A DNA stretch of 64,000 nt from Prevotellaceae bacterium UBA4301 (GTDB lineage Bacteria; Bacteroidota; Bacteroidia; Bacteroidales; Bacteroidaceae). The translations under genes and the position numbers were made by a program. This document shows positions 1-64,000 of this stretch, piece by piece. Positions within the stretch are counted from its first letter, which is position 1. Every line of letters starts with the position of its first letter. The notes beneath the pieces are model-generated. The model was not told where the DNA came from. It was given only the letters and a program-made list of their open reading frames with translations, and made no database searches. The stretch lies in contig DGUV01000075.1 of assembly GCA_002395775.1 (NCBI GenBank), positions 30,677 through 94,676 on the forward strand. Direction: 5' to 3'.

Positions 1-14
1 GTGGCTGTCGTTTT

Positions 15-2024
15 TTACAGGCTTACTTCCAACATCGTGAAGGAATAGGGGGCGAGGTCCAGGCTTATGCGTTTCTTCATGCGGATGGTCTCTTTCTGGG
101 GGGCGATGGGCTGCTGGTCGAAGTTGTTCTCTTGGTCGGGCTGACCCGATAGGGTGGTCTTCGTGGCCGTGGCCTTCATGCCCTTGAAGCGGCTGAGGTC
201 GATTTCTGCCTTGCGGGCTTCGCCGGTGGCATTGCAGAGTTTCACGAAGAGGCGGCGCGTCTTCGCGTTCAGCACCACGCTCTGTCCCACACGCTCTGTG
301 CCCTCTGCCTTCTCTGTGCCCTCTGCGAATTTCACGCAGTCGCCATAGTAATACTGACCGGCGGACTGCCCGAACATCTGCTGCACATAGTAGCTGCAGG
401 TGAGGTAGGGACGTTCGTTGTCGAAGTAGATGAGGTCGGGGTTCCAGTTGGTGGCTCCCTTACGGGCAAAGAGGGGTGCATAGCTGGTCATGCACACCAC
501 GTCGCCATTGCGCTCCACGTGCAACAGGTAGAGCCCCTCGGCCAGGGCGTCGATGAGTTTCTTGTCCTTGGCGGCATACTCGCCCAGATAGACCTTGGTC
601 TTGCGGTCGCGGGGATACTGGTCATACTGCCTGCTCGTGAGGAAGTAGCGGTTGGGTTCGTAGTAGTGTTCGTCCAGGATGGGCAGTCCTATCTCCTCGG
701 CCAGTTTCCATCCGGCCTCAAAATCGCCGTTGCCGGGATGCGAACCTGGTCCGGCCGTGCCCACGATGACGATTTCGGGATGGGCCTTCGTCACGCGTTC
801 ATAGATGTACTTGAAACGTTCGATGAATTCGGGTGATATGCGTTCTTCGTTACCCAGGCCCAGATACTTGAGGCCGAAGGGGGCGGGATGGCCTTGTTCG
901 GCACGCAACCGAGCCCATTTGGAGGTAGCAGGGTCGCCGTTGGCCCACTCAATGAGGTCCAGGGCTTCGCTCACCCACTCGTCCATCTCCGACATGGGCA
1001 CTGCATCCTGCGCCTGACCTCTCATGCCCCAGCCGCCGTTCGTTCCCTGACACGACACGCCGCAGGGCAGAATGGGCAGGGCGTCCATGCCCAGGTCCTC
1101 GCACAACTGGAAGTATTCATAGTAGCCAAGTCCCATCGACTGGTGGTAGCCCCAGGTGTTCTTCAGGCTCTTGCGCTGCTCCTTGGGACCGATGGTCTGC
1201 TTCCAGCGATAGGTGTTCCACATGCCGTCGCCGCCGCCGTGCACCACGCATCCGCCGGGGAAGCGCATAAACTTCGGGTGCAGGTCGGCCAGGGCCTCCA
1301 CCAGGTCCTTGCGCAGTCCGTGTCCCTTGTAGGTGTCCTCGGGCATCAGGGAGAGGTGGTCGATGTCCAAGGCGCCCTTCGTGAGCACGAGCACCTGCAG
1401 CGAGGCATTGGCGGCGTCCTCCGAGGGGGTGAGCTGGGCTTCGCACTTCTGCCAGTCGGCATTGCGGGCTTCCAGGGTGGCCTCTGCCAACAGTTTGGGC
1501 GATTTACCCCAGCCTTGCGGCACCACCAGGGCCACGCGCACCTGCTTGGCTTCGCCTTCCACGTTGCGCAGGAAGCAGGAGAAGTCGTACTTGGCCCCGG
1601 CCTTCACCGAGATGCCGTCGAATCCGCGGTTCTCAAGTCCCACGCCTGTCCAGCCGTCGTAGTCATAATAGTGTCCCACGCGCTCCACGTGCAGGCGCAT
1701 GTAGGTGGGATTGTTGACGTGCAGGGGCTGGTCCATGCGGGGTTCCATGCGACCCAGCGAGTGCCCGGGGCGCAGGAAGTGCCAGGCCGTGGCCGGGCCC
1801 CAGCCGTCGCGCTCCGTGGGGTTGAACTCAAAGGAGCCGTTCTGCAGCAGCTCGGCATAGAGGCCGCCGTCGGCCGCAGAGGAGATGTCCTCAAAGAAGA
1901 TGCCGATGAGTTGGTCACTGATGGGTTTGCCCCCCTTGGGGCCGGTCATGGGTTTCTGGGCTTCCGTGCCCACGATTGCTGCCACAAACAGGGCAGCCAA
2001 CAGGGTTATTCGCTTCATAAACAT
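15..2024 (-). CDS. GH51-type alpha-L-arabinofuranosidase, secreted
   Basis: 669 aa ORF with an N-terminal signal peptide (MKRITLLAALFVAAIVG). It carries LYAELLQNGSFEF, RFPGGC..., and LGLGNEE (GNE acid/base motif), as in Bacteroidota GH51 enzymes. Confidence 0.8.
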   Translation of the reverse strand: MFMKRITLLAALFVAAIVGTEAQKPMTGPKGGKPISDQLIGIFFEDISSAADGGLYAELLQNGSFEFNPTERDGWGPATAWHFLRPGHSLGRMEPRMDQPLHVNNPTYMRLHVERVGHYYDYDGWTGVGLENRGFDGISVKAGAKYDFSCFLRNVEGEAKQVRVALVVPQGWGKSPKLLAEATLEARNADWQKCEAQLTPSEDAANASLQVLVLTKGALDIDHLSLMPEDTYKGHGLRKDLVEALADLHPKFMRFPGGCVVHGGGDGMWNTYRWKQTIGPKEQRKSLKNTWGYHQSMGLGYYEYFQLCEDLGMDALPILPCGVSCQGTNGGWGMRGQAQDAVPMSEMDEWVSEALDLIEWANGDPATSKWARLRAEQGHPAPFGLKYLGLGNEERISPEFIERFKYIYERVTKAHPEIVIVGTAGPGSHPGNGDFEAGWKLAEEIGLPILDEHYYEPNRYFLTSRQYDQYPRDRKTKVYLGEYAAKDKKLIDALAEGLYLLHVERNGDVVCMTSYAPLFARKGATNWNPDLIYFDNERPYLTCSYYVQQMFGQSAGQYYYGDCVKFAEGTEKAEGTERVGQSVVLNAKTRRLFVKLCNATGEARKAEIDLSRFKGMKATATKTTLSGQPDQENNFDQQPIAPQKETIRMKKRISLDLAPYSFTMLEVSL
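279..333. repeat. GGCACAGAG-type (GTE) short tandem repeat inside the GH51 ORF
   Basis: The reverse complement reads gcagagggcacagagaaggcagagggcacagag and encodes AEGTEKAEGTE. It is near-identical to 29032..29070 in an unrelated gene. Confidence 0.7.
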
Positions 2025-2048
2025 GGGTTTAAGATTGTCTTGCGCCTA

Positions 2049-2056
2049 CAAATATA
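2049..2056 (-). promoter_or_regulatory. Bacteroidota -7 promoter box (TATATTTG) for the GH51 gene
   Basis: The reverse complement of caaatata matches TAnnTTTG. It lies about 25 nt upstream of the ATG at 2024. Confidence 0.5.
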
Positions 2057-2120
2057 CGCAAAATCTTAAATTGTAACAACTTTGTAACAGGTTTTATTTG
2101 CCTGCCTGACAAGCTATCTC

Positions 2121-2128
2121 TACCTTTG
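2121..2128 (+). promoter_or_regulatory. -7 promoter box TACCTTTG
   Basis: TAnnTTTG match 29 nt upstream of the ATG at 2157. Confidence 0.55.
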
Positions 2129-2156
2129 CACCACTAAATTTAACGCACTCAAGCAA

Positions 2157-2861
2157 ATGGAAAAGAAGAAACAATCGGCAAGGATTCAGACCTCAGTGCT
2201 GAATCCCTATGAGAAAAAGCTCTTGTGTGCCATTGCACACAGGCTGCCCGCCTTCACCACCAGCGACCAACTGACGGGCCTCGGAGTCTTCGGCGCTATG
2301 CTCGTCACGCTGGGCTATGCGCTCACCTATCTGGGACCGGGATGGCTGTGGCTGGCCAATCTGGGCTTCTTTGTCAACTGGTTTGGCGATTCGCTCGACG
2401 GCACGCTGGCTCGCGAGCGCAATCAGCAGCGCCCCATCTATGGGTTCTACATCGACCACAATCTCGACTCCGTCTGCGCCTGCCTCATGGTCTTGGGTGC
2501 AGGTCTGTCGGCCTATATGAGCATGTGGTCGGCCCTGCTCATCATTGTCCCCTACCTGATGCTCGACGTGTTCGTGATGATCAATGCCCATCTCCGCAAC
2601 GAGTTCCAACTGACCTTTGCCAAACTGGGGCCCACCGAGCTGCGCCTCATCATCGTCCTGGTCAATGCGGTGTTCTTCTTCATTCCCGCCCTCCGCGAGT
2701 GGACTTGCACCTTCTCCTTCCTCGGACAAGAACAGTCGCTGACGGCACTCGACATTGCCGGACTCATCATCAGCCTGGGGCTCTTCGTCATCTATCTCTA
2801 CAGCATCTGGCGCGATGCCAAGTACTACGGCCGCATCGACCCGTTGGTGAAGAAAGGGTAA
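2157..2861 (+). CDS. CDP-alcohol phosphatidyltransferase family membrane protein
   Basis: 234 aa multi-pass hydrophobic ORF containing the DSLDGTLAR segment of the D(x)2DG(x)2AR...D signature. Confidence 0.75.
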   Translation: MEKKKQSARIQTSVLNPYEKKLLCAIAHRLPAFTTSDQLTGLGVFGAMLVTLGYALTYLGPGWLWLANLGFFVNWFGDSLDGTLARERNQQRPIYGFYIDHNLDSVCACLMVLGAGLSAYMSMWSALLIIVPYLMLDVFVMINAHLRNEFQLTFAKLGPTELRLIIVLVNAVFFFIPALREWTCTFSFLGQEQSLTALDIAGLIISLGLFVIYLYSIWRDAKYYGRIDPLVKKG

Positions 2862-2896
2862 AGCGCCCTCGCCCCATGCCCCTGAATTATCGGAAA

Positions 2897-2923
2897 GGGA
2901 ACCGACTTTCGGTTCCCTTTTCT
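2897..2923 (+). terminator. Rho-independent terminator
   Basis: Stem GGGAACCGA, loop ctt, stem TCGGTTCCC, followed by TTTTCTT. Confidence 0.7.
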
Positions 2924-2945
2924 TGTGGATGTCGGGAAAGTTATG

Positions 2946-2953
2946 TATCTTTG
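2946..2953 (+). promoter_or_regulatory. -7 promoter box TATCTTTG for radA
   Basis: TAnnTTTG match 20 nt upstream of the ATG at 2973. Confidence 0.55.
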
Positions 2954-2972
2954 ACCTCATAATCGCACAACT

Positions 2973-4409
2973 ATGGCTAAGGACAAAGTGATGTACGTCT
3001 GCTCGGAATGTGGACAGGAAGCAACGAAGTGGGTGGGCAAGTGCCCGGCCTGCGGACAGTGGAACACCATGAAGGAATTCAAAGTCGGTCCCTCTCCCCG
3101 CTCCTCTCGCGGGGGAGAGAGCCTCGCCCTACACTTGCAGGGCAGGGAGCGTCCACAGTTGTTACAGGACATTCGGGCCGACCAGGAAGTGCGCATCGAC
3201 ATGGGCGACCAAGAGCTCAACCGTGTCCTGGGCGGTGGACTGGTGCAGGGCAGCCTCGTCCTGCTTGGCGGCGAACCGGGCATCGGCAAGAGCACACTCA
3301 TCCTGCAAACCGTCCTCCGCCTTCGTGGCAAGAAGGTGCTCTACATCAGCGGGGAAGAAAGCGCCCGCCAAATCAAACTTCGCGCCGACCGTCTCTCTCC
3401 CTCACGGGGGGAGCAGGGAGAGGGGCTTCTCATCCTATGCGAAACCTCTCTCGAGGCCATCTACGAACACATCCAGGAGGAACAGCCCGACCTGGTGGTC
3501 ATCGACTCCATTCAGACCATCTCCACCGATTCCGTAGAATCCTCCCCGGGTAGCCTCAGCCAAATACGCGAATGCGCCGCCTCCTTGTTGAAGTTTGTCA
3601 AATCGTCAGGACAAGCCCTCCCCCCCACGGGCGAAGCGGGAAGAGGGACCGGACCAAGCTGTTCCATCATCCTCATCGGCCACATCACCAAGGAGGGCAC
3701 GCTGGCCGGGCCCAAGGTGCTGGAGCACATCGTCGATTGCGTCCTCCAGTTCGAGGGCGACCAGCACTACATGTACCGCATCCTGCGCAGTCAGAAGAAC
3801 CGCTTCGGCAGCACCTCCGAACTGGGCATCTATGAAATGTTGCAAGGCGGCCTGCGCCAAGTTTCCAACCCCAGCGAGCTCCTTCTCACCGAAGGCCGGG
3901 AGGGACTGAGCGGCATCGCCATCTGTTCGGCCATCGAGGGCGTGCGTCCGCTCCTCATCGAGACTCAGGCGCTGGTCTCCACCGCAGCCTACGGCACTCC
4001 GCAGCGCTCCGCCACGGGTTTCGACACGCGTCGCTTGGCCATGCTTCTGGCCGTACTGGAGAAGCGCGTGGGCTTCAAACTGGCGCAGAAGGATGTCTTC
4101 CTCAACATCGCCGGCGGACTGCGCGTCACCGACCCTGCCATGGACCTCAGCGTCATCGCGGCCGTCCTTTCCAGCAATGTGGACGCGGCCATCGAAGCCG
4201 ACACCTGCATGTGTGGCGAAGTGGGTCTCTCGGGTGAGATTCGTCCCGTGGCCCGCCTCGAACAGCGCATTGCCGAAGCCGAGAAACTGGGCTTCCGCCG
4301 CATGCTCGTCCCGGCACAAAGCTTCAAGGGCATCAATCAGGACCGACTCAACATAGAGATTGTTCCCGTCCGCCGCGTCGCCGAGGCCGTAAGGGCACTC
4401 TTCGGATAA
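2973..4409 (+). CDS. radA: DNA repair protein RadA
   Basis: It has an N-terminal zinc ribbon (CSECGQEATKWVGKCPACGQWNT), a Walker A motif (GGEPGIGKST), the KNRFG motif, and a Lon-like C-terminal domain. Confidence 0.95.
   Translation: MAKDKVMYVCSECGQEATKWVGKCPACGQWNTMKEFKVGPSPRSSRGGESLALHLQGRERPQLLQDIRADQEVRIDMGDQELNRVLGGGLVQGSLVLLGGEPGIGKSTLILQTVLRLRGKKVLYISGEESARQIKLRADRLSPSRGEQGEGLLILCETSLEAIYEHIQEEQPDLVVIDSIQTISTDSVESSPGSLSQIRECAASLLKFVKSSGQALPPTGEAGRGTGPSCSIILIGHITKEGTLAGPKVLEHIVDCVLQFEGDQHYMYRILRSQKNRFGSTSELGIYEMLQGGLRQVSNPSELLLTEGREGLSGIAICSAIEGVRPLLIETQALVSTAAYGTPQRSATGFDTRRLAMLLAVLEKRVGFKLAQKDVFLNIAGGLRVTDPAMDLSVIAAVLSSNVDAAIEADTCMCGEVGLSGEIRPVARLEQRIAEAEKLGFRRMLVPAQSFKGINQDRLNIEIVPVRRVAEAVRALFG
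3088..3150. repeat. Family A GC-rich palindromic arm(s), in-frame in radA
   Basis: cctctccccgctcctctcgcgggggagagag plus gccctacacttgcagggc. Encodes GPSPRSSRGGESLALHLQGRE in the linker after the zinc finger. Confidence 0.7.
3393..3427. repeat. Family A arm, in-frame in radA
   Basis: ctctctccctcacggggggagcagggagaggggct. Its reverse complement nearly equals the mnmA left arm. Encodes SPSRGEQGEG. Confidence 0.75.
3614..3650. repeat. Family A arm, in-frame in the radA ATPase domain
   Basis: agccctcccccccacgggcgaagcgggaagagggacc encodes ALPPTGEAGRGTG. Compare the mnmA right arm, which encodes [11 protein letters not shown]. Confidence 0.8.
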
Positions 4410-4453
4410 GTCAAATTTCCGGGTAAAGGTTTGGTGCATTTCCAAAATATGTT

Positions 4454-4461
4454 TATCTTTG
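4454..4461 (+). promoter_or_regulatory. -7 promoter box TATCTTTG
   Basis: TAnnTTTG match 31 nt upstream of the small ORF that starts at 4492. Confidence 0.5.
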
Positions 4462-4491
4462 TCCCATAATATAATATAAAGAAGAGAGAAT

Positions 4492-4668
4492 ATGCCTGCT
4501 ATTGGAGACCGCATGAGGGTTAGTCCTCAGCTTACTGCACAACCCGACTGGATAGACGGTGAAGTCATCGATGTCGAACAGAACCCCTTCTTGGGACTGG
4601 TCATATCCATTAAGGACAAACTTGGTCGCATCTTCTTTGGCCAAAGTCGATATTTCGTAGCCCTCTAA
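4492..4668 (+). CDS. Small hypothetical protein (58 aa) immediately upstream of vapD
   Basis: ATG..TAA ORF read by hand (MPAIGDRMRVSPQLTAQPDWIDGEVIDVEQNPFLGLVISIKDKLGRIFFGQSRYFVAL). Its stop lies 3 nt before the vapD ATG. It is absent from the supplied ORF list, which contains no ORF shorter than 60 aa. Confidence 0.45.
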   Translation: MPAIGDRMRVSPQLTAQPDWIDGEVIDVEQNPFLGLVISIKDKLGRIFFGQSRYFVAL

Positions 4669-4671
4669 GTC

Positions 4672-4953
4672 ATGTTTGCCATTGCGTTTGACATGGACAT
4701 CAAGGAACTCCGTAGCACCTATGGAGAGCCATATAATAACGCCTATTACGAAATCAAGATAATCCTGCGCAATTATGACTTCTATAATGCACAGGGCAGT
4801 GTCTATCTCACAGACAAAGACGATATGGCCAATCTCTTCGCTGCTATTCTTGCACTGAAGAACACACCATGGTTCAAAGCCGCCGTCCGTGACATCCGCG
4901 CCTTCAAGGTTGAAAACTGGTCGGATTTCACAAATCTTGTGAAGGACATCTGA
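4672..4953 (+). CDS. vapD: Virulence-associated protein D (VapD, Cas2-superfamily endoribonuclease)
   Basis: 93 aa with MFAIAFDMD...GSVYLT...DMANLF...VRDIRAFKVENWSDFT, matching the VapD family signature as I remember it. It sits in an AT-rich islet. Confidence 0.8.
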   Translation: MFAIAFDMDIKELRSTYGEPYNNAYYEIKIILRNYDFYNAQGSVYLTDKDDMANLFAAILALKNTPWFKAAVRDIRAFKVENWSDFTNLVKDI

Positions 4954-4973
4954 CCATCCGATTTCGTAGCAAC

Positions 4974-6629
4974 ATGACACGAGACCTACAACTGCGCATC
5001 ACGCCACGCGATGCCTACAACGAACAATCCATACGCCGATATGTGGCACGCGAACAGGGATGGGACGAACGCACCATCACCTGCGTACGCACACTGCGCC
5101 GGAGCATCGATGCCCGTCAGCGCGACATCTATGTCAACCTCTCCGTGCGCGTCTTCATCAACGAACAACCGCCCCAGGACGAGTTCCAGCCCGTGGAATA
5201 CCACGACGTGAGCGACCGCCCGCAGGTCATCGTCGTCGGTGCCGGACCGGGGGGACTCTTTGCTGCCCTCCGGCTCATCGAACTGGGCCTGCGCCCCATC
5301 GTGGTGGAGCGTGGAAAGAACGTGCGCGACCGCAAGAAGGACCTGGCCCGCATCCGACCCGAACAGCGCATCGACCCCGAGAGCAACTACTCCTTTGGCG
5401 AGGGCGGCGCAGGCGCATACTCCGACGGCAAACTCTACACCCGCAGCAAGAAGCGCGGCAACGGAGAAAAGATTCTCCGCGTCTTCTGTCAGCATGGCGC
5501 CAGCCCCAGCATTCTCTCCGATGCCCATCCCCACATCGGTACAGATAAACTGCCCCGCGTCATCGAGAACATGCGCGAAACCATCCTCCGCCATGGTGGC
5601 GAGGTGCACTTCGAGACGCGCATGAGCGCGCTTCTAATTCAAAATTCAACGCTCGGCCCAAAGGGACGCTTGCAGAGCGAAGCGGGGCAAGAATTCAAAA
5701 TTCAGCATGGGTCTGCACCTTATGTCGAAGGCATTGCCTGTGCCGACGGACGGGAGTTCCATGGCCCAGTCATCCTGGCCACGGGCCATTCCGCCCGCGA
5801 TGTCTATCGGTGGCTCTACGACAATGGCATAGAACTCGAAGCCAAGGGCCTGGCCGTGGGCGTCCGCCTCGAACATCCTGCCGAACTCATCGACCAGATA
5901 CAATACCATAATAAGCACGGACGCGGCAACTACCTGCCCGCTGCCGAGTACAGCCTGGTGCAACAGGTGGACGGACGTGGGGTCTATAGCTTCTGCATGT
6001 GTCCGGGTGGTTTCGTGGTTCCTGCCGCCAGCGGCCCCGAACAGATTGTGGTCAACGGCATGAGCCCCTCCAACCGCAACGGCCGATGGAGCAACAGCGG
6101 CATGGTGGTGGAACTGCGCCCCGAGGACGTAAAACAAATTCAAGATGAGGGAGAAGGCGACGTCCTAAAGATGATGCATTATCAAGAGGAACTGGAGCGC
6201 ACATGTTGGCAGCAAGGCAACATGCGCCAGACGGCACCCGCCCAGCGCATGGCCGACTTCGTCAACAACCGCCTCAGCTACGACCTCCCCGCATCGTCCT
6301 ATGCCCCCGGCCTCATCAGCAGCCCCCTCCACTTCTGGATGCCCGAACCCATTCGCCATCGACTGCAGCAGGCCTTCCAGACGTGGGGCCGACAGAAGCA
6401 CGGTTTCCTCACCAACGAGGCCACCGTCATCGGCGTGGAGACGCGCACCAGCAGTCCCGTACGCATCGTGCGCAATCCCGACGACCTCCAGCACATCCGT
6501 CTCCGCGGCCTCTTCCCCTGTGGCGAAGGCGCCGGCTACGCAGGCGGCATCGTCAGTGCCGGCGTCGATGGTGAGCGCTGCGCCGAAGCGGCATTGCAGT
6601 ACTTGGAGGAGGTAAGAGGTAGGAGGTAG
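4974..6629 (+). CDS. FAD-dependent oxidoreductase (COG2509-like)
   Basis: 551 aa with the dinucleotide-binding motif VVGAGPGGLFAAL, ATGHSARD, and a C-terminal GEGAGYAGGI. Confidence 0.75.
   Translation: MTRDLQLRITPRDAYNEQSIRRYVAREQGWDERTITCVRTLRRSIDARQRDIYVNLSVRVFINEQPPQDEFQPVEYHDVSDRPQVIVVGAGPGGLFAALRLIELGLRPIVVERGKNVRDRKKDLARIRPEQRIDPESNYSFGEGGAGAYSDGKLYTRSKKRGNGEKILRVFCQHGASPSILSDAHPHIGTDKLPRVIENMRETILRHGGEVHFETRMSALLIQNSTLGPKGRLQSEAGQEFKIQHGSAPYVEGIACADGREFHGPVILATGHSARDVYRWLYDNGIELEAKGLAVGVRLEHPAELIDQIQYHNKHGRGNYLPAAEYSLVQQVDGRGVYSFCMCPGGFVVPAASGPEQIVVNGMSPSNRNGRWSNSGMVVELRPEDVKQIQDEGEGDVLKMMHYQEELERTCWQQGNMRQTAPAQRMADFVNNRLSYDLPASSYAPGLISSPLHFWMPEPIRHRLQQAFQTWGRQKHGFLTNEATVIGVETRTSSPVRIVRNPDDLQHIRLRGLFPCGEGAGYAGGIVSAGVDGERCAEAALQYLEEVRGRR
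5636..5704. repeat. Family C element, in-frame in the oxidoreductase gene
   Basis: acgctcggcccaaagggacgcttgcagagcgaagcgggg is bracketed by two copies of aattcaaaattca. It is homologous to the reverse complement of 46077..46120. Confidence 0.7.
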
Positions 6630-6635
6630 GAGATT

Positions 6636-7721
6636 ATGGACAAAGACACTTACGAGAAGCAACGGGCATTTGCCGGCGAGAAGAAGCCTTCCATGAAGCG
6701 ACGCTGCGTGGGCCACGACTACACCGAGCGCCAAATGTACATGGTCACCATGACCGTCGAAGGCCGTCGCCCGCTGCTCGGCACGCTCGTAGGCAACAAC
6801 GAAACCGATGCCCAAGTCGAACTCACAGAACTCGGGAGGGCGGTGGAAGAAGAATGGTGGGCATGTACGCAACATCATCCAGAGATAGAAGTTATTGCCT
6901 TGCAAATCATGCCAGACCACATACATGGGATTTTATTTGTAAGGGAAAAAATGGAGAAGCCCTTAGGCATGGCTCTTCGAGGATTCAAACAAAGCTGTAA
7001 CAAGCACTTCCGCAGCATCATTCTAAAAAAAGAGGTCCCGTCTGTTGCGTCTGTTGCGCCAGTCCCGTCTGTTGCGTTGCCAACGCAACCTACAATACCC
7101 CAAACGCAACCAACAACACCCCAAACGCAACCAACAACCCCCCAGCGCCCAGCCTACGACCGCAACCACGGCCTCCTCTTTGCCCCCGGCTACAACGACA
7201 AGCTCCTCCTGCGCGCCGGCCAACTGGAAGTATGGAAAGCCTACCTGCGCGACAACCCACGGCGCCTTTTTGTCAAGCGCCAGCATCCCGAATTATTCCG
7301 CGTGCGCTTCGACCTCACCATCGGCAGCCAGACCTACTCGGCCCTGGGCAACCACTTCCTGCTCAGCCACCCCCTGCGCATAGCAGTGCAATGTTCGCGC
7401 CGCATGACCGAGACCCAGATAGAGCAACGGGTGGAGCAGGCCCTCGAAGCAGCCCGCCAAGGGGCAGTACACGTCTCCCCCGCCATTTCGCCCGGTGAGA
7501 AAGCCGTCATGCGCGCCCTCCTCAATGCCCACCGCCCCATCATCTTCATCGAGGAAAACGGCCTCACGCCCTACACCAAACCCGGAGGTGAGCTCTTCGA
7601 AGCCTGCAACCGAGGCCAACTGCTCATCCTCGCCCCATGGGAGCACCACAACGAGCGCATACTGATAACGCGAGACAAATGCCTCGCGCTAAACCAAATG
7701 GCAGCAGAAATCTGTAAGTAA
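6636..7721 (+). CDS. REP-associated tyrosine transposase (RAYT)/IS200-like Y1 HUH domain protein with a C-terminal extension
   Basis: GHDYTERQMYMVTMTVEGRRPLLG...IMPDHIHGILFV (HUH motif) ...GYNDKLL...AYLRDNPRR (Tyr motif region). It also has a proline-rich repeat insert and about 150 extra C-terminal residues. Confidence 0.7.
   Translation: MDKDTYEKQRAFAGEKKPSMKRRCVGHDYTERQMYMVTMTVEGRRPLLGTLVGNNETDAQVELTELGRAVEEEWWACTQHHPEIEVIALQIMPDHIHGILFVREKMEKPLGMALRGFKQSCNKHFRSIILKKEVPSVASVAPVPSVALPTQPTIPQTQPTTPQTQPTTPQRPAYDRNHGLLFAPGYNDKLLLRAGQLEVWKAYLRDNPRRLFVKRQHPELFRVRFDLTIGSQTYSALGNHFLLSHPLRIAVQCSRRMTETQIEQRVEQALEAARQGAVHVSPAISPGEKAVMRALLNAHRPIIFIEENGLTPYTKPGGELFEACNRGQLLILAPWEHHNERILITRDKCLALNQMAAEICK
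7035..7141. repeat. Palindromic tandem-repeat insert inside the RAYT-like ORF
   Basis: gtcccgtctgttgcg occurs twice. The central perfect palindrome is gttgcgttg-c-caacgcaac. ccccaaacgcaaccaacaaca then occurs twice. The region encodes PSVASVAPVPSVALPTQPTIPQTQPTTPQTQPTTPQ. Confidence 0.85.
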
Positions 7722-7739
7722 CCAACCCCTTACGGGCAA

Positions 7740-7880
7740 GATTCCCAATCATCGCCGAATCACTACCCAATCATCGCAAATTTACTTACCAATGATGAGC
7801 CGATGATTGGTAAGTGATTTCGTGATCATTGGTAATCTATTTTCTGATCATTGGGAATCTATTTCCTGATGATTGGGAAC
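7740..7880. repeat. Dyad-symmetric array of 22-bp-spaced CCAATSATS boxes
   Basis: Three cccaatcatcg-type boxes start at 7744, 7766 and 7788. Four inverted gatsattgg boxes have their attgg cores at 7806, 7828, 7850 and 7873. The symmetry centre is near 7800. Confidence 0.85.
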
Positions 7881-7883
7881 CAA

Positions 7884-7920
7884 ATCAAAAGAGCGCCCGC
7901 AACCCATCAGTTGCGAGCGC
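7884..7920 (-). terminator. Hairpin terminator for the convergent genes
   Basis: Stems gcgcccgcaac / gttgcgagcgc pair at 10 of 11 positions. On the minus strand the hairpin is followed by TCTTTTGATTTG. Confidence 0.5.
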
Positions 7921-7977
7921 CCATCTCAAAATCGTTAAACGTTAAACAGGGCAAAGCCCGATTAAACTGTTAAACTT

Positions 7978-9408
7978 TTATTGGGTTTTACCCAAAATTA
8001 TATTCACCAGTGCCGTCACGTCAGCGATAGACCTACTGCCATCGTTATTCACATCGGCTGCCTTCATATCATAGTTGTCAGACTCCGTTGCCTTACCCAG
8101 AATGATGTTCACGAGAGCCGTCACGTCAGCAATAGTCTGGGAACCATCCCTGTTTACATCGCCAGCCAGAGTCGTTTCAGCCTCAATGGGCAATACCAAT
8201 TCAGCTGTACCCGTGTATTCCAGCCACGCCTTATTCGCAGGCATCGCCGTTACCGTTTCATCGGGTTTCACGAATCCCAACTTCCCCGAGGCCGTGATGC
8301 CAAGGACGTACTTTTGGGGTTTACCCTTCTCATCAACATCTATTTTGTTGTTTGCATCGAAGGATGCTCCATTCGTTGTTGTAGTACCTTGGGTTCCAAC
8401 GGAAGCTCCTGTGTACTTGTCAAAATACATAGTCCCATCGGTATTGCAGAAGAAAGTGCCTTTCAGCAGATTTGCACCTGTATAAGAGGTAGATGGTGTT
8501 GCACTAGAAGCCACAACTGTTGGTGCACCTTCGGGTACGATATAGTTCCCTGTCTTACTGCTGCATTCGAGCAGGACTGGCGTACATGCAGGAACACTTC
8601 CTTCGATTGCCTCTATCTCAACAGTGCCGTCTTCACCGATGTTCGCAACAGCATAGGCGCTCTGTATATTTCCCCCGATTGTGTAAGGGAATGCAGTGTA
8701 ATATGTTGCGTACCATTTCCCTCCATAGGAGAATGATGGATTCACATTTAATGCAGTAACTGGCTCAATGTACCACTTGTGTTTGGCATTAGAAGAACTG
8801 TAGTTCTCGGTCATACCAAAACTTCCGCCCTCATCCAAGAAGTCTTCTGTACCGATTGTAATTGTCTTTGAAATATTATAAGATGGGACAGCCCCTGTTC
8901 CAGTTAGTTTTTCTGACACACGGTACATTGTTGAAGCCCCTGTTCCCGATACTTTTTTTACTGTAGCGAAAAGGTTGTTGAAGGTACAATTGATATTACT
9001 TGTTACATACTCTCCTGTTGTAAGTTGTACTAATCCCGTGGATTGCCCTTGGATGTCATAGTTGTCATCGGAATTCTGTTTTAGGTATATAATTGTAGAG
9101 GGTAGTTCACATGCCGAGTCATCCACCATGTGAATGTCTGTCTTCAGGTATGCACCGGCACAAGATAAGGCTGCAGGAACACCATAGTCATCTGCTATTT
9201 TCACAAATAACATGGTATAACTAAACATGTGCTTGGCCCCGTTTCCCGCAGTTGCAATAACAGTTGAATAATCGAACTTATTGTTCTCCAAACTGATGTA
9301 ATTGCCCGTACCGACATTCTTCACACGGTAATAGCCCGTTCCGTTTAACTGAGCATAAGCAGTAAGCGTTATCAATAGCAGGAACGAAATTACATAAATC
9401 TTTTTCAT
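7978..9408 (-). CDS. Secreted hypothetical protein with two C-terminal dockerin-type repeats
   Basis: It has a signal peptide (MKKIYVISFLLLITLTAYA). It ends with DVNRDGSQTIADVTALVNIILGK and DVNNDGSRSIADVTALVNIILGK. The body is paralogous to the C-terminal module of the neighbouring giant protein. Confidence 0.7.
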   Translation of the reverse strand: MKKIYVISFLLLITLTAYAQLNGTGYYRVKNVGTGNYISLENNKFDYSTVIATAGNGAKHMFSYTMLFVKIADDYGVPAALSCAGAYLKTDIHMVDDSACELPSTIIYLKQNSDDNYDIQGQSTGLVQLTTGEYVTSNINCTFNNLFATVKKVSGTGASTMYRVSEKLTGTGAVPSYNISKTITIGTEDFLDEGGSFGMTENYSSSNAKHKWYIEPVTALNVNPSFSYGGKWYATYYTAFPYTIGGNIQSAYAVANIGEDGTVEIEAIEGSVPACTPVLLECSSKTGNYIVPEGAPTVVASSATPSTSYTGANLLKGTFFCNTDGTMYFDKYTGASVGTQGTTTTNGASFDANNKIDVDEKGKPQKYVLGITASGKLGFVKPDETVTAMPANKAWLEYTGTAELVLPIEAETTLAGDVNRDGSQTIADVTALVNIILGKATESDNYDMKAADVNNDGSRSIADVTALVNIILGKTQ

Positions 9409-9483
9409 ATTCTATTTTTTTACATAGCACTCCCCCTTGCCTAGGTTTCTATTCCATCGACAAGGGGGAGGTCACTAAAGATG

Positions 9484-12400
9484 TTAGTTGTTAGGCTTAC
9501 CTAAGATAATGTTAACCAAAGCAGTCACGTCGGCAATCGTTCTCTTTGTGTCGCAATTCACATCAGCAGCCCCGAAGTCAAAGTTGTCAGGATTGTTCTC
9601 CTCCGTAACCTTACCCAGGATGATGTTCACGAGTGCCGTCACGTCGGCAATACTAATCTTACCATCGCGGTTTACATCACCAGCCTTCATTAGGCGAATT
9701 TCTGTATAAATGTCGCTGACAAGGAATGCCTTGTTGGCATTTATGTTTTCCTTATCACTTGCGAAAATAGTGCCGAATTCAGCAACATTTTCCAGAACAC
9801 ATACATTCACGTCAACTTCCTTACATTCATCCTTAGAGAGTCCGAAGAAGTACTTGTTGCCGACGGTACCGGCGTTCTTCAGCATCAGGTGCTCGTACTT
9901 CTTGAGGTAAGTCTCGTAAGCACTTTCGCCGAGGATGCTCTTGGCCATGTCGAAGAGACTTTCTACCTGAGGAGTCTTAATCTTATATTCGCTAATGAGA
10001 TAATCGGGACCCTTCAGCAGGTTGTCGGTTACGGCAGAACCAGTCTTGCTGAGCTCTAATGCCTTACTTCCTGCAGTCTCCGAGACAAGCAGAATGGGTG
10101 TTTGTTCGGCAATGCTTTGGGCATCGATTTCCTCTGTCTCAGCATAACCGTAGCAACCACTTTCCCCTATGCTTGTCACCTTCATTGCCTTCACGCCCTC
10201 GGGCAGAGTATAAGCGAAGTCGGTGTAGAGTGTGGTGTAATACTTATCACCTACCTTATTCGTCTCAGGAATTTCCACCTCGAACTTGCTGACGGGCTCC
10301 ATGGTCCAAGCCGTAGAGGCATCCTTGATAGCAACATTGCCTTCGCTGATGAAGTCAACGCCGGATGCGCTGGGCACGATGTAGTACTTGAAGTTGGGAC
10401 GGATGTTCTCCACCTTGTCGATGTACTTCGAGTAGTCGCCCAGCTTGTCCTGAATCTCGGCAAAGCGCGGATGATTCTTCAGGTTGCCCCAGTAGAGCAT
10501 AGCGGTCTGATAAGCAAAGTTCCAGACATTGGCCTCGCTTGAGAGCACTTCCTCGTAGAACTTAGCCTCGTCGTCGGCAGGATTGGTCAGCGTGCTGTCC
10601 ATGCGCTCCCAGATGGTCTGGAGGCTGAAGGGAACCAGGACACTGGCACCGCTGCCATTGGTCTTCTCCAGAACCTTCTGGATGGCCTTGTTGATGAACT
10701 CTTCCAGTTCGGGCAGCTTGGCATCCACGTTAGCCTTGTTCTCGGCATAGAAGTCAACCACGGGCTTCATGCTGGGCGTGCGGCCATAGATGCGATAAGC
10801 CTCACCGTCCTTCTTCAGATAGAGGTTATAGTCGAACGACTCGTTGAACTTGTCCATGATCTTGTCATAGCCTGTGGTACCCAGCAGTTCGCCAGCACCC
10901 TCGGCATGGAGCTTGTCAACGGCCAGCTGCACGATTTCGGGCACATAGTTCATGGCCTTCTTAGCGTAGCCGGGCAGGTCAACGCCCTGTGAGCGGAGAA
11001 CCTTGACGCCCTCGGCGTCGGCATTGACGCGGATGACGGTGCCGGCCTTGCCTTCGGCATTTTCAACCAAGGTCACGGTCTTGCGACCAGCCACGTTCAC
11101 GAACTTGCCGTCGTTGGTCTTGATGTTGTAGTAGCCGTCAGGCACCTCTGCGCCAGCCTGCTTAGCCACGATGGTGAAGGTCTTCTCCACCTCGTCGCTC
11201 TTCACGCCGTCCTTCTCGGCCCAAGCCTTCACGGTAGTGGTCTCGCTGATGGTGAAGGGAGCGGAGTAGGTCTGCTCAGCACCGCCGTTCAGCGTGTACT
11301 TCACGCCCTCGCCTGCGATGGCCACCGTCAGCTCACCCTCGTACTCACCACCATCGTGGAAGATGATGGGCTGAGCAAGCTCTGCAGTATAGCTGTAACC
11401 AGTTTCTGTTTTTGTCTCAACAATAACATAACCGGCCTCGGCAGCGCTGAAGATATTGGTCTGTTTATCGGTCTGAACAGTAACACCAGTGTTCAGTGCA
11501 ACACTGTGATCGTTCTTGTCTGCGGTGAAGTCACCAAGCAGGAAGTTGAACGAAGTGCCACTTGCCAACTGGCAGGTGATGTCCTCAGTCAGCGTGATGT
11601 TCTTCTGCAGGGCAATGAACTCACCATCGGCAAGCCAACCATTCTTGAAGGGGTCAGCAAAGCTGTAGTAGCCACCATCATATCCGCCTTCTACTGCCCA
11701 GTAGTAGTGAATCTCAGAAACATAGTTTACAGGATAGAGACCGGTTTCGTCAGCGGGATCAATAGTCTCTTGATGTGAACCGTCGAGGTATCCAGCAAAT
11801 GCGGCCTTCGTGGTGTCGTCAAGATACAGTTTGTTATTCATCAGGCTTCCCCAGTTGTGGGTAATAGCACCCCATGTCTTGTCGTTGGTCTCGTAGGTGG
11901 TCTCACCAAGGAGTTTCACGACATTGCCTTCGCCACCAAGGGTAATCAGTGACTGATAGGTGCCTTCCTTGGCACTTGAAGTAATCTTGGTATCCTTCAC
12001 CTCAATGGTGTTGTTTCCACCCTCAGTTACCAGAATAGAGAAGTTATTTGAATTGCCACTCAGACCCTGGCTCTTCATCTCGCTACCCTCAATCTTAACG
12101 GTCGAACCAGCTGCATCGGGCTTCAGATAAACATTGGCCCAGCCAATCAACTTCGAATCGGTAACTGTGATGTCGGCAGGATGACCTGCAATGATAGCAT
12201 AGTGAGCCGTACCAGCGTCGTTGGTCTTGATAACACTGCCGTTTGTGACATTCAGCGTCACGCGGCCTTCATTGCTAATCGAACCGATGGTCAACGGCTG
12301 GTTATAGCTCTTACCGTTTGTTCCATCCAGTACGGTATTGTCGAGTGTGCAAGTCAGGTTGCTGGCAATCCACAAGCAAGCCTCTGCCTTGTTGCTCTTG

Positions 12401-15400
12401 ATAGTCAAGTCCTTGATGGTTACATCCAGACCTTCGCCCTCCAATACGATGGCACGCTTGCCCTGGGCAGAGGTAATCACATGATTGTTACCATTGATGG
12501 TCACACTCTTGTTTACATTCACGTTATACTTATCGCTCGGACTGGTTGTGACAGTGGTCAGCGTGAAGTCATCCACAATGTCGATGGTCTGACCAGCCTC
12601 GGCAGCATCAACGGCAGCCTGCAGTTTGCGATAGAGCTTATCACCAACCTTGGCTACAGCGCCATCGATGGTGAGGACGTTATTCAGTTCTTCATAAACA
12701 TTATTTTCAAGAGTAGCACCGTCGTTGCGTCCAACGATGTAGTCATAAGTCGTTATTTCATAATCCTTGTAGGCATTGACATCGCTCTGGATGATGGTGG
12801 TGTTCTTAACAGTGTTGTTGGTAACAGCACCGGCAGAGTAGCCTGCAATACCACCCATGTCACGATACGCCTTGATGGTCAAACCGTCAACAGTACAATT
12901 GTTGATGGTAGAACCTGCGGTAGCATAACCAAAGATACCACCTACCTTATCGCCATTGTCGTACTCGTCACCAAGTTTCTCAGGTACAGAGGTGATGGTG
13001 CCGCCAATGACGCGGCAGTTTTCAATAGTGGGACCGTTAGAGGTGTATGCTACAATACCACCAGCATAGTGGGAACTCGTCAGGTTGACGTTTTCAACAG
13101 TCAGGTTCTTGATGGTGCCGTTAACGACGGAACCGAACAGACCAGCTACAGCGTGCTTAGGAGTCTGATCCACAACCGTCACATTCTTAATGGTGTGGCC
13201 ATTGCCGTCGAATACGCCATCGAACGACTGACCGGAATAAGCCACCAGATTGCCAATAGGCGTCCAGTTCTCCTCACCGCTCAGATCGAGGTCAGCAACC
13301 AGCAGAACATTCTTGCTCGTAACAGTTTTGTCAGCAGTATTCACTGCATCGCGGAAGGCCTTCAGTTCTTCTACATTTGAAATACGGATGGGAACATCAA
13401 CTGTTGTGCAGTAGCCACTATAGGTGGCAGGAGTACCGCCTTCCCATGTGATAGAAACTGACGAGAGATACAAAGCACCACTATTAGAACGAATACCAAC
13501 ATAAGCATAGTCGCCATCGAATGTTACAGTTCCGGTTTCAGTAAGTGAACCAATCTTTGTACCCTGATTGCTATTACCATCGGTAGCATACAAATCTGAT
13601 GCTACAGTGTAAGCGGTGTTAGAGCCATAAATGTCTATCGTATTTGAACCACTTTCAACAGCAATGGCTACACTCTTGACCTTACCACCTGAAGTCGTGC
13701 TTACAATACCGCTATTGCTATTCTTCGAACGCAACTGAATAGCACCAGTTGAATTTTTAGCTGAGTTTCCTGCATAAACAGCATTTGATGTCTTTTTGAC
13801 ATTTGAGAAATCAGTATATGTTGTTCCTGTTGCTACAAGGTCTGATGCGGTAATCTCGTCCGTTACTTCGGTTACACTACCCTCTGTATCCGCTGTTGCA
13901 AACACAGCATAATACTTCAGGTCACTGGTGGCCATGGTAGCGGAAGTAACGAAGGTGGGAGCCTCATCGATCTCGCCGTCAATGGCCTCTGCTACCCAAC
14001 CTACGAAGGTCTTACCTTCGATGGCTTCGGGAGCGGCAGGGAACTCAACGGCTGCATCCTCAAGGGCAGTGGTCATGGTCTCCTCGCCATTAACGCTCCA
14101 AACAACATTGTGTTCGGGAATCTTCTCGAAGTTGATTGTTACGGTGCAGTCGCTGGCAGGAGTTACAGTGAAGATATTGCCTTCCTGGGAAACAGTTGCT
14201 TCACCACTACTTACGGTGTACGCAGGATTGGCGAAGCGATAGCCTTCAGCTGGAGTAGCAGTGATAACTTTGCCATCAATACTTACCGTTCCGCCCTCTG
14301 AAGCCTGAGGCTCTACGGTCCAAACCGCATCAACAACGGTCAGGGTATAGCTGGCAGGTGTTGGGGTATGGTATGCAGAAGTACGTGCGCCACTGGCTGT
14401 GATGGTGGTTTCACCAAGACCCACGAGCGTAACAGTGCCGTCGCTGGCTACGGTTGCCACATTGGTGTTAGAGCTTTCGTAAACAACAGTTCCGTCATAT
14501 TCGCCCTTGATTAACTCAGGAGCCGTGAAGCCCTTGTTCAGCGCAACCTCAAATTCCGTTTCGTCGCCGAATGAGAAGGTCACGTCCTTATGGTCGTTAG
14601 AAATAAGTTTGTTGTTTGCATCCAACTCATAGGTTGAGTTGTATTTCTTTAAATCGCCATAAATAACAACCTGGTCTCCAACCTCAATGTTATTCTCTGA
14701 AGTGAATTTGTCTCCATTATAGCTCTTGCCACGATAGGCTTGCAACTGGTCAGCCGTGGTTGAGCCATCAACAGAAATATTGTAAGAGATGTTACCGTAT
14801 TGCGAACTATATGCAGTTACAATCTCAGAAACAATACCCTTCACATAAACACCTGTCAGCCCCGTTCCTGCATCAATAACTGCACGAGCCTCTGCAACAG
14901 TATAAGGCTTTTCGGCACTACCATCGTTTGCATTGGGGTCTCTTGCTACGTTAAGCGTATAACTTGCAGATGCGCTATTATATTCATCATTGCCTGCGAA
15001 GGTGGCGGTGATGACAGTGGTGCCAGCAGCAACGAGGGTCACTGCACCAGTCTCTGCATGTACAGTAGCAACACCTTCGTTGCTGCTTGAATACGTTATG
15101 CCTGTTACAGTAGGATCAGCAGTTGCCGCGGGTGCAGTGAATTCCGAACCCATTGTGGCTTCGTATGTAGTCTGAGGGAATGAGAGGGTAACGGGAGTCT
15201 TCATTGCAGTAGGTTCTGCAATAGAAATTGGGCCAACACCAACATTAGCTCCCTTTGTAAAGACTAACCGCACATATCTGTCGGCAGCATCAAAATCCTT
15301 AGAGGTCGCAAGCTCCATTGTTGAATTCTGGCTCCCGGTGATAGCTAATGTCTCTAACTCTGTAAATGTCTCCCCGTCAGAAGAATGTTGAACAGAAATA

Positions 15401-16179
15401 GAAGATTCAGTAGCACCGCCTATCATTTTAACACCAATAGTCACTTTGCCAGGCTGACCGTCAGTCTTGATTTGGATATAATCGCCGGTACCATCAAACT
15501 TTATATAATATGGAGCATTTGTTGCCGAATAATCGGAACCTAAACTATTAGTAGAAACACCTGTGAGAGCTTTAAAGCTAGCACTTGTACCGCCATCCCA
15601 TGTGAAAGGCAAAGTTGCATAATCTATTTGGGGCGTGTCACCTCCAGTAGATTCATAAGTATAAGATATATTAAATACACAGACTCCTTTCGATATATTA
15701 GTTACGGTTACTGTTAAAACCTTGCCCGTTGCATGTTGATTGGAAGTTACAGTAACATCATTCGTTCCATTTAAACTACCAGTGCCGACTGATGTCTCAC
15801 CAACCTTCAGTGTAACGCTACCAGCAGTTCCACTGAACCCCCCGAACTTAGCACTCATAGATGTAATATTAACATCCGAAGGCAAAGTTGTAGTAAATGT
15901 TATGCTTGTAGCAGGGCTTTTTGAAGAGCCCACCTGTGAATACTGTACCCCGCTTCCTGATACTTTCCCTTGAGTAAACGAAGTGGTACCTACTGTTGTA
16001 ATAGTCCAAGAGTTGTTTTTACTATCGCTACCAGTAACAGAGGCTGCATTAATTTTCACATTATCATTGCCAAACGTAATGGTGCCAGTTTCATCCGCCC
16101 AGAGATTTCCTCCAGCTCCTATAAGCATAAGCATCATGAGGAGCCATGATTTAAGATTTAAGTAAAATTTTGTTTTCAT
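9484..16179 (-). CDS. Giant secreted multi-domain protein with Big_2-like Ig domains, a GLUG/beta-helix region, a CHB_HEX_C-like domain and a C-terminal dockerin pair
   Basis: 2231 aa ORF with a signal peptide. It contains repeated Ig-like segments (ATVHAETGAVTLVAAGTTVITATFAG...) and GGIVAY/GGIFGY/GGIAGY GLUG-like motifs in a beta-helix-like stretch. It ends with DVNRDGKISIADVTALVNIILGK and DVNCDTKRTIADVTALVNIILGK. Confidence 0.8.
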   Translation of the reverse strand: MKTKFYLNLKSWLLMMLMLIGAGGNLWADETGTITFGNDNVKINAASVTGSDSKNNSWTITTVGTTSFTQGKVSGSGVQYSQVGSSKSPATSITFTTTLPSDVNITSMSAKFGGFSGTAGSVTLKVGETSVGTGSLNGTNDVTVTSNQHATGKVLTVTVTNISKGVCVFNISYTYESTGGDTPQIDYATLPFTWDGGTSASFKALTGVSTNSLGSDYSATNAPYYIKFDGTGDYIQIKTDGQPGKVTIGVKMIGGATESSISVQHSSDGETFTELETLAITGSQNSTMELATSKDFDAADRYVRLVFTKGANVGVGPISIAEPTAMKTPVTLSFPQTTYEATMGSEFTAPAATADPTVTGITYSSSNEGVATVHAETGAVTLVAAGTTVITATFAGNDEYNSASASYTLNVARDPNANDGSAEKPYTVAEARAVIDAGTGLTGVYVKGIVSEIVTAYSSQYGNISYNISVDGSTTADQLQAYRGKSYNGDKFTSENNIEVGDQVVIYGDLKKYNSTYELDANNKLISNDHKDVTFSFGDETEFEVALNKGFTAPELIKGEYDGTVVYESSNTNVATVASDGTVTLVGLGETTITASGARTSAYHTPTPASYTLTVVDAVWTVEPQASEGGTVSIDGKVITATPAEGYRFANPAYTVSSGEATVSQEGNIFTVTPASDCTVTINFEKIPEHNVVWSVNGEETMTTALEDAAVEFPAAPEAIEGKTFVGWVAEAIDGEIDEAPTFVTSATMATSDLKYYAVFATADTEGSVTEVTDEITASDLVATGTTYTDFSNVKKTSNAVYAGNSAKNSTGAIQLRSKNSNSGIVSTTSGGKVKSVAIAVESGSNTIDIYGSNTAYTVASDLYATDGNSNQGTKIGSLTETGTVTFDGDYAYVGIRSNSGALYLSSVSITWEGGTPATYSGYCTTVDVPIRISNVEELKAFRDAVNTADKTVTSKNVLLVADLDLSGEENWTPIGNLVAYSGQSFDGVFDGNGHTIKNVTVVDQTPKHAVAGLFGSVVNGTIKNLTVENVNLTSSHYAGGIVAYTSNGPTIENCRVIGGTITSVPEKLGDEYDNGDKVGGIFGYATAGSTINNCTVDGLTIKAYRDMGGIAGYSAGAVTNNTVKNTTIIQSDVNAYKDYEITTYDYIVGRNDGATLENNVYEELNNVLTIDGAVAKVGDKLYRKLQAAVDAAEAGQTIDIVDDFTLTTVTTSPSDKYNVNVNKSVTINGNNHVITSAQGKRAIVLEGEGLDVTIKDLTIKSNKAEACLWIASNLTCTLDNTVLDGTNGKSYNQPLTIGSISNEGRVTLNVTNGSVIKTNDAGTAHYAIIAGHPADITVTDSKLIGWANVYLKPDAAGSTVKIEGSEMKSQGLSGNSNNFSILVTEGGNNTIEVKDTKITSSAKEGTYQSLITLGGEGNVVKLLGETTYETNDKTWGAITHNWGSLMNNKLYLDDTTKAAFAGYLDGSHQETIDPADETGLYPVNYVSEIHYYWAVEGGYDGGYYSFADPFKNGWLADGEFIALQKNITLTEDITCQLASGTSFNFLLGDFTADKNDHSVALNTGVTVQTDKQTNIFSAAEAGYVIVETKTETGYSYTAELAQPIIFHDGGEYEGELTVAIAGEGVKYTLNGGAEQTYSAPFTISETTTVKAWAEKDGVKSDEVEKTFTIVAKQAGAEVPDGYYNIKTNDGKFVNVAGRKTVTLVENAEGKAGTVIRVNADAEGVKVLRSQGVDLPGYAKKAMNYVPEIVQLAVDKLHAEGAGELLGTTGYDKIMDKFNESFDYNLYLKKDGEAYRIYGRTPSMKPVVDFYAENKANVDAKLPELEEFINKAIQKVLEKTNGSGASVLVPFSLQTIWERMDSTLTNPADDEAKFYEEVLSSEANVWNFAYQTAMLYWGNLKNHPRFAEIQDKLGDYSKYIDKVENIRPNFKYYIVPSASGVDFISEGNVAIKDASTAWTMEPVSKFEVEIPETNKVGDKYYTTLYTDFAYTLPEGVKAMKVTSIGESGCYGYAETEEIDAQSIAEQTPILLVSETAGSKALELSKTGSAVTDNLLKGPDYLISEYKIKTPQVESLFDMAKSILGESAYETYLKKYEHLMLKNAGTVGNKYFFGLSKDECKEVDVNVCVLENVAEFGTIFASDKENINANKAFLVSDIYTEIRLMKAGDVNRDGKISIADVTALVNIILGKVTEENNPDNFDFGAADVNCDTKRTIADVTALVNIILGKPNN

Positions 16180-16233
16180 CTTTATATGTATTTAAGTTGT
16201 TAATTTAATTTCTTATAGGTTATGAGGGAGTTC

Positions 16234-16349
16234 TTGCTCCTCTTCGTTACACAAGCGTAGGCTTTGCCTCCGATTACTTGCTCCTCTTCGTTACGCAAGC
16301 GTCACTGCTTTGCAGATGCCGAGCGAAAGGGGAGTTAAAAGGGAGTTAG
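16234..16349. repeat. Upstream repeat cluster: direct repeat, diverged family C copy and family D boxes
   Basis: cttgctcctcttcgttacRcaagcgt occurs twice (16234 and 16277). It is followed by gcgtcactgctttgcagatgccgagcg, which resembles family C, and by ggagttaaaagggagtta, which is family D. Confidence 0.6.
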
Positions 16350-16374
16350 CTCCGTTTCACTCGCGTATTACTAT

Positions 16375-16650
16375 TTATTTGTCATCGTAGTGACCATAGG
16401 CCATGAGGACTAAGACTATTACTTCCGTATCCTTAATGCGGTAGACCAAACGATGTTTCTTCGTTATCTGACGGCTCCACCGACCTCCGGGTTCTCCCTT
16501 CAATGGTTCAGGGTGCCCTGTGCCAGTCTTGGGATGCATCTTCAGTTCTTCAATGAAACGAAGTGCCTTCTGAAACGCTTTAGGTTCGGACTTAGCCAAG
16601 CGAACGAGGTCTTCTTCAGCCTGCTCCGTAATCTCAATGCTATATATCAT
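16375..16650 (-). CDS. yoeB: Type II toxin, Txe/YoeB family
   Basis: MIYSIEITEQAEEDL...KHRLVYRI...VIVLVLMAYGHY matches the YoeB/Txe signature. The ATG at 16650 overlaps the upstream antitoxin ORF by 11 nt. Confidence 0.85.
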   Translation of the reverse strand: MIYSIEITEQAEEDLVRLAKSEPKAFQKALRFIEELKMHPKTGTGHPEPLKGEPGGRWSRQITKKHRLVYRIKDTEVIVLVLMAYGHYDDK

Positions 16651-16885
16651 AACCACGACGCTTCAAATAATCAGCCACATTCTCCTCGTGCAACATTGCA
16701 TGGGATTCCCCTTGCTCCGCCTCATCGAGACGGGCGAAATACTGGGCCTTTGTCATCAGGGTGGGGTCTGCCTCCTTCTCTTCCTCAAAAGAGACGAGCC
16801 GCTCTGCCAACCACTTGCGGTTACGACGCGAGAGGGATAGGCTCTTCAGGAACTCCCACAGATTGTTCATTGCTTTGGTTGTCAT
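16640..16885 (-). CDS. Putative cognate antitoxin
   Basis: 81 aa ORF (MTTKAMNNLWEFLKSL...) overlapping the toxin start. The first in-frame ATG was chosen as the start. The family is not recognised. Confidence 0.6.
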   Translation of the reverse strand: MTTKAMNNLWEFLKSLSLSRRNRKWLAERLVSFEEEKEADPTLMTKAQYFARLDEAEQGESHAMLHEENVADYLKRRGYDI

Positions 16886-16948
16886 GATATAGGTATTTTC
16901 GGTATTACACAACGCAGTTACGCGCGCACAATGTGCACGCATGGAAAG

Positions 16949-16956
16949 CAAAGGTA
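16949..16956 (-). promoter_or_regulatory. -7 promoter box TACCTTTG for the toxin-antitoxin (TA) operon
   Basis: The reverse complement of caaaggta matches TAnnTTTG. A palindrome, gcacattgtgc, lies between the box and the ATG and could be an operator. Confidence 0.45.
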
Positions 16957-17093
16957 AGAATTATTCCCGAAACGAAACAATTTTTCTTAAGGAAAATACA
17001 CCAAAAGGGGCAAAAAAGGCCAAAATGAGTGGAAAATACGGTATTTCCTCCCTATAAATTTGGTAAAACCACTATTTTCCACTGCCTCAATGG

Positions 17094-17300
17094 GGACATT
17101 GAACAAAAACCAAGAAAACACTTTGACGGAGCCTCGATTTAACAAAAACATAGAAAACACTTTGATGAAGTGGGAGGACTTCCAGTCCTCTGACCTAAGC
17201 CTCGTATAAGCTATCATGAGCAAGCTCACATAGCCTATACAACACTTCGGTCACACATTCGTGTTCCCACTTCTTCAAAGAAAAACCAAGAAAAATTATT
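17094..17300 (+). repeat. Left copy of a 207-bp direct repeat
   Basis: About 97 percent identical to 18003..18208, at an offset of 909 bp. It contains an internal 32-bp tandem unit (aacaaaaacNaagaaaacactttgaNg) and a hairpin (gaggacttccagtcctc). Confidence 0.9.
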
Positions 17301-17558
17301 ATTGTGTCATATATTTGTTTTTTATGTTTTTCTTTCCTCTCCTACATGTTCACGGAGTGAAGATTGGGGGATGAAGGAGTGAAGCCAAACTCGTTTGACT
17401 CTCACGACATCATCATGCAATCAACAAGCAAAAGCTTTGCAGCAGAGAAAAGGGTTTTCCTGGTTTTGGTTAAAAAGAATACAATAGGGCTTATTGGTTT
17501 TTGTCAACGAACTGCACAATAAAGAGGGGATGGCCTGCGTTCTCATAAAAAAGTTGCC

Positions 17559-17996
17559 ATGGAACTCAATATCAAGAAACTGACGGACACCGATAGGGTG
17601 GCGAAACTGAAGCAGTATGTTTATGACATCGTAGGATGTTGTCAGCATGTGCATGCAGAAATGGGACCATGGCTCAACGAATACATCTATCAGGAAGCAC
17701 TGCAGATTGCACTGGAACAGGCTGGCATCGCATCTGAACGAGAATACTGTTTCACAGTGTGCTACATGGGCAAAACACTTTCGAAGAAGCATTTTGTGGA
17801 TTTCCGATGCAAGGGCAATGTCTTTGTAGAGTGTAAGGCCATACAGTCGCTGGGCAATGAGCAGCGTCAGCAGTTGTGGAACTACATGAGGCTGACAAAC
17901 ACTCCCATTGGAATCCTTTTCAACTTTGCACCCGCTAAGGACCAATGTGAGAAATACTTCTACGATGCCGCCTCAAAGTCTATCTCCGCATTCTGA
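17559..17996 (+). CDS. GxxExxY family protein (PD-(D/E)XK-like, 23S IVS-associated family)
   Basis: 145 aa containing GPWLNEYIYQEAL (the G-x-x-E-x-x-Y motif), VDFRCKGNVFVECK and GILFNF. Confidence 0.8.
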   Translation: MELNIKKLTDTDRVAKLKQYVYDIVGCCQHVHAEMGPWLNEYIYQEALQIALEQAGIASEREYCFTVCYMGKTLSKKHFVDFRCKGNVFVECKAIQSLGNEQRQQLWNYMRLTNTPIGILFNFAPAKDQCEKYFYDAASKSISAF

Positions 17997-18002
17997 ACGG
18001 GA

Positions 18003-18208
18003 GGACATTGAACAAAAACCAAGAAAACACTTTGACGGAGCCTCGATTTAACAAAAACATAGAAAACACTTTGATGAAGTGGGAGGACTTCCAGTCCTCT
18101 GACCTAAGCCTCGTATAAGCTATCATGAGCAAGCTCACATAGCCTATACAATACTTCGGTCACACATTCGTGTACCCACTTCTTCAAAGAAAAACAAGAA
18201 AAAACTAT
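18003..18208 (+). repeat. Right copy of the 207-bp direct repeat
   Basis: Starts 7 nt after the GxxExxY stop codon. Weaker homology continues for another 200 bp or so on both copies. Confidence 0.9.
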
Positions 18209-18531
18209 TTCCTTGTTATGCCCTGCGGTATCAATATATGGTTTTCAAGGTTTTCATTGATGAAGCGCCTAGAACGAAGTGAAGCTATTGGGCCGTGAAT
18301 GGTGGTGGGAACTTGTTCACAAATACCATACACGGAACAAGAGAGGAAGGGCCGACAGGACATCTTGCGCTTCAACAATAGGTTTTATTGGTTTTCTTTG
18401 ATGAATCAACATGCCCTCACGCGCGTACGCGCATACATTAAATAATATTATATATGGGGGGGGTATATGGCTACGGCCTATAGGCTGCGGCACACGAAGA
18501 ACAATTGCACATTAAGCCATAAACGGGATGT

Positions 18532-19296
18532 TTATGGCTTTGTGTCTCCCTCTATGTAGTTCTCGAGATAGAGGTGCTGACCATCGAAGACGGCATAGGT
18601 GAACTGGCTGATCCAGTCGCCGAGGATGAGCATGCGACAGGTGTGGGAGAGCATGAGGTCGAGCTCGATGTGGCGATGACCGAAGATGAAGTAGTTGATG
18701 TCGGGATGGGAGGCCAGGTATTGCTTGGCATAGAGGACGAGATGTTCGCGGTCCTCACCGAGATAAGGAGGATCGCCTCCGTCGCCATGGCTGATGCGGC
18801 TGTGGCGTGCCCAGGAGAGGCCGAAGCGCATACCGAGGTCGGGATGGAGCCAACGGAAGAGCCACTGGCAAAGGGGGCTGTGGAAGATGGAGCGTATGAC
18901 GCGGAACTTGGGGTCGGGGTCGCCGAGTCCGTCGCCGTGACCGAGGTAGAAGGTCTGGTCGGCCAGGGAGAGCGTCATGGGTTGGCGGTGGAGAATGACG
19001 CCGCACTCCTCGGTGAGATAGTCCCATGTCCAGATGTCGTGGTTGCCCGTGAAGTAGTGGACTTCGACACCGAGGTCGGTGAGTTCGGATATCTTACCCA
19101 GGAAACGGGTGAAGCCGCGGGGTACGACGGTTCGGTATTCGAACCAGAAGTCGAACATGTCTCCGAGGAGATAGACGGCTTCGGCCTTGTCCTTGATTTC
19201 GTCGAGGAAACGCACGAGGCGGCGCTCCTGCTGCCTTGTGTGTTTCAAGGCTTTACTGCCCAAGTGGGCGTCAGAGAGAAAGTAGATATTCTTCAT
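18532..19296 (-). CDS. lpxH: UDP-2,3-diacylglucosamine diphosphatase
   Basis: MKNIYFLSDAHLG...GDMFDFWFEY...GNHD...GHRH are calcineurin-like metallophosphoesterase motifs typical of LpxH. Confidence 0.85.
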   Translation of the reverse strand: MKNIYFLSDAHLGSKALKHTRQQERRLVRFLDEIKDKAEAVYLLGDMFDFWFEYRTVVPRGFTRFLGKISELTDLGVEVHYFTGNHDIWTWDYLTEECGVILHRQPMTLSLADQTFYLGHGDGLGDPDPKFRVIRSIFHSPLCQWLFRWLHPDLGMRFGLSWARHSRISHGDGGDPPYLGEDREHLVLYAKQYLASHPDINYFIFGHRHIELDLMLSHTCRMLILGDWISQFTYAVFDGQHLYLENYIEGDTKP

Positions 19297-19303
19297 TTCT
19301 TAA

Positions 19304-19332
19304 GGAGTTAACGACCTGCGGTCGAGGAGTTA
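19304..19332. repeat. Family D module (GGAGTTAA-hairpin-GGAGTTA), inverted relative to 19835..19948
   Basis: ggagttaa cgacc tgc ggtcg a ggagtta. Confidence 0.8.
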
Positions 19333-19441
19333 TATTGGGAGTTATGTGGGGAGTTATATTGGGAGTTATATTGGGAGTTATGTGGGGAGTTATGTGGGGA
19401 GTTATGTGGGGAGTTATTGTTCACTGGAGTTATGTTGAGAC
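19326..19441. repeat. 12-bp tandem repeat (GGAGTTATRTKG), 7 units plus 2 degenerate units
   Basis: Units start at 19326, 338, 350, 362, 374, 386 and 398. Degenerate units start at 19410 and 19426. The array overlaps the last codons of the four-helix-bundle ORF. Confidence 0.9.
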
Positions 19442-19812
19442 TTGGCGGTAGAGGCCGAGGATTTCTCTCTTATTCCCTTGCAATAGGCATTAAGGTATAC
19501 GCTAGCACCTTCAAGAGAGTGATTGAGTTCTTCATGTTCTTCAGAACTAATGTAATCCAGATCGCGAGAAAGCATAATATAAAAACGACATTCTTCCAAA
19601 CTGCCTTGGGCAATGTTAAGGAAACGAAGTTTATCAGCTATGCTGAGCTTTTTATATCCTTCGGCAATATTAGCCGTTATTGATACGGCAGCTCTTTGGA
19701 ATTGTGACGCAAGACCATAACGCTCATAATCTGGGAATTTACGAGTTACTTTGTAAGTCATTAGCACAAACTCATAAGCCTTCTGCCATGCAATTATATC
19801 CTTGAATGTCAT
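19414..19812 (-). CDS. Four-helix-bundle protein (23S rRNA intervening-sequence protein / Avd-like family)
   Basis: 132 aa with WQKAYEFVLMTYKVTRKFP...RAAVSITANIAEGY...LNIAQGSLEE, the family signature. Confidence 0.85.
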   Translation of the reverse strand: MTFKDIIAWQKAYEFVLMTYKVTRKFPDYERYGLASQFQRAAVSITANIAEGYKKLSIADKLRFLNIAQGSLEECRFYIMLSRDLDYISSEEHEELNHSLEGASVYLNAYCKGIREKSSASTAKSQHNSSEQ

Positions 19813-19834
19813 GTATTCTTTTTTTATTACCTTT

Positions 19835-19948
19835 TAACTCCTCGACCAAAGGTCGTTAACTCCTTTTATTACCTTTTAACTCCTCAACTATGGTTGTTAA
19901 CTCCTTGCTCAAGGAGCATTAACTCCTCGACCAAAGGTCGTTAACTCC
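19835..19948. repeat. Four chained family D modules (TAACTCC-hairpin-TTAACTCC)
   Basis: Modules lie at 19835-63, 19877-904, 19898-926 and 19920-48. Their stems are cgacc/ggtcg, caac/gttg, tgctc/gagca and cgacc/ggtcg. Confidence 0.85.
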
Positions 19949-19953
19949 TTTTA

Positions 19954-20268
19954 TTACATCATCCCCAGTTCCAACTTCGCTTCTTCGGACATCATGTCCT
20001 TGTCCCACTCGGGTTCGAAGACCAGATTGACATCGACGTGGCGGAGGCCATCGATGGTCTCGAGCTTCTGGCGCACGTCCTCCATGATGAAGTCGGCGGC
20101 AGGGCAGTTGGGGGCGGTGAGCGTCATATCGACCTGAAGCTCGGTGGCATCGTCGGAGAGTTCGATGCGATAGATGAGTCCGAGGTCATAGATGTTGACG
20201 GGGATTTCGGGGTCATAGACGGTCTTGAGGAGGTCGATGACTTTTTCTTGTATCTCTATTTGGTCCAT
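19954..20268 (-). CDS. DUF59/MIP18-family Fe-S cluster assembly protein (SufT/PaaD-like)
   Basis: VYDPEIPVNIYDLGLIY...MTLTAPNCPAA. The start was set at the ATG at 20268 to avoid overlap with radC. Confidence 0.75.
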   Translation of the reverse strand: MDQIEIQEKVIDLLKTVYDPEIPVNIYDLGLIYRIELSDDATELQVDMTLTAPNCPAADFIMEDVRQKLETIDGLRHVDVNLVFEPEWDKDMMSEEAKLELGMM

Positions 20269-20305
20269 TATCAATTTCCAATTATCAATTTTCAATTTTC
20301 CATTT

Positions 20306-21070
20306 TCATATCTTCCCTTGTTCGCGATAGCTGTAGTAGCCTGTGTCGGCAACGATGATGTGGTCGGTGAACTGGATGTTCATGGTCTCACAGGCCGACT
20401 GTACGGAGCGGGTGAGGCGGTCGTCCTCGCGACTGGGGCGGAGATTGCCGCTGGGATGGTTGTGGCAAAGGATGAGGGCGGTGGCCCGTTGGAGCAGGGC
20501 CTGGCGCATGACCTCGCGCACATCGACGGCGGTGCCTGCGATGCCTCCGCGACTGATGAGGGCAGAGGAGATGATGCTGTGGTTTTGGCGCAGGAAGAGC
20601 ACGCGGCACTCCTCGAGCGGAAGGTCGCGCATGTCGGCAAAGTATTCGTAGGCCTGACTGCTGTCGGTGATGCAGCGGCGCGACACCACTTCCTCGCGAC
20701 GCCGACGGCTGCCCAGTTCGCAGGCTGCGAGCAGGGTGATGGCCTTGGCCTCGCCGATGCCCTTGTAGCGACTGGTGAGGTCGTTGATGGAGAGGCGTCC
20801 CAGGGCATTGAGACTGTTGTCGCAGTCGTGCAGGACGCGTTGCATGAGTCCGACGGCTGTCTCCTCGGCATTGCCGCTGCCGATGAGTATGGCCAGCAGC
20901 TCGGCATCGGAGAGGGCTGCGGACCCGTGGGCCATCATCTTCTCACGAGGGCGTGCGTCAAGGGGGAGGGATTTTATTGTTAATGATTTTCTTCCAATAG
21001 AAGGCTCACCCCCTTGCCCCTCCCTATTAAGGAGGGGGAATGTTACGTCTAATGTCCCGGTCTTTTTCAT
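20306..21070 (-). CDS. radC: RadC-family JAB/MPN domain protein
   Basis: SLPLDARPREKM, AELLAILIGSG and the JAMM motif HNHPSGNLRPSREDDRLT. The first ATG is at 21070 and the longer ORF begins with TTG. Confidence 0.85.
   Translation of the reverse strand: MKKTGTLDVTFPLLNREGQGGEPSIGRKSLTIKSLPLDARPREKMMAHGSAALSDAELLAILIGSGNAEETAVGLMQRVLHDCDNSLNALGRLSINDLTSRYKGIGEAKAITLLAACELGSRRRREEVVSRRCITDSSQAYEYFADMRDLPLEECRVLFLRQNHSIISSALISRGGIAGTAVDVREVMRQALLQRATALILCHNHPSGNLRPSREDDRLTRSVQSACETMNIQFTDHIIVADTGYYSYREQGKI
21003..21042. repeat. Family A arm inside the radC 5' coding end
   Basis: ggctcacccccttgcccctccctattaaggagggggaatg. On the minus strand it encodes TFPLLNREGQGGEPS, ahead of the conserved RadC N-terminal motif. 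Confidence 0.65.
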
Positions 21071-21082
21071 TACAACAATTTT

Positions 21083-21122
21083 TAACTCCTGCGCCAAAGG
21101 CGCTTAACTCCCCTTTAACTCC
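21083..21122. repeat. Family D module plus an extra TAACTCC box
   Basis: taactcc tgcgcc aaa ggcgc ttaactcc cctt taactcc. The stem differs from other copies but stays complementary. Confidence 0.8.
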
Positions 21123-21128
21123 CCTTTT

Positions 21129-22223
21129 CTATTTATAGAAAGTTTTCTCGAAGGCTTGGAGTTCCTCGTTGCGGCCAAGGACGCAGCGGAGCCACCAGGC
21201 ACGGAGGAAGCCAGAGCCGTAGCCCAGGAGCTGGATGAACGAGGCCGGGATGCTGAGCAGGCCTACGCGCAGACTGCGGTTCTGCAGGGAAGAGTCGATG
21301 AGGATGACGAGCGCATAGAGCAAGAGCGGCAGGAGGGCCAAGCCCATGAGGGCAGCTCCGAAATAGGAGACGACGAGTCCCATGTTGCATCCCGTGGGTC
21401 CGCAATAGGCTGAGCAAAGGTCGAGAATCAGGAACACGAGGCCCGTGAGGAAGACGGCGGACAGGGTGGCGACGCCTACAGTGAAGACGGCGGGCAGGAG
21501 GTGGACCAACTTGAGGCTGTCGGGATGGCGCTTATAGAGATTGATGCGCGCGATGCCGCTATTGTGGACCTGACGGAAGAACTTGCGGAAGTCTGTCCTG
21601 CGCTTGTGCCATACCCAAGCCTCGGGGAAGAGGCGACAACGGGCGCCCGACTTGAAGATGCGAATGCTGAAGTCGATGTCCTCGCCGAATCGCATGCGGG
21701 AGAAACCGCCAAGGCGGTCGTAGAGCGACTTCTGGATGCCCATGTTGAAGGAGCGGGGATAGAACTTATCGAGAGCCCCTTTCTTTTTCCCTCCGCGGAT
21801 GCCGCCGGTGGTGAAGAACGAGGTCATGGAATAGTTGATGGCCTTCTGGACAGGCGTGAAGCTCTCGTGGGCACGGTCGGGACCACCGAAGGCCTCGCAG
21901 GGGCGGTCGGTGAGTTCCTTGTCAACCTCCGAGAGATAGCCTTCGGGAAGCACCACATCGCTGTCCAGGACGATGAGATACTGGCCCCGGGCACGCTCAG
22001 CACCATAGTTGCGGCTTTGGCCTGGTCCGGAGTTGGGCTTCTCGAAATAGCGAACATCCAGCTGCTGGGCATAGCGACCGACAACATCTTCACAACGGAC
22101 TTGGGAACCATCCTCGACTATCAGGACCTCGAAATCGCGGAGAGTCTGATGCGTCAGGCTCTGCAGGAGTTCGTCCACCTCGTCGGGGCGGTTGAAAACG
22201 GGAACAATGATGCTGTATTTCAT
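21129..22223 (-). CDS. Family 2 glycosyltransferase with C-terminal transmembrane segments
   Basis: MKYSIIVPVFNRPDEVDELLQSL...VEDGS...DSD, followed by a hydrophobic C-terminus. Confidence 0.8.
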   Translation of the reverse strand: MKYSIIVPVFNRPDEVDELLQSLTHQTLRDFEVLIVEDGSQVRCEDVVGRYAQQLDVRYFEKPNSGPGQSRNYGAERARGQYLIVLDSDVVLPEGYLSEVDKELTDRPCEAFGGPDRAHESFTPVQKAINYSMTSFFTTGGIRGGKKKGALDKFYPRSFNMGIQKSLYDRLGGFSRMRFGEDIDFSIRIFKSGARCRLFPEAWVWHKRRTDFRKFFRQVHNSGIARINLYKRHPDSLKLVHLLPAVFTVGVATLSAVFLTGLVFLILDLCSAYCGPTGCNMGLVVSYFGAALMGLALLPLLLYALVILIDSSLQNRSLRVGLLSIPASFIQLLGYGSGFLRAWWLRCVLGRNEELQAFEKTFYK

Positions 22224-22246
22224 GATTATATTCGCAATTATAAGGC

Positions 22247-22295
22247 CAAAGGTACGAATAAGCCATCAAAATACCAAACATGTTTGGGCATTTTC
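22247..22295 (-). repeat. Family B promoter-like module, including -7 box TACCTTTG at 22247-22254
   Basis: caaaggtacgaataagccatcaaaataccaaacatgtttgggcatttt resembles the copies at 45876.. and 31040... Confidence 0.65.
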
Positions 22296-22308
22296 ACAGA
22301 AGAATTCG

Positions 22309-22316
22309 TATATTTG
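22309..22316 (+). promoter_or_regulatory. -7 promoter box TATATTTG for dcp
   Basis: TAnnTTTG match 30 nt upstream of the ATG at 22346. Confidence 0.5.
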
Positions 22317-22345
22317 CGGTGTCAACACCTAACAACTAACCCGCT

Positions 22346-24475
22346 ATGAAAAAGAGACTCATGACCCTGGGACTGTCGGCTGCAGTGATGTCGGCAGGCA
22401 TCGTGCCCCTGACTTCCTGTCAGCAGACCAACACAGACAACCCTCTGCTGACGGAGAGCACACTGCCCTTCGGCGCTCCCGACTTCAGCAAGATTGAAGA
22501 GAGCGACTACATGCCCGCCTTTGAGGTGGCCATCAAGGAGAAGCGCGACGAAATCAGCCAAATCGTGAAGAACGAGGAAGAGCCGACGTTCGAGAACACT
22601 ATCCTGGCCCTGGAGGAAAGCGGAAAGACGCTGGACCGCGTGAGCCGCATCTTCTTTGCCCTGGTGGAGGCCGACAAGACTCCGGGCATGGGCGAGATAG
22701 AGAAAAAGGTGACGCCCATGCTGACTGACCTGGAGAACGAGATAGCCTTCAATAAAGATTTGTTTGGACGCATCAAAACGGTGTATGACCGCGACCACGA
22801 TGCCCTGGAAGGCGAGGAACAGAAACTGCTGGAAGAAACATACAAGGACTTCGTGCGCAAGGGCGCCCTGCTCTCCGACGAGGATATGGCAAGGATGAAG
22901 GAGATAAACCTGCGCATATCGGACCTGCAGACCCAATGGGGCGAGGCTCTGCCCAAGGCCACGAACGACGCCGTGGTGTGGGTGGAGAAGAAGGAAGACC
23001 TGGCCGGACTGTCGGAGGCCGACATTGCCCAATGCAAGAAGGACGCCGAGAACCTGGGCGGAAAGGCTCCCTATGCCATCGTCATCATCAACACCACGCA
23101 GCAGCCCTTGCTGACCAGCCTGGACAATCGCGACCTGCGGCGCAAGGTGTTTGAGGCCTCGCTGCACCGGGCCGACGGCACCAACACGCACAACACCTAC
23201 CCCATCGTGGTGGAGATTGCCAAACTGCGTGCTGAACAGGCCAAGCTGATGGGATATGAGAACTATGCCTCCTACTCGCTGGAGAAGACCATGGCCGGCA
23301 CGCCCGAAAGCGTGTATGCCTTCCTGAAACAACTGATTGCCGCATACACCCCGAAGGCCGAGGCCGAGACAAAGGCCATCGAAGCCTATGCCCAACGGAT
23401 CGAGGGAGCAGACTTCCGACTGGAACCTTACGACCGTTTCTACTACTCGGCCAAGATGAAGAAAGAGATGCTGGACATCTCGGACGAAGAGGTGAAGCCC
23501 TACTTCAACGTCGATAGCGTGCTGGAGAACGGCGTGTTCTATGCGGCCAACCGCGCGTATGGCCTCAGCTTCAAGCAGCGCACCGACATCCCGACTTATC
23601 ACCCCGACATGAAGGTGTTTGAGGTGCTGGACAAGGACGGAAGCCAGCTGGCTCTGTTCTATTGCGACTACTTCCGTAGGCCCACGAAGCGCGGCGGAGC
23701 CTGGATGGACGGCTTTGCCAAGCAGAGCCACCAGAGGCAGCAGAAACCTATTATCTTCAATGTATGTAACTTTGCTAAGGCACCAGAGGGTCAGCCCTCG
23801 CTGCTGACGTGGGACGAGGTGACGACACTGTTCCACGAGTTTGGCCATGCCCTGCACGGAATCCTTTCTGACTGTCGGTACAATCGATTGAGCGGAACAT
23901 CTGTCGCACGCGACTTTGTGGAGATGCCCTCGCAGTTCAACGAGTCGTTTGCCTCCATCCCCGAGGTGTTTGACCACTATGCGCGCCACTGCGAAACGGG
24001 CGAGCCCATGCCTGCCGACCTGAAGGAGAGAATGCTGAAGTCCATCAACTTCCAGACGGCCTACGCACTGGGCGAGAACCTGGCTGCCACATGCGTGGAC
24101 ATGGCCTGGCACATGTTGCCAGCCGACCAGATTCCCACGGCCGAGGAGGCTGCCAACTTTGAGAGCGAGGCACTGAAGGCAGTGGGACTGCTGAACACAC
24201 AGATTCCGCCCCGCTACAGCACCAGTTACTTCAACCACGTTTGGGGCAGCGGCTATGCTGCTGGCTATTACAGCTATCTGTGGACCGAGGTGCTGGCCGT
24301 GAACATCGCCGATGTCTTTGCCCAACGCGGTGCCTTGGCTCCGGAAACGGGACAGGACTTCCGCGACAAGGTGCTGAGCCGCGGTAACACGGGCGACCTG
24401 ATGGAGATGTTCTCGAACTTTACGGGAATGGAGAGCCCCGATGCTTCGGGACTGCTGAAAGCAAGAGGAATGTAG
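22346..24475 (+). CDS. dcp: M3-family peptidyl-dipeptidase (Dcp-like) lipoprotein
   Basis: 709 aa with a lipobox (LTSCQ), the zinc motif HEFGHALH, and overall M3 family length. Confidence 0.85.
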   Translation: MKKRLMTLGLSAAVMSAGIVPLTSCQQTNTDNPLLTESTLPFGAPDFSKIEESDYMPAFEVAIKEKRDEISQIVKNEEEPTFENTILALEESGKTLDRVSRIFFALVEADKTPGMGEIEKKVTPMLTDLENEIAFNKDLFGRIKTVYDRDHDALEGEEQKLLEETYKDFVRKGALLSDEDMARMKEINLRISDLQTQWGEALPKATNDAVVWVEKKEDLAGLSEADIAQCKKDAENLGGKAPYAIVIINTTQQPLLTSLDNRDLRRKVFEASLHRADGTNTHNTYPIVVEIAKLRAEQAKLMGYENYASYSLEKTMAGTPESVYAFLKQLIAAYTPKAEAETKAIEAYAQRIEGADFRLEPYDRFYYSAKMKKEMLDISDEEVKPYFNVDSVLENGVFYAANRAYGLSFKQRTDIPTYHPDMKVFEVLDKDGSQLALFYCDYFRRPTKRGGAWMDGFAKQSHQRQQKPIIFNVCNFAKAPEGQPSLLTWDEVTTLFHEFGHALHGILSDCRYNRLSGTSVARDFVEMPSQFNESFASIPEVFDHYARHCETGEPMPADLKERMLKSINFQTAYALGENLAATCVDMAWHMLPADQIPTAEEAANFESEALKAVGLLNTQIPPRYSTSYFNHVWGSGYAAGYYSYLWTEVLAVNIADVFAQRGALAPETGQDFRDKVLSRGNTGDLMEMFSNFTGMESPDASGLLKARGM

Positions 24476-24541
24476 AATAATTAAATTAAAAATTAAAAGA
24501 TAAAAGTTAAGATAAAAGATATACGATATAAGATAAAAAAC

Positions 24542-24574
24542 AGCGAAGGGGCACCTTGTGGGTGTCCCTTCGCT
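24542..24574. terminator. Bidirectional hairpin between dcp and efp
   Basis: Stems agcgaaggg and cccttcgct (9 bp) lie between the convergent stop codons. Confidence 0.6.
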
Positions 24575-24595
24575 ATTTGGTGAGTCAATAAGATA

Positions 24596-25162
24596 TTAAG
24601 CCTTGACGCGACCGAGGTAAGAACCATCGCGCGTGTCAACCTCGACAATCTCGCCCTCGTTGATGAAGAGGGGAACGCGAATCTCGGCACCCGTCTCAAC
24701 CTTGGCAGGCTTGAGGGTGTTGGTGGCGGTGTCACCCTTGAGGCCGGGCTCGGTCCAAGTGATTTCGAGGTGAACCTTTGCAGGCAGTTCGGCATAGAGG
24801 ACGGTCTCAGTGCTGGCATCGGCAACGACCTCAACATTCTGACCCTCCTTCATGAACTTCACACCAGTAACCTGGTCGGCAGGAATGGTGATCTGCTCGA
24901 AGGTCTCGTTGTTCATGAAGATGTAGTCCTCGCCTTCCTTGTAGAGATACTGATAGGGACGACGCTCTACGCGTACGTCCTCCAGCTTCTCGCCGATGTT
25001 GAAGCGACGCTCCAGTACGTTGCCGCTGACAACGTCCTTGAGGGTGACGTTCATGATGGTGTTACCCTTTCCTGGCTTGCGGTGCAGGAAGTCGATGCAG
25101 AAGTAGAGCTTGCCATCCATACGGATGCAGGTGCCCTTCTTGATGTCTTGTGAATTGATCAT
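24596..25162 (-). CDS. efp: Elongation factor P
   Basis: 188 aa with MINSQDIKKGTCIRMDGKLY...KPGKGNT... Confidence 0.9.
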   Translation of the reverse strand: MINSQDIKKGTCIRMDGKLYFCIDFLHRKPGKGNTIMNVTLKDVVSGNVLERRFNIGEKLEDVRVERRPYQYLYKEGEDYIFMNNETFEQITIPADQVTGVKFMKEGQNVEVVADASTETVLYAELPAKVHLEITWTEPGLKGDTATNTLKPAKVETGAEIRVPLFINEGEIVEVDTRDGSYLGRVKA

Positions 25163-25313
25163 ATATATAAAAGTTTAACGGGTTAACGGGTTAACGGGGT
25201 AACGGGGGGAATTTTTATGCGTTTTATGTGGGTTATTGGGGTAACTTGCAGGGGTTATATGATTTTTCGGGTGCAAAAGTAGTAAAAAATTTGCACGTAT
25301 CAAAAAAAGTCTG

Positions 25314-25321
25314 TAATTTTG
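25314..25321 (+). promoter_or_regulatory. -7 promoter box TAATTTTG for rpmH
   Basis: TAnnTTTG match 35 nt upstream of the ATG at 25356. Confidence 0.5.
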
Positions 25322-25355
25322 CAGGCCGAAAATAATAAAAACGATATAAAATAAG

Positions 25356-25511
25356 ATGAAGAGAACATTCCAACCCCACAATCGCCGTCGCAACAACAAG
25401 CACGGTTTCCGTCAGAGAATGGCTACCGCCAACGGTCGCCGAGTATTGGCTGCGCGCCGCGCTAAGGGCCGCAAGAAGTTGACCGTAGCTGACGAGCATC
25501 ACGGAAAGTGA
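25356..25511 (+). CDS. rpmH: 50S ribosomal protein L34
   Basis: Hand-translated 51 aa ORF: [51 protein letters not shown]. It is absent from the supplied ORF list, which contains no ORF shorter than 60 aa. Confidence 0.9.
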
Positions 25512-25534
25512 TTGCACGCAAAAAAGGACTAAGA

Positions 25535-25558
25535 GAGCAGGTTTCCCTGCTCTTTTTT
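25535..25558 (+). terminator. Rho-independent terminator after rpmH
   Basis: Stem GAGCAGG, loop tttc, stem CCTGCTC, followed by TTTTTT. Confidence 0.8.
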
Positions 25559-25614
25559 GTTTTATAGGAAAAGATTTTGTAATTTTACCCCCTAAATAAA
25601 AGAAGATTACGCGC

Positions 25615-26250
25615 ATGAGCCTGAAAAAGAAACTCCTGAGCCCCATCATCTGGGGCAATCTGCTGGTGATGGCACTGGCCGTGGTGGCATTGAGCATAGG
25701 CCTGTGGGTGGGACTGGACAAGTACACCCATCACGGTGAGGAAATCATGGTGCCCGATGTGGAAGGCAAACTCATCGGCGATGCCGAATACACACTGGAG
25801 ATGCTCGACCTGGTGGCCGTGGTCGTGGATTCGACCTACAACAGGCAATTGCCCTCGGGAGCCGTCATGCTGCAGCAGCCCAAAGGCGGCAGCAAGGTGA
25901 AGTCGGGGAGAGAAATCTACCTGACCATCAACTCACGCGAATCGCCCACGGTGGGCCTGCCCGACATTGCCGACAACTGCTCGATGCGCGAAGCAGAGGA
26001 CCGACTGCGCTCGCTGGGCTTCAGACTGGGGCCCGTGGAAATGGTGGCAGGCGACAAAGACTGGGTGTATGGGGTGAAATGCAAGGGCCGCACCGTGATG
26101 ACGGGCGAGCGCATCCCCACCGATGCCGTGCTGACCCTGATGGTGGGCAACGGCGTGCAAGAGGAAGAATGGTTTGACTACGACGACGAGGAACCCGACA
26201 GTCTGGGGACCGACGTTGAAGCAGAACCCGAAACTGACGTGGATGAATAG
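25615..26250 (+). CDS. PASTA domain-containing membrane protein
   Basis: It has an N-terminal transmembrane helix followed by repeated segments of about 65 aa (VPDVEGK...G..V..Q.P..G..V..G..I.L) typical of PASTA repeats. Confidence 0.7.
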   Translation: MSLKKKLLSPIIWGNLLVMALAVVALSIGLWVGLDKYTHHGEEIMVPDVEGKLIGDAEYTLEMLDLVAVVVDSTYNRQLPSGAVMLQQPKGGSKVKSGREIYLTINSRESPTVGLPDIADNCSMREAEDRLRSLGFRLGPVEMVAGDKDWVYGVKCKGRTVMTGERIPTDAVLTLMVGNGVQEEEWFDYDDEEPDSLGTDVEAEPETDVDE

Positions 26251-27304
26251 CGAAGAAGAAATTCTTGACGACGACCTGCTGATTGACGACCTCCCCCTGG
26301 AGGAGGCGACAGAGGAGACGTTGTATGAGCACCGACGCGTGGTGGCCGACAAAGGGCAGAGCCCGATGCGCGTCGATAAATTCCTGATGGACCACCTGGG
26401 CGACACCAGCCGCAACCGCATACAAAAGGCTGCCGAGGCGGGATTCATACAGGTGAACGGGAAACCCGTGAAGAGCAACTATAAGGTGAAGGCCAACGAC
26501 GTGGTCACCCTGATGCTCGACCGCCCGAAGCGCGACTGGGAAATCATTCCCGAAGACATTCCCCTGGATGTGACTTACGAAGACGAGGACTTGCTGGTTG
26601 TGAACAAACCGGCCGGACTGGTGGTGCACCCGGGGTGCGGAAACTTCTCCGGGACATTGGTCAATGCACTGGCCTGGCATCTGAAAGACGACAAGCGATT
26701 CGACCCCAACGACCCCACCGTGGGACTGGTGCACCGCATCGACAAGGATACAAGCGGACTGCTGGTCATCGCCAAGACCCCCGAGGCAAAGACCGACCTG
26801 TGCGGACAATTCTTTGTCCATTCGACACGTCGCCTCTACAATGCCCTTGTGTGGGGACCCTTTGCCGAGGACGAGGGAACGATAAGAGGAAACATAGGGC
26901 GCAACCCGAAGGACCGCCTGCAAATGGCCATCCTGCCCGACGACAACCCCAACGGCAAACCGGCAGTGACACACTACCGCGTGCTGGAACGCCTGGGACA
27001 CGTCACTCTGGTGGAATGTCGGTTGGAGACGGGACGGACGCATCAGATACGCGTACACATGAAAAGCCTGGGACATACGCTTTTCAACGACGAACGCTAC
27101 GGCGGACAGGAAATCCTGAGAGGCGAAAGGAGCAGTTCGTACAAGGCCTTCATCCACAACTGCTTTGAGGTGTGTCCGCGACAAGCACTGCACGCCCGCA
27201 CACTGGGATTCCGACATCCGCGGACGGGCAAAGAAATGGACTTTACGAGTGAATTACCACAAGATATGACCCAATTACTGGAAAAATGGAGAAAAAAACA
27301 ATAG
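26243..27304 (+). CDS. rluD: RluA-family 23S rRNA pseudouridine synthase (RluD-like)
   Basis: It has an S4-like N-terminus (RVDKFL...SRNRIQKA) and the catalytic HRIDKDTSGLLV motif. The start was set at the ATG at 26243, which overlaps the PASTA gene stop as ATGA. Confidence 0.85.
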   Translation: MNSEEEILDDDLLIDDLPLEEATEETLYEHRRVVADKGQSPMRVDKFLMDHLGDTSRNRIQKAAEAGFIQVNGKPVKSNYKVKANDVVTLMLDRPKRDWEIIPEDIPLDVTYEDEDLLVVNKPAGLVVHPGCGNFSGTLVNALAWHLKDDKRFDPNDPTVGLVHRIDKDTSGLLVIAKTPEAKTDLCGQFFVHSTRRLYNALVWGPFAEDEGTIRGNIGRNPKDRLQMAILPDDNPNGKPAVTHYRVLERLGHVTLVECRLETGRTHQIRVHMKSLGHTLFNDERYGGQEILRGERSSSYKAFIHNCFEVCPRQALHARTLGFRHPRTGKEMDFTSELPQDMTQLLEKWRKKQ

Positions 27305-28266
27305 CCATCATCTGCGGAGGGGACTCTGCAGAACATGATGTCAGCATGCGCAGTGCAGCCGGCATCGAATCGTTCCTCGACAAGGAGCGCTACACGGTTT
27401 ACAAAGTAGAGATACACGCCCGTCACTGGGAAGCCATACTTGGTGACGGAAGCCGGAGCAAGGTGGACCGCAACGACTTCACCTTCCTGGACAACGGGAA
27501 ACAGGTGAAGCCCGACTACGCCTATATCACCATCCACGGTGCCCCGGGCGAGAATGGTGTCCTGCAGGGCTACTTCGACCTGATAGGTATGCCCTACTCC
27601 ACCTGCAACGTACTCGTCGAGGCCATGACCTACGACAAGTTTGTGCTGAACACCTACATGCGTGGCCTGGGCGTGAGCGTAGCCGACAGTCTGACCGTGA
27701 AGATTGGTCACGACAAGGAAGTGAGCGACGAGGACATCATCTCGCGCATCGGCCTGCCCTGCTTCGTGAAGCCCGCACGCGGCGGAAGCAGTTTCGGTAC
27801 CACAAAGGTGAAGACGCCCGAGCAGTTGCGCCCGGCCATCGAGGTGGCCCTGAAGGAGGGCGAGGACGTGATGGTGGAAGCCTTCATGCAAGGCACGGAA
27901 CTCACCTGCGGCTGCTACAAGACACGGACGGGCGGCCACGTGTTCCCCATCACGGAAGTGGTCTCGAAGAACGAATTCTTCGACTATGCCGCCAAATACA
28001 ACAACGAAAGCGACGAAATCACTCCGGCCCGCATCTCCGACCGTCTCACTGAACGCGTGCAGCAACTGACCTCGATGATCTATGACATCCTGGGCTGCCA
28101 CGGCATCATCCGCATCGACTACATCATCACCGAGGGCGAAAAGATTAATCTCTTGGAAATCAACACCACGCCGGGCATGACGGCCACCAGCTTCATTCCC
28201 CAGCAGGTGCGTGCCGCCGGGCTGGACATCAAGGATGTGCTGACGGAGATTATTGAGGATAAATAG
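27286..28266 (+). CDS. ddl: D-alanine--D-alanine ligase
   Basis: MEKKTIAIICGGDSAEHDVS...HGAPGENG..QG... with an ATP-grasp C-terminal half. Confidence 0.9.
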   Translation: MEKKTIAIICGGDSAEHDVSMRSAAGIESFLDKERYTVYKVEIHARHWEAILGDGSRSKVDRNDFTFLDNGKQVKPDYAYITIHGAPGENGVLQGYFDLIGMPYSTCNVLVEAMTYDKFVLNTYMRGLGVSVADSLTVKIGHDKEVSDEDIISRIGLPCFVKPARGGSSFGTTKVKTPEQLRPAIEVALKEGEDVMVEAFMQGTELTCGCYKTRTGGHVFPITEVVSKNEFFDYAAKYNNESDEITPARISDRLTERVQQLTSMIYDILGCHGIIRIDYIITEGEKINLLEINTTPGMTATSFIPQQVRAAGLDIKDVLTEIIEDK

Positions 28267-28404
28267 GCCCCTACCCCCAATCCCCTCCCGAGGGAGGGGC
28301 GTGAACACAGGCATAAAGATAAGTTACAATATATGAATATCGGGAAAAACATAATTAGCAATAATGCCCACTCCTCCCCCTCGGAGGAGGTCGGAAGAGG
28401 GGCC
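28266..28404. repeat. Family A inverted doublet (REPIN/MITE-like) spanning the ddl-acyltransferase junction
   Basis: Left arm: ggcccctacccccaatcccctcccgagggaggggcg. Right arm: gcccactcctccccctcggaggaggtcggaagaggggcc. The reverse complement of the right arm resembles the left arm. A 64-bp AT-rich core between them contains the ATG at 28333. Confidence 0.7.
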
Positions 28405-29589
28405 ATTGGGAGTTCGGAATTCGACCAAATCCGCCCTTACAACGATGACGAGGTGAAGGAGGCCATCGAGAGTTTGCTTCAGGACCGACAGTTTTCGCGC
28501 ATTCTCAAGCGAATCCTTCCTCTCTTGCCCTTGGGCATGAGTCGCGGCGTGCTGAAACTGGCCACGCTGGGCATACACTCGACGCTCGACTTCCAGCTGC
28601 GATTCATGAAGCCTGTGGTAAACTACATCCTGCGGAAGTGCTCGACGGGCCACACCTTCCGGCACGACGGCATTACGCCTGGTCCGGACCGCTACACCTT
28701 CATCAGCAACCATCGCGACATTGTGCTCGACAGTGCCATCCTGGACGTGATGCTCCACGATGCCAAGTTCCCAACCACCTGTGAGATAGCCATCGGCGAC
28801 AATCTCCTGATATATCCCTGGATTCGCACACTGGTGCGACTGAACAAGGCCTTCATCGTGCGGCGCAACATCTCGCGTCGCGAACTCTTCGAGAGCAGTC
28901 TGCTCATGAGCCGATACATGCACCATGTCATTCAGGAGAAGCGGGAGAACATCTGGATAGCCCAGCGCGAAGGCCGGGCCAAGGATTCGAGCGACCACAC
29001 ACAGGAGGCGCTGCTGAAGATGCTGACCCTCGCAGGCACAGAGGGCACAGAGAAGACCGAGGGCACGGAGTCTTTGCAGGAAAGCATCCGGCAGTTGAAC
29101 ATCGTTCCGCTATCGATAAGCTACGAATACGACCCTTGCGACTATCTGAAGGCTAAGGAGTTCCAGCAGAAGCGCGACGATGCCTCGTGGAAGAAATCGA
29201 AACAGGACGACCTCACGAACATGAAGACGGGCATCTTCGGAAAGAAAGGCCATGTGCACTACCAGACCGGGCGACCCGTGAACGAGTGGATAGACGAACT
29301 GAAGGACCTTGACAAGAGCGAGTTCTATGCCGAACTGGCCCGTCGCATCGACATTGAGATCTATCGCAACTACCGTCTGTTCCCAGGCAACTATGTGGCC
29401 GCCGACCTGCTTGCCAATCGACCCTCCCATGCCAGTCAGTACACCCACAAGGACAAGGTAACCTTTGAAAAATACATAAAGGAACGCATGGCCTTGGTGG
29501 ACTTGTCCAACCGAGACGAGGACTTCCTGCGCGAACGTCTGCTCACCATGTATGCCAATCCCGTACTGAACTATGAAAAGACGATATAA
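28333..29589 (+). CDS. Glycerol/lysophospholipid acyltransferase family protein
   Basis: 418 aa with the HX4D motif SNHRDIVLDSA. The first 24 or so codons lie inside the family A doublet. Confidence 0.7.
   Translation: MNIGKNIISNNAHSSPSEEVGRGAIGSSEFDQIRPYNDDEVKEAIESLLQDRQFSRILKRILPLLPLGMSRGVLKLATLGIHSTLDFQLRFMKPVVNYILRKCSTGHTFRHDGITPGPDRYTFISNHRDIVLDSAILDVMLHDAKFPTTCEIAIGDNLLIYPWIRTLVRLNKAFIVRRNISRRELFESSLLMSRYMHHVIQEKRENIWIAQREGRAKDSSDHTQEALLKMLTLAGTEGTEKTEGTESLQESIRQLNIVPLSISYEYDPCDYLKAKEFQQKRDDASWKKSKQDDLTNMKTGIFGKKGHVHYQTGRPVNEWIDELKDLDKSEFYAELARRIDIEIYRNYRLFPGNYVAADLLANRPSHASQYTHKDKVTFEKYIKERMALVDLSNRDEDFLRERLLTMYANPVLNYEKTI
29032..29070. repeat. GGCACAGAG (GTE) short tandem repeat, in-frame
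   Basis: gcaggcacagagggcacagagaagaccgagggcacggag encodes AGTEGTEKTEGTE. It shares a 17-nt identical core with the reverse complement of 294..326. Confidence 0.75.
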
Positions 29590-30289
29590 AGGAGTTAAAA
29601 GGGAGTTAAAGGGGAGTTATACTCGCTTTGCTCGTGGAGTTAAAGGGACAATTCGCCTACCAATCAAATACATTCGTCCCTTTACCTTCTTCTTAACGCC
29701 CCTTCTATTACTTTTAACTTTCTTTTCATTGTCGTCATGTCGTGACGACAATGATGATGCCCCCTACCCCAGCATCATCACCGAAATGGCCGACTGCCCC
29801 ACCAACAGCGACGGCACCATGGTGAAGATTGTGCTTGACGATGATACCGAACTGCCGCTCAGCAACCCACAAACGGGGTTGAAAGCCGATGTCATCTATC
29901 GCTGCCTGGCCGGCTACACCTTAGACAAAGGGCAAGCCACCCTCTATAGCCTGAAGTCTGCTGCCCTGCTGCGCGACTCCACGTCGGTGGCCCAGTGCGA
30001 CCCTGTGAATGTCGTAAGCCTGTGGCAGACACGCCGCTACATCAACCTCCATCTCATGCCCAAGACACAAGACCAAGGGACGCACTCGTGGGGATTCATC
30101 ACCGACAGCATCCGAGGCCGCCATGCCTACCTGCGGCTACACCACCGACAGGGCTCCGACCCAACGGCCTACAGCACCGACGTCTATGCCTCACTGCCCC
30201 TCCACCTCGTAGCGGCCGATACCATCACCCTGCGCATCCGCACCTTCTCTGGCACGAATGAGCAGACGTTTCCCTTAGAAAGCAAGTAA
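29573..30289 (+). CDS. Hypothetical lipoprotein, tentatively NigD-like
   Basis: It has the lipobox FFSLSSC. Its N-terminal 25 codons run through the family D GGAGTTA boxes. The family assignment is from memory only. Confidence 0.45.
   Translation: MKRRYKGVKRELKGSYTRFARGVKGTIRLPIKYIRPFTFFLTPLLLLLTFFSLSSCRDDNDDAPYPSIITEMADCPTNSDGTMVKIVLDDDTELPLSNPQTGLKADVIYRCLAGYTLDKGQATLYSLKSAALLRDSTSVAQCDPVNVVSLWQTRRYINLHLMPKTQDQGTHSWGFITDSIRGRHAYLRLHHRQGSDPTAYSTDVYASLPLHLVAADTITLRIRTFSGTNEQTFPLESK
29590..29641. repeat. Family D GGAGTTA boxes, 4 copies
   Basis: ggagtta occurs at 29590, 29601, 29612 and 29635. Confidence 0.75.
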
Positions 30290-30295
30290 AGCAGA

Positions 30296-30976
30296 CTACT
30301 GCTGACGTGCCTTCTCCACCAGACGGCGGCCCAGCTCGAAGGCATTCTGCAGGTCGATGGGGAAATGTTCGTCACGATAGCGGCGCTTGTCCTCCTCGGA
30401 GAAGAGGTTGAAGTCGTAGCGCGAATAGTCGTTGAACTGATAGGTGTTGCAGGCATAGAGCATCTCGCTATAGCCATAGATGTCGGCCATCACCTTCGTG
30501 TTCTCCTCCAGTATGGGGGGATAGCCTATCTGGCGCATGTAATCCTGAGGACAATTCATGGTGAAAATCATTGCGGTGGGAATGACCTTGTCCCGCAAAG
30601 TGATGTGTTTGCCATTCTCATACAGATACGTACCGATGGGGAACAGCAGACGCTCCATGAAGGAACGCAGTTCGCCTGTGGGATAGCTGTAATAGACGGG
30701 CGAACCCAACACGACGACATCGGCCTGGCGCATGCGTTCCAGCACGGGGCGCAAGTCGTCCTTGATGACACAAACGCCGTTGCACTTCGAGTTCTTCAGC
30801 TTGCAGGCGAAGCAACTCTTACAGCCCTTAAAGTCAATGTCATAGAGATGAATCATCTCGCACTCGGCCCCAGCCTCCTGGGCACCCTTCATGGCACTAT
30901 CCAGCATCAGGAATGTGTTCTTGGTCTTGCGTGGACTGCCGTTCACGAAGAATGCTTGCAGTTTCTTTTCTTCCAT
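30296..30976 (-). CDS. Flavodoxin-like fold / NADPH-dependent FMN reductase family iron-sulfur flavoprotein
   Basis: [17 protein letters not shown]... with a cysteine cluster (CKSCFACK...C) and VLGSPVYY. Confidence 0.7.
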
Positions 30977-31039
30977 ACAAAATAGTTTTAGTGTACGCAA
31001 AGATACGATTTTTTCCTGGCACGGCCGCATTTCAAAAGT

Positions 31040-31170
31040 CAGAAAACGGCAAAGTTCTTTGTTTTTTCGCTCGCTTAATCGTACCTTTAACCTGCGGTTT
31101 TAGGTACTACCGCTCGGAAAAAACAAAAGTTCTTTGTTTTTTCGCTCGCTTAATCGTACCTTTGTGCCCA
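31040..31170 (+). repeat. Family B: duplicated promoter-like module with a hairpin, upstream of mnmA
   Basis: agttctttgttttttcgctcgcttaatcgtaccttt occurs twice. The first copy runs into the palindrome gtacctttaacc tgc ggttttaggtac. The second copy ends in the -7 box TACCTTTG (31157-31164). Confidence 0.8.
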
Positions 31171-31182
31171 AATAGCAAGGGC

Positions 31183-32430
31183 ATGAAGAATATAGCTGTA
31201 CTGATATCGGGCGGCGTGGACAGCGCCGTAGTGGTTCACCAATTGTGTGAACACGGTTACAAACCCGACCTTCATTATATTAAGATAGGTATGGAAGGCG
31301 AGGACTCGTCTTGCTCGGCCGAGGAGGATATTGAACTCTCGCAGGCCACGGCAAGGAAGTATGGTCTGAAGCTGGAAGTCACCGACCTGCAGAAAGAATA
31401 CTGGGAAAAGGTGGTGGGCTATGCCATAGAGCGCGTGAAGGAAGGACTGACGCCGAACCCCGACGTAATGTGCAACCGACTCATCAAGTTCGGAGCCTTC
31501 GAGGAACGCATCGGCAAGGATTACGACCTCGTGGCAACGGGGCACTATGCAACACGCAAGGCCCCTCTCCCTGCTCCCCCCGTGGGGGGGAGAGTCTTGC
31601 CTTTCCTGTTGAATGATGTTGAACTAAAGACAGAAACGCTGGAGGACATTGCCCTCGAAGGAGAAGCCCTCCCCCCCACGGGGGGAGCGGGGAGAGGGGC
31701 CATTTTTCTGGGCACCGCCAAGGACCCCGTGAAGGACCAGACGGACTTCCTTGCCCAACTCACCTACGAACAACTCCAGCATACCATCTTCCCCATTGGT
31801 CACCTAATGAAGGAAGAGGTGCGGGACATTGCCATCCGGGCAGGATTGCCCAGTGCGCGCCGTAAGGACAGTCAGGGCATCTGCTTCCTGGGCAAGATAA
31901 ACTACAACGACTTCCTGCGCCGTTTTCTGGGCGAACAGGAAGGCCGCATCATCGACATTGAGACGGGTAAGGTGGTGGGTAGGCACCGGGGATTCTGGTT
32001 CCACACCATCGGGCAGCGCAAGGGATTGGGACTGAGCGGCGGCCCCTGGTTCGTGGTGAAGAAGAACGTCAAGAAGAACATTGTCTTCGTGGCCCGCGGC
32101 TGGGACACGCAGTTGCAGTATGGTCACGACTTCCGCCTGGCCGACATGCACTTCATCACAAGCAATCCTTGGGAAGAAGAGACGAATGAAGAGGGGAACG
32201 TGAAGCGCGGAGAATCAGAATTAATCAAGAAGGGCTTGCCCATTTCGTTCAAGATTCGGCACGTCGATCACTTCATGCCCGGCATCATCACACTGGACGA
32301 CGAAGGCTATCACATCCACTCCGACGAACCCATTCAGGGCATTGCCCCCGGCCAGTTCGGATGCATCTACGACGCCGAACACCGCATCTGCTACGGCAGT
32401 GGCGAGATAGCCATATACAAAGACCGATAA
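31183..32430 (+). CDS. mnmA: tRNA 2-thiouridine(34) synthase MnmA
   Basis: It has the PP-loop [29 protein letters not shown] and [10 protein letters not shown]. The start was set at the ATG at 31183. The upstream ORF extension is translated repeat sequence. Confidence 0.9.
31561..31700. repeat. Family A inverted doublet inserted in-frame in mnmA
   Basis: Left arm: gcccctctccctgctccccccgtgggggggagag. The reverse complement of the right arm is gcccctctccccgctccccccgtgggggggagggc. The core is about 70 bp. The region encodes [47 protein letters not shown]. Confidence 0.85.
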
Positions 32431-32442
32431 AACGGAGCGAGA

Positions 32443-34137
32443 CTAATCCGTCATTTTGGACTCGAGGCGGGCCTGGACAACATTCACCACATAGCCGCCC
32501 AGTTTGCCACACTCATTGACAATGTCCATGAAGATTGTGCCAACGGCATAGGAGTATTCCTGTTCGTTGATGGCATTCACGTTATCATTCTTCAGCCACT
32601 GACACATCTGTCTGATTTCATCCTCGATGTGAAGGGTTGCCGCAATGTCGTGATTGACTTTCCGCCCCTCCATGGCCACATTCATTTGCGTCAGAGCCTC
32701 ATTCGCCAGGTCCATGATGCTCCGCACCTGCCGATACTGAGATGGAGTGAAATTATGTATGGACTCACGGAGTCGGACAAGGGTTCGGGACATGTTGCGA
32801 CAAGAGTCGCCAATGCTCTCCAACTCACAGATTTCACGCATCAGCCTGCGCACCTTGGACTTGGTCATGTCACTCAGGTGGTTTTCACTCACCTGTTCCA
32901 GGTAATTGGCAATGCTTATCTCCATCTTGTCCGTGCTGTCCTCGTCGTGCTCAACCTCGGCAGAGAGGTTTTCGAAGTCCTTGTCCGATGAAGTGTCGAG
33001 CATGGTCCTCACCTTACCGAACATCTGCTGCACAAACTGAGCAAAACGCTGAGTCTCGCGCTGTGCCTGCAGGACAGCAATTTCCGGTGTCTGCACCAGG
33101 TTGGACTCGATGTAGCGCAAACGAAATTCCTCCTGCTCGGGTTTCTTCTCTTCCGGAAGGATGAAACAAACCAGACGTTCCAACTGAGGCACAAAGCCGA
33201 TGAGCAGGAAGGTGTTGACGACATTGAAACAAGTGTGGAAGGTGGCCAACACGACGGGGAGCCGCTCGGCCTGTCCGCCTGCAGAGAGGTCGTAGCCCGA
33301 CAGGTGGCACACGACCCTTACCAACGGGAAGAACACCACCAGCACCCACATTACACCAAAGACATTGAACACAAGATGAGCCAAAGCAGCCCGACGGGCC
33401 GGAACACCTGCGCCCAAGGCCACCAGATTGGCCGTTGCCGTGGTGCCGATGTTCTCACCCATCACCAGAGCGATGCCCAGATGGATGGGCAGGACGCCTG
33501 TGGAACAAAGCAGAATGGTGAGCGCCATGACGGCGGCCGACGACTGCACAATGCAGGTGATGAGCGTTCCCAGACCGAGGAATGAAAGGATGGTGAGGTA
33601 GCTGCCCGTGTCAAACGAAGCAAAGAACTGGACTACCGACTCGTTGTGAGCAAGGTCGAGCTCGCGGCCGGCAGTACTCAACATCACCAAAGAAAGGAAC
33701 ATGAAGGCTATACCAAACAGGAAGTCGCCCACAAGCCGACGACGCTTCTTGAACATCAGCACCATGCCCAGGAAGAAGGCCGGGAACACGATGTTGGTCA
33801 AATCGACATTATAGCCAAGAGACATAATCCATGCCGTGAGCGTGGTGCCGATGTTGGCGCCCATGATGACGGATATGGCCTGAGCCAATGTAAGCAGTCC
33901 TGCCGAAACGAAAGAAACTGCCATGACCGTGGTTGCCGAGGAAGACTGCACCAGACAGGTGACCAGCATGCCCGTGAGCATGCCCGTGAACCGATTTGTG
34001 GTCATGGTACCCAGTGTGTGACGCAGTTGCGGACCTGCCAGTTTCTGCAGGGCGTCACTCATCATGCGCATACCATAGATTAGCAATCCCAGTGCGCCCA
34101 GCAGTTTCATTGCTGACATGAAATAATCTTGTGCCAT
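32443..34137 (-). CDS. Na/Pi cotransporter family protein with a PhoU-like C-terminal domain
   Basis: 564 aa with duplicated QSSSATT/QSSAAV motifs in the transmembrane half and a soluble helical C-terminus. Confidence 0.8.
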   Translation of the reverse strand: MAQDYFMSAMKLLGALGLLIYGMRMMSDALQKLAGPQLRHTLGTMTTNRFTGMLTGMLVTCLVQSSSATTVMAVSFVSAGLLTLAQAISVIMGANIGTTLTAWIMSLGYNVDLTNIVFPAFFLGMVLMFKKRRRLVGDFLFGIAFMFLSLVMLSTAGRELDLAHNESVVQFFASFDTGSYLTILSFLGLGTLITCIVQSSAAVMALTILLCSTGVLPIHLGIALVMGENIGTTATANLVALGAGVPARRAALAHLVFNVFGVMWVLVVFFPLVRVVCHLSGYDLSAGGQAERLPVVLATFHTCFNVVNTFLLIGFVPQLERLVCFILPEEKKPEQEEFRLRYIESNLVQTPEIAVLQAQRETQRFAQFVQQMFGKVRTMLDTSSDKDFENLSAEVEHDEDSTDKMEISIANYLEQVSENHLSDMTKSKVRRLMREICELESIGDSCRNMSRTLVRLRESIHNFTPSQYRQVRSIMDLANEALTQMNVAMEGRKVNHDIAATLHIEDEIRQMCQWLKNDNVNAINEQEYSYAVGTIFMDIVNECGKLGGYVVNVVQARLESKMTD

Positions 34138-34209
34138 AATCGTTCGTTTTAATCAGAATTTATGGCACAAAGATAAGAGGTGTTTTTCACAATTCAACTA
34201 TAAAAGGTA

Positions 34210-34845
34210 TTACAATCTGGTTACGTTTGGTCTTGTAATCATATTGTAATGAGTCATCAGCCTGCGCCATTTGAAGTAACCAAAGACTGCAATAATGACG
34301 TAGAGGCCGTAGAGCGAGGCCTTGAAGGGAATGTCCTTGTAGAAATAAAGCACACAGGTGACCACATCGACGGCTATCCAAATGAACCACTGTTCCAGAT
34401 ATTTGTGTGCCAATGCCCAGATGCCCAGGATGCTGAGGGCCGTCGTGAAGGAGTCGGCAAGGGGCACGTTGGAATTGGTGAACGTAACGAGCAGCCAATA
34501 AATGGTGGCCCACACCGCAGCCGTGAGCAACAGCCACGGCAAGACAAGGCGACGCGGGAAATGGCATATGGGCCTCTCCCCACCCCCTCCCTCAAGGGAA
34601 GGGGCTTCCACTCCCCCAACGGCTTTGACAGGGCGGAGCCAACGCCACCAACCGTAGATGGTCATCAACAGATAGTAGAACTCCATGCCGCAGTCGGCAT
34701 AGAGTCCTTTCTGATAGTAAAGCACGATGCCCAGGCTCTGCATGAGGAATCCTACGAACCACATCCAGATGCTGGCCTTGAACTCCAGCAGAATGTAGGC
34801 CAAGCCGAGCAGGGTGGTGACGATGTCAAGCCAATTCACAGACAT
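34210..34845 (-). CDS. PnuC-family transporter, probably the thiamine-type PnuT given the operon riboswitch
   Basis: 211 aa multi-pass protein with YGWWRW and a WxxxxNxxLA-like segment. It lies downstream of the TonB receptor, under a TPP riboswitch. Confidence 0.75.
   Translation of the reverse strand: MSVNWLDIVTTLLGLAYILLEFKASIWMWFVGFLMQSLGIVLYYQKGLYADCGMEFYYLLMTIYGWWRWLRPVKAVGGVEAPSLEGGGGERPICHFPRRLVLPWLLLTAAVWATIYWLLVTFTNSNVPLADSFTTALSILGIWALAHKYLEQWFIWIAVDVVTCVLYFYKDIPFKASLYGLYVIIAVFGYFKWRRLMTHYNMITRPNVTRL
34570..34616. repeat. Family A arm, in-frame in the PnuC-family gene
   Basis: ggcctctccccaccccctccctcaagggaaggggcttccactccccc. On the minus strand it encodes GGVEAPSLEGGGGERP, in the loop after YGWWRW. 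Confidence 0.7.
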
Positions 34846-34848
34846 AGC

Positions 34849-34973
34849 GGCCCCCTCCCCTTACCCTCCCCGAGGGGAGGGAGTTGATACTTACATATAG
34901 AATTATCTTCTGCCATATTTTCCTCTTATTTGTAACCACTCCCCTCCCCTCGGGAGGGGTAAGGGGGTGGGGC
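34849..34973. repeat. Family A inverted doublet, between the TonB receptor and PnuC-family cistrons
   Basis: Left arm: ggccccctccccttaccctccccgaggggagggag. The reverse complement of the right arm is gccccacccccttacccctcccgaggggaggggagtgg. The AT-rich core is 52 bp. Confidence 0.85.
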
Positions 34974-34978
34974 TTCGA

Positions 34979-37435
34979 TTAGAACTTGAGCGTCACGCTG
35001 CCCATTGCCGTGAAGCCAGCCATGGGAACATAGCCAATCTGATAATAACGGTTCTGCTCGGGATAGTCACTGCCGACGATGGCCGAGTACACCCAGCCCG
35101 ACGAAGCATAGCGACGATTGAAGATGTTGCGCAAATCGACACCGAAGACGATGTGCTTCAGACCTTTTCTCATTTTCTCATTTCCTCCACCTCTCATTTT
35201 CAGGTCATATCCCAGGTGGATGTTGGTCTGCGTGTACTTGGGCAGCGACCGATCCTTGTTGCAGGTGTTGTCGAGATACTGTCGCGAGACGAAGTTGGTG
35301 TGCCACGTAGCCTCGAAGCCCTTGACGTGGAAGTCGGCAAAACCATTCAGTATGGCCGCAGGCGAGAAGGCGAGCGTGGAATTGTCGTAGTGGACGGTGG
35401 TGGCCGGAAGGTCGTTCCAGTCGGCATCGTAGGTCTCTACGACCTCGTCGAAGTCACGAATCGTATTCTTGCTGATGGCGGCATTGGCTTCCAGAGAGAA
35501 CCACTTCGTCACATCTACTCCGGCCGACAGCTCCATGCCCAGCCTGTAGCTGCGATGGATGTTGGTGGTCAGTTTCTCACCGATGTCACTGTAGAGGCCC
35601 GTCTGCACGAACTGGTTGTCGTAGTACATCGAGTAGAGCCCGATGCCGGCGTGCCAGCGACTGCCTTGATAGTTGTAACCCAGTTCCACGTCGTGCAGGC
35701 TCTCTGCCTTAGGGGCAGGATAGTTGCCGTTGTCGGTGAAGTTGTTGCGCTCCGGTTCACGATGGCTGAGGGCATACGACACATAGGCCGAATGGCCATT
35801 CTGGTGGAACGAGATGCCCACCTTGGGGTTCAGGAAGTCGTACTGTTTCTTGATGTCGAGGAGATGGGCCTTGTAGGTGCCGTCCGCCTGCTTCACGAAA
35901 CTGTCGTGCGTGCCGCTGGTTATATATCCCACATGGCGATACTGCACGTCGGCAAAGGCATCCCAGGCCTTCGTGATGTGGAACATGCCCTTGAGGAAGA
36001 TTTGTCCGTCGGTCTTCGTGGCATCGTTGTCGTAGTAGTGATACCAGCCATGCTTGTCGCTGAAGAGGTCGGCCTGCAACTGGTCGTTGCTGGTGTAGGT
36101 AAGGTAACCATAGTGGTTGGCCTCGAAGTTCTGCAGCGAGACTCCGCCGATGACATCCCAACGGTTGTCCTGATAGTTGACGTTCCACACCATTCCGTAG
36201 CCGTCCTGCTTCATGCCCTTGCGGCGCACGTAGTCGGCCTTGCCCAGCGATGAGCCGTCGGAGAGCACCTCGGGCAGACCAAACTTCTTGGGCTTATTCT
36301 GGAGACGGAAACTCTGGTAGTAGCCGTGTCCGTGGGTGTAATGGAGCGTTCCGCTGGTGGTCCAGTGGTCGCTGATGTGCCACGAGAGGTTCAGCAAGTT
36401 GTGATTCTGCCAGAAGTTGTCGGTGGCACCGGGATAGAAACTTCCGTCTTTCATCTGATAGCGGCCGACAGTCCATCCGCCGTTCCAGTCGGGCGTAAAG
36501 GCTTCGTAGAGTTCGTTGTAGCGTCCGAGCCCCATCTTGTAGAGGTCCTTGTAGGTCTTCACCCCGTCGTAGGAGTTCAGACTATACTCATTGTCGCCCG
36601 GGCATACGCCGTTCCAGGCCTGTCCCGTCCGCTCGTAGTTACCGATATTCTTGTAACTCAGCTTCAGCGTCCCATCATTATTAATATAGGTAAGGCCGCC
36701 ATAGTAACTGCCGCTCCGTCCGTCGGTGCCATGGATGAATCCGTCGGTGCGCGTTCCGTGGTAGGCGCCGTCGATGATGACACCTCCCCCGGCCCCTCCC
36801 AAGGAGGGGTGATTGTCCTTGCCCTTTTTCCTCTGCAGCAGCCCTGTGGAGAACGAGCCGCCGAAGTTCCAGGTGTTGTAGGAACCGCCCGAGGCCGAAA
36901 GTTCGAGCGAGGGGAAGGGGTTCGGGGCCTTCGTTTGCAGGGCCACCGTACCGCCAAAGGCTCCGTCACCATTGGTAGATGTACCCACACCGCGCTGTAT
37001 CTGGACGTTGGAGAGCAAAGCTGAGTAGGAGTTCATGTTGGCCCAGAAGACACACTGGTCCTCGGGCGAATTAAGTGACACGCCGTCCAGTGTCACGTTG
37101 ATGCGCGAGTCGCCAGCCCCACGGATGCGCATGTAGGTCGTTCCCGTGCCCAGTCCGTTCTCGCTCCAGGCCATCACGCCCGGGGTGCGGGCAAAGAGGA
37201 AGGGCAGTTCCTGTCCCGTCCGGGAGAAGGTCTCCAGTTGCTTGCGGTCGATCTTCGTCACGGCAAAGGGAGCATTCGCAGGAGCCTTTACGGCCTTCAC
37301 AACTACTTCGTTCAGAGCCTCCATCTTCATTGAGTCGGAGACCTCATTCACTTGGGCAAATCCCACCTGTGTCATACTCATCATGAGCACGACAGCTACT
37401 AATTTCTGCATAGTATTCTTATTTATAATGTTCAT
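34979..37435 (-). CDS. TonB-dependent outer-membrane receptor, probably for thiamine uptake
   Basis: 818 aa with a signal peptide, a plug domain, beta-barrel repeats and a terminal aromatic residue (TLKF). It lies directly downstream of a TPP riboswitch. Confidence 0.85.
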   Translation of the reverse strand: MNIINKNTMQKLVAVVLMMSMTQVGFAQVNEVSDSMKMEALNEVVVKAVKAPANAPFAVTKIDRKQLETFSRTGQELPFLFARTPGVMAWSENGLGTGTTYMRIRGAGDSRINVTLDGVSLNSPEDQCVFWANMNSYSALLSNVQIQRGVGTSTNGDGAFGGTVALQTKAPNPFPSLELSASGGSYNTWNFGGSFSTGLLQRKKGKDNHPSLGGAGGGVIIDGAYHGTRTDGFIHGTDGRSGSYYGGLTYINNDGTLKLSYKNIGNYERTGQAWNGVCPGDNEYSLNSYDGVKTYKDLYKMGLGRYNELYEAFTPDWNGGWTVGRYQMKDGSFYPGATDNFWQNHNLLNLSWHISDHWTTSGTLHYTHGHGYYQSFRLQNKPKKFGLPEVLSDGSSLGKADYVRRKGMKQDGYGMVWNVNYQDNRWDVIGGVSLQNFEANHYGYLTYTSNDQLQADLFSDKHGWYHYYDNDATKTDGQIFLKGMFHITKAWDAFADVQYRHVGYITSGTHDSFVKQADGTYKAHLLDIKKQYDFLNPKVGISFHQNGHSAYVSYALSHREPERNNFTDNGNYPAPKAESLHDVELGYNYQGSRWHAGIGLYSMYYDNQFVQTGLYSDIGEKLTTNIHRSYRLGMELSAGVDVTKWFSLEANAAISKNTIRDFDEVVETYDADWNDLPATTVHYDNSTLAFSPAAILNGFADFHVKGFEATWHTNFVSRQYLDNTCNKDRSLPKYTQTNIHLGYDLKMRGGGNEKMRKGLKHIVFGVDLRNIFNRRYASSGWVYSAIVGSDYPEQNRYYQIGYVPMAGFTAMGSVTLKF
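36781..36811. repeat. Family A arm, in-frame in the TonB receptor gene
   Basis: cacctcccccggcccctcccaaggaggggtg. On the minus strand it encodes HPSLGGAGGGV. Confidence 0.7.
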
Positions 37436-37437
37436 AC

Positions 37438-37514
37438 TCTCTACGCCAGCATTACCTGGTTCAGATTCTTAGGGTCTGTTCTCAGCCACGCCAAAAGACG
37501 AGGCACCCCTGATT
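37438..37514 (-). promoter_or_regulatory. TPP (THI-box) riboswitch
   Basis: The minus strand reads caggggtgcctcgtcttttggcgtggctgagaacagaccctaagaatctgaaccaggtaatgctggcgtagagag. The GGGGUGC, CUGAGA, ACCC and GAACC..GGUAAUGC..GCG elements appear in the canonical order. The element ends 2 nt before the ATG. Confidence 0.85.
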
Positions 37515-37522
37515 AACGACTG

Positions 37523-37530
37523 CAAAGGTA
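37523..37530 (-). promoter_or_regulatory. -7 promoter box TACCTTTG upstream of the riboswitch
   Basis: The reverse complement of caaaggta, within ttattcgtacctttgcag. Confidence 0.55.
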
Positions 37531-37903
37531 CGAATAATTCGCCGACCCTGCAATAGTCTGCGTACTTTTTATATAAAATCATGATAACGTGCGCTTAGGA
37601 GCAGCGTCCAAAACATATAGAAGCATAGGCCCATACACATAATAGCATAGGCGTATGCTCATAGGAGCATTCCTTGTTCCTTGCCGAAGAACGAATATTC
37701 GCCGTCGAGGAACATAAATTCCCCGTCGGCGAACATTCGTTCTCTGACGGGGAACATATTTTACAGACAGCCCTTTCGAGGGCCCATTCCTAACTGCAAA
37801 GATAAGAAAAAAACAGGAGCAAAAGCAAATAAATGTGCCTATTATTTGCCGGGAAAGTCCAGTCCCCTCTCGTAGAGTGTCGAGAAGATGACCTGCGCTC
37901 CCC

Positions 37904-38455
37904 CTATCCCAACATCTCCAGGATGTCCTGCTCCATCTTCTCGGGCTCCGTGGTGGGGGCATAACGTTTTATGGTCTGCCCGTCGCGCGAGATGAGGAAC
38001 TTGGTGAAGTTCCACTTGATGTCGCAGTCCTTCTCCACGCTCTTGCTGATCTTCTTAAACAGGGCCTTCATGCCTTTGGCCTTCAGTCCGTTGTACTCTT
38101 CCGTGGGGACCTGAGCCTTCAGGTACTCGAAGATGGGTGTAGCCTCGGGGCCGTTGACGTCCACCTTCTTCATGATTTGGAACGTGACGCCATAGTTCAG
38201 TTGGCAGAAACCCTCAATCTCGCTGTCAGAGCCCGGGTCCTGCTTCAGGAACTGGTTGCAGGGGAAGCCCACAATGCAAAGGCCGCGGTCCTTATACTTC
38301 TGATAGAGCGCCTCCAGCCCAGCAAACTGCGGGGTAAAGCCACACTTGCTGGCGGTGTTCACTACGATAAGTACCTTTCCCTCAAACTGGGCAAAGTCCA
38401 GCTCCTTGCCTCGGCTGGTCAGGGCCTTGAAATCATAAATCTTTTCCATAATCAT
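37904..38455 (-). CDS. Glutathione peroxidase
   Basis: [15 protein letters not shown]...GFPCNQF...WNFTKFL are GPx family motifs. Confidence 0.9.
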
Positions 38456-38585
38456 TATATTCTAAACAGTTTTCGTTGCAAAGATACACAAAAGAGAAAG
38501 AACAATGCTAACAATTTGAGAACTATTCGTTGACCTATTGATTTTTTTCTTAAATTTGTGCAAGATATCAATAACAACAAGGAGT

Positions 38586-39524
38586 ATGAAAACAAAGAAT
38601 CTTGCGATGATTTTGCTCGCTGCCACGATGCTGACAGCATGTACGAACAAGGAAGAACAACTGCGCCAACGCGCCACGGAGCTGTGCCAATACATCCCTG
38701 GCCAAGAGCTGAAGAAAGAGGCCCGAGGCTTCATGACCGCAGACTTCTACAATGTGCTGGACACCCTGTTCAACCACCTGCCTAAGCATGAGGCCATGGA
38801 CCACGAATGGCTTCATTACTTCGTGACTGGCAACGGAGGAACGATTGCCGACTACGAAGTCGTGGGTGTGGAACAGACCGATGCGACACATGCCATAGCA
38901 ACCATAAACGTGCGTCAAAAGTGGGAGGACGGTTCATTTGATGAGACAAGCGACGTCGAAGAACACCACCTCTACATGGAGAAAGTGGACGGCAAATGGC
39001 TAATGTCTGACTTCGACGAACATAAGCAGGACTGCATCCGCCACATCGAAATCAACCACAGGAAACAGGCTCTGCGCGATGCCATGAGCGACTACTTGGT
39101 GAAGGAAGTAGGCGAACATTACCTAAAAGGTGATATGTGCATTCCCTCGCTGATGGTGGTAGCTTCGGAGAAGACCAACCCAACGGAAACTCGCGTGTGG
39201 TGCGACTGCTGGGTATGGTGGTATGAACTGTCGGGCGACACACTGAAGACCATATCGGGTGGCAATCATTCGGGTTGCATGACCATTGAGGCGAAAGGCG
39301 GCAAACCTGTCGTTACTGCCTTCGAACAGACCACCGATGGTGCCAGTTTCACACCCAGTGCCAAGCGCATCTTCGGTAAGCACTACGACATGTTACAGCT
39401 GATGCACGCCAACCACGACGTTGCCGAGGCTGTACGCAAAGAGCAGCTGGGCGAATACGTCCGTCGCCACAATATCCCCGTCCGCTACTATCAGGACTAT
39501 GGTTGGGATGCCGTGGAACTGTGA
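38586..39524 (+). CDS. Hypothetical lipoprotein
   Basis: It has a signal peptide and lipobox (MKTKNLAMILLAATMLTAC). The family is not recognised. The start was set at the ATG at 38586. Confidence 0.55.
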   Translation: MKTKNLAMILLAATMLTACTNKEEQLRQRATELCQYIPGQELKKEARGFMTADFYNVLDTLFNHLPKHEAMDHEWLHYFVTGNGGTIADYEVVGVEQTDATHAIATINVRQKWEDGSFDETSDVEEHHLYMEKVDGKWLMSDFDEHKQDCIRHIEINHRKQALRDAMSDYLVKEVGEHYLKGDMCIPSLMVVASEKTNPTETRVWCDCWVWWYELSGDTLKTISGGNHSGCMTIEAKGGKPVVTAFEQTTDGASFTPSAKRIFGKHYDMLQLMHANHDVAEAVRKEQLGEYVRRHNIPVRYYQDYGWDAVEL

Positions 39525-39533
39525 TTGTTCGCC

Positions 39534-40469
39534 TTATTGATTTGTATCGCTACGGGAATAGATGCGAGCAACAAGCGCCCCGCTGATGTTGTGCCATACG
39601 CTGAAGATGGCGCCAGGAATCGTGGCCATGGGATAAGCGGCGAAGTGGAGGGTGGCCAACGAAGAGGCCAGACCTGAATTCTGCATCCCAACCTCGATGG
39701 AGATGGCTCTGCGCTTGGCACTCGGAAGGTCGAGCACCCGCCCTATGGTGTAGCCTGCTGCCAGCCCTATCACATTGTGGAGCATGACCACAAGCACGAC
39801 CAGCATGCCGCCCGTGAGCAGGCGGTCGGCCGTATGCGACACGACCAAAGCCACCGCGAAGGCTATCACCAACGTGGAGAAAGCGGGAAGATAGGTCACG
39901 ATGCGCTGTGTGAAACGAGGGAAAAAGTGTTGCACCAAAAAGCCTACGGCAATGGGGGCAACAACCACATAGAGGATGGAGAGCAACATACCCACGGTAT
40001 CAACATCGACCATTGTCCCTGCCATCAACCACACCAGCAGAGGAGTAAGCACAGGAGCCACGAGGGTGCTCATGGCTGTCATCCCGACCGAGAGAGCAAG
40101 ATCGCCACGGGCCAGAAACGTGATGACGTTCGACGCCGTGCCACCCGGACAACAACCCACGAGGATGACGCCCAACGCCAGTTCGTCGGGCAAAGCGAAC
40201 AGCTTCACCAAGAGCCAGGCAATGAGAGGCATAGCCGTGAATTGGGCCAGGCAACCGATGAGCACATCCTTGGGATGCTGAAAGACGACACGGAAGTCCT
40301 GTGGCTTCAGGGTCAGTCCCATGCCAAACATGATTACTCCCAACAAGGGATTTATCATCCACATATCCAAGGGCAGAAACACCTCTGGCACTAACACGGC
40401 CACAATGCCCGACAGCAGCACCACGGCACCCATCCACCGGGCTATGAAGTTACAAACGGCCTGTATCAT
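39534..40469 (-). CDS. Bile acid:sodium symporter (BASS) family transporter
   Basis: 311 aa multi-pass protein with CCPGGTASNVITFLARGDLALSV. Confidence 0.8.
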   Translation of the reverse strand: MIQAVCNFIARWMGAVVLLSGIVAVLVPEVFLPLDMWMINPLLGVIMFGMGLTLKPQDFRVVFQHPKDVLIGCLAQFTAMPLIAWLLVKLFALPDELALGVILVGCCPGGTASNVITFLARGDLALSVGMTAMSTLVAPVLTPLLVWLMAGTMVDVDTVGMLLSILYVVVAPIAVGFLVQHFFPRFTQRIVTYLPAFSTLVIAFAVALVVSHTADRLLTGGMLVVLVVMLHNVIGLAAGYTIGRVLDLPSAKRRAISIEVGMQNSGLASSLATLHFAAYPMATIPGAIFSVWHNISGALVARIYSRSDTNQ

Positions 40470-40511
40470 CTATTCCATTCGTAATATTATGAGAAGGAAC
40501 TAAAGTACAAA

Positions 40512-41966
40512 TTATTTCTTCTTATCCATTCGCTTGGCCAATCCGATGGCCCCCACCGGACAAACTAAGCGACAGAGGTGACAGCCTACGCACTTTTGGC
40601 CGACAATACGAGGTCGGCGCGTATCGAGGTCAAAGACTATAGCCTGATGGCCACCATCCTGACAGGAAATCTGACAACGGCCACAGCCTACACACCGCTC
40701 GCGGTCAATCTTAGGAAAGACCATGGTGTCACGGTCAAGGTCGGAAGGCAAGACAAATGAGTCAAGTCGTTCGCCCACGATATCATCCAGACTCTTGACT
40801 CCTCGCTCCTGCATGTAGGTCTGCAAACCCAGGACGAGGTCATCGATGATGCGATAGCCATATTCCATGACGGCCGTGCATACCTGCACGTTGCGGCAGG
40901 ACAATTGGATGAACTCCAACGCATCACGCCATGTCTCTATTCCACCAATGCCGCTAAACTGAATATTCTTCATGAGCGGATTCTTTGCCATTTCGAGGAT
41001 ATGACGCAGGGCGATGGGCTTGACGGCACGACCCGAGTAGCCCGACACGGTATGCTTCTCACTGACCTCGGCCGAGGTTGACATGGTTACACTCTTAATC
41101 GTATTGATGGCCGATATGGCATCGGCTCCAGCAAAGTAGGCCCCCATTGCCGGATTGTTGATTTGCGTGATGTTGGGAGTCATCTTGGGAATGACGGGAA
41201 TCTTCACTGCACGCTTAACGTAAACCGTATAGAAAGTAACGAGCTCGGGGTTCTGCCCGACATCGCTTCCCATACCTGCCAGTCGCATCTGCGGACACGA
41301 GAAATTCAGCTCCACGGCATCGCAACCTGCAGCCTCAGCCATCTTGGCCAGTTCAATCCATTCCTCTTCGACCTGTCCCATGATGGAAGCCACGACCACC
41401 TTCGAAGGATAGTTCTGCTTCAAGCGGCGCAGGATGTCGAAATCAACCTCATACGGATTCTCCGACAATTGTTCCATATTGCGGAAGCCGGCGAATGAGG
41501 TTCCCTGCTTGACGGCATCAAAACGAGGTGACACCTCACGAATCTCCTGCTTGCAGATGGTCTTGTAAAAGACACCAGCCCACCCCATATCAAATGCCCG
41601 GGCCACCATCTCATAGTTCGTGCATACGGCAGATGATGCCAAGAAAAAGGGATTCTCACAGTGTATGCCACAGAAGTCGATGGCCAGGCTGGGCAATGAA
41701 GTGCCTGGGTTAGAAGCACATTTGACCGAACGAAGCATTTCGCGAATACGAATTGGGCGGTCATAATGAATACAAGCCTGTTCTGCCTTTTCAAGGTCAG
41801 CATCCGTACAGTCTGCTACCCATCGCCAGACATTCTTCTCGTTGGCGAAGCGAATAGCGCGTATGGCTCGCGCAGGGTCGCCGCTCTCACATACTTTCGT
41901 ACATGGTGCATCTTGGCACAGCAGACATCGGGCGGCCTCTTCTTGGATGTTCATTTTGTGTGTCAT
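40512..41966 (-). CDS. Dihydroorotate/dihydropyrimidine dehydrogenase-family flavoprotein with C-terminal 2x[4Fe-4S] (PreA-like)
   Basis: It has a TIM-barrel DHOD-like core (ELNFSCPQ, GGI). The C-terminus has CVGCGRCQISC and CVGCHLCRLVCP. An extra N-terminal cysteine motif is CLLCQDAPCTKVC. Confidence 0.7.
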   Translation of the reverse strand: MTHKMNIQEEAARCLLCQDAPCTKVCESGDPARAIRAIRFANEKNVWRWVADCTDADLEKAEQACIHYDRPIRIREMLRSVKCASNPGTSLPSLAIDFCGIHCENPFFLASSAVCTNYEMVARAFDMGWAGVFYKTICKQEIREVSPRFDAVKQGTSFAGFRNMEQLSENPYEVDFDILRRLKQNYPSKVVVASIMGQVEEEWIELAKMAEAAGCDAVELNFSCPQMRLAGMGSDVGQNPELVTFYTVYVKRAVKIPVIPKMTPNITQINNPAMGAYFAGADAISAINTIKSVTMSTSAEVSEKHTVSGYSGRAVKPIALRHILEMAKNPLMKNIQFSGIGGIETWRDALEFIQLSCRNVQVCTAVMEYGYRIIDDLVLGLQTYMQERGVKSLDDIVGERLDSFVLPSDLDRDTMVFPKIDRERCVGCGRCQISCQDGGHQAIVFDLDTRRPRIVGQKCVGCHLCRLVCPVGAIGLAKRMDKKK

Positions 41967-42008
41967 ATCCCTTTAAGTATTAATGAAGAACTATGGTTTC
42001 AAGACAAT

Positions 42009-42043
42009 AACAGGCACACCTGCATGATACGGGTGTGCCTGTT
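42009..42043 (-). terminator. Hairpin after the acyl-CoA dehydrogenase gene
   Basis: aacaggcacacc ... ggtgtgcctgtt forms a 12-bp perfect stem 10 nt downstream of the stop codon. Confidence 0.6.
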
Positions 42044-42052
42044 GATATAGGT

Positions 42053-43792
42053 TTACGCCTGACGGTAGTTGTCGATGCTTTCGCTGGTCATGCGGCAAAC
42101 GAGGGAGGCATGCTTCTCCACTTCAGCCTCAGCCAGGTTGACATACACCTGCAGGCTCTTGGCAAAGAGCTCGGGGCAACTAACGGCGTTCTGCAGGAGC
42201 AGGAGCGACATGATGACATCAGCAGCCATCTCATAGAGGTGACGGGCACAGAGGTCGTGGACCACGTTCTTGTCCTCGCCTGCAGCCTCGGCACGCTCCT
42301 GGGCTTCCTTCACCTGAGCGATGGCTGCGTTGAACTTGTCAGCCATAGCGCGCAGACGGGCAACGTAAGTCTGGCACTCAGCAGGAACTTCCTGAGCCAG
42401 CATTTCCTCAATGACCTGACTGTACAGGCCCGTAGTGACATAGCGGATGGCAGCCACGGTCTGCAACTGTGTGGTACCCTCGTAGATGCTGGTAATGCGG
42501 GCATCGCGATAGATGCGCTGGCAGGCATATTCGAGCATGAAGCCTGAACCGCCGTGCACCTGAATGCAGTCGTAGCCGTTCTGGTTGGCATACTCCGAAT
42601 TCATACCCTTGGCCAGGGGCGTGAAGGCATCGGCCAGGCGGCTGTACTTCTTCAGTTCCTGACGCTCTTCGGGCTCCAGTTTGCGGTCGCGGGCAATGTC
42701 CTCCAGGGCCTTGTAGATATCGACGTAGCGAGCGGTCTGGTACAGCAGGGCACGACCGGCATCCAGACGGGCCTTGATGTTGCTAATCATCTCTGCCACA
42801 GCGGGGAACTCGATGATGGCCTTGCCGAACTGCTTGCGGTCGCGCGCATAGGCCAGGGCTTCGTTGTAGGCAGCCTGAGAGAGGCCTACCGACTGGGCAG
42901 CGATACCCAGACGTGCACCGTTCATCAGCGACATGACGTACTTGATCAGTCCCAGCTTGCGGTCACCGCAGAGTTCGCACTTGGCATTCTTATAGACCAG
43001 TTCGCAGGTTGGCGACCCGTGGATACCAAGTTTGTTCTCGATGCGGCGCACGTTCACGCCTCCGTCGCGCTTGTCGTAGATGAACATCGACAGGCCACGA
43101 CCGTCGCGCGTGCCAGCCTCGGAGCGAGCCAGTACGAGATGGATGTCCGAGTCGCCGTTGGTGATGAAGCGCTTCGAGCCATTCAAGCGCCAGCATTGGT
43201 TTTCCTCGTCGTAGGTGGCCTTGAGCATAACGCTCTGCAGGTCGGAACCGGCATCGGGCTCAGTGAGGTCCATGGACATGGTCTCGCCGGCACAAACACG
43301 GGGGATATACTTCTGACGCTGTTCTTCGTTACCGAAGCAATAGAGTGTCTCGATGCAGTCCTGCAGAGACCAGATGTTCTCGAATCCGGCATCACCGGCG
43401 CTGACGATTTCATTGGCAGCAGTATAGACCGTGACGGGCAGGTTCAGGCCACCGTAGCGGCGGGGCATGGTCATGCCGTTCAGGCCAGCCTGGCGCATAG
43501 CATCCAGGTTCTCGTAGGTCTTCTCGGCATAGCGCACACGACCGTTCTCGCAGTGGGGGCCTTCGGCATCCACTGCCTCAGCGTTGGGTGCCACGATATT
43601 ACCAACAATGTCGCCCACAACGTCCAGCACCTTGTCATATGAGTCCATGGCATCTGCCACGTCCTGCGGTGCTTCGTCATACTGGTCCTTGTCGGCGAAA
43701 TTGCGTTCTTTCAGCTCCACGATGCGCTGCATCAGCGGACTGTTCTCCAGTTCGAACTTTATCTCTGGAATATCAGTATAGTAATTACTCAT
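42053..43792 (-). CDS. Acyl-CoA dehydrogenase (long form)
   Basis: 579 aa with EPDAGSD, GSKRFITNG, QVHGGSGF and IYEGT motifs. It lies downstream of etfB-etfA. Confidence 0.85.
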   Translation of the reverse strand: MSNYYTDIPEIKFELENSPLMQRIVELKERNFADKDQYDEAPQDVADAMDSYDKVLDVVGDIVGNIVAPNAEAVDAEGPHCENGRVRYAEKTYENLDAMRQAGLNGMTMPRRYGGLNLPVTVYTAANEIVSAGDAGFENIWSLQDCIETLYCFGNEEQRQKYIPRVCAGETMSMDLTEPDAGSDLQSVMLKATYDEENQCWRLNGSKRFITNGDSDIHLVLARSEAGTRDGRGLSMFIYDKRDGGVNVRRIENKLGIHGSPTCELVYKNAKCELCGDRKLGLIKYVMSLMNGARLGIAAQSVGLSQAAYNEALAYARDRKQFGKAIIEFPAVAEMISNIKARLDAGRALLYQTARYVDIYKALEDIARDRKLEPEERQELKKYSRLADAFTPLAKGMNSEYANQNGYDCIQVHGGSGFMLEYACQRIYRDARITSIYEGTTQLQTVAAIRYVTTGLYSQVIEEMLAQEVPAECQTYVARLRAMADKFNAAIAQVKEAQERAEAAGEDKNVVHDLCARHLYEMAADVIMSLLLLQNAVSCPELFAKSLQVYVNLAEAEVEKHASLVCRMTSESIDNYRQA

Positions 43793-43797
43793 AATCA

Positions 43798-43927
43798 GAC
43801 CCCCTCCCCGCTCCCCCTTGTTGGGGGAGAGTAGAATGATTTGTGGGAGGGTATTCTACTTCAAAAATATAATAATAATGAAATGTAACCGCTCCCCGCC
43901 CTACAAGGGAGGGGCCGGGGGCGGGTC
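43798..43927. repeat. Family A inverted doublet between etfA and the acyl-CoA dehydrogenase gene
   Basis: Left arm: gaccccctccccgctcccccttgttgggggagag. The reverse complement of the right arm is gacccgcccccggcccctcccttgtagggcggggagcgg. The core is AT-rich. Confidence 0.8.
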
Positions 43928-43928
43928 T

Positions 43929-44951
43929 TTACTTGCTATTCTGCTTATAGTATTTAATCAGTTTCGGAACCACCTCCTCGACGGTGCCCGTGATGACGTA
44001 GTCGGCAATCTGGTTGATGGGGGCATTCTCGTCGCTGTTGATAGAGATGATGATGCCCGACTCCTTCATGCCGGCCACATGCTGGATGGCACCACTGATG
44101 CCGCAGGCGATGTAGACCTTCGGACGGACGGTGACACCCGTCTGACCAATCTGCAGGTCGTGGTCGGCGAAACCGGCATCGACAGCAGCACGCGAGGCAC
44201 CGACTTCGGCGTGGAGCACCTTGGCCAGTTCGTAGAGTTGGCCGAAGCCTTCCTTAGAACCTACGCCATAGCCACCGGCCACGATGATGCTGGCACCCTT
44301 CAGGTTGTTCTTGGCGGCCTGCACATGACGGTCCAAGACCTTGGTGACATACTCGGTCTCGGGTACGAACTTGGCCACGTCCTCGATGATGACCTCACCG
44401 GGATAGTTGGGGTCGAGTACCTCGGCCTTCATCACACCAGAACGCACAGTGGCCATCTGGGGACGGTTTTCGGGATTGACGATGGTGGCCACGATATTAC
44501 CACCGAAGGCGGGACGAATCTGATAGAGCAGATTATCGTAGTGCTTGCCCAGTTTCTTGTCGTCATGGGGACCTATCTCCAAAGCCGTGCAGTCGGCGGT
44601 CAGCCCGCTATGCAGGGCACTGCTGACACGGGGACCCAGGTCGCGACCCACCACGTCGGCACCCATCAGGCAAATCTGTGGTTGTTCCTGCTTGAACAGG
44701 TTCACCAGCACGGCCGTATGGGGCTTCGAGGTGTAGGGAGCGAGGCCCTCGGCATCGAAGATGTGCAACTTATCCACGCCATAGGGGAGAATCTGACTCT
44801 CCACCTTGCCCGTGATGCCGCTACCGACAGCCACGGCCTCCAACTGCACACCCAGCGTGTTGGCCAACTTACGGCCCTTGGTGAGCAGTTCCTGACTTAC
44901 TTCGGCAACCTTTGTGCCTTCAAGTTCACAATATACGAATACGTTGTTCAT
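43929..44951 (-). CDS. etfA: Electron transfer flavoprotein subunit alpha
   Basis: 340 aa with ...IVAGGYGVGS...RAAVDAG...QIGQTG..V.P..YIACGISGAIQH. Confidence 0.9.
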   Translation of the reverse strand: MNNVFVYCELEGTKVAEVSQELLTKGRKLANTLGVQLEAVAVGSGITGKVESQILPYGVDKLHIFDAEGLAPYTSKPHTAVLVNLFKQEQPQICLMGADVVGRDLGPRVSSALHSGLTADCTALEIGPHDDKKLGKHYDNLLYQIRPAFGGNIVATIVNPENRPQMATVRSGVMKAEVLDPNYPGEVIIEDVAKFVPETEYVTKVLDRHVQAAKNNLKGASIIVAGGYGVGSKEGFGQLYELAKVLHAEVGASRAAVDAGFADHDLQIGQTGVTVRPKVYIACGISGAIQHVAGMKESGIIISINSDENAPINQIADYVITGTVEEVVPKLIKYYKQNSK

Positions 44952-45838
44952 TATCCTATCGTATGACTTGCCAATAACTCCTTGACCAGTCCGTTGATGT
45001 CCTCGTCGGAACCAGTCAGTTGCTTACTCTCTTTGGCCTTGAAGACGATGTTCTCCACAGCCTTCACCTTCGTGGGCGAACCGGCCAGCCCGCACTGCTG
45101 CAGGTCGGCATTCACGTCGGCCGTAGTCAGTTGCTGAATACGCAGGTATTGCTTCTTGCCATACTGGTCGGCATAGGGCATATCCTCATAGGTCTGTCCC
45201 TGCGGCAACTCCAGGGGAGCCAGCGCACGCTTGAACTTCATCACACGCTTCACGTTGCGAGGGCGACAGGGAGCAGCCGATCCGTTCACAGTCAGCACGC
45301 AGGGCAGTGGGCTCTCCACCGTTTCCACGCCGCCGTCGATGTGGCGGGTTACAGTTATTTTACCATCTTTCAAGGAAAGGATTTCCTCCGTGTAAGTAAT
45401 CTGGTTCAGTCCCAACTTCTCAGCCACCTGAGGCCCCACCTGGGCGGTATCGCCGTCGATGGCCTGACGACCACCTATGATGAGGTCCACATTGGGGCAA
45501 ACATGCTTGATGGCTGTAGCCAGAGCATAACTGGTGGCCAGCGTGTCGGCGCCGGCAAATGCACGGTCGGTGAGCAGATAGCCGCCATCGGCCCCACGAT
45601 ACATAGCCTCACGAATAACTTCAGCGGCACGTCCGGGGCCCATAGTCAGAATCTGAACTGTGGTGCCAGGAAATTGATCTTTCAGTCTGAGAGCCTGCTC
45701 CAAGGCATTCAAATCCTCCGGATTGAAAATAGCAGGCAGTGCGCTGCGGTTCACTGTGCCTTCGGGTGTCATGGCATCGGGACCCACATTGCGCGTGTCA
45801 GGCACTTGCTTAGCAAGTACTACAATCTTTAAACTCAT
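44951..45838 (-). CDS. etfB: Electron transfer flavoprotein subunit beta
   Basis: 295 aa with MSLKIVVLAKQVPDT...NP.D..ALE.AL...GRQAIDGDT.QVGP. Confidence 0.9.
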   Translation of the reverse strand: MSLKIVVLAKQVPDTRNVGPDAMTPEGTVNRSALPAIFNPEDLNALEQALRLKDQFPGTTVQILTMGPGRAAEVIREAMYRGADGGYLLTDRAFAGADTLATSYALATAIKHVCPNVDLIIGGRQAIDGDTAQVGPQVAEKLGLNQITYTEEILSLKDGKITVTRHIDGGVETVESPLPCVLTVNGSAAPCRPRNVKRVMKFKRALAPLELPQGQTYEDMPYADQYGKKQYLRIQQLTTADVNADLQQCGLAGSPTKVKAVENIVFKAKESKQLTGSDEDINGLVKELLASHTIG

Positions 45839-45872
45839 ACGCTATTATATTAATATATAATGTATAAAATCG

Positions 45873-46183
45873 GCACAAAGGTACGAATAAGTGAGTAAAA
45901 TGCCAAACTTGTTTGAGCATTTTCGAACGGAAGTACCTAAAACCACAGGTTAGAGGTACGAATAAGTGAGTAAAATGCCAAATTTTGGAGCAACGAATGC
46001 AAAGATTTGCTTGCATAGTCTTTGCTGAGTCGCGACAAAATAAGGCCAAAGGCCAAACTTGTTTGAGCATTTCTTTCCCCGCTTCGCTCTGAAAGCGTCA
46101 CCCTTCGGGATGCCGAGCGTCGAACGGAAGTACCTAAAACCGCAAGTTAAAGGCACGAATAAGTGAGTAAAATGCCATGTTTC
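45873..46183. repeat. Family B: three promoter-like modules with hairpins in the etfB / lipoprotein divergent region
   Basis: aggtacgaataagtgagtaaaatgcca occurs at about 45879 and 45954, and as aggcacgaataagtgagtaaaatgcca at about 46151. Hairpins are gtacctaaaacc aca ggttagaggtac (45932-58) and its relative at about 46130. The real -7 box for etfB lies at 45876-45883. Confidence 0.8.
46077..46120. repeat. Family C element nested in a family B copy (filled site)
   Basis: ccccgcttcgctctgaaagcgtcacccttcgggatgccgagcgt interrupts gagcattt..cgaacggaagtacc. That flanking sequence is uninterrupted at 45914-45937, which is the empty site. Confidence 0.8.
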
Positions 46184-46262
46184 AAGGAGAATCCCGACAA
46201 TGTATAGGAAAATTCCCAAACAAGAATAGGGGAACACCCTTGCACAGTCGAGAATAATGCCT

Positions 46263-46270
46263 TATCTTTG
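46263..46270 (+). promoter_or_regulatory. -7 promoter box TATCTTTG
   Basis: TAnnTTTG match 30 nt upstream of the ATG at 46300. Confidence 0.5.
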
Positions 46271-46299
46271 CACTATCAAACCTTATAACAGACACAATT

Positions 46300-46878
46300 A
46301 TGAAAAAGATGAACAAGTACTTCTGGATGCTGATAGCCCTGATGGGACTGTCACTGACCCTGACCAGCTGCTACGACGAGGACGATAATATTGGCAGCTA
46401 TGTCAGCGGGCACTGGTTCGGCGACATGGATATGTGGATTGACGGTGAAAAGGCACGCGGCTCGGAAATCGAGTTCACGCCCACCGGCTGGGGCTACACC
46501 TCAGGCTATGGCTACGAAATCGACTACTACCGCTTTGGAAGTATGACTCACCGTTTCAACTGGCAAGTGCGCAACGAGGTCATCTACCTGACATTTGACG
46601 ACCCCGCCCTCGACTGCGCCATCGTGGACTATCGCCTGAGTTACTACAAATTCACGGGTTACATTGCCGACTATTACACGCTGGAGAACCTTACCTACTT
46701 CTCGCTACGCAACTATGACCGCGAATGGGACACCTACGGCTATGGCGGCTACTACTACGACCCCTACTATGTAAAGGGTAAGAAGGAGGCAACTAACGAC
46801 TCCATCATCACCGAGACAACGGAGAGAAGCGAACCCAAGTGCGTGCGCGGTGTGAACAGACGAAAAGCAACGAACTGA
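46300..46878 (+). CDS. Hypothetical Tyr-rich lipoprotein
   Basis: It has a signal peptide and lipobox (LSLTLTSC). The family is not recognised. Confidence 0.55.
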   Translation: MKKMNKYFWMLIALMGLSLTLTSCYDEDDNIGSYVSGHWFGDMDMWIDGEKARGSEIEFTPTGWGYTSGYGYEIDYYRFGSMTHRFNWQVRNEVIYLTFDDPALDCAIVDYRLSYYKFTGYIADYYTLENLTYFSLRNYDREWDTYGYGGYYYDPYYVKGKKEATNDSIITETTERSEPKCVRGVNRRKATN

Positions 46879-46883
46879 GGATT

Positions 46884-47573
46884 ATGAGAATCATAATCGG
46901 CGAAGACATCAGACAGCGGTGCCCCGAAATGACGGGTGCCGCTGTCTTGGCATCTGTCAGGAACACAGAGACGAACGAGGCCTTATGGACAGAAATTGAC
47001 CATTTTATCGAAGATTATCGTCTTCGCTACACTCCCGACAGCATCAAACTCATGCCCTCGATTGAAGCCACGCGCGAAGCCTACAAACGATGCGGCAAGG
47101 ACCCCAGCCGCTATCGTCCCAGCGGCGAGGCCCTGGTGCGGCGGACACTGAAGGGACATGACCTCTATCATGTGTCCACACTGGTGGACCTCATCAATCT
47201 GGCCTCCATCCGCTACGGATACAGCATCGGCGGTTTCGATGCCGACAAGATACATGGCGAATGCCTCACGTTGGGCATCGGGCGTGAAGGTGAGCCTTAC
47301 GAGGGCATTGGTCGCGGACCGCTTAACATTCAGGGACTACCAGTTTACAGGGATGAGGAAGGCGGAATCGGCACACCCACCAGCGATCACGAGCGCACGA
47401 AACTGTCGCTCCAAACCACTCGCCTTTTGGCCATTGTCAACGGTTATGACGGGAATCGTGCTGAGACGCTGGCCTGTGCACAATTCATACAGGAACTGCT
47501 GTCCCGATATGCCGAAAGCGACGGGGGCGAGATTATCCTTTTCTCCGCTAATGATAGTACCTTGGTTCCATGA
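46884..47573 (+). CDS. B3/B4 domain protein (PheT beta-subunit related)
   Basis: MRIIIGEDIRQRCPEM...YRPSGEAL.RR...LINLASIRYGYSIGGFD resembles stand-alone B3/4 domain proteins. The start was set at the ATG at 46884. Confidence 0.6.
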   Translation: MRIIIGEDIRQRCPEMTGAAVLASVRNTETNEALWTEIDHFIEDYRLRYTPDSIKLMPSIEATREAYKRCGKDPSRYRPSGEALVRRTLKGHDLYHVSTLVDLINLASIRYGYSIGGFDADKIHGECLTLGIGREGEPYEGIGRGPLNIQGLPVYRDEEGGIGTPTSDHERTKLSLQTTRLLAIVNGYDGNRAETLACAQFIQELLSRYAESDGGEIILFSANDSTLVP

Positions 47574-47634
47574 CGAGGAAGATGAAGATTACAAATTGTA
47601 GGCTGAAAGAAGGTTGTGGTCAGATAATTTTTCG

Positions 47635-47642
47635 TACCTTTG
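47635..47642 (+). promoter_or_regulatory. -7 promoter box TACCTTTG, only 4 nt before the GH115 ATG
   Basis: ttcgtacctttgtggtATG. This spacing implies a leaderless or near-leaderless mRNA if the box is used. Confidence 0.4.
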
Positions 47643-47646
47643 TGGT

Positions 47647-49860
47647 ATGAAACCACTGGCAACCATCGTTCTGCTGACCCTGAGCCTGCAAGTTGCAGCC
47701 TTCGAGTTACATCGCGGCGACACCCTGCGGATGGCATGTGACACAACCCAATTCGCCCCCATCGTGTCACAAGCCATCCGCATGCTGCAAGACGACGTCA
47801 AGCGAGTGCTTGGCAGTGAGATTATTCTCGATGAAATGGGCGATTTCATCGTCTGCCTGGACTCAAAAACATTCGGTGGACAGAAGGAAGCTTTCAGACT
47901 GGAGGTACAAGCAAATCGGCTCATCGTCACGGGAAGCGACAGCCATGGTGTGGCATACGGATTGTTGGAAATCTCCCGTCTCATAGGCGTATCACCCTGG
48001 GAATGGTGGGCCGATGCCAGTCCGAAGAAATTAGCATCGTTCAGTTTACCTCACGGATTCAGAAGCGAGCAAGCTCCCGATGTGGAATTCCGTGGCATCT
48101 TCATCAATGACGAAGACTGGGGCATGCTGCCATGGGCCACCACCCACGAACCCACCAATGTAAAAGGACGCATAGGGCCACGCACCCACGAACGCATCTT
48201 CCAGTTGCTCCTGCGACTTCGGGCCAACACGTTCTGGCCTGCCATGCACGAATGCAGCGAACCTTTCTTCCTCTGCAACGAGAACCGGCAGATGGCATCA
48301 CGCTATGGCATCTACATAGGTACCAGTCATTGCGAACCCATGGCTTGCAATGTGAATGGCGAATGGAAAGTGCGCGGACAGGGCGATTATGACTACACCA
48401 CCAACAGCAACCAGGTGAAGCCTTTTTGGGAAGAGCGCGTCAGGAATGTAGCCGGGCAACCCATCATCTACACGCTGGGAATGAGAGGAGTACATGACGG
48501 GGCCATGCAGGGTGCCCGAACCACCGAGGAACAGCGAAATGTGCTGCAACAGGTCATCCACGACCAGCGAGAGATGCTTAAAAGGCATGTTAATGCCGAC
48601 CTTTCGCACGTTCCCCAAGTTTTCATCCCCTACAAGGAAGTGCTTGATGTTTACAACTCCGGCCTCTCCGTTCCCGATGACGTCTGCTTGATGTGGTGCG
48701 ATGACAACTACGGGTACATACGCCACTTCCCGAACAAGGAGGAACGTCGTCGCAAGGGAGGCAACGGGCTATACTACCACATTTCCTATTGGGGGCGGCC
48801 ACACGACTATCTTTGGCTTGGCACCTTCTCCCCCGGCCTCCTCTTCCAGCAAATGACTACCGCCTTTGAGCGCGGTATCCAACGGATGTGGATATTGAAT
48901 GTGGGTGACCTGAAACCAGCCGAATACCAGATTGAACTGTTCATGGACATGGCTTGGGACATCGCCCGAGTAAAGCAGACTGGGGTTGAAGGCCACCTGA
49001 AACAATTCCTCTCCCGAGAATTTGGTTCCAAACTGGGAGCCCCACTCACCGCATTGCTGACCGAACACTACCAATTGGCCTTCGAACGGAAGCCCGAGTT
49101 CTTGGCCAACACACGAACAGAAGAACGCGACCCCATGTGGCGTACGGCTAAGGACCTGCCATGGAGCATGAGAGAAATCGACCAGCGCATGGCTCGTTAC
49201 CAACTCATTGAGGACCAAGTGGAAATGATGTGGAAGGAGGTCCCCGAAGCGCGTCGTGATGCCTTCTTCCATTTGGTGAAATACCCCTTGCAGGCAGCGG
49301 CCGAGATGAACAAGAAATGGCTGTTTGCCCAGAAAGCCCGTCACCATCTGGCCGACTGGAGCGAAAGCCACATGGCACACGACAGCATCGAAGCACTCAC
49401 CCGCATCTACAACCGAGGGAAATGGAAAGGAATAATGAGCTGCTGCCCTCGCCAACTGACCGTTTTCAGGAAAGCCGAAGAGGCAACAGGCCGGGAGCAC
49501 AACGAGGTCAGCGAATTCCGGGTCATCAAGGCCTTCAAGCCATTCCAACCGACGAAGCACTTCAGCGTCAGCCTCGACAAGTGCAAGGAAGATTCCGTAG
49601 AGGTTGAAATCCGATTGCTGCCCACCCATGCCGTCGAAGGGGATTCCCTGCGATTCCAACTTCGCATGGGACGATGGAAAAGCCCCGTCACCAACTTTGA
49701 AACCTACGGCCGCAGTAAAGAATGGAAGGAAAATGTGCTGCGCAACTATGCCATGCGCCGTTTTGTTGTGCCCATCCGTAAAAACAAGGAAAACACACTG
49801 CATTTCATGGCACTTGACGAGGGAGTTGTGGTGGATAAAGTGTTAATAAAGCAAAAATAA
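47647..49860 (+). CDS. GH115-family glycoside hydrolase (alpha-glucuronidase type)
   Basis: It has a signal peptide, FRGIFINDEDWG, LLLRLRANTFWPAMH and a length typical of GH115. Confidence 0.75.
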   Translation: MKPLATIVLLTLSLQVAAFELHRGDTLRMACDTTQFAPIVSQAIRMLQDDVKRVLGSEIILDEMGDFIVCLDSKTFGGQKEAFRLEVQANRLIVTGSDSHGVAYGLLEISRLIGVSPWEWWADASPKKLASFSLPHGFRSEQAPDVEFRGIFINDEDWGMLPWATTHEPTNVKGRIGPRTHERIFQLLLRLRANTFWPAMHECSEPFFLCNENRQMASRYGIYIGTSHCEPMACNVNGEWKVRGQGDYDYTTNSNQVKPFWEERVRNVAGQPIIYTLGMRGVHDGAMQGARTTEEQRNVLQQVIHDQREMLKRHVNADLSHVPQVFIPYKEVLDVYNSGLSVPDDVCLMWCDDNYGYIRHFPNKEERRRKGGNGLYYHISYWGRPHDYLWLGTFSPGLLFQQMTTAFERGIQRMWILNVGDLKPAEYQIELFMDMAWDIARVKQTGVEGHLKQFLSREFGSKLGAPLTALLTEHYQLAFERKPEFLANTRTEERDPMWRTAKDLPWSMREIDQRMARYQLIEDQVEMMWKEVPEARRDAFFHLVKYPLQAAAEMNKKWLFAQKARHHLADWSESHMAHDSIEALTRIYNRGKWKGIMSCCPRQLTVFRKAEEATGREHNEVSEFRVIKAFKPFQPTKHFSVSLDKCKEDSVEVEIRLLPTHAVEGDSLRFQLRMGRWKSPVTNFETYGRSKEWKENVLRNYAMRRFVVPIRKNKENTLHFMALDEGVVVDKVLIKQK

Positions 49861-49893
49861 ACAAGTTTATTTTCGTTTTCAAAGGCTTTGTTG

Positions 49894-49901
49894 TATATTT
49901 G
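49894..49901 (+). promoter_or_regulatory. -7 promoter box TATATTTG
   Basis: TAnnTTTG match 25 nt upstream of the ATG at 49926. Confidence 0.5.
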
Positions 49902-49925
49902 TGGCCGATAAAATGAAATGCGACC

Positions 49926-51557
49926 ATGAAAAAGATATTTTTCAGTCTGATTCTGCTCTGCTGCTCAGCAGCAATCTGTTCACAAGAACGTTTCCGCCCC
50001 ATGGAGGACGTAAACAAAGTCGTTGACCTCACACTTGATTCTCTCGAGAAAGCCCAAACGGCTCGTCCCGTTGCCGGGAGCAGCCGCAAGGGCAATAATC
50101 CGGTGCTTTTTCTCGTGGGCAACAGCACCATGCGCACAGGTACACTGGGCAATGGCGACAATGGTCAGTGGGGCTGGGGATATTTTGCTCATGAATACTT
50201 CGACGAGAATTGCATCACGGTGGAGAACCAGGCACTGGGAGGAACATCGAGTCGCACCTTCTATCGCAGGCTTTGGCCCGATGTGAAGAAGGGCATCCGT
50301 CCGGGCGACTATGTCATCATCGAACTCGGTCACAACGACAACGGCCCCTTTGATTCAGGCCGTGCCCGTGCCACCATTCGCGGCATCTCTGCCACCGACT
50401 CACTGGTTGTCACCATAAAGGAAACAGGAGTTCGCGAGACCGTCTATTCCTATGGCGAATACATGCGGCGCTTCGTTCGCGAGACGCGTGCACTGGGAGC
50501 TCATCCCATACTGATGAGCCTCACCCCCCGCAATGCCTACGACAGCCCGGGCCATGTCGGTCGGGTTGACAAGACGTTTGGTCTCTGGGCCCGGCAGATT
50601 GCCGAAGAACTGAACTGTCCCTTTGTAGATCTCAATGAAATCTCGGCACAGAAATACGAAAAGATGTCGGAATGGAAGTTCAACTATCACTTCTATCTCG
50701 ACCACATCCACACCTCGGCCTTCGGCGCACGGCTGAATGCCCGCTCGGCTGCCGACGGACTGATGCAATGCGAGCATCCCGAGGTACAGCCCCTGAAACA
50801 AATGATGAAGACCGACCTTCCCACCACCGGCATCCGTCGTGAACCTGGCAAGCCTGCCGTGTTCATCACTGGCGACTCCACCGTGAAGAACACCGACCGT
50901 GACGAGGATGGCATGTGGGGCTGGGGCAGTCAGGCAACCGAAATATTCGACACCACACGCATCACCGTCATGAATGCCGCCATGGCAGGTCGTTCATGCC
51001 GTTCCTACCTGCGCGAAGGCCGTTGGGACAAAGTCATCAACGACGTACAGCCAGGCGATTTCGTGCTCATACAGTTTGGCCACAACGACGCCGGCAAGGA
51101 ACTGGACTCGGGCAAGGCGCGTAACGACATCATGGGCACCGCCGACTCGAGCCACGTCTATCGGGTACGCACCGACAAGGAAGTCCGCAACGAAGTGGTT
51201 TACACCTTCGGCTGGTATCTCAGAAAGATGATTGACGACGTGAAGGAAAAGGGTGCAACCCCCATACTTGTCAGTCTCACACCCCGCAACGAATGGACCG
51301 ACGGCCGCATCGAGCGCCGCAACGACTCGTTTGGCCGCTGGTATCGCGATGTGGTGGAACTGACGGGAGTGCAGTTCATCGACCTTCACAACATCACTGC
51401 CGATGCCCTCGACCGCATCGGTCAGGCTGAAGCCCAATACTTCTACAAGAAGGACCACACGCACACCAGCCGCATGGGAGCCTTGCTCAACGCAATGGGC
51501 ATCGCCGAGGGACTGAAAGAGTGCAACAGCGAACTGGCAAAATACCTACTGAAATAA
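49926..51557 (+). CDS. Tandem SGNH/GDSL hydrolase (CE12 rhamnogalacturonan acetylesterase-like, two domains)
   Basis: There are two repeats, each with a block I motif (VGNSTM / TGDSTV), a GHND motif, and D..H(T) near its end. Confidence 0.75.
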   Translation: MKKIFFSLILLCCSAAICSQERFRPMEDVNKVVDLTLDSLEKAQTARPVAGSSRKGNNPVLFLVGNSTMRTGTLGNGDNGQWGWGYFAHEYFDENCITVENQALGGTSSRTFYRRLWPDVKKGIRPGDYVIIELGHNDNGPFDSGRARATIRGISATDSLVVTIKETGVRETVYSYGEYMRRFVRETRALGAHPILMSLTPRNAYDSPGHVGRVDKTFGLWARQIAEELNCPFVDLNEISAQKYEKMSEWKFNYHFYLDHIHTSAFGARLNARSAADGLMQCEHPEVQPLKQMMKTDLPTTGIRREPGKPAVFITGDSTVKNTDRDEDGMWGWGSQATEIFDTTRITVMNAAMAGRSCRSYLREGRWDKVINDVQPGDFVLIQFGHNDAGKELDSGKARNDIMGTADSSHVYRVRTDKEVRNEVVYTFGWYLRKMIDDVKEKGATPILVSLTPRNEWTDGRIERRNDSFGRWYRDVVELTGVQFIDLHNITADALDRIGQAEAQYFYKKDHTHTSRMGALLNAMGIAEGLKECNSELAKYLLK

Positions 51558-51593
51558 AACAACACAACAATACCAACATTTGAAGAGAACGAG

Positions 51594-54500
51594 ATGAAGA
51601 AGACTTTCATATTTTTCATGCTGCTCAGTGCGGCCACGACCGCGCTGAACGCCATCAGCTGGAAGGCCCCTGTGCTGAAAACCACAACCGACATCGATGA
51701 AAGCAAGAGTTTCTACCTTTACCATGTCGGCCAGAAGCAGATGCTGACCTACGGAGGTACATGGGGCACACATGCCGTGCTCGACAGCACCGGAGTGAAT
51801 GCCCTACCCTACACTTTCACCATGACGTTCAACGGCTACACGCTCTACAGCCCCCAAGCCGGGAGCATGGGCTACCTGTTCCGCGAGCACACAGGAACTG
51901 GCGTATATACCGACTTCAACAACAACGGCAACTCTTCACGCTATTGGGACTTCGCCCTGAACAACAATGGCACCTTCACCATCACCACTTCAGCCAGCGA
52001 CTACATCTGGGGACAGTCGGGCACCATGGTGACAAATGACGAATATGCCTATCAGCTGGGATGGGACCCCGATGCCCAGGACCTCGACAACAACGGAAAT
52101 GCCATGGGGAGCAATCAAGCCGTGTATATGCTCAAACCGAATGTCGCAGGCTACGAAACCCAATGGGCACTGATCGAAACCACCGAATACGACCTCTATC
52201 AAGCTCGTCTCCGACTCTACAACACTGCCTTGATAGCCGAAACCATCGGCATCGACTACTCGCCATACACAACAGCCTACAACGGCACCGACATTTCGGC
52301 CATCAATGCTGCCATCGATAAACTGAAGGCACAGATTGACGGAACTCCCGGTGAGGAAGAGGACACAGAGATGGGCGAAGCCATCTTCGTCACGCTCACC
52401 GACAGCAGCAGCATGATCTTCCCGAAGAAATACATCGAGAAACAGGAAGAAGACAAGGACGCACTCTTCTTTACACTTGTCGGCGACACCATCGTTGGTA
52501 TAGCCAAATCACACATCGTAAGCATCGACGAACAGTTCCAAGGCGAACTTCCACGGTTCCTGAGCTATAAGTTCAACAACAAGTTCAACGACCAACTCTT
52601 CACCGATGCCATTGGCGAGATTGACAGCATCAACAACCACATCACCGTCCAGGTGGGCTGCATCGGCAAGCGCCTGACACCTTCTTTCCAACTGCCCGAG
52701 GGGGCCAGTGCCTACGTCAACGGTGTACGCCAGCATAGCAAAGAGACACGCCTGCGTTTCGACGCTCCCGTACGTTACACGGTGGCCTATCCCCGCCAGT
52801 ATGTGTACAAGGTGATAAAGACCAAGGAAGCCATCTGGAGCAATCCGGAGACCTCAGACGAACAATGGCTCTCCAGCAAGGTGGAACTGACCGAAAGCAT
52901 GCTCTCGACCAATGCGCCCACTAACCACGGCGACCATCTGGCCAACATCCTCGACGGCGACCACAATACGATTTTCCATTCCACCTGGGGCTCAGGCGCC
53001 TACACCCCGCTCACCTGGTACGATGGCGCCACCTATGGCGACGGCACCAGCGAGTGGCCTTATGTACAGATTTCCCTGCCCGAACCCCTCTATCGCCTGA
53101 AGTTTGAATACACCACCCGAAACTCTGGCACCTACGCCCCACTGGGCCTCATCCTGCAAGGCAGCAATGACGGACAGACGTGGGACGACATACAGTCCTT
53201 CACCGTCAGCAAAGACAATCTGCCCACCAACAACGACGAGACCTACGTGAGCCCCGTCATCAATCTGGGTGGGTCATACAGCCAACTGCGCCTGCAACTA
53301 ACCGAGAGTCAGCGCAAGAACTATCTCGTGTTCAGCGAACTGGCCATCTACAAGGTGGAAGAGAATCCCGACTATCAGCAGCAGGAGCCCACCCTCATCT
53401 CCCCTGCCGAGTACCAGAAGGGCTTTGTTCCCTTTGGCTGTGACTACACTGTCGATGTCGATTTCCTCACCGACCATCCCACCAGCCAGTACAATGTTCC
53501 GCGCATCGACATCACCTTCGGCGACGGCGTTTCGTGGGACAATTCGACATGGATTAGCACCAAGGACACCTATTTCGATGCCACCATCAAGATTGACGGT
53601 GCCGGTGTCTTCCCCGACATGGTTGAGACGCCCGTGCAAATCAAGGGTCGCGGCAACAGCAGTTGGAGCGGTTCGCCCAACAGCAAGAATCCTTATCGCC
53701 TGAAGTTCGCCGAAAAGCAAAAGCCCTTTGGCATGACAAAGGGAAAGTCGTGGGTGCTGCTGGCCAACAAGATTGGCAACTCCATGACCACCAATGCCAT
53801 AGCCATGAAGGTTGCCGACATGGTGCAGTCCGACGGATGCAACCACATCGTTCCCTGCGAACTATACATCAATGGCCACTATCGTGGTTCCTACAACTTC
53901 ACCGAGAAGACCGGATTCTCCAACAACAGCATCGACCTCGTTGACGAGTCCTATGCCACCATGCTTGAACTCGACTCCTATTACGACGAGACCTACAAGT
54001 TCCACGATTCCTTCTACAACTTGCCCGTCAATGTCAAGGAACCCGATTTCTCCGACCCCGAGAACACCAGCCTCATCACCTTTGCCGATGTGAAGCAGGC
54101 CTTCAACAACTTCACCAACGACGTGAAGAACTCCACCGAATACGCCCTCTTCGACGTGCAGAGCTTTGCCCGCGCCCTCTTTGTCAACGACTTCGTGCGC
54201 AACGAGGAATGTAAGCATCCCAAGAGCTGGTTCATTTACAATGCCGACATCCTTGCCGACTCCCTCTGGCACCTCGGTCCCGTGTGGGACTTCGACTGGT
54301 CGTTTGGCTACGAAGGCACCAGCACCTACTTCGTGCGCAACGCCGAGGTTGACCTTTTCTCAAACATGGGCTCGGGCAACACGGGTTATCCCTTCTTCCG
54401 CCAGCTGCTGCGCGGCAGTGAGAAGGTAAAGAAAGCCTACTTCCTCCTCTGGCACGACTTCATCACCAGCGGAAAGCTGGACGAACTCATCGAGTACTGC

Positions 54501-54866
54501 GACGACTATTTCCAGTATGTCGAACCCTCGTTCCAACACAACAGCACGGGCGACGACTACTACCTCTGGGGCGACGGCACGCAATATGCCACCATCACAG
54601 CCAATGCCAAGAACTGGCTCACCAAACGTGCCAATTACATCTACAACAACCTCGACAAGTACGACCTGCCTGGCGAGGACATCGACCCCGCCGACGACTA
54701 TGGCCAGCCCGACCGCGTCAGCCTGTCCGAAGTTGCCAACAAGCCTGTCGATGTCTATACGATTCACGGCATTCTCATCCGCAGCCAGGTTCCCTATGGC
54801 GACTTCCACAAGGGTCTCATGCCAGGCATCTACATTGTTAACGGCAAGAAGATTGCCATCCGATGA
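51594..54866 (+). CDS. Secreted CotH-family protein with an F5/8 type C (discoidin) domain and a T9SS C-terminal sorting domain
   Basis: 1090 aa. The discoidin-like segment contains NILDGDHNTIFHSTW. The CotH core is IKGRGNSSW...NPYRLKF...KSWVLLAN...ELYINGHYRGSYNFTE. The C-terminal beta-sandwich tail is VDVYTIHGILIR...GIYIVNGKKIAIR. Confidence 0.7.
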   Translation: MKKTFIFFMLLSAATTALNAISWKAPVLKTTTDIDESKSFYLYHVGQKQMLTYGGTWGTHAVLDSTGVNALPYTFTMTFNGYTLYSPQAGSMGYLFREHTGTGVYTDFNNNGNSSRYWDFALNNNGTFTITTSASDYIWGQSGTMVTNDEYAYQLGWDPDAQDLDNNGNAMGSNQAVYMLKPNVAGYETQWALIETTEYDLYQARLRLYNTALIAETIGIDYSPYTTAYNGTDISAINAAIDKLKAQIDGTPGEEEDTEMGEAIFVTLTDSSSMIFPKKYIEKQEEDKDALFFTLVGDTIVGIAKSHIVSIDEQFQGELPRFLSYKFNNKFNDQLFTDAIGEIDSINNHITVQVGCIGKRLTPSFQLPEGASAYVNGVRQHSKETRLRFDAPVRYTVAYPRQYVYKVIKTKEAIWSNPETSDEQWLSSKVELTESMLSTNAPTNHGDHLANILDGDHNTIFHSTWGSGAYTPLTWYDGATYGDGTSEWPYVQISLPEPLYRLKFEYTTRNSGTYAPLGLILQGSNDGQTWDDIQSFTVSKDNLPTNNDETYVSPVINLGGSYSQLRLQLTESQRKNYLVFSELAIYKVEENPDYQQQEPTLISPAEYQKGFVPFGCDYTVDVDFLTDHPTSQYNVPRIDITFGDGVSWDNSTWISTKDTYFDATIKIDGAGVFPDMVETPVQIKGRGNSSWSGSPNSKNPYRLKFAEKQKPFGMTKGKSWVLLANKIGNSMTTNAIAMKVADMVQSDGCNHIVPCELYINGHYRGSYNFTEKTGFSNNSIDLVDESYATMLELDSYYDETYKFHDSFYNLPVNVKEPDFSDPENTSLITFADVKQAFNNFTNDVKNSTEYALFDVQSFARALFVNDFVRNEECKHPKSWFIYNADILADSLWHLGPVWDFDWSFGYEGTSTYFVRNAEVDLFSNMGSGNTGYPFFRQLLRGSEKVKKAYFLLWHDFITSGKLDELIEYCDDYFQYVEPSFQHNSTGDDYYLWGDGTQYATITANAKNWLTKRANYIYNNLDKYDLPGEDIDPADDYGQPDRVSLSEVANKPVDVYTIHGILIRSQVPYGDFHKGLMPGIYIVNGKKIAIR

Positions 54867-54905
54867 GGTCGCAATTAGTCACATCATGAATCATGGATTG
54901 ATATT

Positions 54906-55694
54906 ATGAAGTTCATAAGTTGGAACGTCAACGGCCTTCGCGCCGTCATGGGCAAGGGCTTCAGTGAAAGTCTGGAAGCCTTGGATGCCGACTTCGTCTG
55001 TCTGCAGGAAACCAAACTTCAGGAAGCCAACCTCAAGGAGTTGGGACTTGCGGCCACGTCCGACGAAGCCCTAATCCCTAATCTCAAATACGCATACTGG
55101 AACTATGCTGAGAAGAAGGGTTACTCGGGCACAGCCATCTTCACCAAGCACCAGCCACTCTCGGTAAGATATGGCATGGGCATAGAGGAGCACGACCACG
55201 AAGGCCGACTCATCACTCTCGAGTATCCTCAGTTCTTCCTTGTATGTTGCTACACGCCCAATAGCCAGGACGGACTGCGCCGTCTCGACTACCGCATGCA
55301 GTGGGAAGAGGATTTCCGCCAGTATATGCACTCTCTGGATGCCCAGAAGCCCGTCATTCTCTGCGGAGACCTCAATGTGGCCCATGAGGAGATTGACCTG
55401 AAGAATCCCAAGACCAACCGCATGAACGCAGGTTTCACCGACCAAGAACGAGAGAAAATGACCACGCTTCTTGGCAGTGGGTTTACCGACACCTTCCGCC
55501 ACTTCTACCCTACCCTGACCGATGCCTATTCGTGGTGGAGCTATCGTTTCCGTGCCCGTGAGAAGAATGCAGGGTGGCGCATCGACTACTTCATCGTCTC
55601 CAGCCGACTGGTGCCTAACCTGCAGTCAGCCAGCATCCACAACGAAATCTTTGGCAGCGACCACTGTCCCGTGGAGGTGGTCATCGACCTTTAG
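54906..55694 (+). CDS. xth: Exodeoxyribonuclease III
   Basis: MKFISWNVNGLRA...CLQETK...GDLNVAH...WWSYR...GSDHCPV. Confidence 0.9.
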   Translation: MKFISWNVNGLRAVMGKGFSESLEALDADFVCLQETKLQEANLKELGLAATSDEALIPNLKYAYWNYAEKKGYSGTAIFTKHQPLSVRYGMGIEEHDHEGRLITLEYPQFFLVCCYTPNSQDGLRRLDYRMQWEEDFRQYMHSLDAQKPVILCGDLNVAHEEIDLKNPKTNRMNAGFTDQEREKMTTLLGSGFTDTFRHFYPTLTDAYSWWSYRFRAREKNAGWRIDYFIVSSRLVPNLQSASIHNEIFGSDHCPVEVVIDL

Positions 55695-55722
55695 CCGATT
55701 GCCAATAAACCAGAGAAAACAT

Positions 55723-55762
55723 AATCCCTCGCCTCCCAGCCTCGGGAAGCGAGGGATTTGTT
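55723..55762 (+). terminator. Hairpin terminator after xth, at the left edge of the AT-rich island
   Basis: aatccctcgc ... gcgagggatt forms a 10-bp stem followed by tgtt. Confidence 0.6.
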
Positions 55763-55764
55763 AT

Positions 55765-55937
55765 AAGGAACTTGTACGGCTAAAGTTCAGGCTCGGTGTT
55801 CACGTCACCAAAGAGACCACCATATGGATAGTAATGCGTCACCTGCTCTATCTCTCCGTCCTCGCTGACCACGACGCGATTATCGCCGAGATGGTCACGA
55901 CAATAGTAGTGGAAGTGGGATGTGTATGGGATATATG
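55765..55937 (-). repeat. Rhs/YD-repeat fragment, copy 1 (truncated by TAG)
   Basis: Encodes YIPYTSHFHYYCRDHLGDNRVVVSEDGEIEQVTHYYPYGGLFGDVNTEPEL then a stop. Copy 3 has CAG where this copy has TAG. Confidence 0.85.
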
Positions 55938-56427
55938 CATTATTGTTCACATGGTTAATTGTGAAAGTAACATATCCTACATCAAGATTGCTAGATGCCG
56001 CATACGAAAGTGGTATACATAATAAAAGTTGTATAAGAAATAGGAATTTTTTATCCTTTCGGAGACATTTATTTAAAAAAGTATATAGAAGAAATAAAAG
56101 GTTGGGGATAACAACCGGTAAGCAGCAAGCAAAACCGAATATTGTCACAAATAATATTAGTATCACAATTGCGAACAACACCCACGAAAATTGCAGTACA
56201 ACAAACGCTCTTCCACGAATCTCAAAGCGTTCTTTCAAGCCTGATGCCGTCCACATGAGTGGGACAAATATTTTTGCAAAACAATATATTAGATGAAGCG
56301 TTATATAAAAATAACATATTATTCCGTCTATAAGAAAATCACTATCATATGCTACATGCCAGTTTAAAGCAATGTATACTAAAGATAGGAGTAATTCAAG
56401 AATGGCTATAAGGATAAATAAAATCAT
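55780..56427 (-). pseudogene. Multi-pass membrane ORF fused in-frame to the Rhs fragment (probable chimeric remnant)
   Basis: About 160 hydrophobic AT-rich codons (MILFILIAILELLL...) run directly into GC-rich Rhs fragment copy 1. The longer ORF, which starts at 56583, overlaps the upstream gene. Confidence 0.5.
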
Positions 56428-56440
56428 TTCGGTAAAAGAT

Positions 56441-56833
56441 TTATAATGAAGGGATATTCTTATTCTTTGAGCAAAACAATACAAATTGTATGGAGTCCAT
56501 TGGGCCATATACTGTATCACATTTCTTATCAACAACCCAATAATAGTATTTGTCATCGCCGTCAAAGCTCCGTCCTGCGACATTGAACCACGTGGTATCT
56601 AACATTCCCAAATGCAGATATTGCTTAGCTACTATATATCTTCTATTATGAGCGTGAGCCACTACTTCATGCGGAATATCAATTTGCTGCAACTTATTTC
56701 CATATATTGCACGTGTATTATCATCATATGTATACCCTCCCCCCAGTCTTTCTCCTGGAAAGAAATAATTTACAATAAAGGTTATCAGCACTAAAGATAC
56801 TATTACAATAAAGGTTGTCCTTATTTTTGCCAT
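56441..56833 (-). CDS. Hypothetical membrane-anchored protein (candidate immunity-type ORF)
   Basis: 130 aa with an N-terminal transmembrane helix, in the AT-rich island. Confidence 0.5.
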   Translation of the reverse strand: MAKIRTTFIVIVSLVLITFIVNYFFPGERLGGGYTYDDNTRAIYGNKLQQIDIPHEVVAHAHNRRYIVAKQYLHLGMLDTTWFNVAGRSFDGDDKYYYWVVDKKCDTVYGPMDSIQFVLFCSKNKNIPSL

Positions 56834-56874
56834 GGGAAGAGTGTTTTAAGTTTTTATTTTCATAGAGTATTATT

Positions 56875-57573
56875 TCATATGGAGTACCTTTTCCCGCATA
56901 TGCTATTCTTTTTATATTTTCGTTTTGACACATCCGCCTTATAGTAACGCAAAGATTCTTCTCCTTTTTTCATAACCATAAAATAGAAAAAATGGTCTTC
57001 CCCAAAGAAATAACTATTATCCATAATAGGTGTATAATAGTCATATGAAGATTTAATCTCGGCACATTGTTTTACAGTATCTTTATTTAGTTGATAGAAA
57101 CGATACCAAACGTATTCGTCACAGTCAAAACCTTCATGGGACACATATAGATTCTCATCCACAAGACCATAGCCAAAAATCCCTTCGCTAATGCGTTTCC
57201 CATCCGTCCTATAAACGTATGCGCGGTCCTTTATTGGGTAATATACATTTACAATATATAGGCTATCGTCATCTATCATAACTTTTTCAACATTCACCAA
57301 TTTATTTCCAAACATATCTGTACTTTCCCAATGAAAAGGTTCGCCAAAGACTTCTTTTATTGAATCTGCAAATTCATTCATAAATGATTGCATTATTAAG
57401 ACTTTTTCATCGCATCTATTAAGTTGATTGACTTTATTCTTGCTCGCCTGATTATATTCTTCAATCCCAATCTCCACAAAGTCTATACCTCTTGTATGTA
57501 TTGGCTGGCAAGATGAAAAGAAGAGCAAACTGCTGACAAAAAAGCTTACAAGTACTTTTATTTTTGTTTTCAT
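56875..57573 (-). CDS. Hypothetical lipoprotein (candidate immunity-type ORF)
   Basis: 232 aa with the lipobox LLFFSSCQ. AT-rich. Confidence 0.55.
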   Translation of the reverse strand: MKTKIKVLVSFFVSSLLFFSSCQPIHTRGIDFVEIGIEEYNQASKNKVNQLNRCDEKVLIMQSFMNEFADSIKEVFGEPFHWESTDMFGNKLVNVEKVMIDDDSLYIVNVYYPIKDRAYVYRTDGKRISEGIFGYGLVDENLYVSHEGFDCDEYVWYRFYQLNKDTVKQCAEIKSSYDYYTPIMDNSYFFGEDHFFYFMVMKKGEESLRYYKADVSKRKYKKNSICGKRYSI

Positions 57574-57644
57574 TATACTTATGTTACTATTTTAGTATTA
57601 GTGAGAACCTCCTCCCATTAACTCATCAAAATGCCGTGAAGCCT

Positions 57645-57938
57645 TTATTGATTCTGATGGAATGTATTTGCAACAGCACCTCCTACTCCAGGTTTCCGCC
57701 ATTCTGCTCCATCATTAGGGGAGATGATGGGATATGTCCCTTCGGGGAGACCACCATAGGGATAGTAATGCGTCACCTGCTCTATCTCACCATCCTCGCT
57801 GACCACGACGCGATTATCGCCGAAATGGTCACGGCAGTAGTAGTGGAAATGGGATGTGTAGGGGATATATGTAAGCACCTTTACAAATCCACCACTGGCA
57901 GAAAGAATTAATGATATTACAAATAAAGCACGAATCAT
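57645..57938 (-). pseudogene. Rhs/YD-repeat fragment, copy 2, with a short divergent tail
   Basis: MIRALFVISLILSASGGFVKVLT + YIPYTSHFHYYCRDHFGDNRVVVSEDGEIEQVTHYYPYGGL + a 33-aa unique tail. The conserved DNA spans 57746..57871. Confidence 0.7.
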
Positions 57939-57949
57939 ACTATGTAATA

Positions 57950-58411
57950 TTACTCATCTTCATAGATAGAGTTAATCTGTCCTCCATTTGTTATTGGTTC
58001 TGGAGTTGTTACAACCCTAAAACTATCACATTTGATGCGAATAAAACCTTTGGGCTCATGGCAGAAGTTTAATTGAACGATGTATTCATCATCTATCTTT
58101 TTGTATATAAAGCCATGGATTTCAAGGTTGAAACACTTTTTTATTTTACATGTATCCTTCAACACTGAATTCTCTCTTAGTTCAATTTTAATATCCTTAC
58201 AATTTTGAAATTCCATGACAATAGGGTCTCCTTCCGACCAATCTATTGTAAGAGATAAAATGATGGGATACTGGGAAAAATTTACTTCCATAATTGAACT
58301 TTCATAGAAGTTTACCTTTTCAACATCTTCATTAATAAAGTATTTTCTCTGCGATTCCATATTTGTAACGATTGGCGATGCAAAGTTCCACGTTTCTAAT
58401 ATATCTTGCAA
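57950..58411 (-). CDS. Hypothetical cytoplasmic protein (candidate immunity-type ORF)
   Basis: 153 aa ORF. Its first codon is TTG and the first ATG is at 58360. AT-rich and acidic. Confidence 0.5.
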   Translation of the reverse strand: MQDILETWNFASPIVTNMESQRKYFINEDVEKVNFYESSIMEVNFSQYPIILSLTIDWSEGDPIVMEFQNCKDIKIELRENSVLKDTCKIKKCFNLEIHGFIYKKIDDEYIVQLNFCHEPKGFIRIKCDSFRVVTTPEPITNGGQINSIYEDE

Positions 58412-58560
58412 ATATTTCGTGTTTCAATGTGTTTCACAAGGGCAAATTGCCCTAGCATAAAAGTAAACTAAATATATATTTAACCTCATGATTTCATAAT
58501 GTCTTGCATCATTCCAGCAAAATTACTCATTTCTCCTAATCCAACAAATACTATTTGCTG

Positions 58561-59166
58561 CTATGCTTCATCATGTGGGATTTTTCGTACAAAGGTAAAG
58601 GATTCTGTAATTCCCATATCTATCTTTTCAAAATCTATGCCCATCCGCTTCAAATATTCAATAAGAATCTTACTGTTCAATCTGTCACGGACAAGACGAC
58701 TTTTATACAAGTTCAAATCTTCAAAATCCAAGGGATCTCCCTCTTCATAAAAAACCCAACGTGGGTCTTTATACGCAAGCACATCCCTTTCTCTACCATC
58801 AGCGCCTCCATAATGAAAACTATAGCCTTGGCTATCCCTCTCATTAGAGAATAGACATTGTACAAAACCACAATGCAATCGTCGATGCAATACATTGCAT
58901 AAAGTATACCACCCGTCTATTATAGAGGCTGTAAAGAAAATCTTATTAGGGTATGATTCGGTTTTCCAAAAACATGCTACTTCTTCAATATGATAATCAT
59001 ATGTCGGGGCGTAAAATTTACTAATATCAAAATCATTCTCTGTCAGGGAAGCACTTCCTGACAAAAAATCCGTCTCGAATAAATCTTTTATTACCTCCTT
59101 TACGTTTAGGATTTCACTATAGTCAAATACTGTAAGAGAAAACCTAAGGATATCACTCTCTTTCAT
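58561..59166 (-). CDS. Hypothetical protein (candidate immunity-type ORF)
   Basis: 201 aa, AT-rich, with no signal peptide. It lies directly downstream of Rhs fragment copy 3. Confidence 0.55.
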   Translation of the reverse strand: MKESDILRFSLTVFDYSEILNVKEVIKDLFETDFLSGSASLTENDFDISKFYAPTYDYHIEEVACFWKTESYPNKIFFTASIIDGWYTLCNVLHRRLHCGFVQCLFSNERDSQGYSFHYGGADGRERDVLAYKDPRWVFYEEGDPLDFEDLNLYKSRLVRDRLNSKILIEYLKRMGIDFEKIDMGITESFTFVRKIPHDEA

Positions 59167-59261
59167 AGATTAATTTATTAAATTTAACAAGGTCCTTTTC
59201 ATGGTAAGTCCCTATTATATTGCTTTATCACATCATCTGCCACAAAATTAAGGATAATCCC

Positions 59262-59717
59262 TCATCGGGGCAAAGGATTAACAATATTTAAATGACCATC
59301 TGGCCTACTTTGCGTCTGTTCTGTCTTTAGGTACTCCTTCATCTGTGCCTTTTCGCTGTTGCCATCCTTATCCAGGAAGTCATCGACGAAACATCCGTCC
59401 CGTTCCTTCACGAGCACCAACGCCACAGGCTGCGTTGCTGTGCAATTAGACTCCTTTCCACCATATTTATATGGCTGAAGTCCCGGTTCTGTGTTCACGT
59501 CACCAAAGAGACCACCATAGGGATAGTAATGTGTAACCTGCTCTATCTCACCATCCTCGCTGACCACGACGCGGTTGTTGCCGAGATGGTCACGGCAGTA
59601 GTCGTGGAAATGGGATGTGTAGGGGATATATGTATGTGCCCCTATAGGCAAAATCAGAGCACAGGTACATATTGCCACCCATATACTCTTCAGTTTATCT
59701 ATATTTGAGCTTTTCAT
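59262..59717 (-). pseudogene. Rhs/YD-repeat fragment, copy 3, with an 80-aa divergent tail
   Basis: ...HTYIPYTSHFHDYCRDHLGNNRVVVSEDGEIEQVTHYYPYGGLFGDVNTEPGLQPYKYGGKE... followed by unique sequence. The conserved DNA spans 59452..59632. The start overlaps the upstream ORF stop. Confidence 0.7.
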
Positions 59718-60295
59718 TGGTACTCCTCTACACTTATTCCATTGCCCTTAACATCCCATAAATAGAAACCTCCCGAAGTATCATTTACATCAAACCTGTA
59801 ACTTGGTTGCTTTATAAAGGTGGAGTCTGTGTAATAAAAGAAACACGGGAATTCATAAGGTCTTTCATCATTAGTATATTCAATGACGAAAGAATCCTTT
59901 CTAACATATTTCACTTCTTTTATGTCAAAATAATCTTCTTCAATCTTAAGAAAATCTTTAGTGATATCCGCCGTATCATATACGTTCACTACAGCATACA
60001 GATTTGTAGGAGGAATATAATATACGGTAAGGTCGCACCAATCAGCATGATTGGCAAATTCAATAAAGTCACCCTTACACTGCCTGTCTTTACTAAAACT
60101 AATTCTTTCATTTCTTTCTCCATGAAAGGGTCTATGCTCCATTTTGACATATAAATTCAAATCTGGTATGTAAAACTTTCTATGTCTTGGCCATGCCATT
60201 AGAAGTACAAAAGCCAGGAATAGCAGCACTAACAATATTACGATGGGCAGTAAGCACCCATTTATGCAAGCTTTTCTATTCTGTTCTATTCCCAT
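59714..60295 (-). CDS. Hypothetical membrane-anchored protein
   Basis: 193 aa with an N-terminal transmembrane helix (LLPIVILLVLLFLAFVLLMAW). AT-rich. Confidence 0.55.
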   Translation of the reverse strand: MGIEQNRKACINGCLLPIVILLVLLFLAFVLLMAWPRHRKFYIPDLNLYVKMEHRPFHGERNERISFSKDRQCKGDFIEFANHADWCDLTVYYIPPTNLYAVVNVYDTADITKDFLKIEEDYFDIKEVKYVRKDSFVIEYTNDERPYEFPCFFYYTDSTFIKQPSYRFDVNDTSGGFYLWDVKGNGISVEEYQ

Positions 60296-60310
60296 ATCGT
60301 TACATATTTA

Positions 60311-60565
60311 TTATTTAAATAGGGTATTCCACAAAGACTTAAATAAGCTGCGGAATGAAGATGATATATTGTTGACATTTTGTATTGTGTCAGTATTTCG
60401 ATATCCCATTTTCCAACCATAATACTCTGCATTTCCTGTGGATTTATCTTCTATGGTAAATTCTTCATTTATCTTAGACTCGTAAGCATCAAATGCCATT
60501 CTTGAAGACATCCAACTCATCCCATTAATAGCAGCAACAAAGCACAAGTACATATTGCCACCCAT
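60311..60565 (-). CDS. Hypothetical small protein
   Basis: The first ATG is at 60565 and the ORF list entry starts with TTG at 60586. Its 5' end contains the 28-nt motif shared with 59657..59684. Confidence 0.4.
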   Translation of the reverse strand: MGGNMYLCFVAAINGMSWMSSRMAFDAYESKINEEFTIEDKSTGNAEYYGWKMGYRNTDTIQNVNNISSSFRSLFKSLWNTLFK

Positions 60566-60601
60566 ATGAAATTGAGCGTTTTCCAATTCATCTTTTCTAT
60601 T

Positions 60602-61390
60602 TCATTTCCTTTTTACCCTACGGACTTTACCATTTAAGAATTCTTTTCGATTGGGAAATGCGGCATCAAAAGAGTCCATATTTGCTTTTATATACTCCTC
60701 TATTGTAAGTTCTTCTGCATCAACGGACATCCCAGAGCTGTCATCGCCACACAGATAATAGACAACTTTATAATATAGATTCTTGTTGTCATTATAGTCG
60801 AAGTGTGGATAGGGTGCGTCCATAGCAGCATGATTATAATTAAACCAAAAGACATTAATGAGTCCCAATAGAAACCTCGCTCTTTTTGCCTTGAATTTTA
60901 CAACATACATGGTGTCATTTCCCAATGCTCTTTTATCTACCAACTCGTCGAGGAAATCCTCATTCCATTCAAAATATGCATAATCATCATCTGGTTTATC
61001 TCTAAAACGGTCTCTACCATCCATATCATCAAAATAGTCTTTAGAAAATAGGTAGATGTCAGTTCGTTTAAAGAAATTATTGAAATCATATGAGACCGAA
61101 TTTACATACTTCCACACATACTGAGGTACGACGTATTCAAATCCATTATAATAGACATATAATGGCGAATTTATTGTGAGCGTGTCCACTACATACATGA
61201 GTTTATAGTAAGGATTGAGAACTCTTTCCGTACCGACATACCCAATGAGTTGGGCTTCAGCCTCCTCTTCAGGAGTCAACTTCTTCATATATGTCTTATA
61301 CTTAGAAATTCTTTTGTATCTTAATGAACCACATGAACCTAAAGTCATGAGCAATAGCCCACAAATGAGGGGGAATAAAATCTTTTTCAT
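60602..61390 (-). CDS. Hypothetical lipoprotein
   Basis: 262 aa with the lipobox LMTLGSC. AT-rich. Confidence 0.55.
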   Translation of the reverse strand: MKKILFPLICGLLLMTLGSCGSLRYKRISKYKTYMKKLTPEEEAEAQLIGYVGTERVLNPYYKLMYVVDTLTINSPLYVYYNGFEYVVPQYVWKYVNSVSYDFNNFFKRTDIYLFSKDYFDDMDGRDRFRDKPDDDYAYFEWNEDFLDELVDKRALGNDTMYVVKFKAKRARFLLGLINVFWFNYNHAAMDAPYPHFDYNDNKNLYYKVVYYLCGDDSSGMSVDAEELTIEEYIKANMDSFDAAFPNRKEFLNGKVRRVKRK

Positions 61391-61522
61391 TTTTGATGTA
61401 CTTGTCCGTTTAGAAATAATTTTTGTTTATATCTTCAAGGATGTTCCACATAATCGTCAATCCAAATCTGGATTCTCTTAATCAATTTTCCAGCCATTTT
61501 CTTGTAAATACTCTTTTGGTTT

Positions 61523-62017
61523 TTAAGGATTCCTCATCCTGACCAGTTCAATGGCCTCCTTGCCAGTCATGTGCTCAATATCCATACGGATTATCACCAT
61601 ATGGTTGAAACCTTTGGCAAGTTCCTTCTGAAGCGCATCATCATGGTTTGGGTTGTAGTGGTTGCCCAGACAAAGGGCGGCCTCTCTCTTTTCCCCTTCG
61701 TCCTCTATGAGACGTATGTGTCCAAAGGCTATCACGCTACGGAAATATGTGGTGTACTCCTCGCCATGCACGTCGTCCTTATCGATGATGCAGAAGGATG
61801 CCTTGTCGTAGTTTCTGATGGCATCTATCTTATGGCCTGACAAGGCACTGTGGAAGTACAACTTTCCGTCCCTATAGACATAACTGATGGGCACGGCGTA
61901 TGGATAGCCCCCGTCGCCAAGAAGGGCGAGGGTGCCGGCCGTGGACGTTTCCAAGATTCTTATACACTCCTCGTCTGTAAGTTGCTGACGCTTGCGTCGC
62001 ATTTCCCTAAACTCCAT
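61523..62017 (-). CDS. Pyridoxamine 5'-phosphate oxidase-family protein, Nim (5-nitroimidazole reductase)-like
   Basis: 164 aa with MEFREMRRKRQQL...GYPYAVP.SYVY..GK.YFHSA..GHKIDAI...YTTYFRSVI.FG...HMTGKEAIELV. This is the N-terminal and C-terminal signature I associate with Nim proteins. Confidence 0.7.
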   Translation of the reverse strand: MEFREMRRKRQQLTDEECIRILETSTAGTLALLGDGGYPYAVPISYVYRDGKLYFHSALSGHKIDAIRNYDKASFCIIDKDDVHGEEYTTYFRSVIAFGHIRLIEDEGEKREAALCLGNHYNPNHDDALQKELAKGFNHMVIIRMDIEHMTGKEAIELVRMRNP

Positions 62018-62018
62018 C

Positions 62019-62342
62019 TTAGCCTACAAGTTTTAGTCCGACAATAGACACTATGAGTGTTGTGATGAAGAACAGCCGCCAGAATGTGGCCGGCTCATGA
62101 AAGACGAAGATGCCCATCAGCACTGTGCCGACAGCCCCGATGCCTGTCCACACCGGATAGGCAATGCTCAGTGGCAACGTCTGTATGGCTTTTGCCAGAA
62201 GCACCATGCTGAGAATGTAGATGAGCACAAATCCGCCCATCCACATCCACCATTCCATACCCGCGAGTCCCTTGGCACGGCCAAGGCAATAAGTGAAACC
62301 GACCTCGCAACACCCTGCGAGAATCAAGACAATCCAATTCAT
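62019..62342 (-). CDS. sugE: SMR-family small multidrug/guanidinium exporter (SugE/Gdx-like)
   Basis: 107 aa with four transmembrane helices, the conserved CEV (Glu in TM1) and AYPVWTGIGAVGT. Confidence 0.8.
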   Translation of the reverse strand: MNWIVLILAGCCEVGFTYCLGRAKGLAGMEWWMWMGGFVLIYILSMVLLAKAIQTLPLSIAYPVWTGIGAVGTVLMGIFVFHEPATFWRLFFITTLIVSIVGLKLVG

Positions 62343-62377
62343 GTGAATCTTACATGTTACCTGTCTGGGTAGTTCTT

Positions 62378-64000
62378 CTATTTTATCACCACCTTCCGAC
62401 CGTCTATGATGTAGAGGCCGGGCTTCAGGTTACCATTTCCAAGGCGCCGTCCGCTGAGGTCGTAGCATTTTCCATCCATCCATCTTCCATTCAATGACTC
62501 GCTGGGAGCAGACACAGCCTCTATGCCATCGATGATGACGTCGTCCTGTTTCTGACCGAAGTTCAGGCAGAAGACACCCTTCGAGAGGTCCCATGCATCG
62601 CCGTCGGGGCCGAAGCCCGAGCGCAGACCCGTATTGCCGTTGGAGGTGATGTCCTGAACGTCGCCGCCCGTCTGGTTGAAGGGGTAGTAGAGCAGGAGGT
62701 AGTAGTTGACATGGCTGCCGGAGATGTATTCCTCATAGTCCTCAAGCGGCTGGTTGCAGAAGCCCTGGATGAGTGTCTGCGTGAGGGTGCAGCGCCAAAC
62801 GCGGAACTCGTCGATGCTGCCCGTCATCTGGGCCGACGAGGTGCCGATGCTGAAGGACGAGGGCCTTGACAGGGTGGAGCCTGCGCCTGTGACGGAGGTC
62901 ACCTGCTTGCCGTCGCGATAGAACTTGACCGTGCCCTTGTTATAGACCACGGCATAGTGGTGCCACTGGCCGGCGATGACGAATCCCGAGGCACTCTTCA
63001 CCGAACGGTTGGCATTGTGGAAGTACATGACTCCGTCGGCATCGGTGCGCAACATGAAGGTGCTGGTGGTCTGGCCTATGCCCAGGCAGTAGCTGCTCAG
63101 TTTGCTGGGATTCATCCACCAGTCGAGGGTGAGCACCGTGGTGGATTCCTCCTCAAAGAGGGGTTTCGAAAGGGTGACCTGCGCGGCACTCTGACTGAAG
63201 GAGAGCCCGTTGTGGGAGTCGGCATTGGTGACGATGAGGGCTCTTTCCTGGGTCTTGGAGTTCGTGCCTCGGGCATTGGTAGCCTTGAGGGTGATGTCGT
63301 AGATGCCGGGTTCCTCGGGCGTGAAACGGAAGGTCTCACCGCCCTGCACGATGGTCTTCTGCACGGTGCCGGCAAGGGTCCATTCCAGGCTGGTGGGATT
63401 GTGGCGCGACCTGTTGCTGAGATTCACCGACTCGCCCTTCAGTATGACAGGTTCCGAAACTGCGAAGTCGGCCTCCGGGGCCACCTCCGTCACCTCCACG
63501 GTCTTGCTCTGCCGGGCAGTCTGTCCCGAGGGCGTGGTCACCACAAGTGTCACCTCGTAGGTGCCTGCCCGCTGATAGGAGGCTCCGGCGGTGAGGGTGC
63601 TGGCCGTCTCAACCTCGGCACCCGGCATCTGCCACTGATAGGCATAGCCGCTGACGGGATGGAGCACCGAGAAACTGATGCGGTCGCCGCTGGCCACGCT
63701 GGTGGCAGTGGCCGAGAACTGGGCATCGGGCTTGGGCGAGGAGCCCACGGTGATGGTGCGCGTGGCCGTGATTTCGCGGGCCACGCCTTCGGTGCCGTCG
63801 GCCTCGTAGTCGTAGCCGGTCACGCTCACTTCATACTCCCCTGGCTTGTCAAAAGTCAGCGAGGGGGAGGTTATCTTCCAGCCGCTGATGTCGAGGGCCG
63901 GAACGTTCCAGACGAGGGTGCGTATGCCATCGCCGCGCGTGGTGGTGAGGGTGACGGGAATGCCTGCGCACACTTCCTCTGTGGGTTCGTTGATGGAGAG
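62378..64000 (-). CDS. Secreted PKD-repeat / LamG-like protein with a T9SS C-terminal sorting domain (5' end outside the window)
   Basis: The ORF is open to the window edge. It has repeated PKD-like modules (YEVTLVVTT, YDITLKATN), a concanavalin/LamG-like region (WHHYAVVYNKGTVKFYRDG) and a CTD ending in GLYIIDGRKVVIK. Confidence 0.7.
   Translation of the reverse strand, partial: LSINEPTEEVCAGIPVTLTTTRGDGIRTLVWNVPALDISGWKITSPSLTFDKPGEYEVSVTGYDYEADGTEGVAREITATRTITVGSSPKPDAQFSATATSVASGDRISFSVLHPVSGYAYQWQMPGAEVETASTLTAGASYQRAGTYEVTLVVTTPSGQTARQSKTVEVTEVAPEADFAVSEPVILKGESVNLSNRSRHNPTSLEWTLAGTVQKTIVQGGETFRFTPEEPGIYDITLKATNARGTNSKTQERALIVTNADSHNGLSFSQSAAQVTLSKPLFEEESTTVLTLDWWMNPSKLSSYCLGIGQTTSTFMLRTDADGVMYFHNANRSVKSASGFVIAGQWHHYAVVYNKGTVKFYRDGKQVTSVTGAGSTLSRPSSFSIGTSSAQMTGSIDEFRVWRCTLTQTLIQGFCNQPLEDYEEYISGSHVNYYLLLYYPFNQTGGDVQDITSNGNTGLRSGFGPDGDAWDLSKGVFCLNFGQKQDDVIIDGIEAVSAPSESLNGRWMDGKCYDLSGRRLGNGNLKPGLYIIDGRKVVIK

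Follow-up and report, generated by a model that had tools for sequence, protein, structure and literature searches.

Rickettsia palindromic elements (RPEs), as far as the available account describes them (Ogata et al. 2000, 2002; PMC10969869), are palindromic repeats of ~100-150 bp found in frame within unrelated housekeeping genes, where every family is translated in a preferred frame into a conserved peptide. REPs are by definition mostly extragenic, with occasional reports of copies inside repair genes (Bertels & Rainey 2011, PMC3116915; Di Nocera et al. 2013, PMC3733652), and prokaryotic MITEs are ~90% intergenic (PMC11602168). Homing endonucleases are known within the Vsr/DUF559 clade (PMC3424549, PMC3239194, PMC2677866). 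The repeats described here are GC-rich hairpins that form extra proline/glycine loops, in frame, inside essential genes of rumen Prevotella. An earlier note on this DNA had read them as a dispersed palindromic family tolerated in frame and knew of no equivalent in Bacteroidota. The analysis supports that reading, and neither full-text literature searches nor a 2024 review of prokaryotic MITEs yielded a prior description in Prevotella or other Bacteroidota.

The window, the whole 64,000-nt stretch analysed, spans positions 30,677-94,676 of the forward strand of contig DGUV01000075.1 from Prevotellaceae bacterium UBA4301 (GCA_002395775.1). It contains 14 related arms, which agrees with the note's figure of at least 14 in 41 kb. 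One arm measures ~45 nt: an outer, C-rich 5' extension (A-R-GCCCCTCNCCC) leads into a C-run/G-run hairpin with a perfect stem of 7-9 bp, and a short segment follows on the inner side. All frames of the arms are free of stop codons; the arms carry neither a GTAG nor a CGTC tag, encode peptides rich in Pro, Gly, Ser and Arg, and match one another at the DNA level across genes that are unrelated, in either orientation and in three reading frames. A de novo repeat search of the window found the family independently (D6, D11, D13, I5, I6, I8, I11, I18, I19, I24). An nhmmer profile gave 17.6-34.0 bits to the 13 arms from which it was built and at most 7.5 bits to 20 second-order Markov shuffles of the window, so that shuffling did not reproduce the arms; because the profile was trained on the arms it scores, independent support comes from the repeat search and from the exact 24-mer search described below.

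Six genes carry arms in frame, nine arms in total: three in radA, two in mnmA and one each in radC, an acyltransferase, PnuC and a TonB-dependent receptor. The note's count of nine or more in-frame arms thus stands, while its seven genes become six, since ddl is only touched by an arm running over its stop codon. All five recurring peptides that it quoted were found. In radA, three family-1 solo arms are present. A1 (3087..3128, + strand, GPSPRSSRGGESL, 23.6 bits) has a degraded hairpin and lies in the linker after the zinc finger, A2 (3385..3427, − strand, SPSRGEQGEG, 27.9 bits) lies in the RecA-like domain and is 94% complementary to an mnmA arm in the de novo search, and A3 (3608..3651, − strand, QALPPTGEAGRGTGPS, 21.1 bits) has a decayed hairpin and constitutes a 16-aa insert. 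Relative to S. pneumoniae RadA they add 7, 4 and 16 aa; these segments vary among close orthologues, and the first sits in a loop variable in all relatives. Although their hairpins are gone, the old radA arms themselves persist. A4 (21002..21050, + strand, family-2 solo, FPLLNREGQGGEPS, 22.2 bits) is read within the N-terminal extension of radC, which is encoded on the − strand, and every ATG, GTG or TTG start before the conserved IKSLPLDARPREK sits upstream of this arm. A6 (28361..28405, − strand, HSSPSEEVGRGA, 25.6 bits) is the right arm of a doublet and is read within the acyltransferase N-terminus; no ATG, GTG or TTG occurs from this arm to the conserved FDQIRPYNDDEV, and the start codon, the ATG at 28333, lies within the doublet core. 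The TonB receptor carries A11 (36778..36819, + strand, family-2 solo, HPSLGGAGGG, 25.2 bits) within a 45-nt in-frame insert that is absent from its orthologue at locus L093 (87% identical). The arm in PnuC, A14 (34570..34607, + strand), is an older, family-2-like solo that scores 7.9 bits with the profile, encodes APSLEGGGGERP (peptide APSLEGGGGE) and is shared with the L093 orthologue.

All four inverted doublets that the note had placed (28266-28404, 31561-31700, 34849-34973 and 43798-43927) are present. The second, formed by the family-1 arms A7 (31560..31603, + strand, left, 34.0 bits) and A8 (31658..31701, − strand, right, 28.3 bits), was correctly recognized as lying inside mnmA and is the only fully intragenic doublet of the window; it folds with −52.8 kcal/mol (z = −8.2). 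Its core is not AT-rich; the description of AT-rich cores holds for the other three doublets, whose AT-rich spacers lie directly upstream of genes. Two of these, 34849-34974 and 43797-43929, each take up nearly the whole of an operon spacer. In the former, family-2 arms A9 (34849..34885, + strand, 25.0 bits) and A10 (34933..34974, − strand, 26.5 bits) lie 3 nt upstream of the PnuC start codon and 4 nt downstream of the TonB-receptor stop codon, where the L093 orthologue has a 43-nt arm-free spacer. In the latter, A12 (43797..43839, + strand, 23.5 bits) lies beside the acyl-CoA dehydrogenase start codon (43790-43792) and A13 (43886..43929, − strand, 20.9 bits) ends at the ETF-alpha stop codon (43929-43931). 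The remaining doublet, 28265-28405, spans the ddl stop and the acyltransferase start, with the first bases of its left arm A5 (28265..28306, + strand, 17.6 bits) covering the ddl stop (TAG, 28264-28266). The folding z-scores of these three are −6.0 (34846-34977), −2.7 (43794-43931) and −1.5 (28262-28408).

The in-frame segments are polymorphic for presence and absence. They are missing from distant and close orthologues, including ones 87-90% identical, and from solved structures. MnmA residues 125-173 are unmatched where solved MnmA structures have ~8 residues, and the "empty" orthologue P0043 has 365 aa versus 415 aa. Arms are present or absent at identical loops of mnmA and radA orthologues, whose lengths in the hit tables are 350-476 aa and 411-526 aa, respectively (455-526 aa for radA hits with 100% query coverage), and both filled and empty forms exist at the TonB, cysS and ispG/cysS sites. 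The filled and empty forms compared come from species 70-77% identical, in which a variable linker is replaced and no clean junction is seen. AlphaFold models of mean pLDDT 40 and 51 were too poor for mapping the inserts.

The family is restricted to one lineage. A search with an exact 24-mer of the arm gave 85 stretches, every one of them from a rumen Prevotella or Prevotellaceae MAG (~20 species), and no arm match was found in IMG/VR, phages or plasmids, nor any matching family in Rfam. The scan of related genomes that the note had proposed, made on the loci with this 24-mer, returned 214 arm matches in 668 kb, dispersed and overwhelmingly intragenic. Compensatory change maintains the hairpin. 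A perfect stem of 5 bp or more is present in 214 of 216 arms, and the stems come in 21 different sequences, such as CTCCCCCC/GGGGGGAG, CCCCTCCC/GGGAGGGG and CCCTCCCT/AGGGAGGG. Compact family-1 doublets of ~105-115 bp, mostly with lengths that are multiples of three, lie within ORFs extending at least 50 aa on both sides in 43 of 46 cases (~93%). They occupy 36 distinct sites, and at 28 of these the orientation and reading frame are the same (PLSNSPRGGE...). The ten sampled hosts, which include PFL, AsnB, OTCase, GH36, MetRS, HemN and GcvP, are all enzymes or transporters, and in each of them Pfam domains flank the insert on either side. Together with the arm-free orthologues, this intragenic spread supports the RPE-like tolerance in conserved genes that the note had proposed. 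Solo arms are frequent alongside doublets, and in at least two cases (mnmA, cysS) native host sequence lies between paired arms.

The likely partner of the arms is a DUF559 (Vsr-like) endonuclease, which the earlier note could not have seen because the 64-kb window holds no DUF559 gene. The link is physical. In four species a DUF559 ORF (PF04480, E = 2e-32) lies between ispG and cysS with inverted family-1 arms flanking it; a fifth species has a deletion remnant at this site and in two others it is empty. With the POR alpha/beta, argG/argC and ilvD/ilvB junctions, four operon junctions in Prevotella carry a DUF559 gene flanked by inverted arms, and cognate inverted arms accompany DUF559 in every Prevotella context examined and in distant Bacteroidota. 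Across 80 metagenome loci, C/G hairpins have a density of 4.3 per kb at 160 nt or less from the DUF559 ends versus 0.18 per kb in the remainder of the same loci, a 24-fold enrichment. They lie downstream in 63 of 73 loci, where terminators could be part of the signal, and upstream in 40 of 73; the two flanks are joined by exact inverted repeats of up to 39 nt. In 62 of the 80 loci, from other Bacteroidota, DUF559 is embedded in frame in another ORF, the hosts, named by reading flanking peptides and not by Pfam search, being MetH (several sites), DegT, and RibD-like and RarA-like ORFs. Dispersed arms are closer to the arms that flank DUF559 in the same locus (mean score 19.7) than to the flanking arms of other loci (13.5), and the window-arm profile matches the flanking arms of the DUF559 locus L094 with 27.1 and 23.1 bits. 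Full-length units read APSNSPNGGE - DUF559 - PPLGEQKGA (L132, L135, L138, L141), in the same dominant peptide frame as the compact doublets. The protein matches 3HRL (E = 1e-19) and 3R3P, the mobile-intron homing endonuclease I-Bth0305I (E = 4e-4). The association could be passive, with arms preferring the tight junctions that house small genes; the 24-fold local enrichment argues against this, though not conclusively.

On balance, the arms are probably, though far from certainly, the solo and paired terminal repeats of a Bacteroidota-specific mobile-element family, those of the window being non-autonomous copies of a DUF559-borne element. Repeats of the same type flanking DUF559 across Bacteroidota suggest a gene-invading mobile element. 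Its full-length unit would be an arm, a DUF559 ORF encoding a Vsr-like PD-(D/E)xK endonuclease, and an inverted arm; the arm-only copies of the window and the 105-115 bp compact doublets of related genomes would be its non-autonomous derivatives. Observation establishes the build of the arms, their residence in frame, their variable presence between orthologues, their restriction to a lineage and their physical link to DUF559; that DUF559 mobilizes the arms, and how, we infer. The nuclease would nick or cut DNA, and during repair a template bearing an arm would be copied into the break, by a homing-like or a recombination-based route. Such a mechanism would fit the lack of target-site duplications, the use of one site by several arm variants and the loss of short native linkers in favour of arms. 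Native sequence between paired arms is not expected if a full-length unit simply lost its interior. A copy landing in a loop, linker or operon spacer would add a flexible loop, leave the gene unbroken and persist; arms are tolerated in genes because they lack stops and encode Pro/Gly/Ser/Arg-rich peptides, and because the compact doublets mostly have lengths in multiples of three.

The strongest competitor, a lesser possibility though a real one, is that these are ordinary REP/REPIN- or MITE-type repeats moved in trans by an unseen transposase (RAYT/IS200-like HUH or DDE), with DUF559 a bystander. The note's comparison with REPINs or MITEs is sound as regards the palindromic inverted doublets, two of which fold as long hairpins (z = −8.2 and −6.0), and solos occur beside them; it needs refining in that neither a target-site duplication nor a RAYT was found and the arms lack GTAG and CGTC, the tags defining the two REP superfamilies (PMC3733652). 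HUH elements likewise leave no target-site duplication, and intragenic REPs are on record in other phyla (PMC3733652). Perfect arms are numerous in the MAG RGIG4948, two of them near-identical copies (L043), yet it has no DUF559 at ispG/cysS (L024) or elsewhere in its sampled loci, a gap that MAG incompleteness or a DUF559 copy without the exact 24-mer could explain. However, no transposase-like or multi-copy ORF was found among the 1117 ORFs of the 85 arm-bearing loci, and none among those window ORFs that were scanned against Pfam. A bystander also fits poorly with the hairpin enrichment at DUF559, the cognate arms at each examined Prevotella DUF559 context, and the reading frame common to doublets and full-length units. 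It is improbable that the arms are instead host regulatory elements, namely terminators, mRNA stabilizers or translational pause sites. Such roles are documented for REPs elsewhere in bacteria (PMC3733652), the intergenic doublets are placed exactly at the ends of genes inside operons, and compensatory changes across subfamilies maintain the hairpin, but a nuclease recognizing structure would predict the same conservation. Most family-1 copies lie in the middle of enzyme genes, where termination would be harmful, and the old radA arms are kept despite lost hairpins; a regulatory role leaves the spread of the arms unexplained and is compatible with a DUF559-borne element.

Bacteroidales are rich in invertons, intragenic ones included, and paired arms could be inverted repeats flipped by a site-specific recombinase to give phase-variable promoters or alternative protein segments. 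The AT-rich spacers upstream of genes in three window doublets and the native sequence flanked by arms in mnmA and cysS would suit such switching, which is nevertheless very improbable. When 46 asymmetric doublets are aligned on the outer arms, all show one core orientation, and orthologous copies of different assemblies are never inverted. In addition, many arms are solo, and each arm is a palindrome in its own right, which sets it apart from known inverton repeats. A linked recombinase gene is absent, and switching has no obvious use in housekeeping enzymes. Finally, the segments might have been native low-complexity Pro/Gly linkers or convergent GC-rich sequence, as their composition and the placement of several in loops variable in all relatives (radA site 1) would allow. 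That reading is refuted by the 24-mer common to 85 loci, the DNA-level identity across unrelated genes, orientations and frames, the copies in non-coding spacers, the shuffles, and the arm-free orthologues at 87-90% identity.

A comparison of a DUF559-borne element with the known systems is instructive. Like prokaryotic MITEs (PMC10969869, PMC11602168), the compact copies are small, non-coding-sized, multi-copy, genus-restricted and presumably non-autonomous, with terminal inverted repeats. Unlike MITEs, they have no target-site duplication and no matching insertion sequence or transposase, their terminal repeats are themselves hairpins, and ~93% of compact doublets are intragenic. With the REP/REPIN-RAYT system (PMC3116915, PMC3733652) they share hairpin units occurring singly or as inverted doublets that form one long hairpin, the lack of target-site duplication, several flavours per genome and the "REPtron" layout, a small gene at a syntenic place flanked by cognate inverted repeats. 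Here, in contrast, the flanked gene is a PD-(D/E)xK Vsr-like nuclease and no RAYT (Y1 HUH) gene is seen, the arms are untagged, family 1 is nearly all intragenic and in frame, and the full-length unit is itself embedded in frame in host proteins.

Vsr-like (EDxHD) homing endonucleases, I-Bth0305I and those of the split-intein "fractured genes", have the same DUF559/Vsr fold and clade and likewise lodge in conserved housekeeping genes whose function is kept (PMC3239194, PMC2677866). Unlike these, the DUF559 insert involves no intron or intein and is translated or restarted at an internal ATG via arm-encoded linkers. It has hairpin terminal inverted repeats and nuclease-less derivatives in the hundreds; to our knowledge, homing endonuclease genes have no derivatives of this kind in such numbers. 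With RPEs, within what PMC10969869 covers, the Prevotella repeats share a short palindromic build of ~100-150 bp, in-frame residence in unrelated housekeeping genes, a preferred frame, tolerance in loops, several families per genome and restriction to a single lineage; their sequence is unrelated and found in Bacteroidota, and 43 of 46 compact doublets are intragenic versus about half of RPEs. Also unlike RPEs as that source presents them, the arms are C-run/G-run hairpins encoding Pro/Gly peptides, occur as 45-nt solos and sometimes enclose native sequence when paired. The Prevotella family further differs in having a candidate autonomous form, arm-DUF559-arm, whereas we know of no partner for RPEs.

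One repeat unit, the arm, is present 14 times in the window, which has a G+C content of 52%. Read in one orientation, it consists of (A)(A/G)GCCCCTCNCCC, 2-5 nt, a C-rich stem of 7-9 nt, a loop of 2-7 nt and an exactly complementary G-rich stem, and its termini are A-R-GCCCC...GGGGC-Y-T. There are two flavours, family 1 (GGCCCCTCTCCCYG-CTCCCCCC-GTG-GGGGGGAG) and family 2 (G(G/A)CCCNCCCCC..CCCCTCCC-GA-GGGAGGGG). A profile built from 13 arms scores those same arms at 17.6-34 bits and never exceeds 7.5 bits in 20 Markov shuffles of the window; the 13 being its training set, independent support lies in the pairwise repeats within the window and in external sequence matches. A weaker profile match at 34573-34604 is an older arm within PnuC. 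With this arm included, the profile and the pairwise repeats bear out the 14 related arms of the earlier note. Its four inverted doublets were all found in place, and the possibility it raised, that shuffled sequence would match equally well, does not hold.

Inverted hairpin pairs with a short spacer fold into long hairpins; three doublets give z = -8.2, -6.0 and -5.0. Among the window doublets, taken as single strands, that of mnmA (-52.8 kcal/mol, z = -8.2) and that at 34849-34974 (z = -6.0) both take this form, and the remaining two fold more weakly (z = -2.7 and -1.5). The solo arms of radA are old and have lost their stems. A perfect stem of at least 5 bp is present in 214 of 216 arms. 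The stems comprise 21 different sequences, in which the position of a T in the C-run shifts together with that of an A in the G-run. The arm hairpin is under constraint. Stems were tabulated directly; a 40-arm MAFFT alignment lost the register of the 3' stem because loop lengths vary.

Nine arms lie in frame within six window genes, with no stop codon and no frameshift; the earlier note was right about the nine arms and their open frames, but had counted seven genes. The three arms of radA (2973-4409) form extra segments of 7, 4 and 16 residues relative to S. pneumoniae RadA, and the three places are filled, empty or otherwise filled among Prevotella orthologues that are 75-88% identical. The mnmA gene (31183-32430, 415 aa) contains a complete doublet; its residues 125-173 find no counterpart in the solved MnmA structures, which have about 8 residues at this place. 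Lengths of 350 to 476 aa occur among its orthologues, and the shortest form at the doublet site is HYATRV-EHD-GLVWLGTAKDP. The TonB-dependent receptor carries a 45-nt insert (HPSLGGAGGG) that is absent from an 87%-identical orthologue, and the genome with this insert-free receptor has the PnuC arm (APSLEGGGGE) in its own PnuC orthologue. In radC, the ATG, GTG and TTG starts 5' of the conserved IKSLPLDARPREK are all upstream of the arm. In the acyltransferase gene the ATG lies within the doublet core, no ATG, GTG or TTG occurs between the arm and the conserved FDQIRPYNDDEV, and the differences from a relative in the FDQIRPYNDDEV region are partly synonymous.

Presence and absence at the same site among orthologues is seen in mnmA, radA, the TonB receptor and cysS. 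The orthologue comparison that the earlier note called for thus favours insertion, the radA, mnmA and TonB segments being empty or variable in relatives, and those of RadA and MnmA being extra to the solved structures. In alignment to solved RadA and MnmA the inserts fall between aligned blocks. AlphaFold2 models had a mean pLDDT of 40 for mnmA (18-row alignment) and 51 for radA (15-row), too poor for insert mapping, and in models of this quality local dips (39-71, 143-149, 213-228) match arm positions in radA only.

Outside genes, the doublets at 34849-34974 and 43797-43929 occupy nearly the entire stop-to-start spacer within operons. A TPP riboswitch (RF00059, 61.9 bits) at 37421-37520 on the minus strand lies 5' of an operon in which a TonB-dependent receptor, the doublet and a PnuC-like transporter follow one another. 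The 34849-34974 hairpin doublet thus separates two genes of a thiamine-type uptake operon under riboswitch control.

Between the arms, mnmA has a sequence (..TETLEDIA..) whose homologue in relatives is the loop LADGRTETLNDLE, which lacks arms. In a relative with 90% protein identity from the same sample series, the mnmA site is occupied by family-2-like arms around another core, with near-identical DNA flanks. In all, three close relatives carry three different arm-and-core cassettes (window 31560-31701; fetched loci L091/L092, protein P0002; L090/L093, protein P0026) between almost identical flanks, which suggests exchange by recombination and not slow divergence. In rumen Prevotella these loops also house in-frame repeats of other, unrelated families, both in mnmA (P0042, P0047, P0037, P0038) and in radA (P0171, P0178, P0139), with peptides such as SNRTPVRATLAERSG and VSSSHFSPLT, so that loop colonisation is not restricted to the arm family. 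A second insertion hot spot in mnmA follows NPWE.

The window holds other repeats as well. A 132-aa ORF on the minus strand (19414-19812, within region 19302-19957) belongs to the '23S rRNA intervening sequence protein' or bAvd-like family (PF05635) and is flanked by 31-nt inverted repeats (19302-19332 versus 19835-19865 and 19920-19950) that are 94% complementary. A 12-nt tandem repeat, GGAGTTATNTNG, with about 8 copies at 19314-19429, overlaps the left inverted repeat, and the motif TTAACTCC appears again at 21082-21120. The ORF and its repeats look like another small cassette wedged between genes. A gene-upstream repeat of 50-110 nt, CAAAGGTACGAATAAG...AAATGCCAAACNTGTTTG, occurs at 22247-22295, 31039-31168 and 45848-46182, with copies in either orientation and in tandem; this could be a promoter or leader module common to several genes, or a further family of repeats. 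Further repeats are a 207-nt direct repeat of 97% identity (17094-17300 and 18003-18209), three copies of a 169-nt repeat in ORFs that have no Pfam match (55772-55940, 57706-57874, 59467-59635) and a nest of CCCAATCATCG-type inverted repeats at 7739-7879.

The arm family extends well beyond this genome. The exact 24-mer GCCCCTCTCCCYGCTCCCCCCGTG was found in 85 stretches of a species-representative genome collection, all of them from rumen Prevotella, Prevotellaceae or 'Bacteroidaceae' MAGs of about 20 species. The arm profile detects 214 arms in the 668 kb of these loci, about 0.2 arms per kb, the same density as in the window; the scan of related genomes that had been proposed reveals a dispersed family, and the density would extrapolate to several hundred arms per genome. 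The usual family-1 element in these relatives is a compact doublet, RGCCCCTCTCTAAC-TCCCCCCGTGGGGGGGA-GGACTCCTTATCCTCTGG, about 25 variable nt, then CAAGCGGAAACGCAGC-TCTCCCCCCCACGGGGGGAG-CGGGGAGAGGGGCY, whose length is divisible by three in 34 of the 49 measured. Nearly all compact doublets (43/46, 93%) are intragenic, the ORF extending at least 50 aa on both sides, and AT-rich-core family-2 doublets are intergenic. In each of the ten sampled hosts of compact doublets, Pfam domains lie before and after the insert; these hosts are pyruvate formate-lyase, asparagine synthase, ornithine/aspartate carbamoyltransferase, GH36 melibiase, MetRS, HemN, glycine-cleavage P protein, a DHODH-like protein, a symporter and a TonB receptor. 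The 44 copies reduce to 36 distinct sites, at 28 of which a single orientation and frame is used, giving the peptide PLSNSPRGGEDS(L/I)SS.... Only two to four of the six frames are open per copy, which explains this bias in part, not wholly. Tandem amplification also occurs within in-frame elements (L004 7698-7935; L075 3652-3905), where a 70-nt inner unit is repeated about three times; the resulting peptide VLPPVGGRAAQPMSSSSSQEYKE appears three times in L075, a minisatellite-like behaviour inside a coding repeat.

A gene associated with the arms emerged at the ispG-cysS junction, which is common to several arm-bearing loci. In four species, inverted family-1 arms surround a 119-aa ORF there. 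This ORF is DUF559 (PF04480, E = 2e-32), a Vsr-like PD-(D/E)xK endonuclease domain. Among solved structures it comes closest to 3HRL (E = 1e-19) and to 3R3P (E = 4e-4), a homing endonuclease of a mobile intron. In the filled alleles, ispG continues through the left arm into DUF559 as IspG-DUF559 fusion ORFs of 519-571 aa (L018 1722-3281; L076 4033-5748; L067 857-2482, minus strand), and cysS starts at an ATG within the unit and runs through the right arm (M..SGNAVLPPTGGVREGL-LIYNTL). One species has the arms and only 19 DUF559 codons; two others (L024, L037) have neither arms nor DUF559, and the genes have ordinary ends. Within cysS itself, two species have two inverted arms around a native helix that is arm-free in two other species.

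A metagenome scan with this DUF559 protein returned 80 loci from ocean, soil and rumen samples, at 51-70% identity apart from one identical copy. The density of C-run/G-run hairpins in these loci is 4.3 per kb up to 160 nt from the DUF559 ends and 0.18 per kb elsewhere. Exact inverted repeats as long as 39 nt join the two flanks of DUF559 and are built like the window arms, for example AGCCCCACCCCAGCCCTCCCCAGTAGGGAGGG. In 62 of the 80 loci, DUF559 and the host protein on both sides form a single continuous ORF. The hosts, named from their flanking peptides, are MetH (at several sites), a DegT aminotransferase and RibD-like and RarA-like ORFs in marine and soil Bacteroidota (L103, L107-L109, L112-L118 and others for MetH; L162; L137/L143; L124). 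Junction peptides such as APSNSPNGGE...PPLGEQKGA and SPLTPKGGI...APPSGAGGAG are of the same kind as those of the compact doublets, and in the CTCTAAC arm type the DUF559 junction peptides use the same frame. Dispersed arms are more similar to the DUF559-flanking arms of their own locus than to such arms from other loci. The closest DUF559 homologues in Prevotella-like genomes are annotated as genes of 111-184 aa, and four of them lie at three more operon junctions: POR alpha/beta, argG/argC (in two lineages) and ilvD/ilvB. Inverted arms flank all four. In each, an ATG follows the DUF559 stop codon and precedes the right arm, and the downstream gene thus runs through that arm. The hairpins at these junctions (CCTCCCC-GA-GGGGAGG) match the family-2 arms of the window.

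The arm is a lineage-restricted hairpin repeat. It is translated as an in-frame part of core genes, its presence varies between close relatives, its structure is constrained, and it is physically and specifically associated with DUF559 genes across Bacteroidota. The proposed model has arm-DUF559-arm as the autonomous unit, the arm-only copies as its derivatives and the nuclease as the driver of arm spread through break-and-repair. Inverted hairpin arms of about 45 nt would bound the DUF559 gene; because they are free of stops and encode Pro/Gly linkers, the entire unit could insert in frame into essential genes. Insertion, needing neither intron nor intein, would leave a single continuous ORF, as in MetH and others, or a locus split with a built-in stop and ATG restart. 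Nuclease-less derivatives, as single arms and 105-115 bp doublets, would then have built up in rumen Prevotella, reaching about 0.2 arms per kb, almost confined to coding sequence, where they would remodel protein loops and fuse or re-head neighbouring genes. It is an even bet that this constitutes a Bacteroidota mobile element of a class not found described, an in-frame DUF559 unit with inverted arms and multiplied nuclease-less derivatives; that the arm system is a new class of gene-invading element has the same even chance.

The main rival, which appears unlikely, holds that an unseen RAYT or DDE enzyme moves the arms and that DUF559 is a bystander. Points against the model are that the window has no DUF559 gene, that one arm-rich MAG has none at ispG/cysS, and that filled/empty pairs among the fetched loci are only 70-77% identical with linkers replaced, so that they show no clean junction or target. 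The enzyme that the rival calls for was sought among 1117 ORFs of 85 arm loci, which contain neither a transposase nor a parent insertion sequence with matching terminal repeats, and whose all-against-all clusters are syntenic orthologues only; Pfam likewise finds no transposase among 20 window ORFs. No direct repeat of 2-9 nt indicative of a target-site duplication rises above chance in 49 elements at boundary offsets of 0-2 nt. Arm matches were absent from IMG/VR, phages and plasmids, and an Rfam scan of the window (gathering and E-value thresholds) returned no arm or intron family. Two other readings were set aside. An inverton finds no support in the assembled sequences, where 46 aligned doublets and all orthologous copies have a single core orientation, and a native linker is rejected on the pairwise DNA repeats, the shared 24-mer and the orthologue comparison.

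In-frame 'selfish DNA' in proteins has hitherto been a largely Rickettsia-based subject; it now includes free-living gut anaerobes, at a higher intragenic frequency, and reaches core enzymes such as PFL, MetRS, MetH, IspG, CysRS, RadA and MnmA. DUF559 is a candidate engine. If it is the engine, a widespread domain of unknown function gains one, and the long-open question of how coding palindromes move becomes directly testable. Because of the arms, start codons move, ORFs become fused (IspG-DUF559), CysRS and ArgC acquire new N-termini and protein-length variation in MAG catalogues is inflated; gene calling and orthology pipelines for rumen and gut Bacteroidota are therefore affected. Insertions in the preferred peptide frame would make up a natural collection of loop additions tolerated by proteins, and the arms are sharp strain-level markers.

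The arms share features with several known classes. Like homing endonuclease genes, they involve a nuclease of homing-endonuclease fold (DUF559, related to 3R3P) lodged in conserved host genes. DUF559 belongs to the same nuclease clade as the Vsr-like homing endonucleases, but there is no intron or intein here: its flanks are only 10-20 aa of arm-encoded peptide and thus leave no room for a Hint domain. REPIN/RAYT systems share the hairpin singlets and doublets, a single gene flanked by cognate repeats and the long folded hairpin. However, no RAYT (Y1 HUH) occurs in the scanned window ORFs or the 85 loci, the gene between inverted arms is DUF559, the arms lack a GTAG or CGTC tag, and REPINs are mainly extragenic, whereas family 1 is 93% intragenic. 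DDE-derived MITEs share terminal inverted repeats and differ in having a target-site duplication and a parent insertion sequence with transposase; about 90% of prokaryotic MITEs are intergenic according to a census (PMC11602168). Further departures from a typical MITE are the native sequence between paired arms in mnmA and cysS, the exchanged arms and core at the mnmA site of a close relative, solo arms that add 45-48 nt, and elements that, in filled/empty comparisons, replace 15-40 nt of variable linker. The REPIN or MITE architecture suggested earlier stands for the inverted hairpin doublets and terminal inverted repeats, and fails for RAYT, tag, extragenic site, target-site duplication and parent insertion sequence. 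In the literature searched, no published account of these repeats or of DUF559 with repeats was found, and queries for arm sequences as text strings, Prevotella in-frame MITEs and REPIN/RAYT in Bacteroidetes gave nothing relevant, in agreement with the earlier note, which knew of no Bacteroidota description.

The precedent that the same note named, the Rickettsia palindromic elements (RPEs), is supported. A 2024 review presents RPEs as the outstanding in-frame case (PMC10969869). The arms are an analogue of RPE-1 to RPE-10 by functional class and not a member, and with a different phylum and composition homology to these families is not expected. As a functional class, both are dispersed palindromic repeats that sit in unrelated conserved genes and keep the reading frame open, with neither a stop nor a frameshift, show presence/absence polymorphism at orthologous sites and prefer one frame; the arms, too, may be tolerated in loops. 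In frame and polymorphic, with 43 of 46 compact doublets inside ORFs, the arms behave like RPEs.

Follow-up and report, generated by a model that had tools for sequence, protein, structure and literature searches.

The biology of REP elements and of the REP-associated tyrosine transposases (RAYTs) has, to our knowledge, been elucidated almost entirely in Proteobacteria. Classical REPs exist in hundreds of copies, genes of the RAYT type are the textbook candidates for mobilising REPIN doublets, and recognition of a structure plus a foot is known for REP/RAYT and for IS608. TnpA enzymes of the IS200/IS605 type recognise subterminal DNA hairpins on ssDNA, and the Rickettsia palindromic elements (RPEs) are about 100-150 bp long. 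Bacteroidetes are already represented in a sequence-based catalogue of Y1 proteins with REP-like structures (subclasses 1.2, 2.4 and 2.6; PMC6006769), which corrects a sequence-only reading of the present locus, whose author was aware of no characterised system of this kind in the phylum. The tnpA(REP) genes of subclass 2.4, recorded in Cyanobacteria and Bacteroidetes, are reported to carry in-frame 'double foot' REPs between HuH and Y, and their products have the motifs NH[IFV]H / WQ / YIxNNP, a mean length of 194 aa and no C-terminal domain (PMC6006769). In described CGTC REPs the stem is 8-9 bp long and begins with A/T pairs, the loop measures 4-5 nt and a CCA tail is present; CGTC repeats have been recorded in Bacteroidetes and are without a known dedicated transposase, and a correspondence between RPEs and CGTC repeats was described by Di Nocera et al. 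2013 (PMC3733652).

In this study, we analyzed an ORF of 361 aa in a 64,000-nucleotide stretch of Prevotellaceae DNA (the window, to which all coordinates refer), together with 81 homologous loci (869 kb in all; L numbers designate loci). The ORF and the three motifs first read in it, PDHIHGILFV, GYNDKLL and AYLRDNPRR, are all present. The features are as follows.

6636-7721, + strand: whole ORF, 361 aa; predicted Y1/HUH nuclease domain, interrupted by a linker and followed by a DprA-like C-terminal domain
6636-7025, + strand: N-terminal portion of the Y1 core, residues 1-130, with beta1 'YMVTMTV', alphaA, beta2, beta3 carrying the HUH motif, and alphaC
6918-6926, + strand: HUH motif H95-I96-H97 (cac ata cat) in PDHIHGILFV, H95 and H97 being invariant among 34 homologues
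7026-7163, + strand: linker between alphaC and beta4 (residues 131-176), hypervariable, disordered and composed of hairpin arms
7035-7077, + strand: three left arms, with the foot GTCCCGTC at 7035-7042 and 7062-7069, plus TGTTGCG
7071-7089, no strand: core perfect palindrome GTTGCGTTG-c-CAACGCAAC, encoding VALPTQ; putative cognate REP-like hairpin
7082-7144, + strand: three right arms, 21-nt units AACGCAACCaACAAcACCCCA
7188-7208, + strand: GYNDKLL, beta4 region, counterpart of the 'W' motif strand in other Y1 proteins
7239-7265, + strand: Y motif AYLRDNPRR on helix alphaD, with Y203 (tac, 7242-7244) as predicted catalytic tyrosine
7299-7718, + strand: predicted Rossmann domain of DprA-like (SLOG) type, residues ~222-361; VSPxISxGE is its invariant motif

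The AlphaFold2 model of the protein (pLDDT 77) has the topology beta1-alphaA-beta2-beta3(HUH)-alphaC-(linker)-beta4-alphaD(Y) with a helix at residues 196-205, which is that of the Y1 HUH fold: a four-stranded sheet, HUH on beta3 and a single Tyr on the following helix. The linker is the part with pLDDT below 50 (residues 136-176). Foldseek comparison of the N-terminal domain with the PDB returned ISDra2 TnpA (2xm3, E=1.2e-5), the TnpA proteins of IS608 and IS200, and E. coli RAYT (4er8, E=2.5e-3), with target-normalised TM values of 0.6-0.69 for these TnpA/RAYT matches. Searches of the protein by phmmer and hmmsearch against Pfam, NCBIfam and the PDB gave sub-threshold matches only. The NCBIfam model REP_Tyr_transpos (NF047646) scored 26.7 bits with the native protein (residues 29-126) and 35.1 bits (E=1e-8, profile positions 6-133 of 146) after deletion of the linker, both below its equivalog cutoff of 80 bits. 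The Pfam model Y1_Tnp (PF01797), which had been named for the fold, scored 14.1 bits with the native protein and was matched end to end by the linker-deleted one at 20.2 bits (positions 35-120 of 121, E=7e-4); neither form reached its gathering score of 23 bits. Among ten distant family members, nine scored 13-22 bits with Y1_Tnp and one gave no match at E<=0.1. The initial assignment of an N-terminal RAYT/IS200-like HUH/Y1 domain is thus borne out by the matches to 2xm3 and 4er8 and by the linker-deleted profile alignment.

D94, H95 and H97 showed no variation in an alignment of 34 homologues, nor did Y203, L204, P208, R209 and R210 in the homologue alignment, and the HUH residues and the predicted nucleophile are thus retained. 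GYNDKLL had been taken as the catalytic Tyr region; the catalytic tyrosine is most likely Y203 in AYLRDNP instead, because of the linker-deleted alignments to the RAYT and Y1_Tnp profiles and the published class 2 TnpA-Y1 motif YIxxNP (PMC6006769, Table 1). Y203-L-R-D-N-P matches the class 2 form Y-[ILV]-x-x-N-P and not Y-x-x-x-Q; Y186 of GYNDKLL is invariant, yet is not the predicted nucleophile. Distant family members have LWEENYHDRIL or FWETGYHDRIL in the beta4 region and YI.DNP as the Y motif.

The C-terminal region of about 150 aa, which could not be placed in the sequence-only reading, proved to be a real domain, conserved in the homologue alignment and confidently folded by AlphaFold2 (for residues 200-300 the pLDDT is about 83-97, further on 72-93), and its fold in the model is of the DprA-type Rossmann class. 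Its 140 aa superpose on the Rossmann fold of DprA/Smf (4ljk, 5mll, 3uqz) and of ShosA from the Shosta defence system (8zva), with Foldseek E values from 1e-5 to 6e-3; ShosA (E=1e-5) gave the best structural match overall, ahead of 2xm3, and 4ljk_G matched at E=3.6e-5 over 151 columns with an rmsd of 4.4. The motif VSPxISxGE occupies the site of DprA's SGxAxGID, and phmmer gave a weak match to 5mll (E=1.6, residues 236-282). Unlike DprA/Smf, the domain is fused to a nuclease, has no SAM or winged-helix extension and matched no Pfam or NCBIfam model, DNA_processg_A (PF02481) included. The protein had no match in PADLOC, which gives no support for a defence role. On sequence and model together, the protein is assigned as a very divergent Y1 HUH nuclease of the RAYT/TnpA(REP) branch fused to a DprA-like, putatively ssDNA-binding domain, with predicted single-strand-specific nuclease activity.

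More than 5351 full-length homologues were found, with identities of 56-96% and lengths varying from 310 to 409 aa. Clustering of the family at 90% identity gives more than 5000 clusters, and clustering at 50% more than 1100; the C-terminal domain occurs in 1166 clusters at 50% identity and is nearly always C-terminal there. As expected of a RAYT, the gene is low-copy and vertically inherited. The expectation that it would be single-copy holds in the window and fails in two MAGs, each of which has two divergent copies (L014 and L043; L041 and L074). Synteny was held at 96% and 74% identity and was gone at 70%, and no neighbour gene was common to all 81 loci. The window gene starts only 6 nt (6630-6635) past the stop of the upstream gene; a conserved operon with this FAD-dependent gene was considered and rejected, the neighbour being restricted to the window's own lineage. 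No homologue was found in phages, and plasmids gave one weak N-domain match (a Leptolinea plasmid).

The palindromic repeat insert noticed in the first reading is real. Tandem Repeats Finder reported 7039-7077 (period 9, 4.3 copies) and 7082-7144 (period 21, 3.0 copies, 92% matches); the left units GTCCCGTCTGTTGCGT x3 (7035-7077) and the right units AACGCAACC... x3 (7082-7144) are mutual reverse complements, and the arm at 7044-7053 is 90% complementary to those at 7101-7110 and 7122-7131. From foot to foot the window element reads GTCCCGTC-TGTTGCGTTG-C-CAACGCAACA-GACGGGAC. The sequence GTTGCGTTGcCAACGCAAC at 7071-7089 is single in the window, against 0.02 matches expected by chance (<=3 mismatches); in the rest of the window the looser pattern GTTGC-N9-GCAAC is no more frequent than by chance, and no further copies of the element were found in the 64 kb. 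When 7030-7150 is folded as ssDNA, its arms pair in a nested manner (dG -15.3 kcal/mol, z = -2.0 vs shuffles), which is modest alone. The block is translated as residues ~131-176, and the linker is not alike even in L081, a 96%-identical relative. Tandem amplification of the right arms was found in L007, L046 and L202 too.

The insert, though atypical, is more than the in-gene oddity first described, being the cognate element found at the same site in most homologous loci. A perfect palindrome of 8-13 bp occupies that linker site in 68 of the 81 loci, where about 0.2 would be expected by chance (own arithmetic). Among 139 perfect odd palindromes with stems of at least 8 bp in these loci, 108 had the form YGC-N9-GCR; the linker accounts for 68 of these, the 150 nt upstream of the gene for 14 and the 150 nt downstream for 20, and the other 6 lie elsewhere, so that 102 of the 108 copies were gene-linked and 6 copies without gene linkage remained in about 770 kb. 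Family-wide, the gene-linked sites lie 35-80 nt before the ATG just past the promoter -7 box, in frame in the alphaC-beta4 linker, and 15-100 nt after the stop; in L010 and L016 the upstream copies directly follow the Bacteroidetes -7 promoter box TTGTAnnTTTGCA, and hairpins stand on both sides of the gene in L010, L016, L021 and L060. Clade-matched flanking copies occur in about 30 of the 81 loci and also in metagenome loci, and the stem type in the flanks is that of the in-gene stem, clade by clade (L060, L050, L076, L078, L010). The perfect in-gene copy is missing in 13 of the 81 loci and is therefore dispensable. The window gene has no flanking copy; the 22-nt inverted array downstream of it (7742-7879) was considered as a flanking REP and rejected, since it is lineage-unique and not of the TGTTGC type.

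What is conserved in the linker palindrome is the DNA and not the peptide. At 26 loci with a mean protein identity of 78%, the third codon positions of the hairpin were identical at 1.0, 1.0, 0.92 and 1.0, versus 0.41 on average for 116 conserved four-fold sites outside it. In other clades the palindrome persists under an altered peptide (VAVLQQQ, VATQSQQ, AATLLQQ, VAVAQQH), the central base is unconstrained and gives P, A, T, S or L, and in L027 the hairpins are translated in a different frame (CVGNATDGT). Double changes were found at 10 of 13 stem pairs; the inner four pairs had 16-30 double changes and zero unpaired cells, and the covariation score was matched by none of 500 shuffles. There are no G-U pairs in the core stem, which is partly a consequence of alignment anchoring. 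Hairpin type tracks the protein tree, while GT stands at -8/-7 and -3/-2 in 160-176 of 206 arms from the homologous loci, in every stem type, and the foot variant GTA is commoner than the CGTC form. L206, a distant member, combines another stem (GCAAGCGCTTGC) with the same foot (TACGGGAC), both upstream of the gene and inside the linker. The consensus is GTnnnGTn-stem-n-stem-nACnnnAC, an element of ~37 nt with a 10-bp stem whose outer TGYTGC/GCARCA is conserved, whose inner 4 bp co-vary and whose central base is free. The linker palindrome is thus best explained as a copy of the enzyme family's own co-evolving REP-like element.

Copies are also dispersed. In metagenome contigs, 144 exact sites were recorded: 46 in the gene, 26 in gene flanks, 37 without a homologue within at least 1.5 kb on both sides, and 31 without one but near a contig end, which gives ~1-2 dispersed exact copies per gene copy in this sample. 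Many of the dispersed copies are in frame within linkers of unrelated genes, with examples in NRPS, GH43, GH106 and M6 peptidase genes. For the GH43 gene of L169 no empty-site allele was found; its nearest homologues are <=85% identical and the copy lies in a variable loop, which leaves the ends of the element unfixed there. Arrays of the element are direct repeats with periods of 30-31 and 60-66 nt, the flank always being on one side (L082, L016, L027, L031).

The reading that we consider probable is that the gene encodes a divergent RAYT/TnpA(REP) HUH nuclease with a DprA-like domain, its linker palindrome being a REP-like element that belongs to the family itself. Gene and hairpin form a REPtron-like RAYT/REP pair with an inferred mechanism. 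Like RAYT/REPtrons (E. coli RAYT 4er8; class 2, Quentin et al. 2018, PMC6006769), the family has HUH plus a single Tyr in a YxxxNP-type motif, low copy number, a stable position within lineages, and a short fixed foot beside a stem that has evolved together with the protein. Cognate palindromes beside the gene, as in REPtrons, are found in about 30 of 81 loci and not in the window. It differs from RAYTs in its score (35 vs 80 bits at the NCBIfam cutoff), in a W motif missing in the clade and in the additional 140-aa DprA-like domain. The foot GTnnnGTn stands in mirror image on the two sides, with CGTC only one variant, where REPs have an unpaired tetranucleotide, GTAG (or CGTC), at one end; GTAG is absent here. 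Instead of tens to hundreds of extragenic copies, as for REPs and REPINs, the window has one copy in 64 kb and many dispersed copies are intragenic; inverted doublets of the TGYTGC/GCARCA hairpin, the arrangement in which REPINs replicate, were not found, the arrays (L082, L031) being direct. Caveats for this reading are the low copy number, set against the abundance of classical REPs, the profile scores below the curated thresholds, the missing flanking copy in the window, the 13 loci without a perfect in-gene palindrome and the selection of perfect palindromes that dimeric dsDNA-binding proteins would also exert.

In-gene REPs are already known for subclass 2.4, which shares with this family the in-frame double-footed REPs between HuH and Y, their peripheral loop and the occurrence in Bacteroidetes. 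Subclass 2.4 has other motifs and no DprA-like domain, whereas the present proteins have DH[LIM]H / F-A-x-G-Y-N-D / YL[RA]DNP, ~350 aa and that domain, and their in-gene copy is near-universal (68/81 loci), positionally fixed and co-varying. Like RPEs, the palindromes are tolerated in frame within protein-coding genes, but the element is much shorter. The bases immediately 5' of the stem in the window are CGTC (GTCCCGTC|TGTTGCG), as in CGTC REPs, whose stem length, loop and CCA tail do not fit; we treat this resemblance as a lead and not as a test.

If the family acts as a RAYT/REP pair, the hairpin would be extruded on transiently single-stranded DNA and bound by the Y1 domain, as with E. coli RAYT and IS608 TnpA, and Y203 with an HUH-bound metal would cut and rejoin beside the GT foot. 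The DprA-like domain may grip flanking ssDNA, mediate dimerisation or contact RecA; DprA/Smf proteins are characterised by binding of ssDNA and by loading of RecA during transformation. Cleavage activity together with arm slippage would keep copies palindromic and spread them at a low rate, and would also let the enzyme's own linker grow and shrink; a promoter-proximal copy may lead to autoregulation.

A bolder proposal, which we think unlikely, sees in the HUH-DprA protein a recombinase dedicated to hairpins, one that edits its own element, including its own linker, installs copies in host-gene linkers and couples HUH cleavage to RecA-type strand exchange via the DprA-like domain. Arms are gained and lost even between 96%-identical relatives, which this proposal counts as a sign of self-editing. 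If it is true, a stop-free 'coding-compatible' palindrome would be expanded, contracted and re-installed, for self-editing or autoregulation; the targets would be flexible linkers in NRPS enzymes, in T9SS cargo proteins and in glycoside hydrolases of the cell surface; the REP system would reside mainly within genes; and it might provide the missing enzyme type for footed palindromes without a known transposase.

Less likely again is a private cis-regulatory role, in which the palindrome would serve this gene only, as a dsDNA operator for a dimer or as a hairpin of the transcript (5'UTR, ORF and 3'UTR) that controls its transcription, stability or translation, and not as an HUH substrate. Gene linkage of 102/108 copies in genome loci, upstream copies directly after the -7 box (L010, L016), downstream copies at terminator-like positions and the perfect two-fold symmetry that a dimeric dsDNA-binding protein would select all agree with such a site. 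It is disfavoured because about half of the exact metagenome copies lie away from homologues and inside unrelated genes, which is not expected of a private site; moreover, a co-varying inner stem with fixed outer stem and feet is the pattern of structure-plus-foot recognition, the core stem lacks G-U pairs (subject to the alignment anchoring mentioned above), and by Foldseek the encoded enzyme belongs to a hairpin-processing class.

We give little credence to the gene and its flanking hairpins being an autonomous IS200/IS605-type insertion sequence with the hairpins as left and right ends. The Y1 transposase fold (IS608 and ISDra2 TnpA are among the best N-domain structural matches, 2xm3 at E=1.2e-5), the hairpins on both sides in four loci and the unlike genomic contexts of distant genomes speak for it, but such elements are multi-copy and near-identical, with subterminal imperfect hairpins and often tnpB. 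Here genomes carry a single copy or at most two divergent ones, every copy having a hairpin type of its own, and protein divergence is gradual (49-96%) with no near-identical copies. The palindromes are perfect, tnpB is absent nearby, synteny is kept at 96% and 74% identity, and the gene is immobile on short time scales. Many loci, the window too, have no flanking hairpin, phages have no homologues and plasmids only the weak Leptolinea match, and the Y motif is YLRDNP (class 2/RAYT) and not the IS200 Y...Q (PMC6006769, Table 1).

Slighter still is the chance that the protein mobilises the window's abundant REPIN-like doublets (GC-rich hairpins, GGAGTTA arrays and others), as the sequence-only reading had it in proposing a REPIN-RAYT system; the REP-RAYT frame of that proposal stands, and the doublets as partner do not. 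GC-rich inverted doublets do exist in the window, e.g. 31560-31603/31658-31701 and 34850-34881/34942-34973, as do GGAGTTA arrays, but they are unlike the TGYTGC/GCARCA hairpin and its GT feet, do not flank the gene in the window and are near-absent around 80 homologues (855 kb: 6 matches for the GC-rich CTCCCCCC..GGGGGGAG, 2 for GGAGTTA doublets), and it is the co-varying hairpin that occupies the gene's linker and flanks. The GC-rich and GGAGTTA repeats are unrelated to the gene family, and the idea is therefore not supported.

That the insert is a plain low-complexity Pro/Thr/Gln linker, its palindromy a by-product of VALPTQQT selection or slippage, has next to nothing left in its favour: the linker is disordered and a core V-A-L-x-T-Q-Q-T looks conserved in the protein alignment, but this reading is already contradicted by the peptides altered under a kept palindrome, the other frame of L027, identical sequences in non-coding flanks and frozen synonymous sites confined to the hairpin.

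As a divergent RAYT/TnpA(REP) nuclease with its own REP-like element, the gene represents a very large Bacteroidales family that is sub-threshold in Pfam and labelled 'transposase' or 'hypothetical' in databases, and for which the presumed substrate of the enzyme is legible from its own gene. A matched hairpin stands at a fixed place in each protein lineage, which opens dozens of natural enzyme-hairpin pairs, with their compensatory changes, to studies of specificity. Nothing specific on a RAYT-DprA fusion, or on this family in Prevotella/Bacteroidales, was found in the searchable literature; the unreported DprA-like fusion points to HUH cleavage linked with ssDNA handling or RecA. The in-frame copies in rumen glycoside hydrolases, NRPS and secreted proteins represent an RPE-like phenomenon, as in Rickettsia, in gut and rumen Bacteroidales, and such host-gene copies bear on gene calling, on the evolution of protein linkers and on assembly.

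The sequence-only reading had described a RAYT-like gene carrying a repeat block and a palindrome, and all of these were recovered, together with every motif that it had quoted, in an ORF encoding 361 amino acids:
6636-7721, plus strand: the gene
7039-7077: left repeat, period 9 (Tandem Repeats Finder)
7082-7144: right repeat, period 21 (Tandem Repeats Finder)
7071-7089: perfect palindrome GTTGCGTTGcCAACGCAAC, the sole such site in 64 kb (chance expectation 0.02)

Sequence models barely detected the protein. The native sequence scored 14 bits against Pfam Y1_Tnp and 26.7 bits against NCBIfam REP_Tyr_transpos, with its first half alone covered. When the linker (residues 131-174) was deleted, the N-terminal core matched both profiles end to end and yet stayed under the cut-offs (REP_Tyr_transpos, profile positions 6-133 of 146, E=1e-8, 35 bits; Y1_Tnp, positions 35-120 of 121, 20.2 bits). 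An AlphaFold2 model built with 34 homologues as input (pLDDT 77) showed the topology beta1-alphaA-beta2-beta3(HUH)-alphaC, a disordered stretch at 136-176, beta4 and the Y203 helix, and then another well-folded alpha/beta domain. Foldseek against the PDB separated the two domains cleanly, the first matching the ISDra2, IS608 and IS200 transposases and the E. coli RAYT, and the second matching DprA of H. pylori, S. pneumoniae and R. palustris and the DprA-like ShosA. The C-terminal extension, rightly singled out but left unplaced from sequence, is, on these structural matches, a Rossmann domain of DprA-like type in which the motif VSPxISxGE is invariant. A search with this domain alone retrieved 1166 clusters at 50% identity, almost always in the two-domain layout, and the family proteins are named 'transposase', 'hypothetical protein' or 'RayT' (IMG) in databases. 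The HUH and Tyr residues hold up on alignment, H95, H97 and Y203 being invariant, as is Y186. GYNDKLL had been taken as the Tyr region, but the predicted nucleophile is instead Y203, on account of its position and the class-2 motif YIxxNP (PMC6006769); the GYNDKLL strand reads LWEENYHDRIL in more distant family members.

The repeat block in the window comprises left units GTCCCGTCTGTTGCGT and right units AACGCAACC..., three of each and mutually reverse complementary, and folds as single-stranded DNA into nested arm pairings (z = -2.0). A looser palindrome pattern occurs elsewhere in the window at chance level. Genomes of rumen and gut Bacteroidales supplied 80 homologous loci. Linker length differs among the homologues (proteins of 310-409 aa), and the nearly fixed linker core VALPTQQT coincides exactly with the palindrome. 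The closest clade retains the exact DNA palindrome with the centre as the sole variable base, and other clades carry different perfect palindromes in the same place, such as TGTTGCTGTAnTACAGCAACA, TGTTGCGACTCAGTCGCAACA, TGCTGCAACAnTGTTGCAGCA and TGTTGCTGTGGCACAGCAACA, the hairpin types tracking the protein tree. Among 139 perfect odd palindromes with a stem of at least 8 in 81 loci (869 kb), 108 were of the element's type, of which 68 lay in the linker; the 150 nt before the ATG held 14, the 150 nt after the stop held 20, and the other 6 were found elsewhere. In 52 distinct 27-mers, double-sided changes were found at 10 of 13 pairs, and the four inner pairs showed 16-30 double changes with zero unpaired cells; no shuffle matched the covariation score, which is to be read with the caveat that the alignment was anchored on the palindromes. 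At conserved four-fold sites of 26 main-clade loci (mean protein identity 78%), third-position identity averaged 41% outside the linker versus 100%, 100%, 92% and 100% in the hairpin. One homologue (L027) translates the same hairpins in another frame, and in two (L026 and L028) the in-gene copy is gone while an upstream one remains. Because of this covariation, the frozen third positions, the frame change and the pattern of loss, selection acts on the DNA (or RNA) palindrome rather than on the peptide.

Feet were analyzed in 192 arms from metagenome sites and 206 arms from genome loci. A sequence-conserved foot, GT at -8/-7 and -3/-2, was present on both sides in all stem types, giving the consensus GTyCnGTa-TGTTGCGTTG-n-CAACGCAACA-tACnGrAC. 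The left foot occurs twice in the window (7035-7042 and 7062-7069) and the right foot is decayed. A distant member, L206, has another stem, GCAAGCGCTTGC, with the same foot, TACGGGAC, in three upstream copies and several within the linker, and in another, L205, the linker holds CCCTGCG-GAGAGA-CGCAGGG three times; the theme is thus family-wide. Long direct hairpin arrays, with a period of 30-31 nt or about 60 nt, extend on both sides of the gene and through its linker in L031 (5877-7165) and L027 (6440-8058).

Metagenome contigs were also scanned for exact element matches. Of 144 sites, 46 were within a homologue, 26 in its immediate flanks and 4 further off in the same locus; for 37, at least 1.5 kb to each side was free of homologues, and a further 31 also lacked one but were close to the end of a contig. 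A large share of the dispersed copies were in frame within real genes, usually read as SVALxTQQT, including two in an NRPS, one in a GH43 inter-domain linker, a naturally variable loop, one in a GH106 rhamnosidase and one in an M6 peptidase/Omp28 protein; metagenome loci with an in-frame element were L089 (202-7587, minus strand), L162, L169, L200 and L149. Several stood just ahead of YDLQGRR-type C-terminal sorting regions (L162, L200). A Bacteroidetes -7 promoter box directly precedes the upstream copies.

The window, for whose REPIN-like doublets the gene had been proposed as mobiliser, is crowded with other repeats:
3087-3128, 3385-3427, 3608-3650, 28269-28407: GC-rich hairpins, core CTCCCCCC-GTG-GGGGGGAG, flanks GGCCCCTCTCCC
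31560-31603/31658-31701, 34850-34881/34942-34973, 43800-43829/43899-43924: paired sites of the GC-rich family
16326-16348, 19302-19429, 19834-19957, 21082-21127, 29590-29619: GGAGTTA family
22247-22295, 31058-31168, 37523-37547, 45872-45985, 46120-46182, 47618-47642: intergenic module of about 50-110 nt with CAAAGGTACGAATAAG
7742-7879: array of 22-nt units with CCAATCATCG, 2-3 in one orientation, then 3-4 inverted
7902-7932: hairpin GCGCCCGCAAC-CCATCA-GTTGCGAGCGC, T-run on the minus strand
7978-8167 and 9487-9685: 85-nt repeat shared by two neighbouring minus-strand genes at their 3' ends

That proposal was not supported. The abundant families (GC-rich hairpin doublets, GGAGTTA arrays and the promoter-like CAAAGGTACGAATAAG family) are lineage-specific and almost absent around the 80 homologues, and none of them flanks the gene. 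On present evidence they are not the enzyme's cognate element. GC-rich hairpins often form inverted doublets 54-100 nt apart and are therefore REPIN-like; the 96%-identical relative (L081) has a copy downstream of the gene, at a place where the sequence of the window is different. The GGAGTTA family consists of a 12-nt tandem array, GGAGTTATnTnG, in 7-8 copies, and of hairpins such as TAACTCCTCGACCAAAGGTCGTTAACTCC with inverted TAACTCC copies around them; 11 doublets were counted in the window versus 2 in 855 kb of other loci. The reverse complement of the CAAAGGTACGAATAAG module contains TACCTTTG, fitting the Bacteroidetes -7 box, and the module looks like a duplicated promoter/leader rather than a REP. 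The 7742-7879 array, found only once in the window, has 55-nt arms that are 73% complementary, is one unit shorter in L081 and is unrelated to the TGTTGC hairpin. The 7902-7932 hairpin probably terminates transcription of the dockerin-type gene that converges on it (7978-9408, minus strand); it happens to carry CGCAAC and GTTGCG, in reversed order relative to the element. The 85-nt repeat encodes a paired dockerin-like motif, GDVNRDG..IADVTALVNIILGK, and is thus an ordinary protein-domain repeat.

The gene is single-copy in the window, as anticipated for a RAYT, but two MAGs each carry a divergent pair, the two copies having different hairpin types. Relatives at 96% and 74% identity preserve the gene order RadA, FAD-dependent protein, this gene, dockerin protein, which is lost at 70%, and no neighbour is common to the whole family. 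No phage or true plasmid homologues were found. Differences from the 96% relative are concentrated in the linker, where a hairpin copy was gained or lost. The inheritance pattern is RAYT-like, not IS-like. The FAD-dependent gene stops only 6 nt (6630-6635) before ATG 6636, and its extreme 3' end, directly 5' of this ATG, carries a Shine-Dalgarno-like AGGAGGT tandem repeat (6607-6632, 3.7 copies), unusual for Bacteroidetes.

Our model of how the system most likely works is drawn by analogy from what is known of IS608 TnpA and E. coli RAYT. The element would be extruded as a hairpin on single-stranded DNA, its stem shape and GT feet would be read by the Y1 domain, and Y203 with HUH-bound metal would cut and rejoin beside a foot. 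The DprA-like domain may grip neighbouring ssDNA or provide dimerisation or RecA contact, and the promoter-proximal copy could allow feedback control. Continued action or gene conversion between copies is proposed to account for palindromes that stay perfect despite gene divergence, for the agreement between flank and in-gene copies and for the tandem amplification of arms (on both sides in the window, on the left in L029 and on the right in L007, L046 and L202).

The nearest description is the TnpA-Y1 survey of Quentin et al. 2018 (PMC6006769), which described REPtrons and a subclass 2.4, from Cyanobacteria and Bacteroidetes, whose double-foot REPs are in-frame insertions between HuH and Y; the present family differs from this subclass in motifs, length and domain content. 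The survey makes no mention of a DprA-like domain, and Prevotella and Bacteroides are absent from the part of its supplements considered here. Intragenic REPs, and CGTC-tagged repeats without a known transposase, were described by Di Nocera et al. 2013 (PMC3733652); CGTC adjoins the stem in the window, which is a lead only. A RAYT-DprA fusion was not found in the literature searched. The feature is real and beyond chance. The kind of system is already known, the branch would be new and the mechanism is a proposal by analogy: the gene is best read as a member of a new, Pfam-invisible RAYT-type branch with a DprA-like fusion and its own co-evolving hairpin in the ORF, and the element population as low-copy and often intragenic.

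Follow-up and report, generated by a model that had tools for sequence, protein, structure and literature searches.

A CCAAT-box array at the 3' end of a Y1 HUH gene in a Prevotellaceae bacterium is probably one copy of a low-copy palindromic minisatellite of rumen and gut Bacteroidales

Main finding

In a stretch of 64,000 nucleotides from Prevotellaceae bacterium UBA4301 (hereafter the window), an array of seven CCAATSATS boxes, three forward and four reverse, fills the space from the stop codon of a gene coding for a Y1 HUH protein to the terminator of a convergent gene. This array is probably a copy of a lineage-restricted, low-copy, dispersed and non-autonomous palindromic minisatellite of REP/MITE-like type, located at gene 3' ends in Prevotella-like rumen and gut Bacteroidales. 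The word 'dispersed' is used here for an occurrence across contigs and one metagenome-assembled genome (MAG), in which spread within a genome is inseparable from the alternative that several species have a copy or two each.

Layout and surroundings of the array

Each module of the array opens with an AT-rich spacer of 13 nt, variable in sequence but with TT at its end, and closes with a near-invariant CCAATSATS box. The seven-box dyad described in the initial annotation is real, as CCAATSATS occurs eight times in the window, with seven of these occurrences inside 132 bp, whereas the shuffled 64-kb sequence contained 3.8 +/- 1.8 matches and at most seven. A pattern search placed the box starts at 7745, 7767 and 7789 on the + strand and at 7802, 7824, 7846 and 7868 on the - strand. 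The last three had been put at 7822, 7844 and 7867, flanking bases having been counted into the boxes; for the same reason, the proposed spacing of 22, 22 and 23 bp is right with regard to the 22 and wrong with regard to the 23, the box-to-box distance being exactly 22 bp in both arms. Repeat searches detected direct-repeat families with 22-bp spacing, a TRF period of 22 in each arm, and inverted arms of 58 nt (7739-7796 and 7803-7860) with 72% complementarity and a gap of 6 nt. The coordinates of the array, its neighbours and related features are collected in Table 1.

The context of the array is chromosomal and syntenic. The array starts 23 nt past the TAA stop codon of the HUH gene (7719-7721), and its last unit abuts the intrinsic terminator of the convergent dockerin-domain gene. 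This terminator lies outside the repeat family, and the same junction between array and terminator is found at locus L159 and in the sister lineage represented by loci L001 and L166.

Table 1. Positions of the array, of its parts and of neighbouring or comparable features (window coordinates unless stated otherwise)
Feature	Position	Strand	Remark
FAD-dependent protein gene	4974-6629	+	upstream of the HUH gene, 6-bp gap
HUH gene	6636..7721	+	361 aa, fusion of Y1 HUH (IS200/RAYT fold) and DprA-like parts; adjoins the array
In-gene dyad minisatellite, forward units	7039-7077		GTCTGTTGCG units
In-gene palindrome	7071-7089		GTTGCGTTGCCAACGCAAC, read as GTTGCGTTG-N-CAACGCAAC
In-gene dyad minisatellite, reverse units	7082-7144		21-nt units
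Leader-like segment	7722..7743	+	CCAACCCCTTACGGGCAAGATT; between HUH stop codon and first box; two-gap alignment to the leader found elsewhere
Array, seven boxes	7744-7880		CCAATSATS boxes, 3 forward + 4 reverse
Left arm, three forward 22-bp units	7744..7797	+	boxes CCAATCATC 7745-7753, CCAATCATC 7767-7775, CCAATGATG 7789-7797 (last 9 nt of unit)
Centre/loop AGCC	7798..7801	.	read from sequence
Right arm, four reverse 22-bp units	7802..7880	-	boxes GATGATTGG 7802-7810, GATCATTGG 7824-7832, GATCATTGG 7846-7854, GATGATTGG 7868-7876
Intrinsic terminator of the dockerin-domain gene	7881..7922	-	hairpin 7922-7891, T-run 7890-7881; abuts the last unit of the array
Dockerin-domain gene	7978-9408	-	convergent, downstream of the array
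Other tandem or dyad arrays	19326-19417, 19822-19957, 37613-37762		also in-gene 7039-7144, and 5690-6110 at locus L164

Occurrence at other loci

A unit peculiar to this locus would have counted against the initial annotation; the unit was found in seven further contexts, in metagenomes and in one MAG. A dyad pattern (a pair of forward boxes spaced 22 +/- 1 bp, then one reverse box within 2-12 nt) was run over 241 million metagenome records and returned 44 stretches, ten of which combine the 22-bp unit of the array with its forward-centre-reverse layout (L120, L121, L123, L127, L132, L136, L137, L138, L142 and L159). The ten contigs that bear them are rumen-type assemblies. A scan of the fetched sequences with a position weight matrix added L116, from the uncultured Bacteroidales MAG RUG14659, and a profile of the peptides read through the arrays added L168 and L169. 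When this profile was searched against 5.8 billion predicted proteins, with spurious ORFs serving as a proxy for copy number, two hits only were returned, both of them spurious ORFs at an already known locus. Among species-representative genomes, a pattern of three forward boxes 21-23 bp apart matched at least 104 stretches; nearly all of these were tandem repeats unrelated to the family (coding repeats of 21 bp, other 22-bp arrays and 11-bp arrays), and the true member among the matches listed was L116.

Six of these entries (L116, L137, L138, L142, L168 and L169) were merged as alleles of a single locus, named locus P, which differ by indels at the element borders. After this merging, eight distinct contexts were counted, the window included. 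The genes that flank the array in these contexts code for GH30, SusC/SusD together with valS, GH88, a HEPN/MNT toxin-antitoxin pair, another SusD, polysaccharide-synthesis and dockerin-domain proteins. In five of the eight contexts the array lies between convergent genes; in all eight, the 3' end of at least one gene is turned towards it, and for several copies the start is within 0-25 nt of a stop codon. The family is rare, with ten contigs in the 241 million metagenome records, and hence far sparser than classical REPs; the window itself holds one copy in its 64 kb.

No blastn match was obtained among 72,556 plasmids or 50,697 phages, nor among viral contigs. The mobility of the array is inferred from its dispersal rather than observed, since no empty site and no presence/absence polymorphism was found among the array loci. 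Likewise, no candidate mobilising gene was identified, and no parent element with matching ends was seen among the fetched loci.

Conservation, copying and decay of the units

Across the family, the arms comprise 2-5 forward and 2-4 reverse units around a centre of 4-6 variable nucleotides, the centres of individual members reading GAGCC, GAGGC, GGCC, GACC, GGCT, GGGCT or AGTGC; in one subfamily, an extra mini-hairpin (TACAATGATCAAGCCATCATTGG) is present beside the centre. Conservation was counted by register, independently of motif matching, over 46 units from seven loci. The CCAAT core is conserved at 98-100%, the TT that precedes it at 85-98%, the two S positions at 65% and 80%, and the spacer at 35-85%. 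Boxes overall are reported as 96-100% conserved against the 35-85% of the spacers and are phased at two helical turns, and they do look like protein-recognition sites, as had been suggested; on these sequence grounds, the phased boxes are probably recognition modules for a protein.

The spacers carry a further signal, because their variants follow one another in an identical order at unrelated loci, with AATTTACTT as the inner, AAATCACTT as the next and AAATAGATT as the outer variant. Independent local growth cannot give such an order, and whole arrays must therefore have been copied as units. This bears directly on the reading of the array as a purely local minisatellite, which would have arisen on the spot through slippage and fold-back duplication and would have neither a dispersal mechanism nor a function. 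The genome and its relatives are indeed rich in intergenic tandem or dyad arrays with periods of 11, 21 and 22 bp (Table 1), and unit number does differ between strains, but seven other unrelated contexts have the unit, the box and the order of the spacer variants in common with the window, which contradicts local growth and leaves this reading hardly any credence.

With regard to unit number, the window carries 3 + 4 units, whereas strains with 92-94% identical flanking DNA carry 3 + 3, exactly one 22-bp unit (7846-7867 in the register of the alignment) being missing from the right arm of these close relatives. Similarly, L127 and L136 differ by 4 + 3 against 5 + 3 units. Such changes in module number between close strains fit slippage. 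The borders of the element are also hot spots for indels, as seen when comparing L168 with L169, L137 with L138, and L127 with L136.

At L121 and at locus P, a leader of about 24 nt, TC(C)TAAnnCCTnCAGnCnGAnATTG, is found ahead of the first box, with 17 of 23 positions shared. A 33-nt flank common to L138 and L142 belongs to one and the same locus and hence is not independent evidence for this leader. The segment that precedes the first box in the window (7722-7743) can be aligned to it with two gaps, and a homology between them is weakly indicated. At the other end, comparison of the flanks revealed neither a tail shared between different loci nor, apart from the boxes, any terminal repeat. 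No consistent target-site duplication was found in nine copies when offsets of 0-7 and lengths of 3-9 were considered.

The fate of the copies differs between lineages. In the window lineage, none of 63 box positions departs from the consensus, whereas about 10 of 45 do so in the orthologous, decayed copy of L001/L166. Between the window and L001/L166, the arrays are 77% identical and the flanking genes 75-80%; as array identity equals that of the flanking genes, the sister-lineage array decays at about the neutral rate. The alignments thus show copies that are intact in some lineages and in neutral decay in another.

These data, together with the contexts described above, also weigh on a reading of the array as a locus-specific protein-binding site (operator, iteron array or centromere-like element) for replication, partition or regulation of its neighbours. 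Seven dyad sites, one every two helical turns, would suit such a role, as would the much stronger conservation of the boxes than of the spacers; 22-bp iterons are a known architecture, and so are the 22-bp sites for transposase binding at the ends of Tn7, in 3 + 4 arrays. However, the array is located where two convergent genes end and not at a promoter, the same array is found beside unrelated genes, no rep or par gene adjoins it, and it has no match in plasmids, phages or viral contigs. Moreover, the number of sites varies freely among strains, and in the sister lineage the array decays while the flanking genes persist. We consider a locus-specific role highly improbable; an iteron or replication-origin variant of it, of which the initial annotation had raised the iteron-like form, found no support.

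Folding potential and the RNA level

The single-stranded DNA of the array folds at -33.2 kcal/mol (z = -4.9 against shuffles) and the corresponding RNA at -67.7 kcal/mol (z = -7.6), the predicted stem beginning about 12 nt past the HUH stop codon. Every family member tested folds as a long hairpin (z = -4.5 to -6.4). The long hairpin or cruciform envisaged at the outset is thus possible according to these predictions. In a test for compensatory evolution, the complementarity of the arm spacers was 0.66 within a locus and 0.68 between loci, i.e., no signal of compensatory evolution of the arms was obtained. Because pairing is no better within than between loci, and because the arms are often out of register (as in the window, L127 and L136), the hairpin is a by-product of the shared units rather than a separately maintained structure. 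In the innermost box pair, the two S positions are systematically mismatched. Taken at the level of the aligned copies, constraint is seen to act on the sequence of the boxes rather than on the pairing of the arms.

A primary role at the RNA level has to be weighed here, in which a 3'-UTR stem-loop would terminate or stabilise the FAD-protein and HUH transcript, insulate convergent transcription, or yield a small RNA. Such a role would be in keeping with the high stability of the predicted RNA hairpin, with the consistent location of the copies at gene 3' ends and between convergent genes, and with an operon on the + strand that has no other terminator-like site ahead of the array. It also has a parallel in E. 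coli, where REPs stabilise the upstream mRNA and affect translation if they are located within about 15 nt of the stop codon. Nevertheless, the array is followed on the + strand by GGGAACCAAATC and by no U-tract; the terminator scan detected solely the minus-strand terminator 7922-7891, the array lacking the form of a + strand intrinsic terminator (GC-rich hairpin plus U-tract). No family was returned from Rfam 15 at gathering or permissive thresholds; the sub-threshold hits were hairpins at chance level, and the best of them, a generic one, scored 24.8 bits where the gathering score is 84. The lack of arm co-evolution, the frequent shifts in register and the mismatched S positions speak against it as well, and a need for structure alone leaves the conservation of the box sequence unexplained. 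A primary function in RNA is for these reasons unlikely.

The neighbouring HUH gene and its protein

The protein encoded upstream of the array had been called RAYT-like, which is correct with regard to its fold, but not in the sense of a classical RAYT. It scores 26.7 bits against the NCBIfam RAYT model REP_Tyr_transpos, for which the cut-off is 80, and carries an additional DprA-like domain; no Pfam family is significant (Y1_Tnp, 14.1 against a cut-off of 23). In its AlphaFold model (mean pLDDT 80), the N-terminal half resembles IS200/IS605 TnpA and RAYT proteins (Foldseek; ISDra2 2xm3, TMt 0.70; RAYT 4er8, TMt 0.56), the C-terminal half resembles DprA (4ljk, TMt 0.48), and a linker spanning residues 135-176 is disordered. 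Among homologues, both the HUH motif (PDH[ILM]HGIL) and the Tyr within W..YL.DNPRR are invariant. In Bacteroidales, the family comprises more than 5000 clusters at 90% identity, and a Pfam domain is present in none of the 120 clusters listed.

The hypervariable linker of the gene is itself a dyad minisatellite, with forward and reverse units centred on a perfect 19-nt palindrome (Table 1). This palindrome is found with zero mismatches at 19 of the 19 fetched homologue loci, down to 58% protein identity, and a second copy is located just upstream of the HUH gene at one of the loci. Its sequence is unrelated to the CCAAT array, and no other copy is present in the window. Compared with the CCAAT array, the in-gene palindrome is the more plausible cognate site of the HUH enzyme.

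A survey of Y1 HUH proteins (PMC6006769) describes TnpA-Y1 subclasses 2.4 and 2.6 from Bacteroidetes and Cyanobacteria, with in-frame REP insertions and atypical flanking structures, the in-frame insertions being described for subclass 2.4. The HUH gene studied here recalls subclass 2.4 in that a palindrome and a minisatellite lie in frame between its HuH and Y motifs. Still, a protein of 361 aa with the motifs DH[ILM]H ... YLRDNP and a DprA-like C-terminus fits neither subclass as outlined there, and the accessible supplementary material of the survey contains neither the CCAAT box nor the in-gene palindrome.

The initial annotation had noted that the array occupies a place typical of REPINs beside RAYT genes; a link between the array and the RAYT-like gene found no support in the comparison of loci. 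No HUH or FAD gene is encoded at the other array loci. Conversely, homologues of the HUH protein with 68, 66, 62 and 58% identity are found in unrelated contexts, and in this 58-68% range (L003-L008, L164 and L165) neither such an array nor flanking repeats were detected. In the sister lineage L001/L166, where the HUH protein is 74-75% identical, the HUH gene is separated by an ORF of 156 aa and a creatininase gene from the array, which remains beside the same terminator and dockerin gene as in the window; the HUH motif and catalytic Tyr are intact there although the array has decayed. Even in the window, the array is present on the 3' side of the HUH gene only, with nothing flanking its 5' side, where a 6-bp gap separates it from the upstream gene. 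Since the homologues occur in contexts devoid of arrays and two genes intervene in L001/L166, the adjacency of array and HUH gene is specific to one shallow lineage. On these comparisons, the array is independent of the neighbouring HUH gene.

We nonetheless weighed the array as a REPIN-like substrate of the adjacent Y1 HUH-DprA-like protein, whose hairpin or boxes would be bound, nicked and copied in trans, as RAYTs do. Several features are in line with such a relation, for which there is precedent in the literature: the predicted association of an IS200/IS605 TnpA and RAYT fold with a DprA-type ssDNA-binding fold, an invariant HUH motif and catalytic Tyr, an array that begins right past the stop codon, and the lack of target-site duplications expected of HUH-mediated events. 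In addition to the distribution just described, which goes against it (other array loci, homologues, 5' side, sister lineage), the protein family is very large and the array family very rare. Furthermore, the array lacks a GT[AG]G foot and its units are not themselves hairpins, the gene possesses an exactly conserved palindrome of its own as a more plausible site, and the motifs DH[ILM]H and YLRDNP differ from the NH[LIV]H and YIH[QN]NP of subclass 2.6. All things considered, we hold this substrate relation to be quite unlikely.

In a broader and very unlikely version, phased-box arrays would be the Bacteroidales counterpart of REPINs, serviced in trans by a ubiquitous single-copy Y1-HUH/DprA-like fusion, and the gene for this fusion itself contains, next to a frozen 19-nt hairpin, a dyad minisatellite that is in frame and has the architecture of the arrays. 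If true, this would amount to a new partnership between an HUH protein and a repeat, in which the DprA-like domain would load the enzyme on single-stranded arrays.

Comparison with known repeat systems

Like the REP, BIME and REPIN elements of Proteobacteria, the array is short, non-coding, hairpin-forming and intergenic, it is located at gene 3' ends or between convergent genes, and it lacks target-site duplications. It shares with REPINs two inverted arms able to form one long hairpin, and a Y1 HUH gene adjoins the window copy. However, it differs from REPs in its apparently very low copy number and in the absence of a GT[AG]G (GTAG/GTGG) foot at the ends of units or of the array, and from REPINs in that its arms are made of tandem non-palindromic 22-bp modules instead of single REP hairpins. 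In contrast to a REPtron, it does not consistently flank an HUH gene, and the adjoining protein, with 361 aa, a DprA-like domain and a score far below the cut-off of the RAYT model, departs in these respects from classical RAYTs.

Modularity, a variable number of internal units and hairpin potential are features of the pneumococcal BOX element (boxA-boxB(n)-boxC), and the array has them as well. A numerical likeness exists with the ends of Tn7, which carry three (left) and four (right) 22-bp TnsB sites in inverted orientation, multiple transposase-binding sites being found at Mu ends too. In contrast to these ends, the array shows no 5-bp duplication, no TG..CA termini and no transposon body, and its 2-5 units per arm are strictly contiguous at 22 bp. 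A MITE derived from Tn7 or Mu ends with 3 + 4 sites of 22 bp was also considered as a candidate and rejected, there being no duplication, a variable unit number and no parent element found among the fetched loci. More generally, the missing target-site duplication in nine copies sets the array apart from MITEs of the DDE type; the array as a whole is itself an inverted repeat.

The closest precedent in Bacteroidales is BrickBuilt, a minisatellite-containing MITE of Porphyromonas gingivalis with a tandem unit of 22-23 nt and 19 intergenic copies, in a range of roughly ten to twenty copies per genome rather than hundreds (PMC4596501). Its repeats are all direct and number 1 to 23; they are accompanied by a non-repetitive leader and tail of up to ~300 nt, by IS5-type terminal inverted repeats (GAGACCTTTGCA) and by occasional duplications at the ends (PMC4596501). 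Both elements are strictly intergenic, occur in Bacteroidales and are built of units of ~22 nt with conserved and variable positions and in variable number, and both have a leader, which in the array family is shared by some loci. Unlike BrickBuilt, the array is a dyad, has no shared tail and shows no sequence similarity to it, and an IS5-like terminal repeat GAGACCTTTGCA is absent from positions 7700-7930 of the window.

Proposed mode of maintenance and significance

Returning to the favoured reading of a dispersed, non-autonomous minisatellite, the boxes would face the same side of the duplex at intervals of two helical turns, or would be displayed on stacked stems in the hairpin, and may act as recognition modules for a trans-acting protein (a transposase, a recombinase or another binder) that would copy or maintain the element. 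In lineages devoid of this activity, the element would decay. A single-strand hairpin route of the REP/IS200 kind may be favoured over a cut-and-paste DDE route, as it fits better with the missing target-site duplications and the hairpin-forming design. For the host, the effect could be neutral, or the array could provide the FAD-protein and HUH transcript with a 3' stem-loop.

Full-text literature searches returned no description of a family of CCAAT-box arrays with a 22-bp unit. For Proteobacteria and a few other groups, there are good descriptions of dispersed intergenic repeats; for Prevotella and further Bacteroidales of the gut or rumen, the dominant members of those microbiomes, there are hardly any. 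The build of the element, with tandem 22-bp modules, an invariant 9-bp box and mirroring about a centre, is distinctive. The locus also illustrates that proximity to an HUH gene alone does not make a REPIN-RAYT pair, for which the association must hold across homologues. With regard to genomes of this group, the array accounts for some assembly breaks and for indel hot spots at gene 3' ends, and its unit-number polymorphism provides a marker for strain typing. Its DNA is also a concrete bait with which the protein recognising it can be sought.

The HUH transposase-like protein and its gene

The product of the HUH gene, which lies directly upstream of the CCAAT array, is predicted to consist of a Y1 HUH transposase fold fused to a DprA-like Rossmann domain, the two being connected by a disordered P/T/Q-rich linker. 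In the structural comparisons, the Y1 HUH part matches ISDra2, IS608 and RAYT, and the Rossmann part matches Helicobacter pylori DprA and ShosA. The family is very large in Bacteroidales, with one copy per fetched locus, and no Pfam domain was found in it among the 120 clusters listed of more than 5000.

The gene itself harbours a perfect 19-nt palindrome, GTTGCGTTG-N-CAACGCAAC, situated in a hypervariable linker with the HUH motif on one side and the Tyr motif on the other. On its flanks, GTCTGTTGCG units in forward orientation and 21-nt units in reverse orientation make up an in-frame dyad minisatellite. The palindrome is present without a mismatch in all 19 of the 19 fetched homologue loci, at amino acid identities as low as 58%, and third codon positions are frozen across it, which places the constraint at the DNA or RNA level. 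At one homologue locus (L164), an extra copy is found upstream of the start codon. The palindrome is reminiscent of the REPs inserted in frame in TnpA-Y1 subclass 2.4 (PMC6006769). Further, a 7-bp tandem repeat, AGGAGGT (3.7 copies), covers the stop codon of the upstream FAD-protein gene and the 6-bp gap ahead of the HUH start codon.

Other repeats in the window

A second dyad array, composed of 21- to 22-bp units and unrelated to the CCAAT array, has the 3' end of a glutathione-peroxidase gene on one side and a TPP riboswitch on the other. Two tandem arrays bracket, in inverted orientation, a gene of the 23S_rRNA_IVP/bAvd-like four-helix-bundle family, and short TTAACTCC or GGAGTTAA repeats are also present at three further positions in the window and next to the CCAAT array of locus L136. 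Hairpin repeats of the G/C-rich CCCCCC-N3-5-GGGGGG type, with arms of 32-44 nt, occupy several intergenic sites, where their frequent neighbours are terminators or CCAAT arrays; they look like another dispersed repeat family.

Locations of repeats and associated features (window coordinates unless a locus is named)
Feature	Location	Strand	Details
HUH gene	6636-7721	+	
AGGAGGT tandem repeat	6607-6632		
Dyad minisatellite	7039-7144		
19-nt palindrome	7071-7089		
Two tandem arrays	19300-19440; 19822-19957		one of GGAGTTAT(G/A)T(G/T)G (12 bp, 7.7 copies), the other of 22/42-bp units containing TTAACTCC
Bracketed gene	19414-19812	-	132 aa
Short TTAACTCC or GGAGTTAA repeats	21104; 25175; 29591		
G/C-rich hairpins	31560-31701; 34850-34973		
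G/C-rich hairpins, other loci	L009 ~4290-4318; L136 1685-1760; L159 1745-1770; L001 ~6590-6620		
TPP riboswitch	37421-37520	-	precedes a TonB-dependent receptor gene
Second dyad array	37613-37762		
Arms of second dyad array	37675-37712 / 37719-37756		38 nt, 79% complementary, 6 nt apart

Repeat arrays in other bacteria

Among the matches listed, Bacteroides species carry 22-bp direct arrays of their own, at several loci per genome (L018, L023, L032, L079, L086 and L118, from Bacteroides stercorirosoris, B. timonensis, B. oleiciplenus and others; also L033, L042, L069 and L078). Their units contain CCAATGAT within a small palindrome, for example AATCAATGCCAATGATTCCTAC or ATCATCAATACGGATGATGGGT, and the search pattern may have selected for this common CCAATGAT, which would then be an artefact. 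Three alphaproteobacterial MAGs (L039, L060 and L064) possess three direct copies of (C/T)TCCCAATCATCA at 22-bp spacing, directly 5' of a conserved gene whose product starts with M(F/Y)DR(F/L)IK and contains GPRRAGKTT (P-loop ATPase). The arrangement has the look of a true operator array with no relation to the CCAAT element of Bacteroidales. Soil metagenomes yielded another, distinct family of palindromes, built from 11-nt CAATGTCCAATGAT-type units (AATGTCCAATGATCAATG...CATTGATCATTGGACATT), which recurs at several loci (L122, L124, L126, L128, L143, L146-L148, L150, L152, L157, L160, L162 and L163), including directly downstream of a tRNA-like 3' end.

Allelic variation at CCAAT array borders

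Within each of three pairs of contigs with CCAAT arrays (L168 and L169, L137 and L138, L127 and L136), the two sequences are alleles of the same locus; what sets them apart is indels of about 100-300 bp or a different upstream gene. Since these differences fall exactly at the array borders, they suggest that the CCAAT element is a hot spot of rearrangement or nested insertion.
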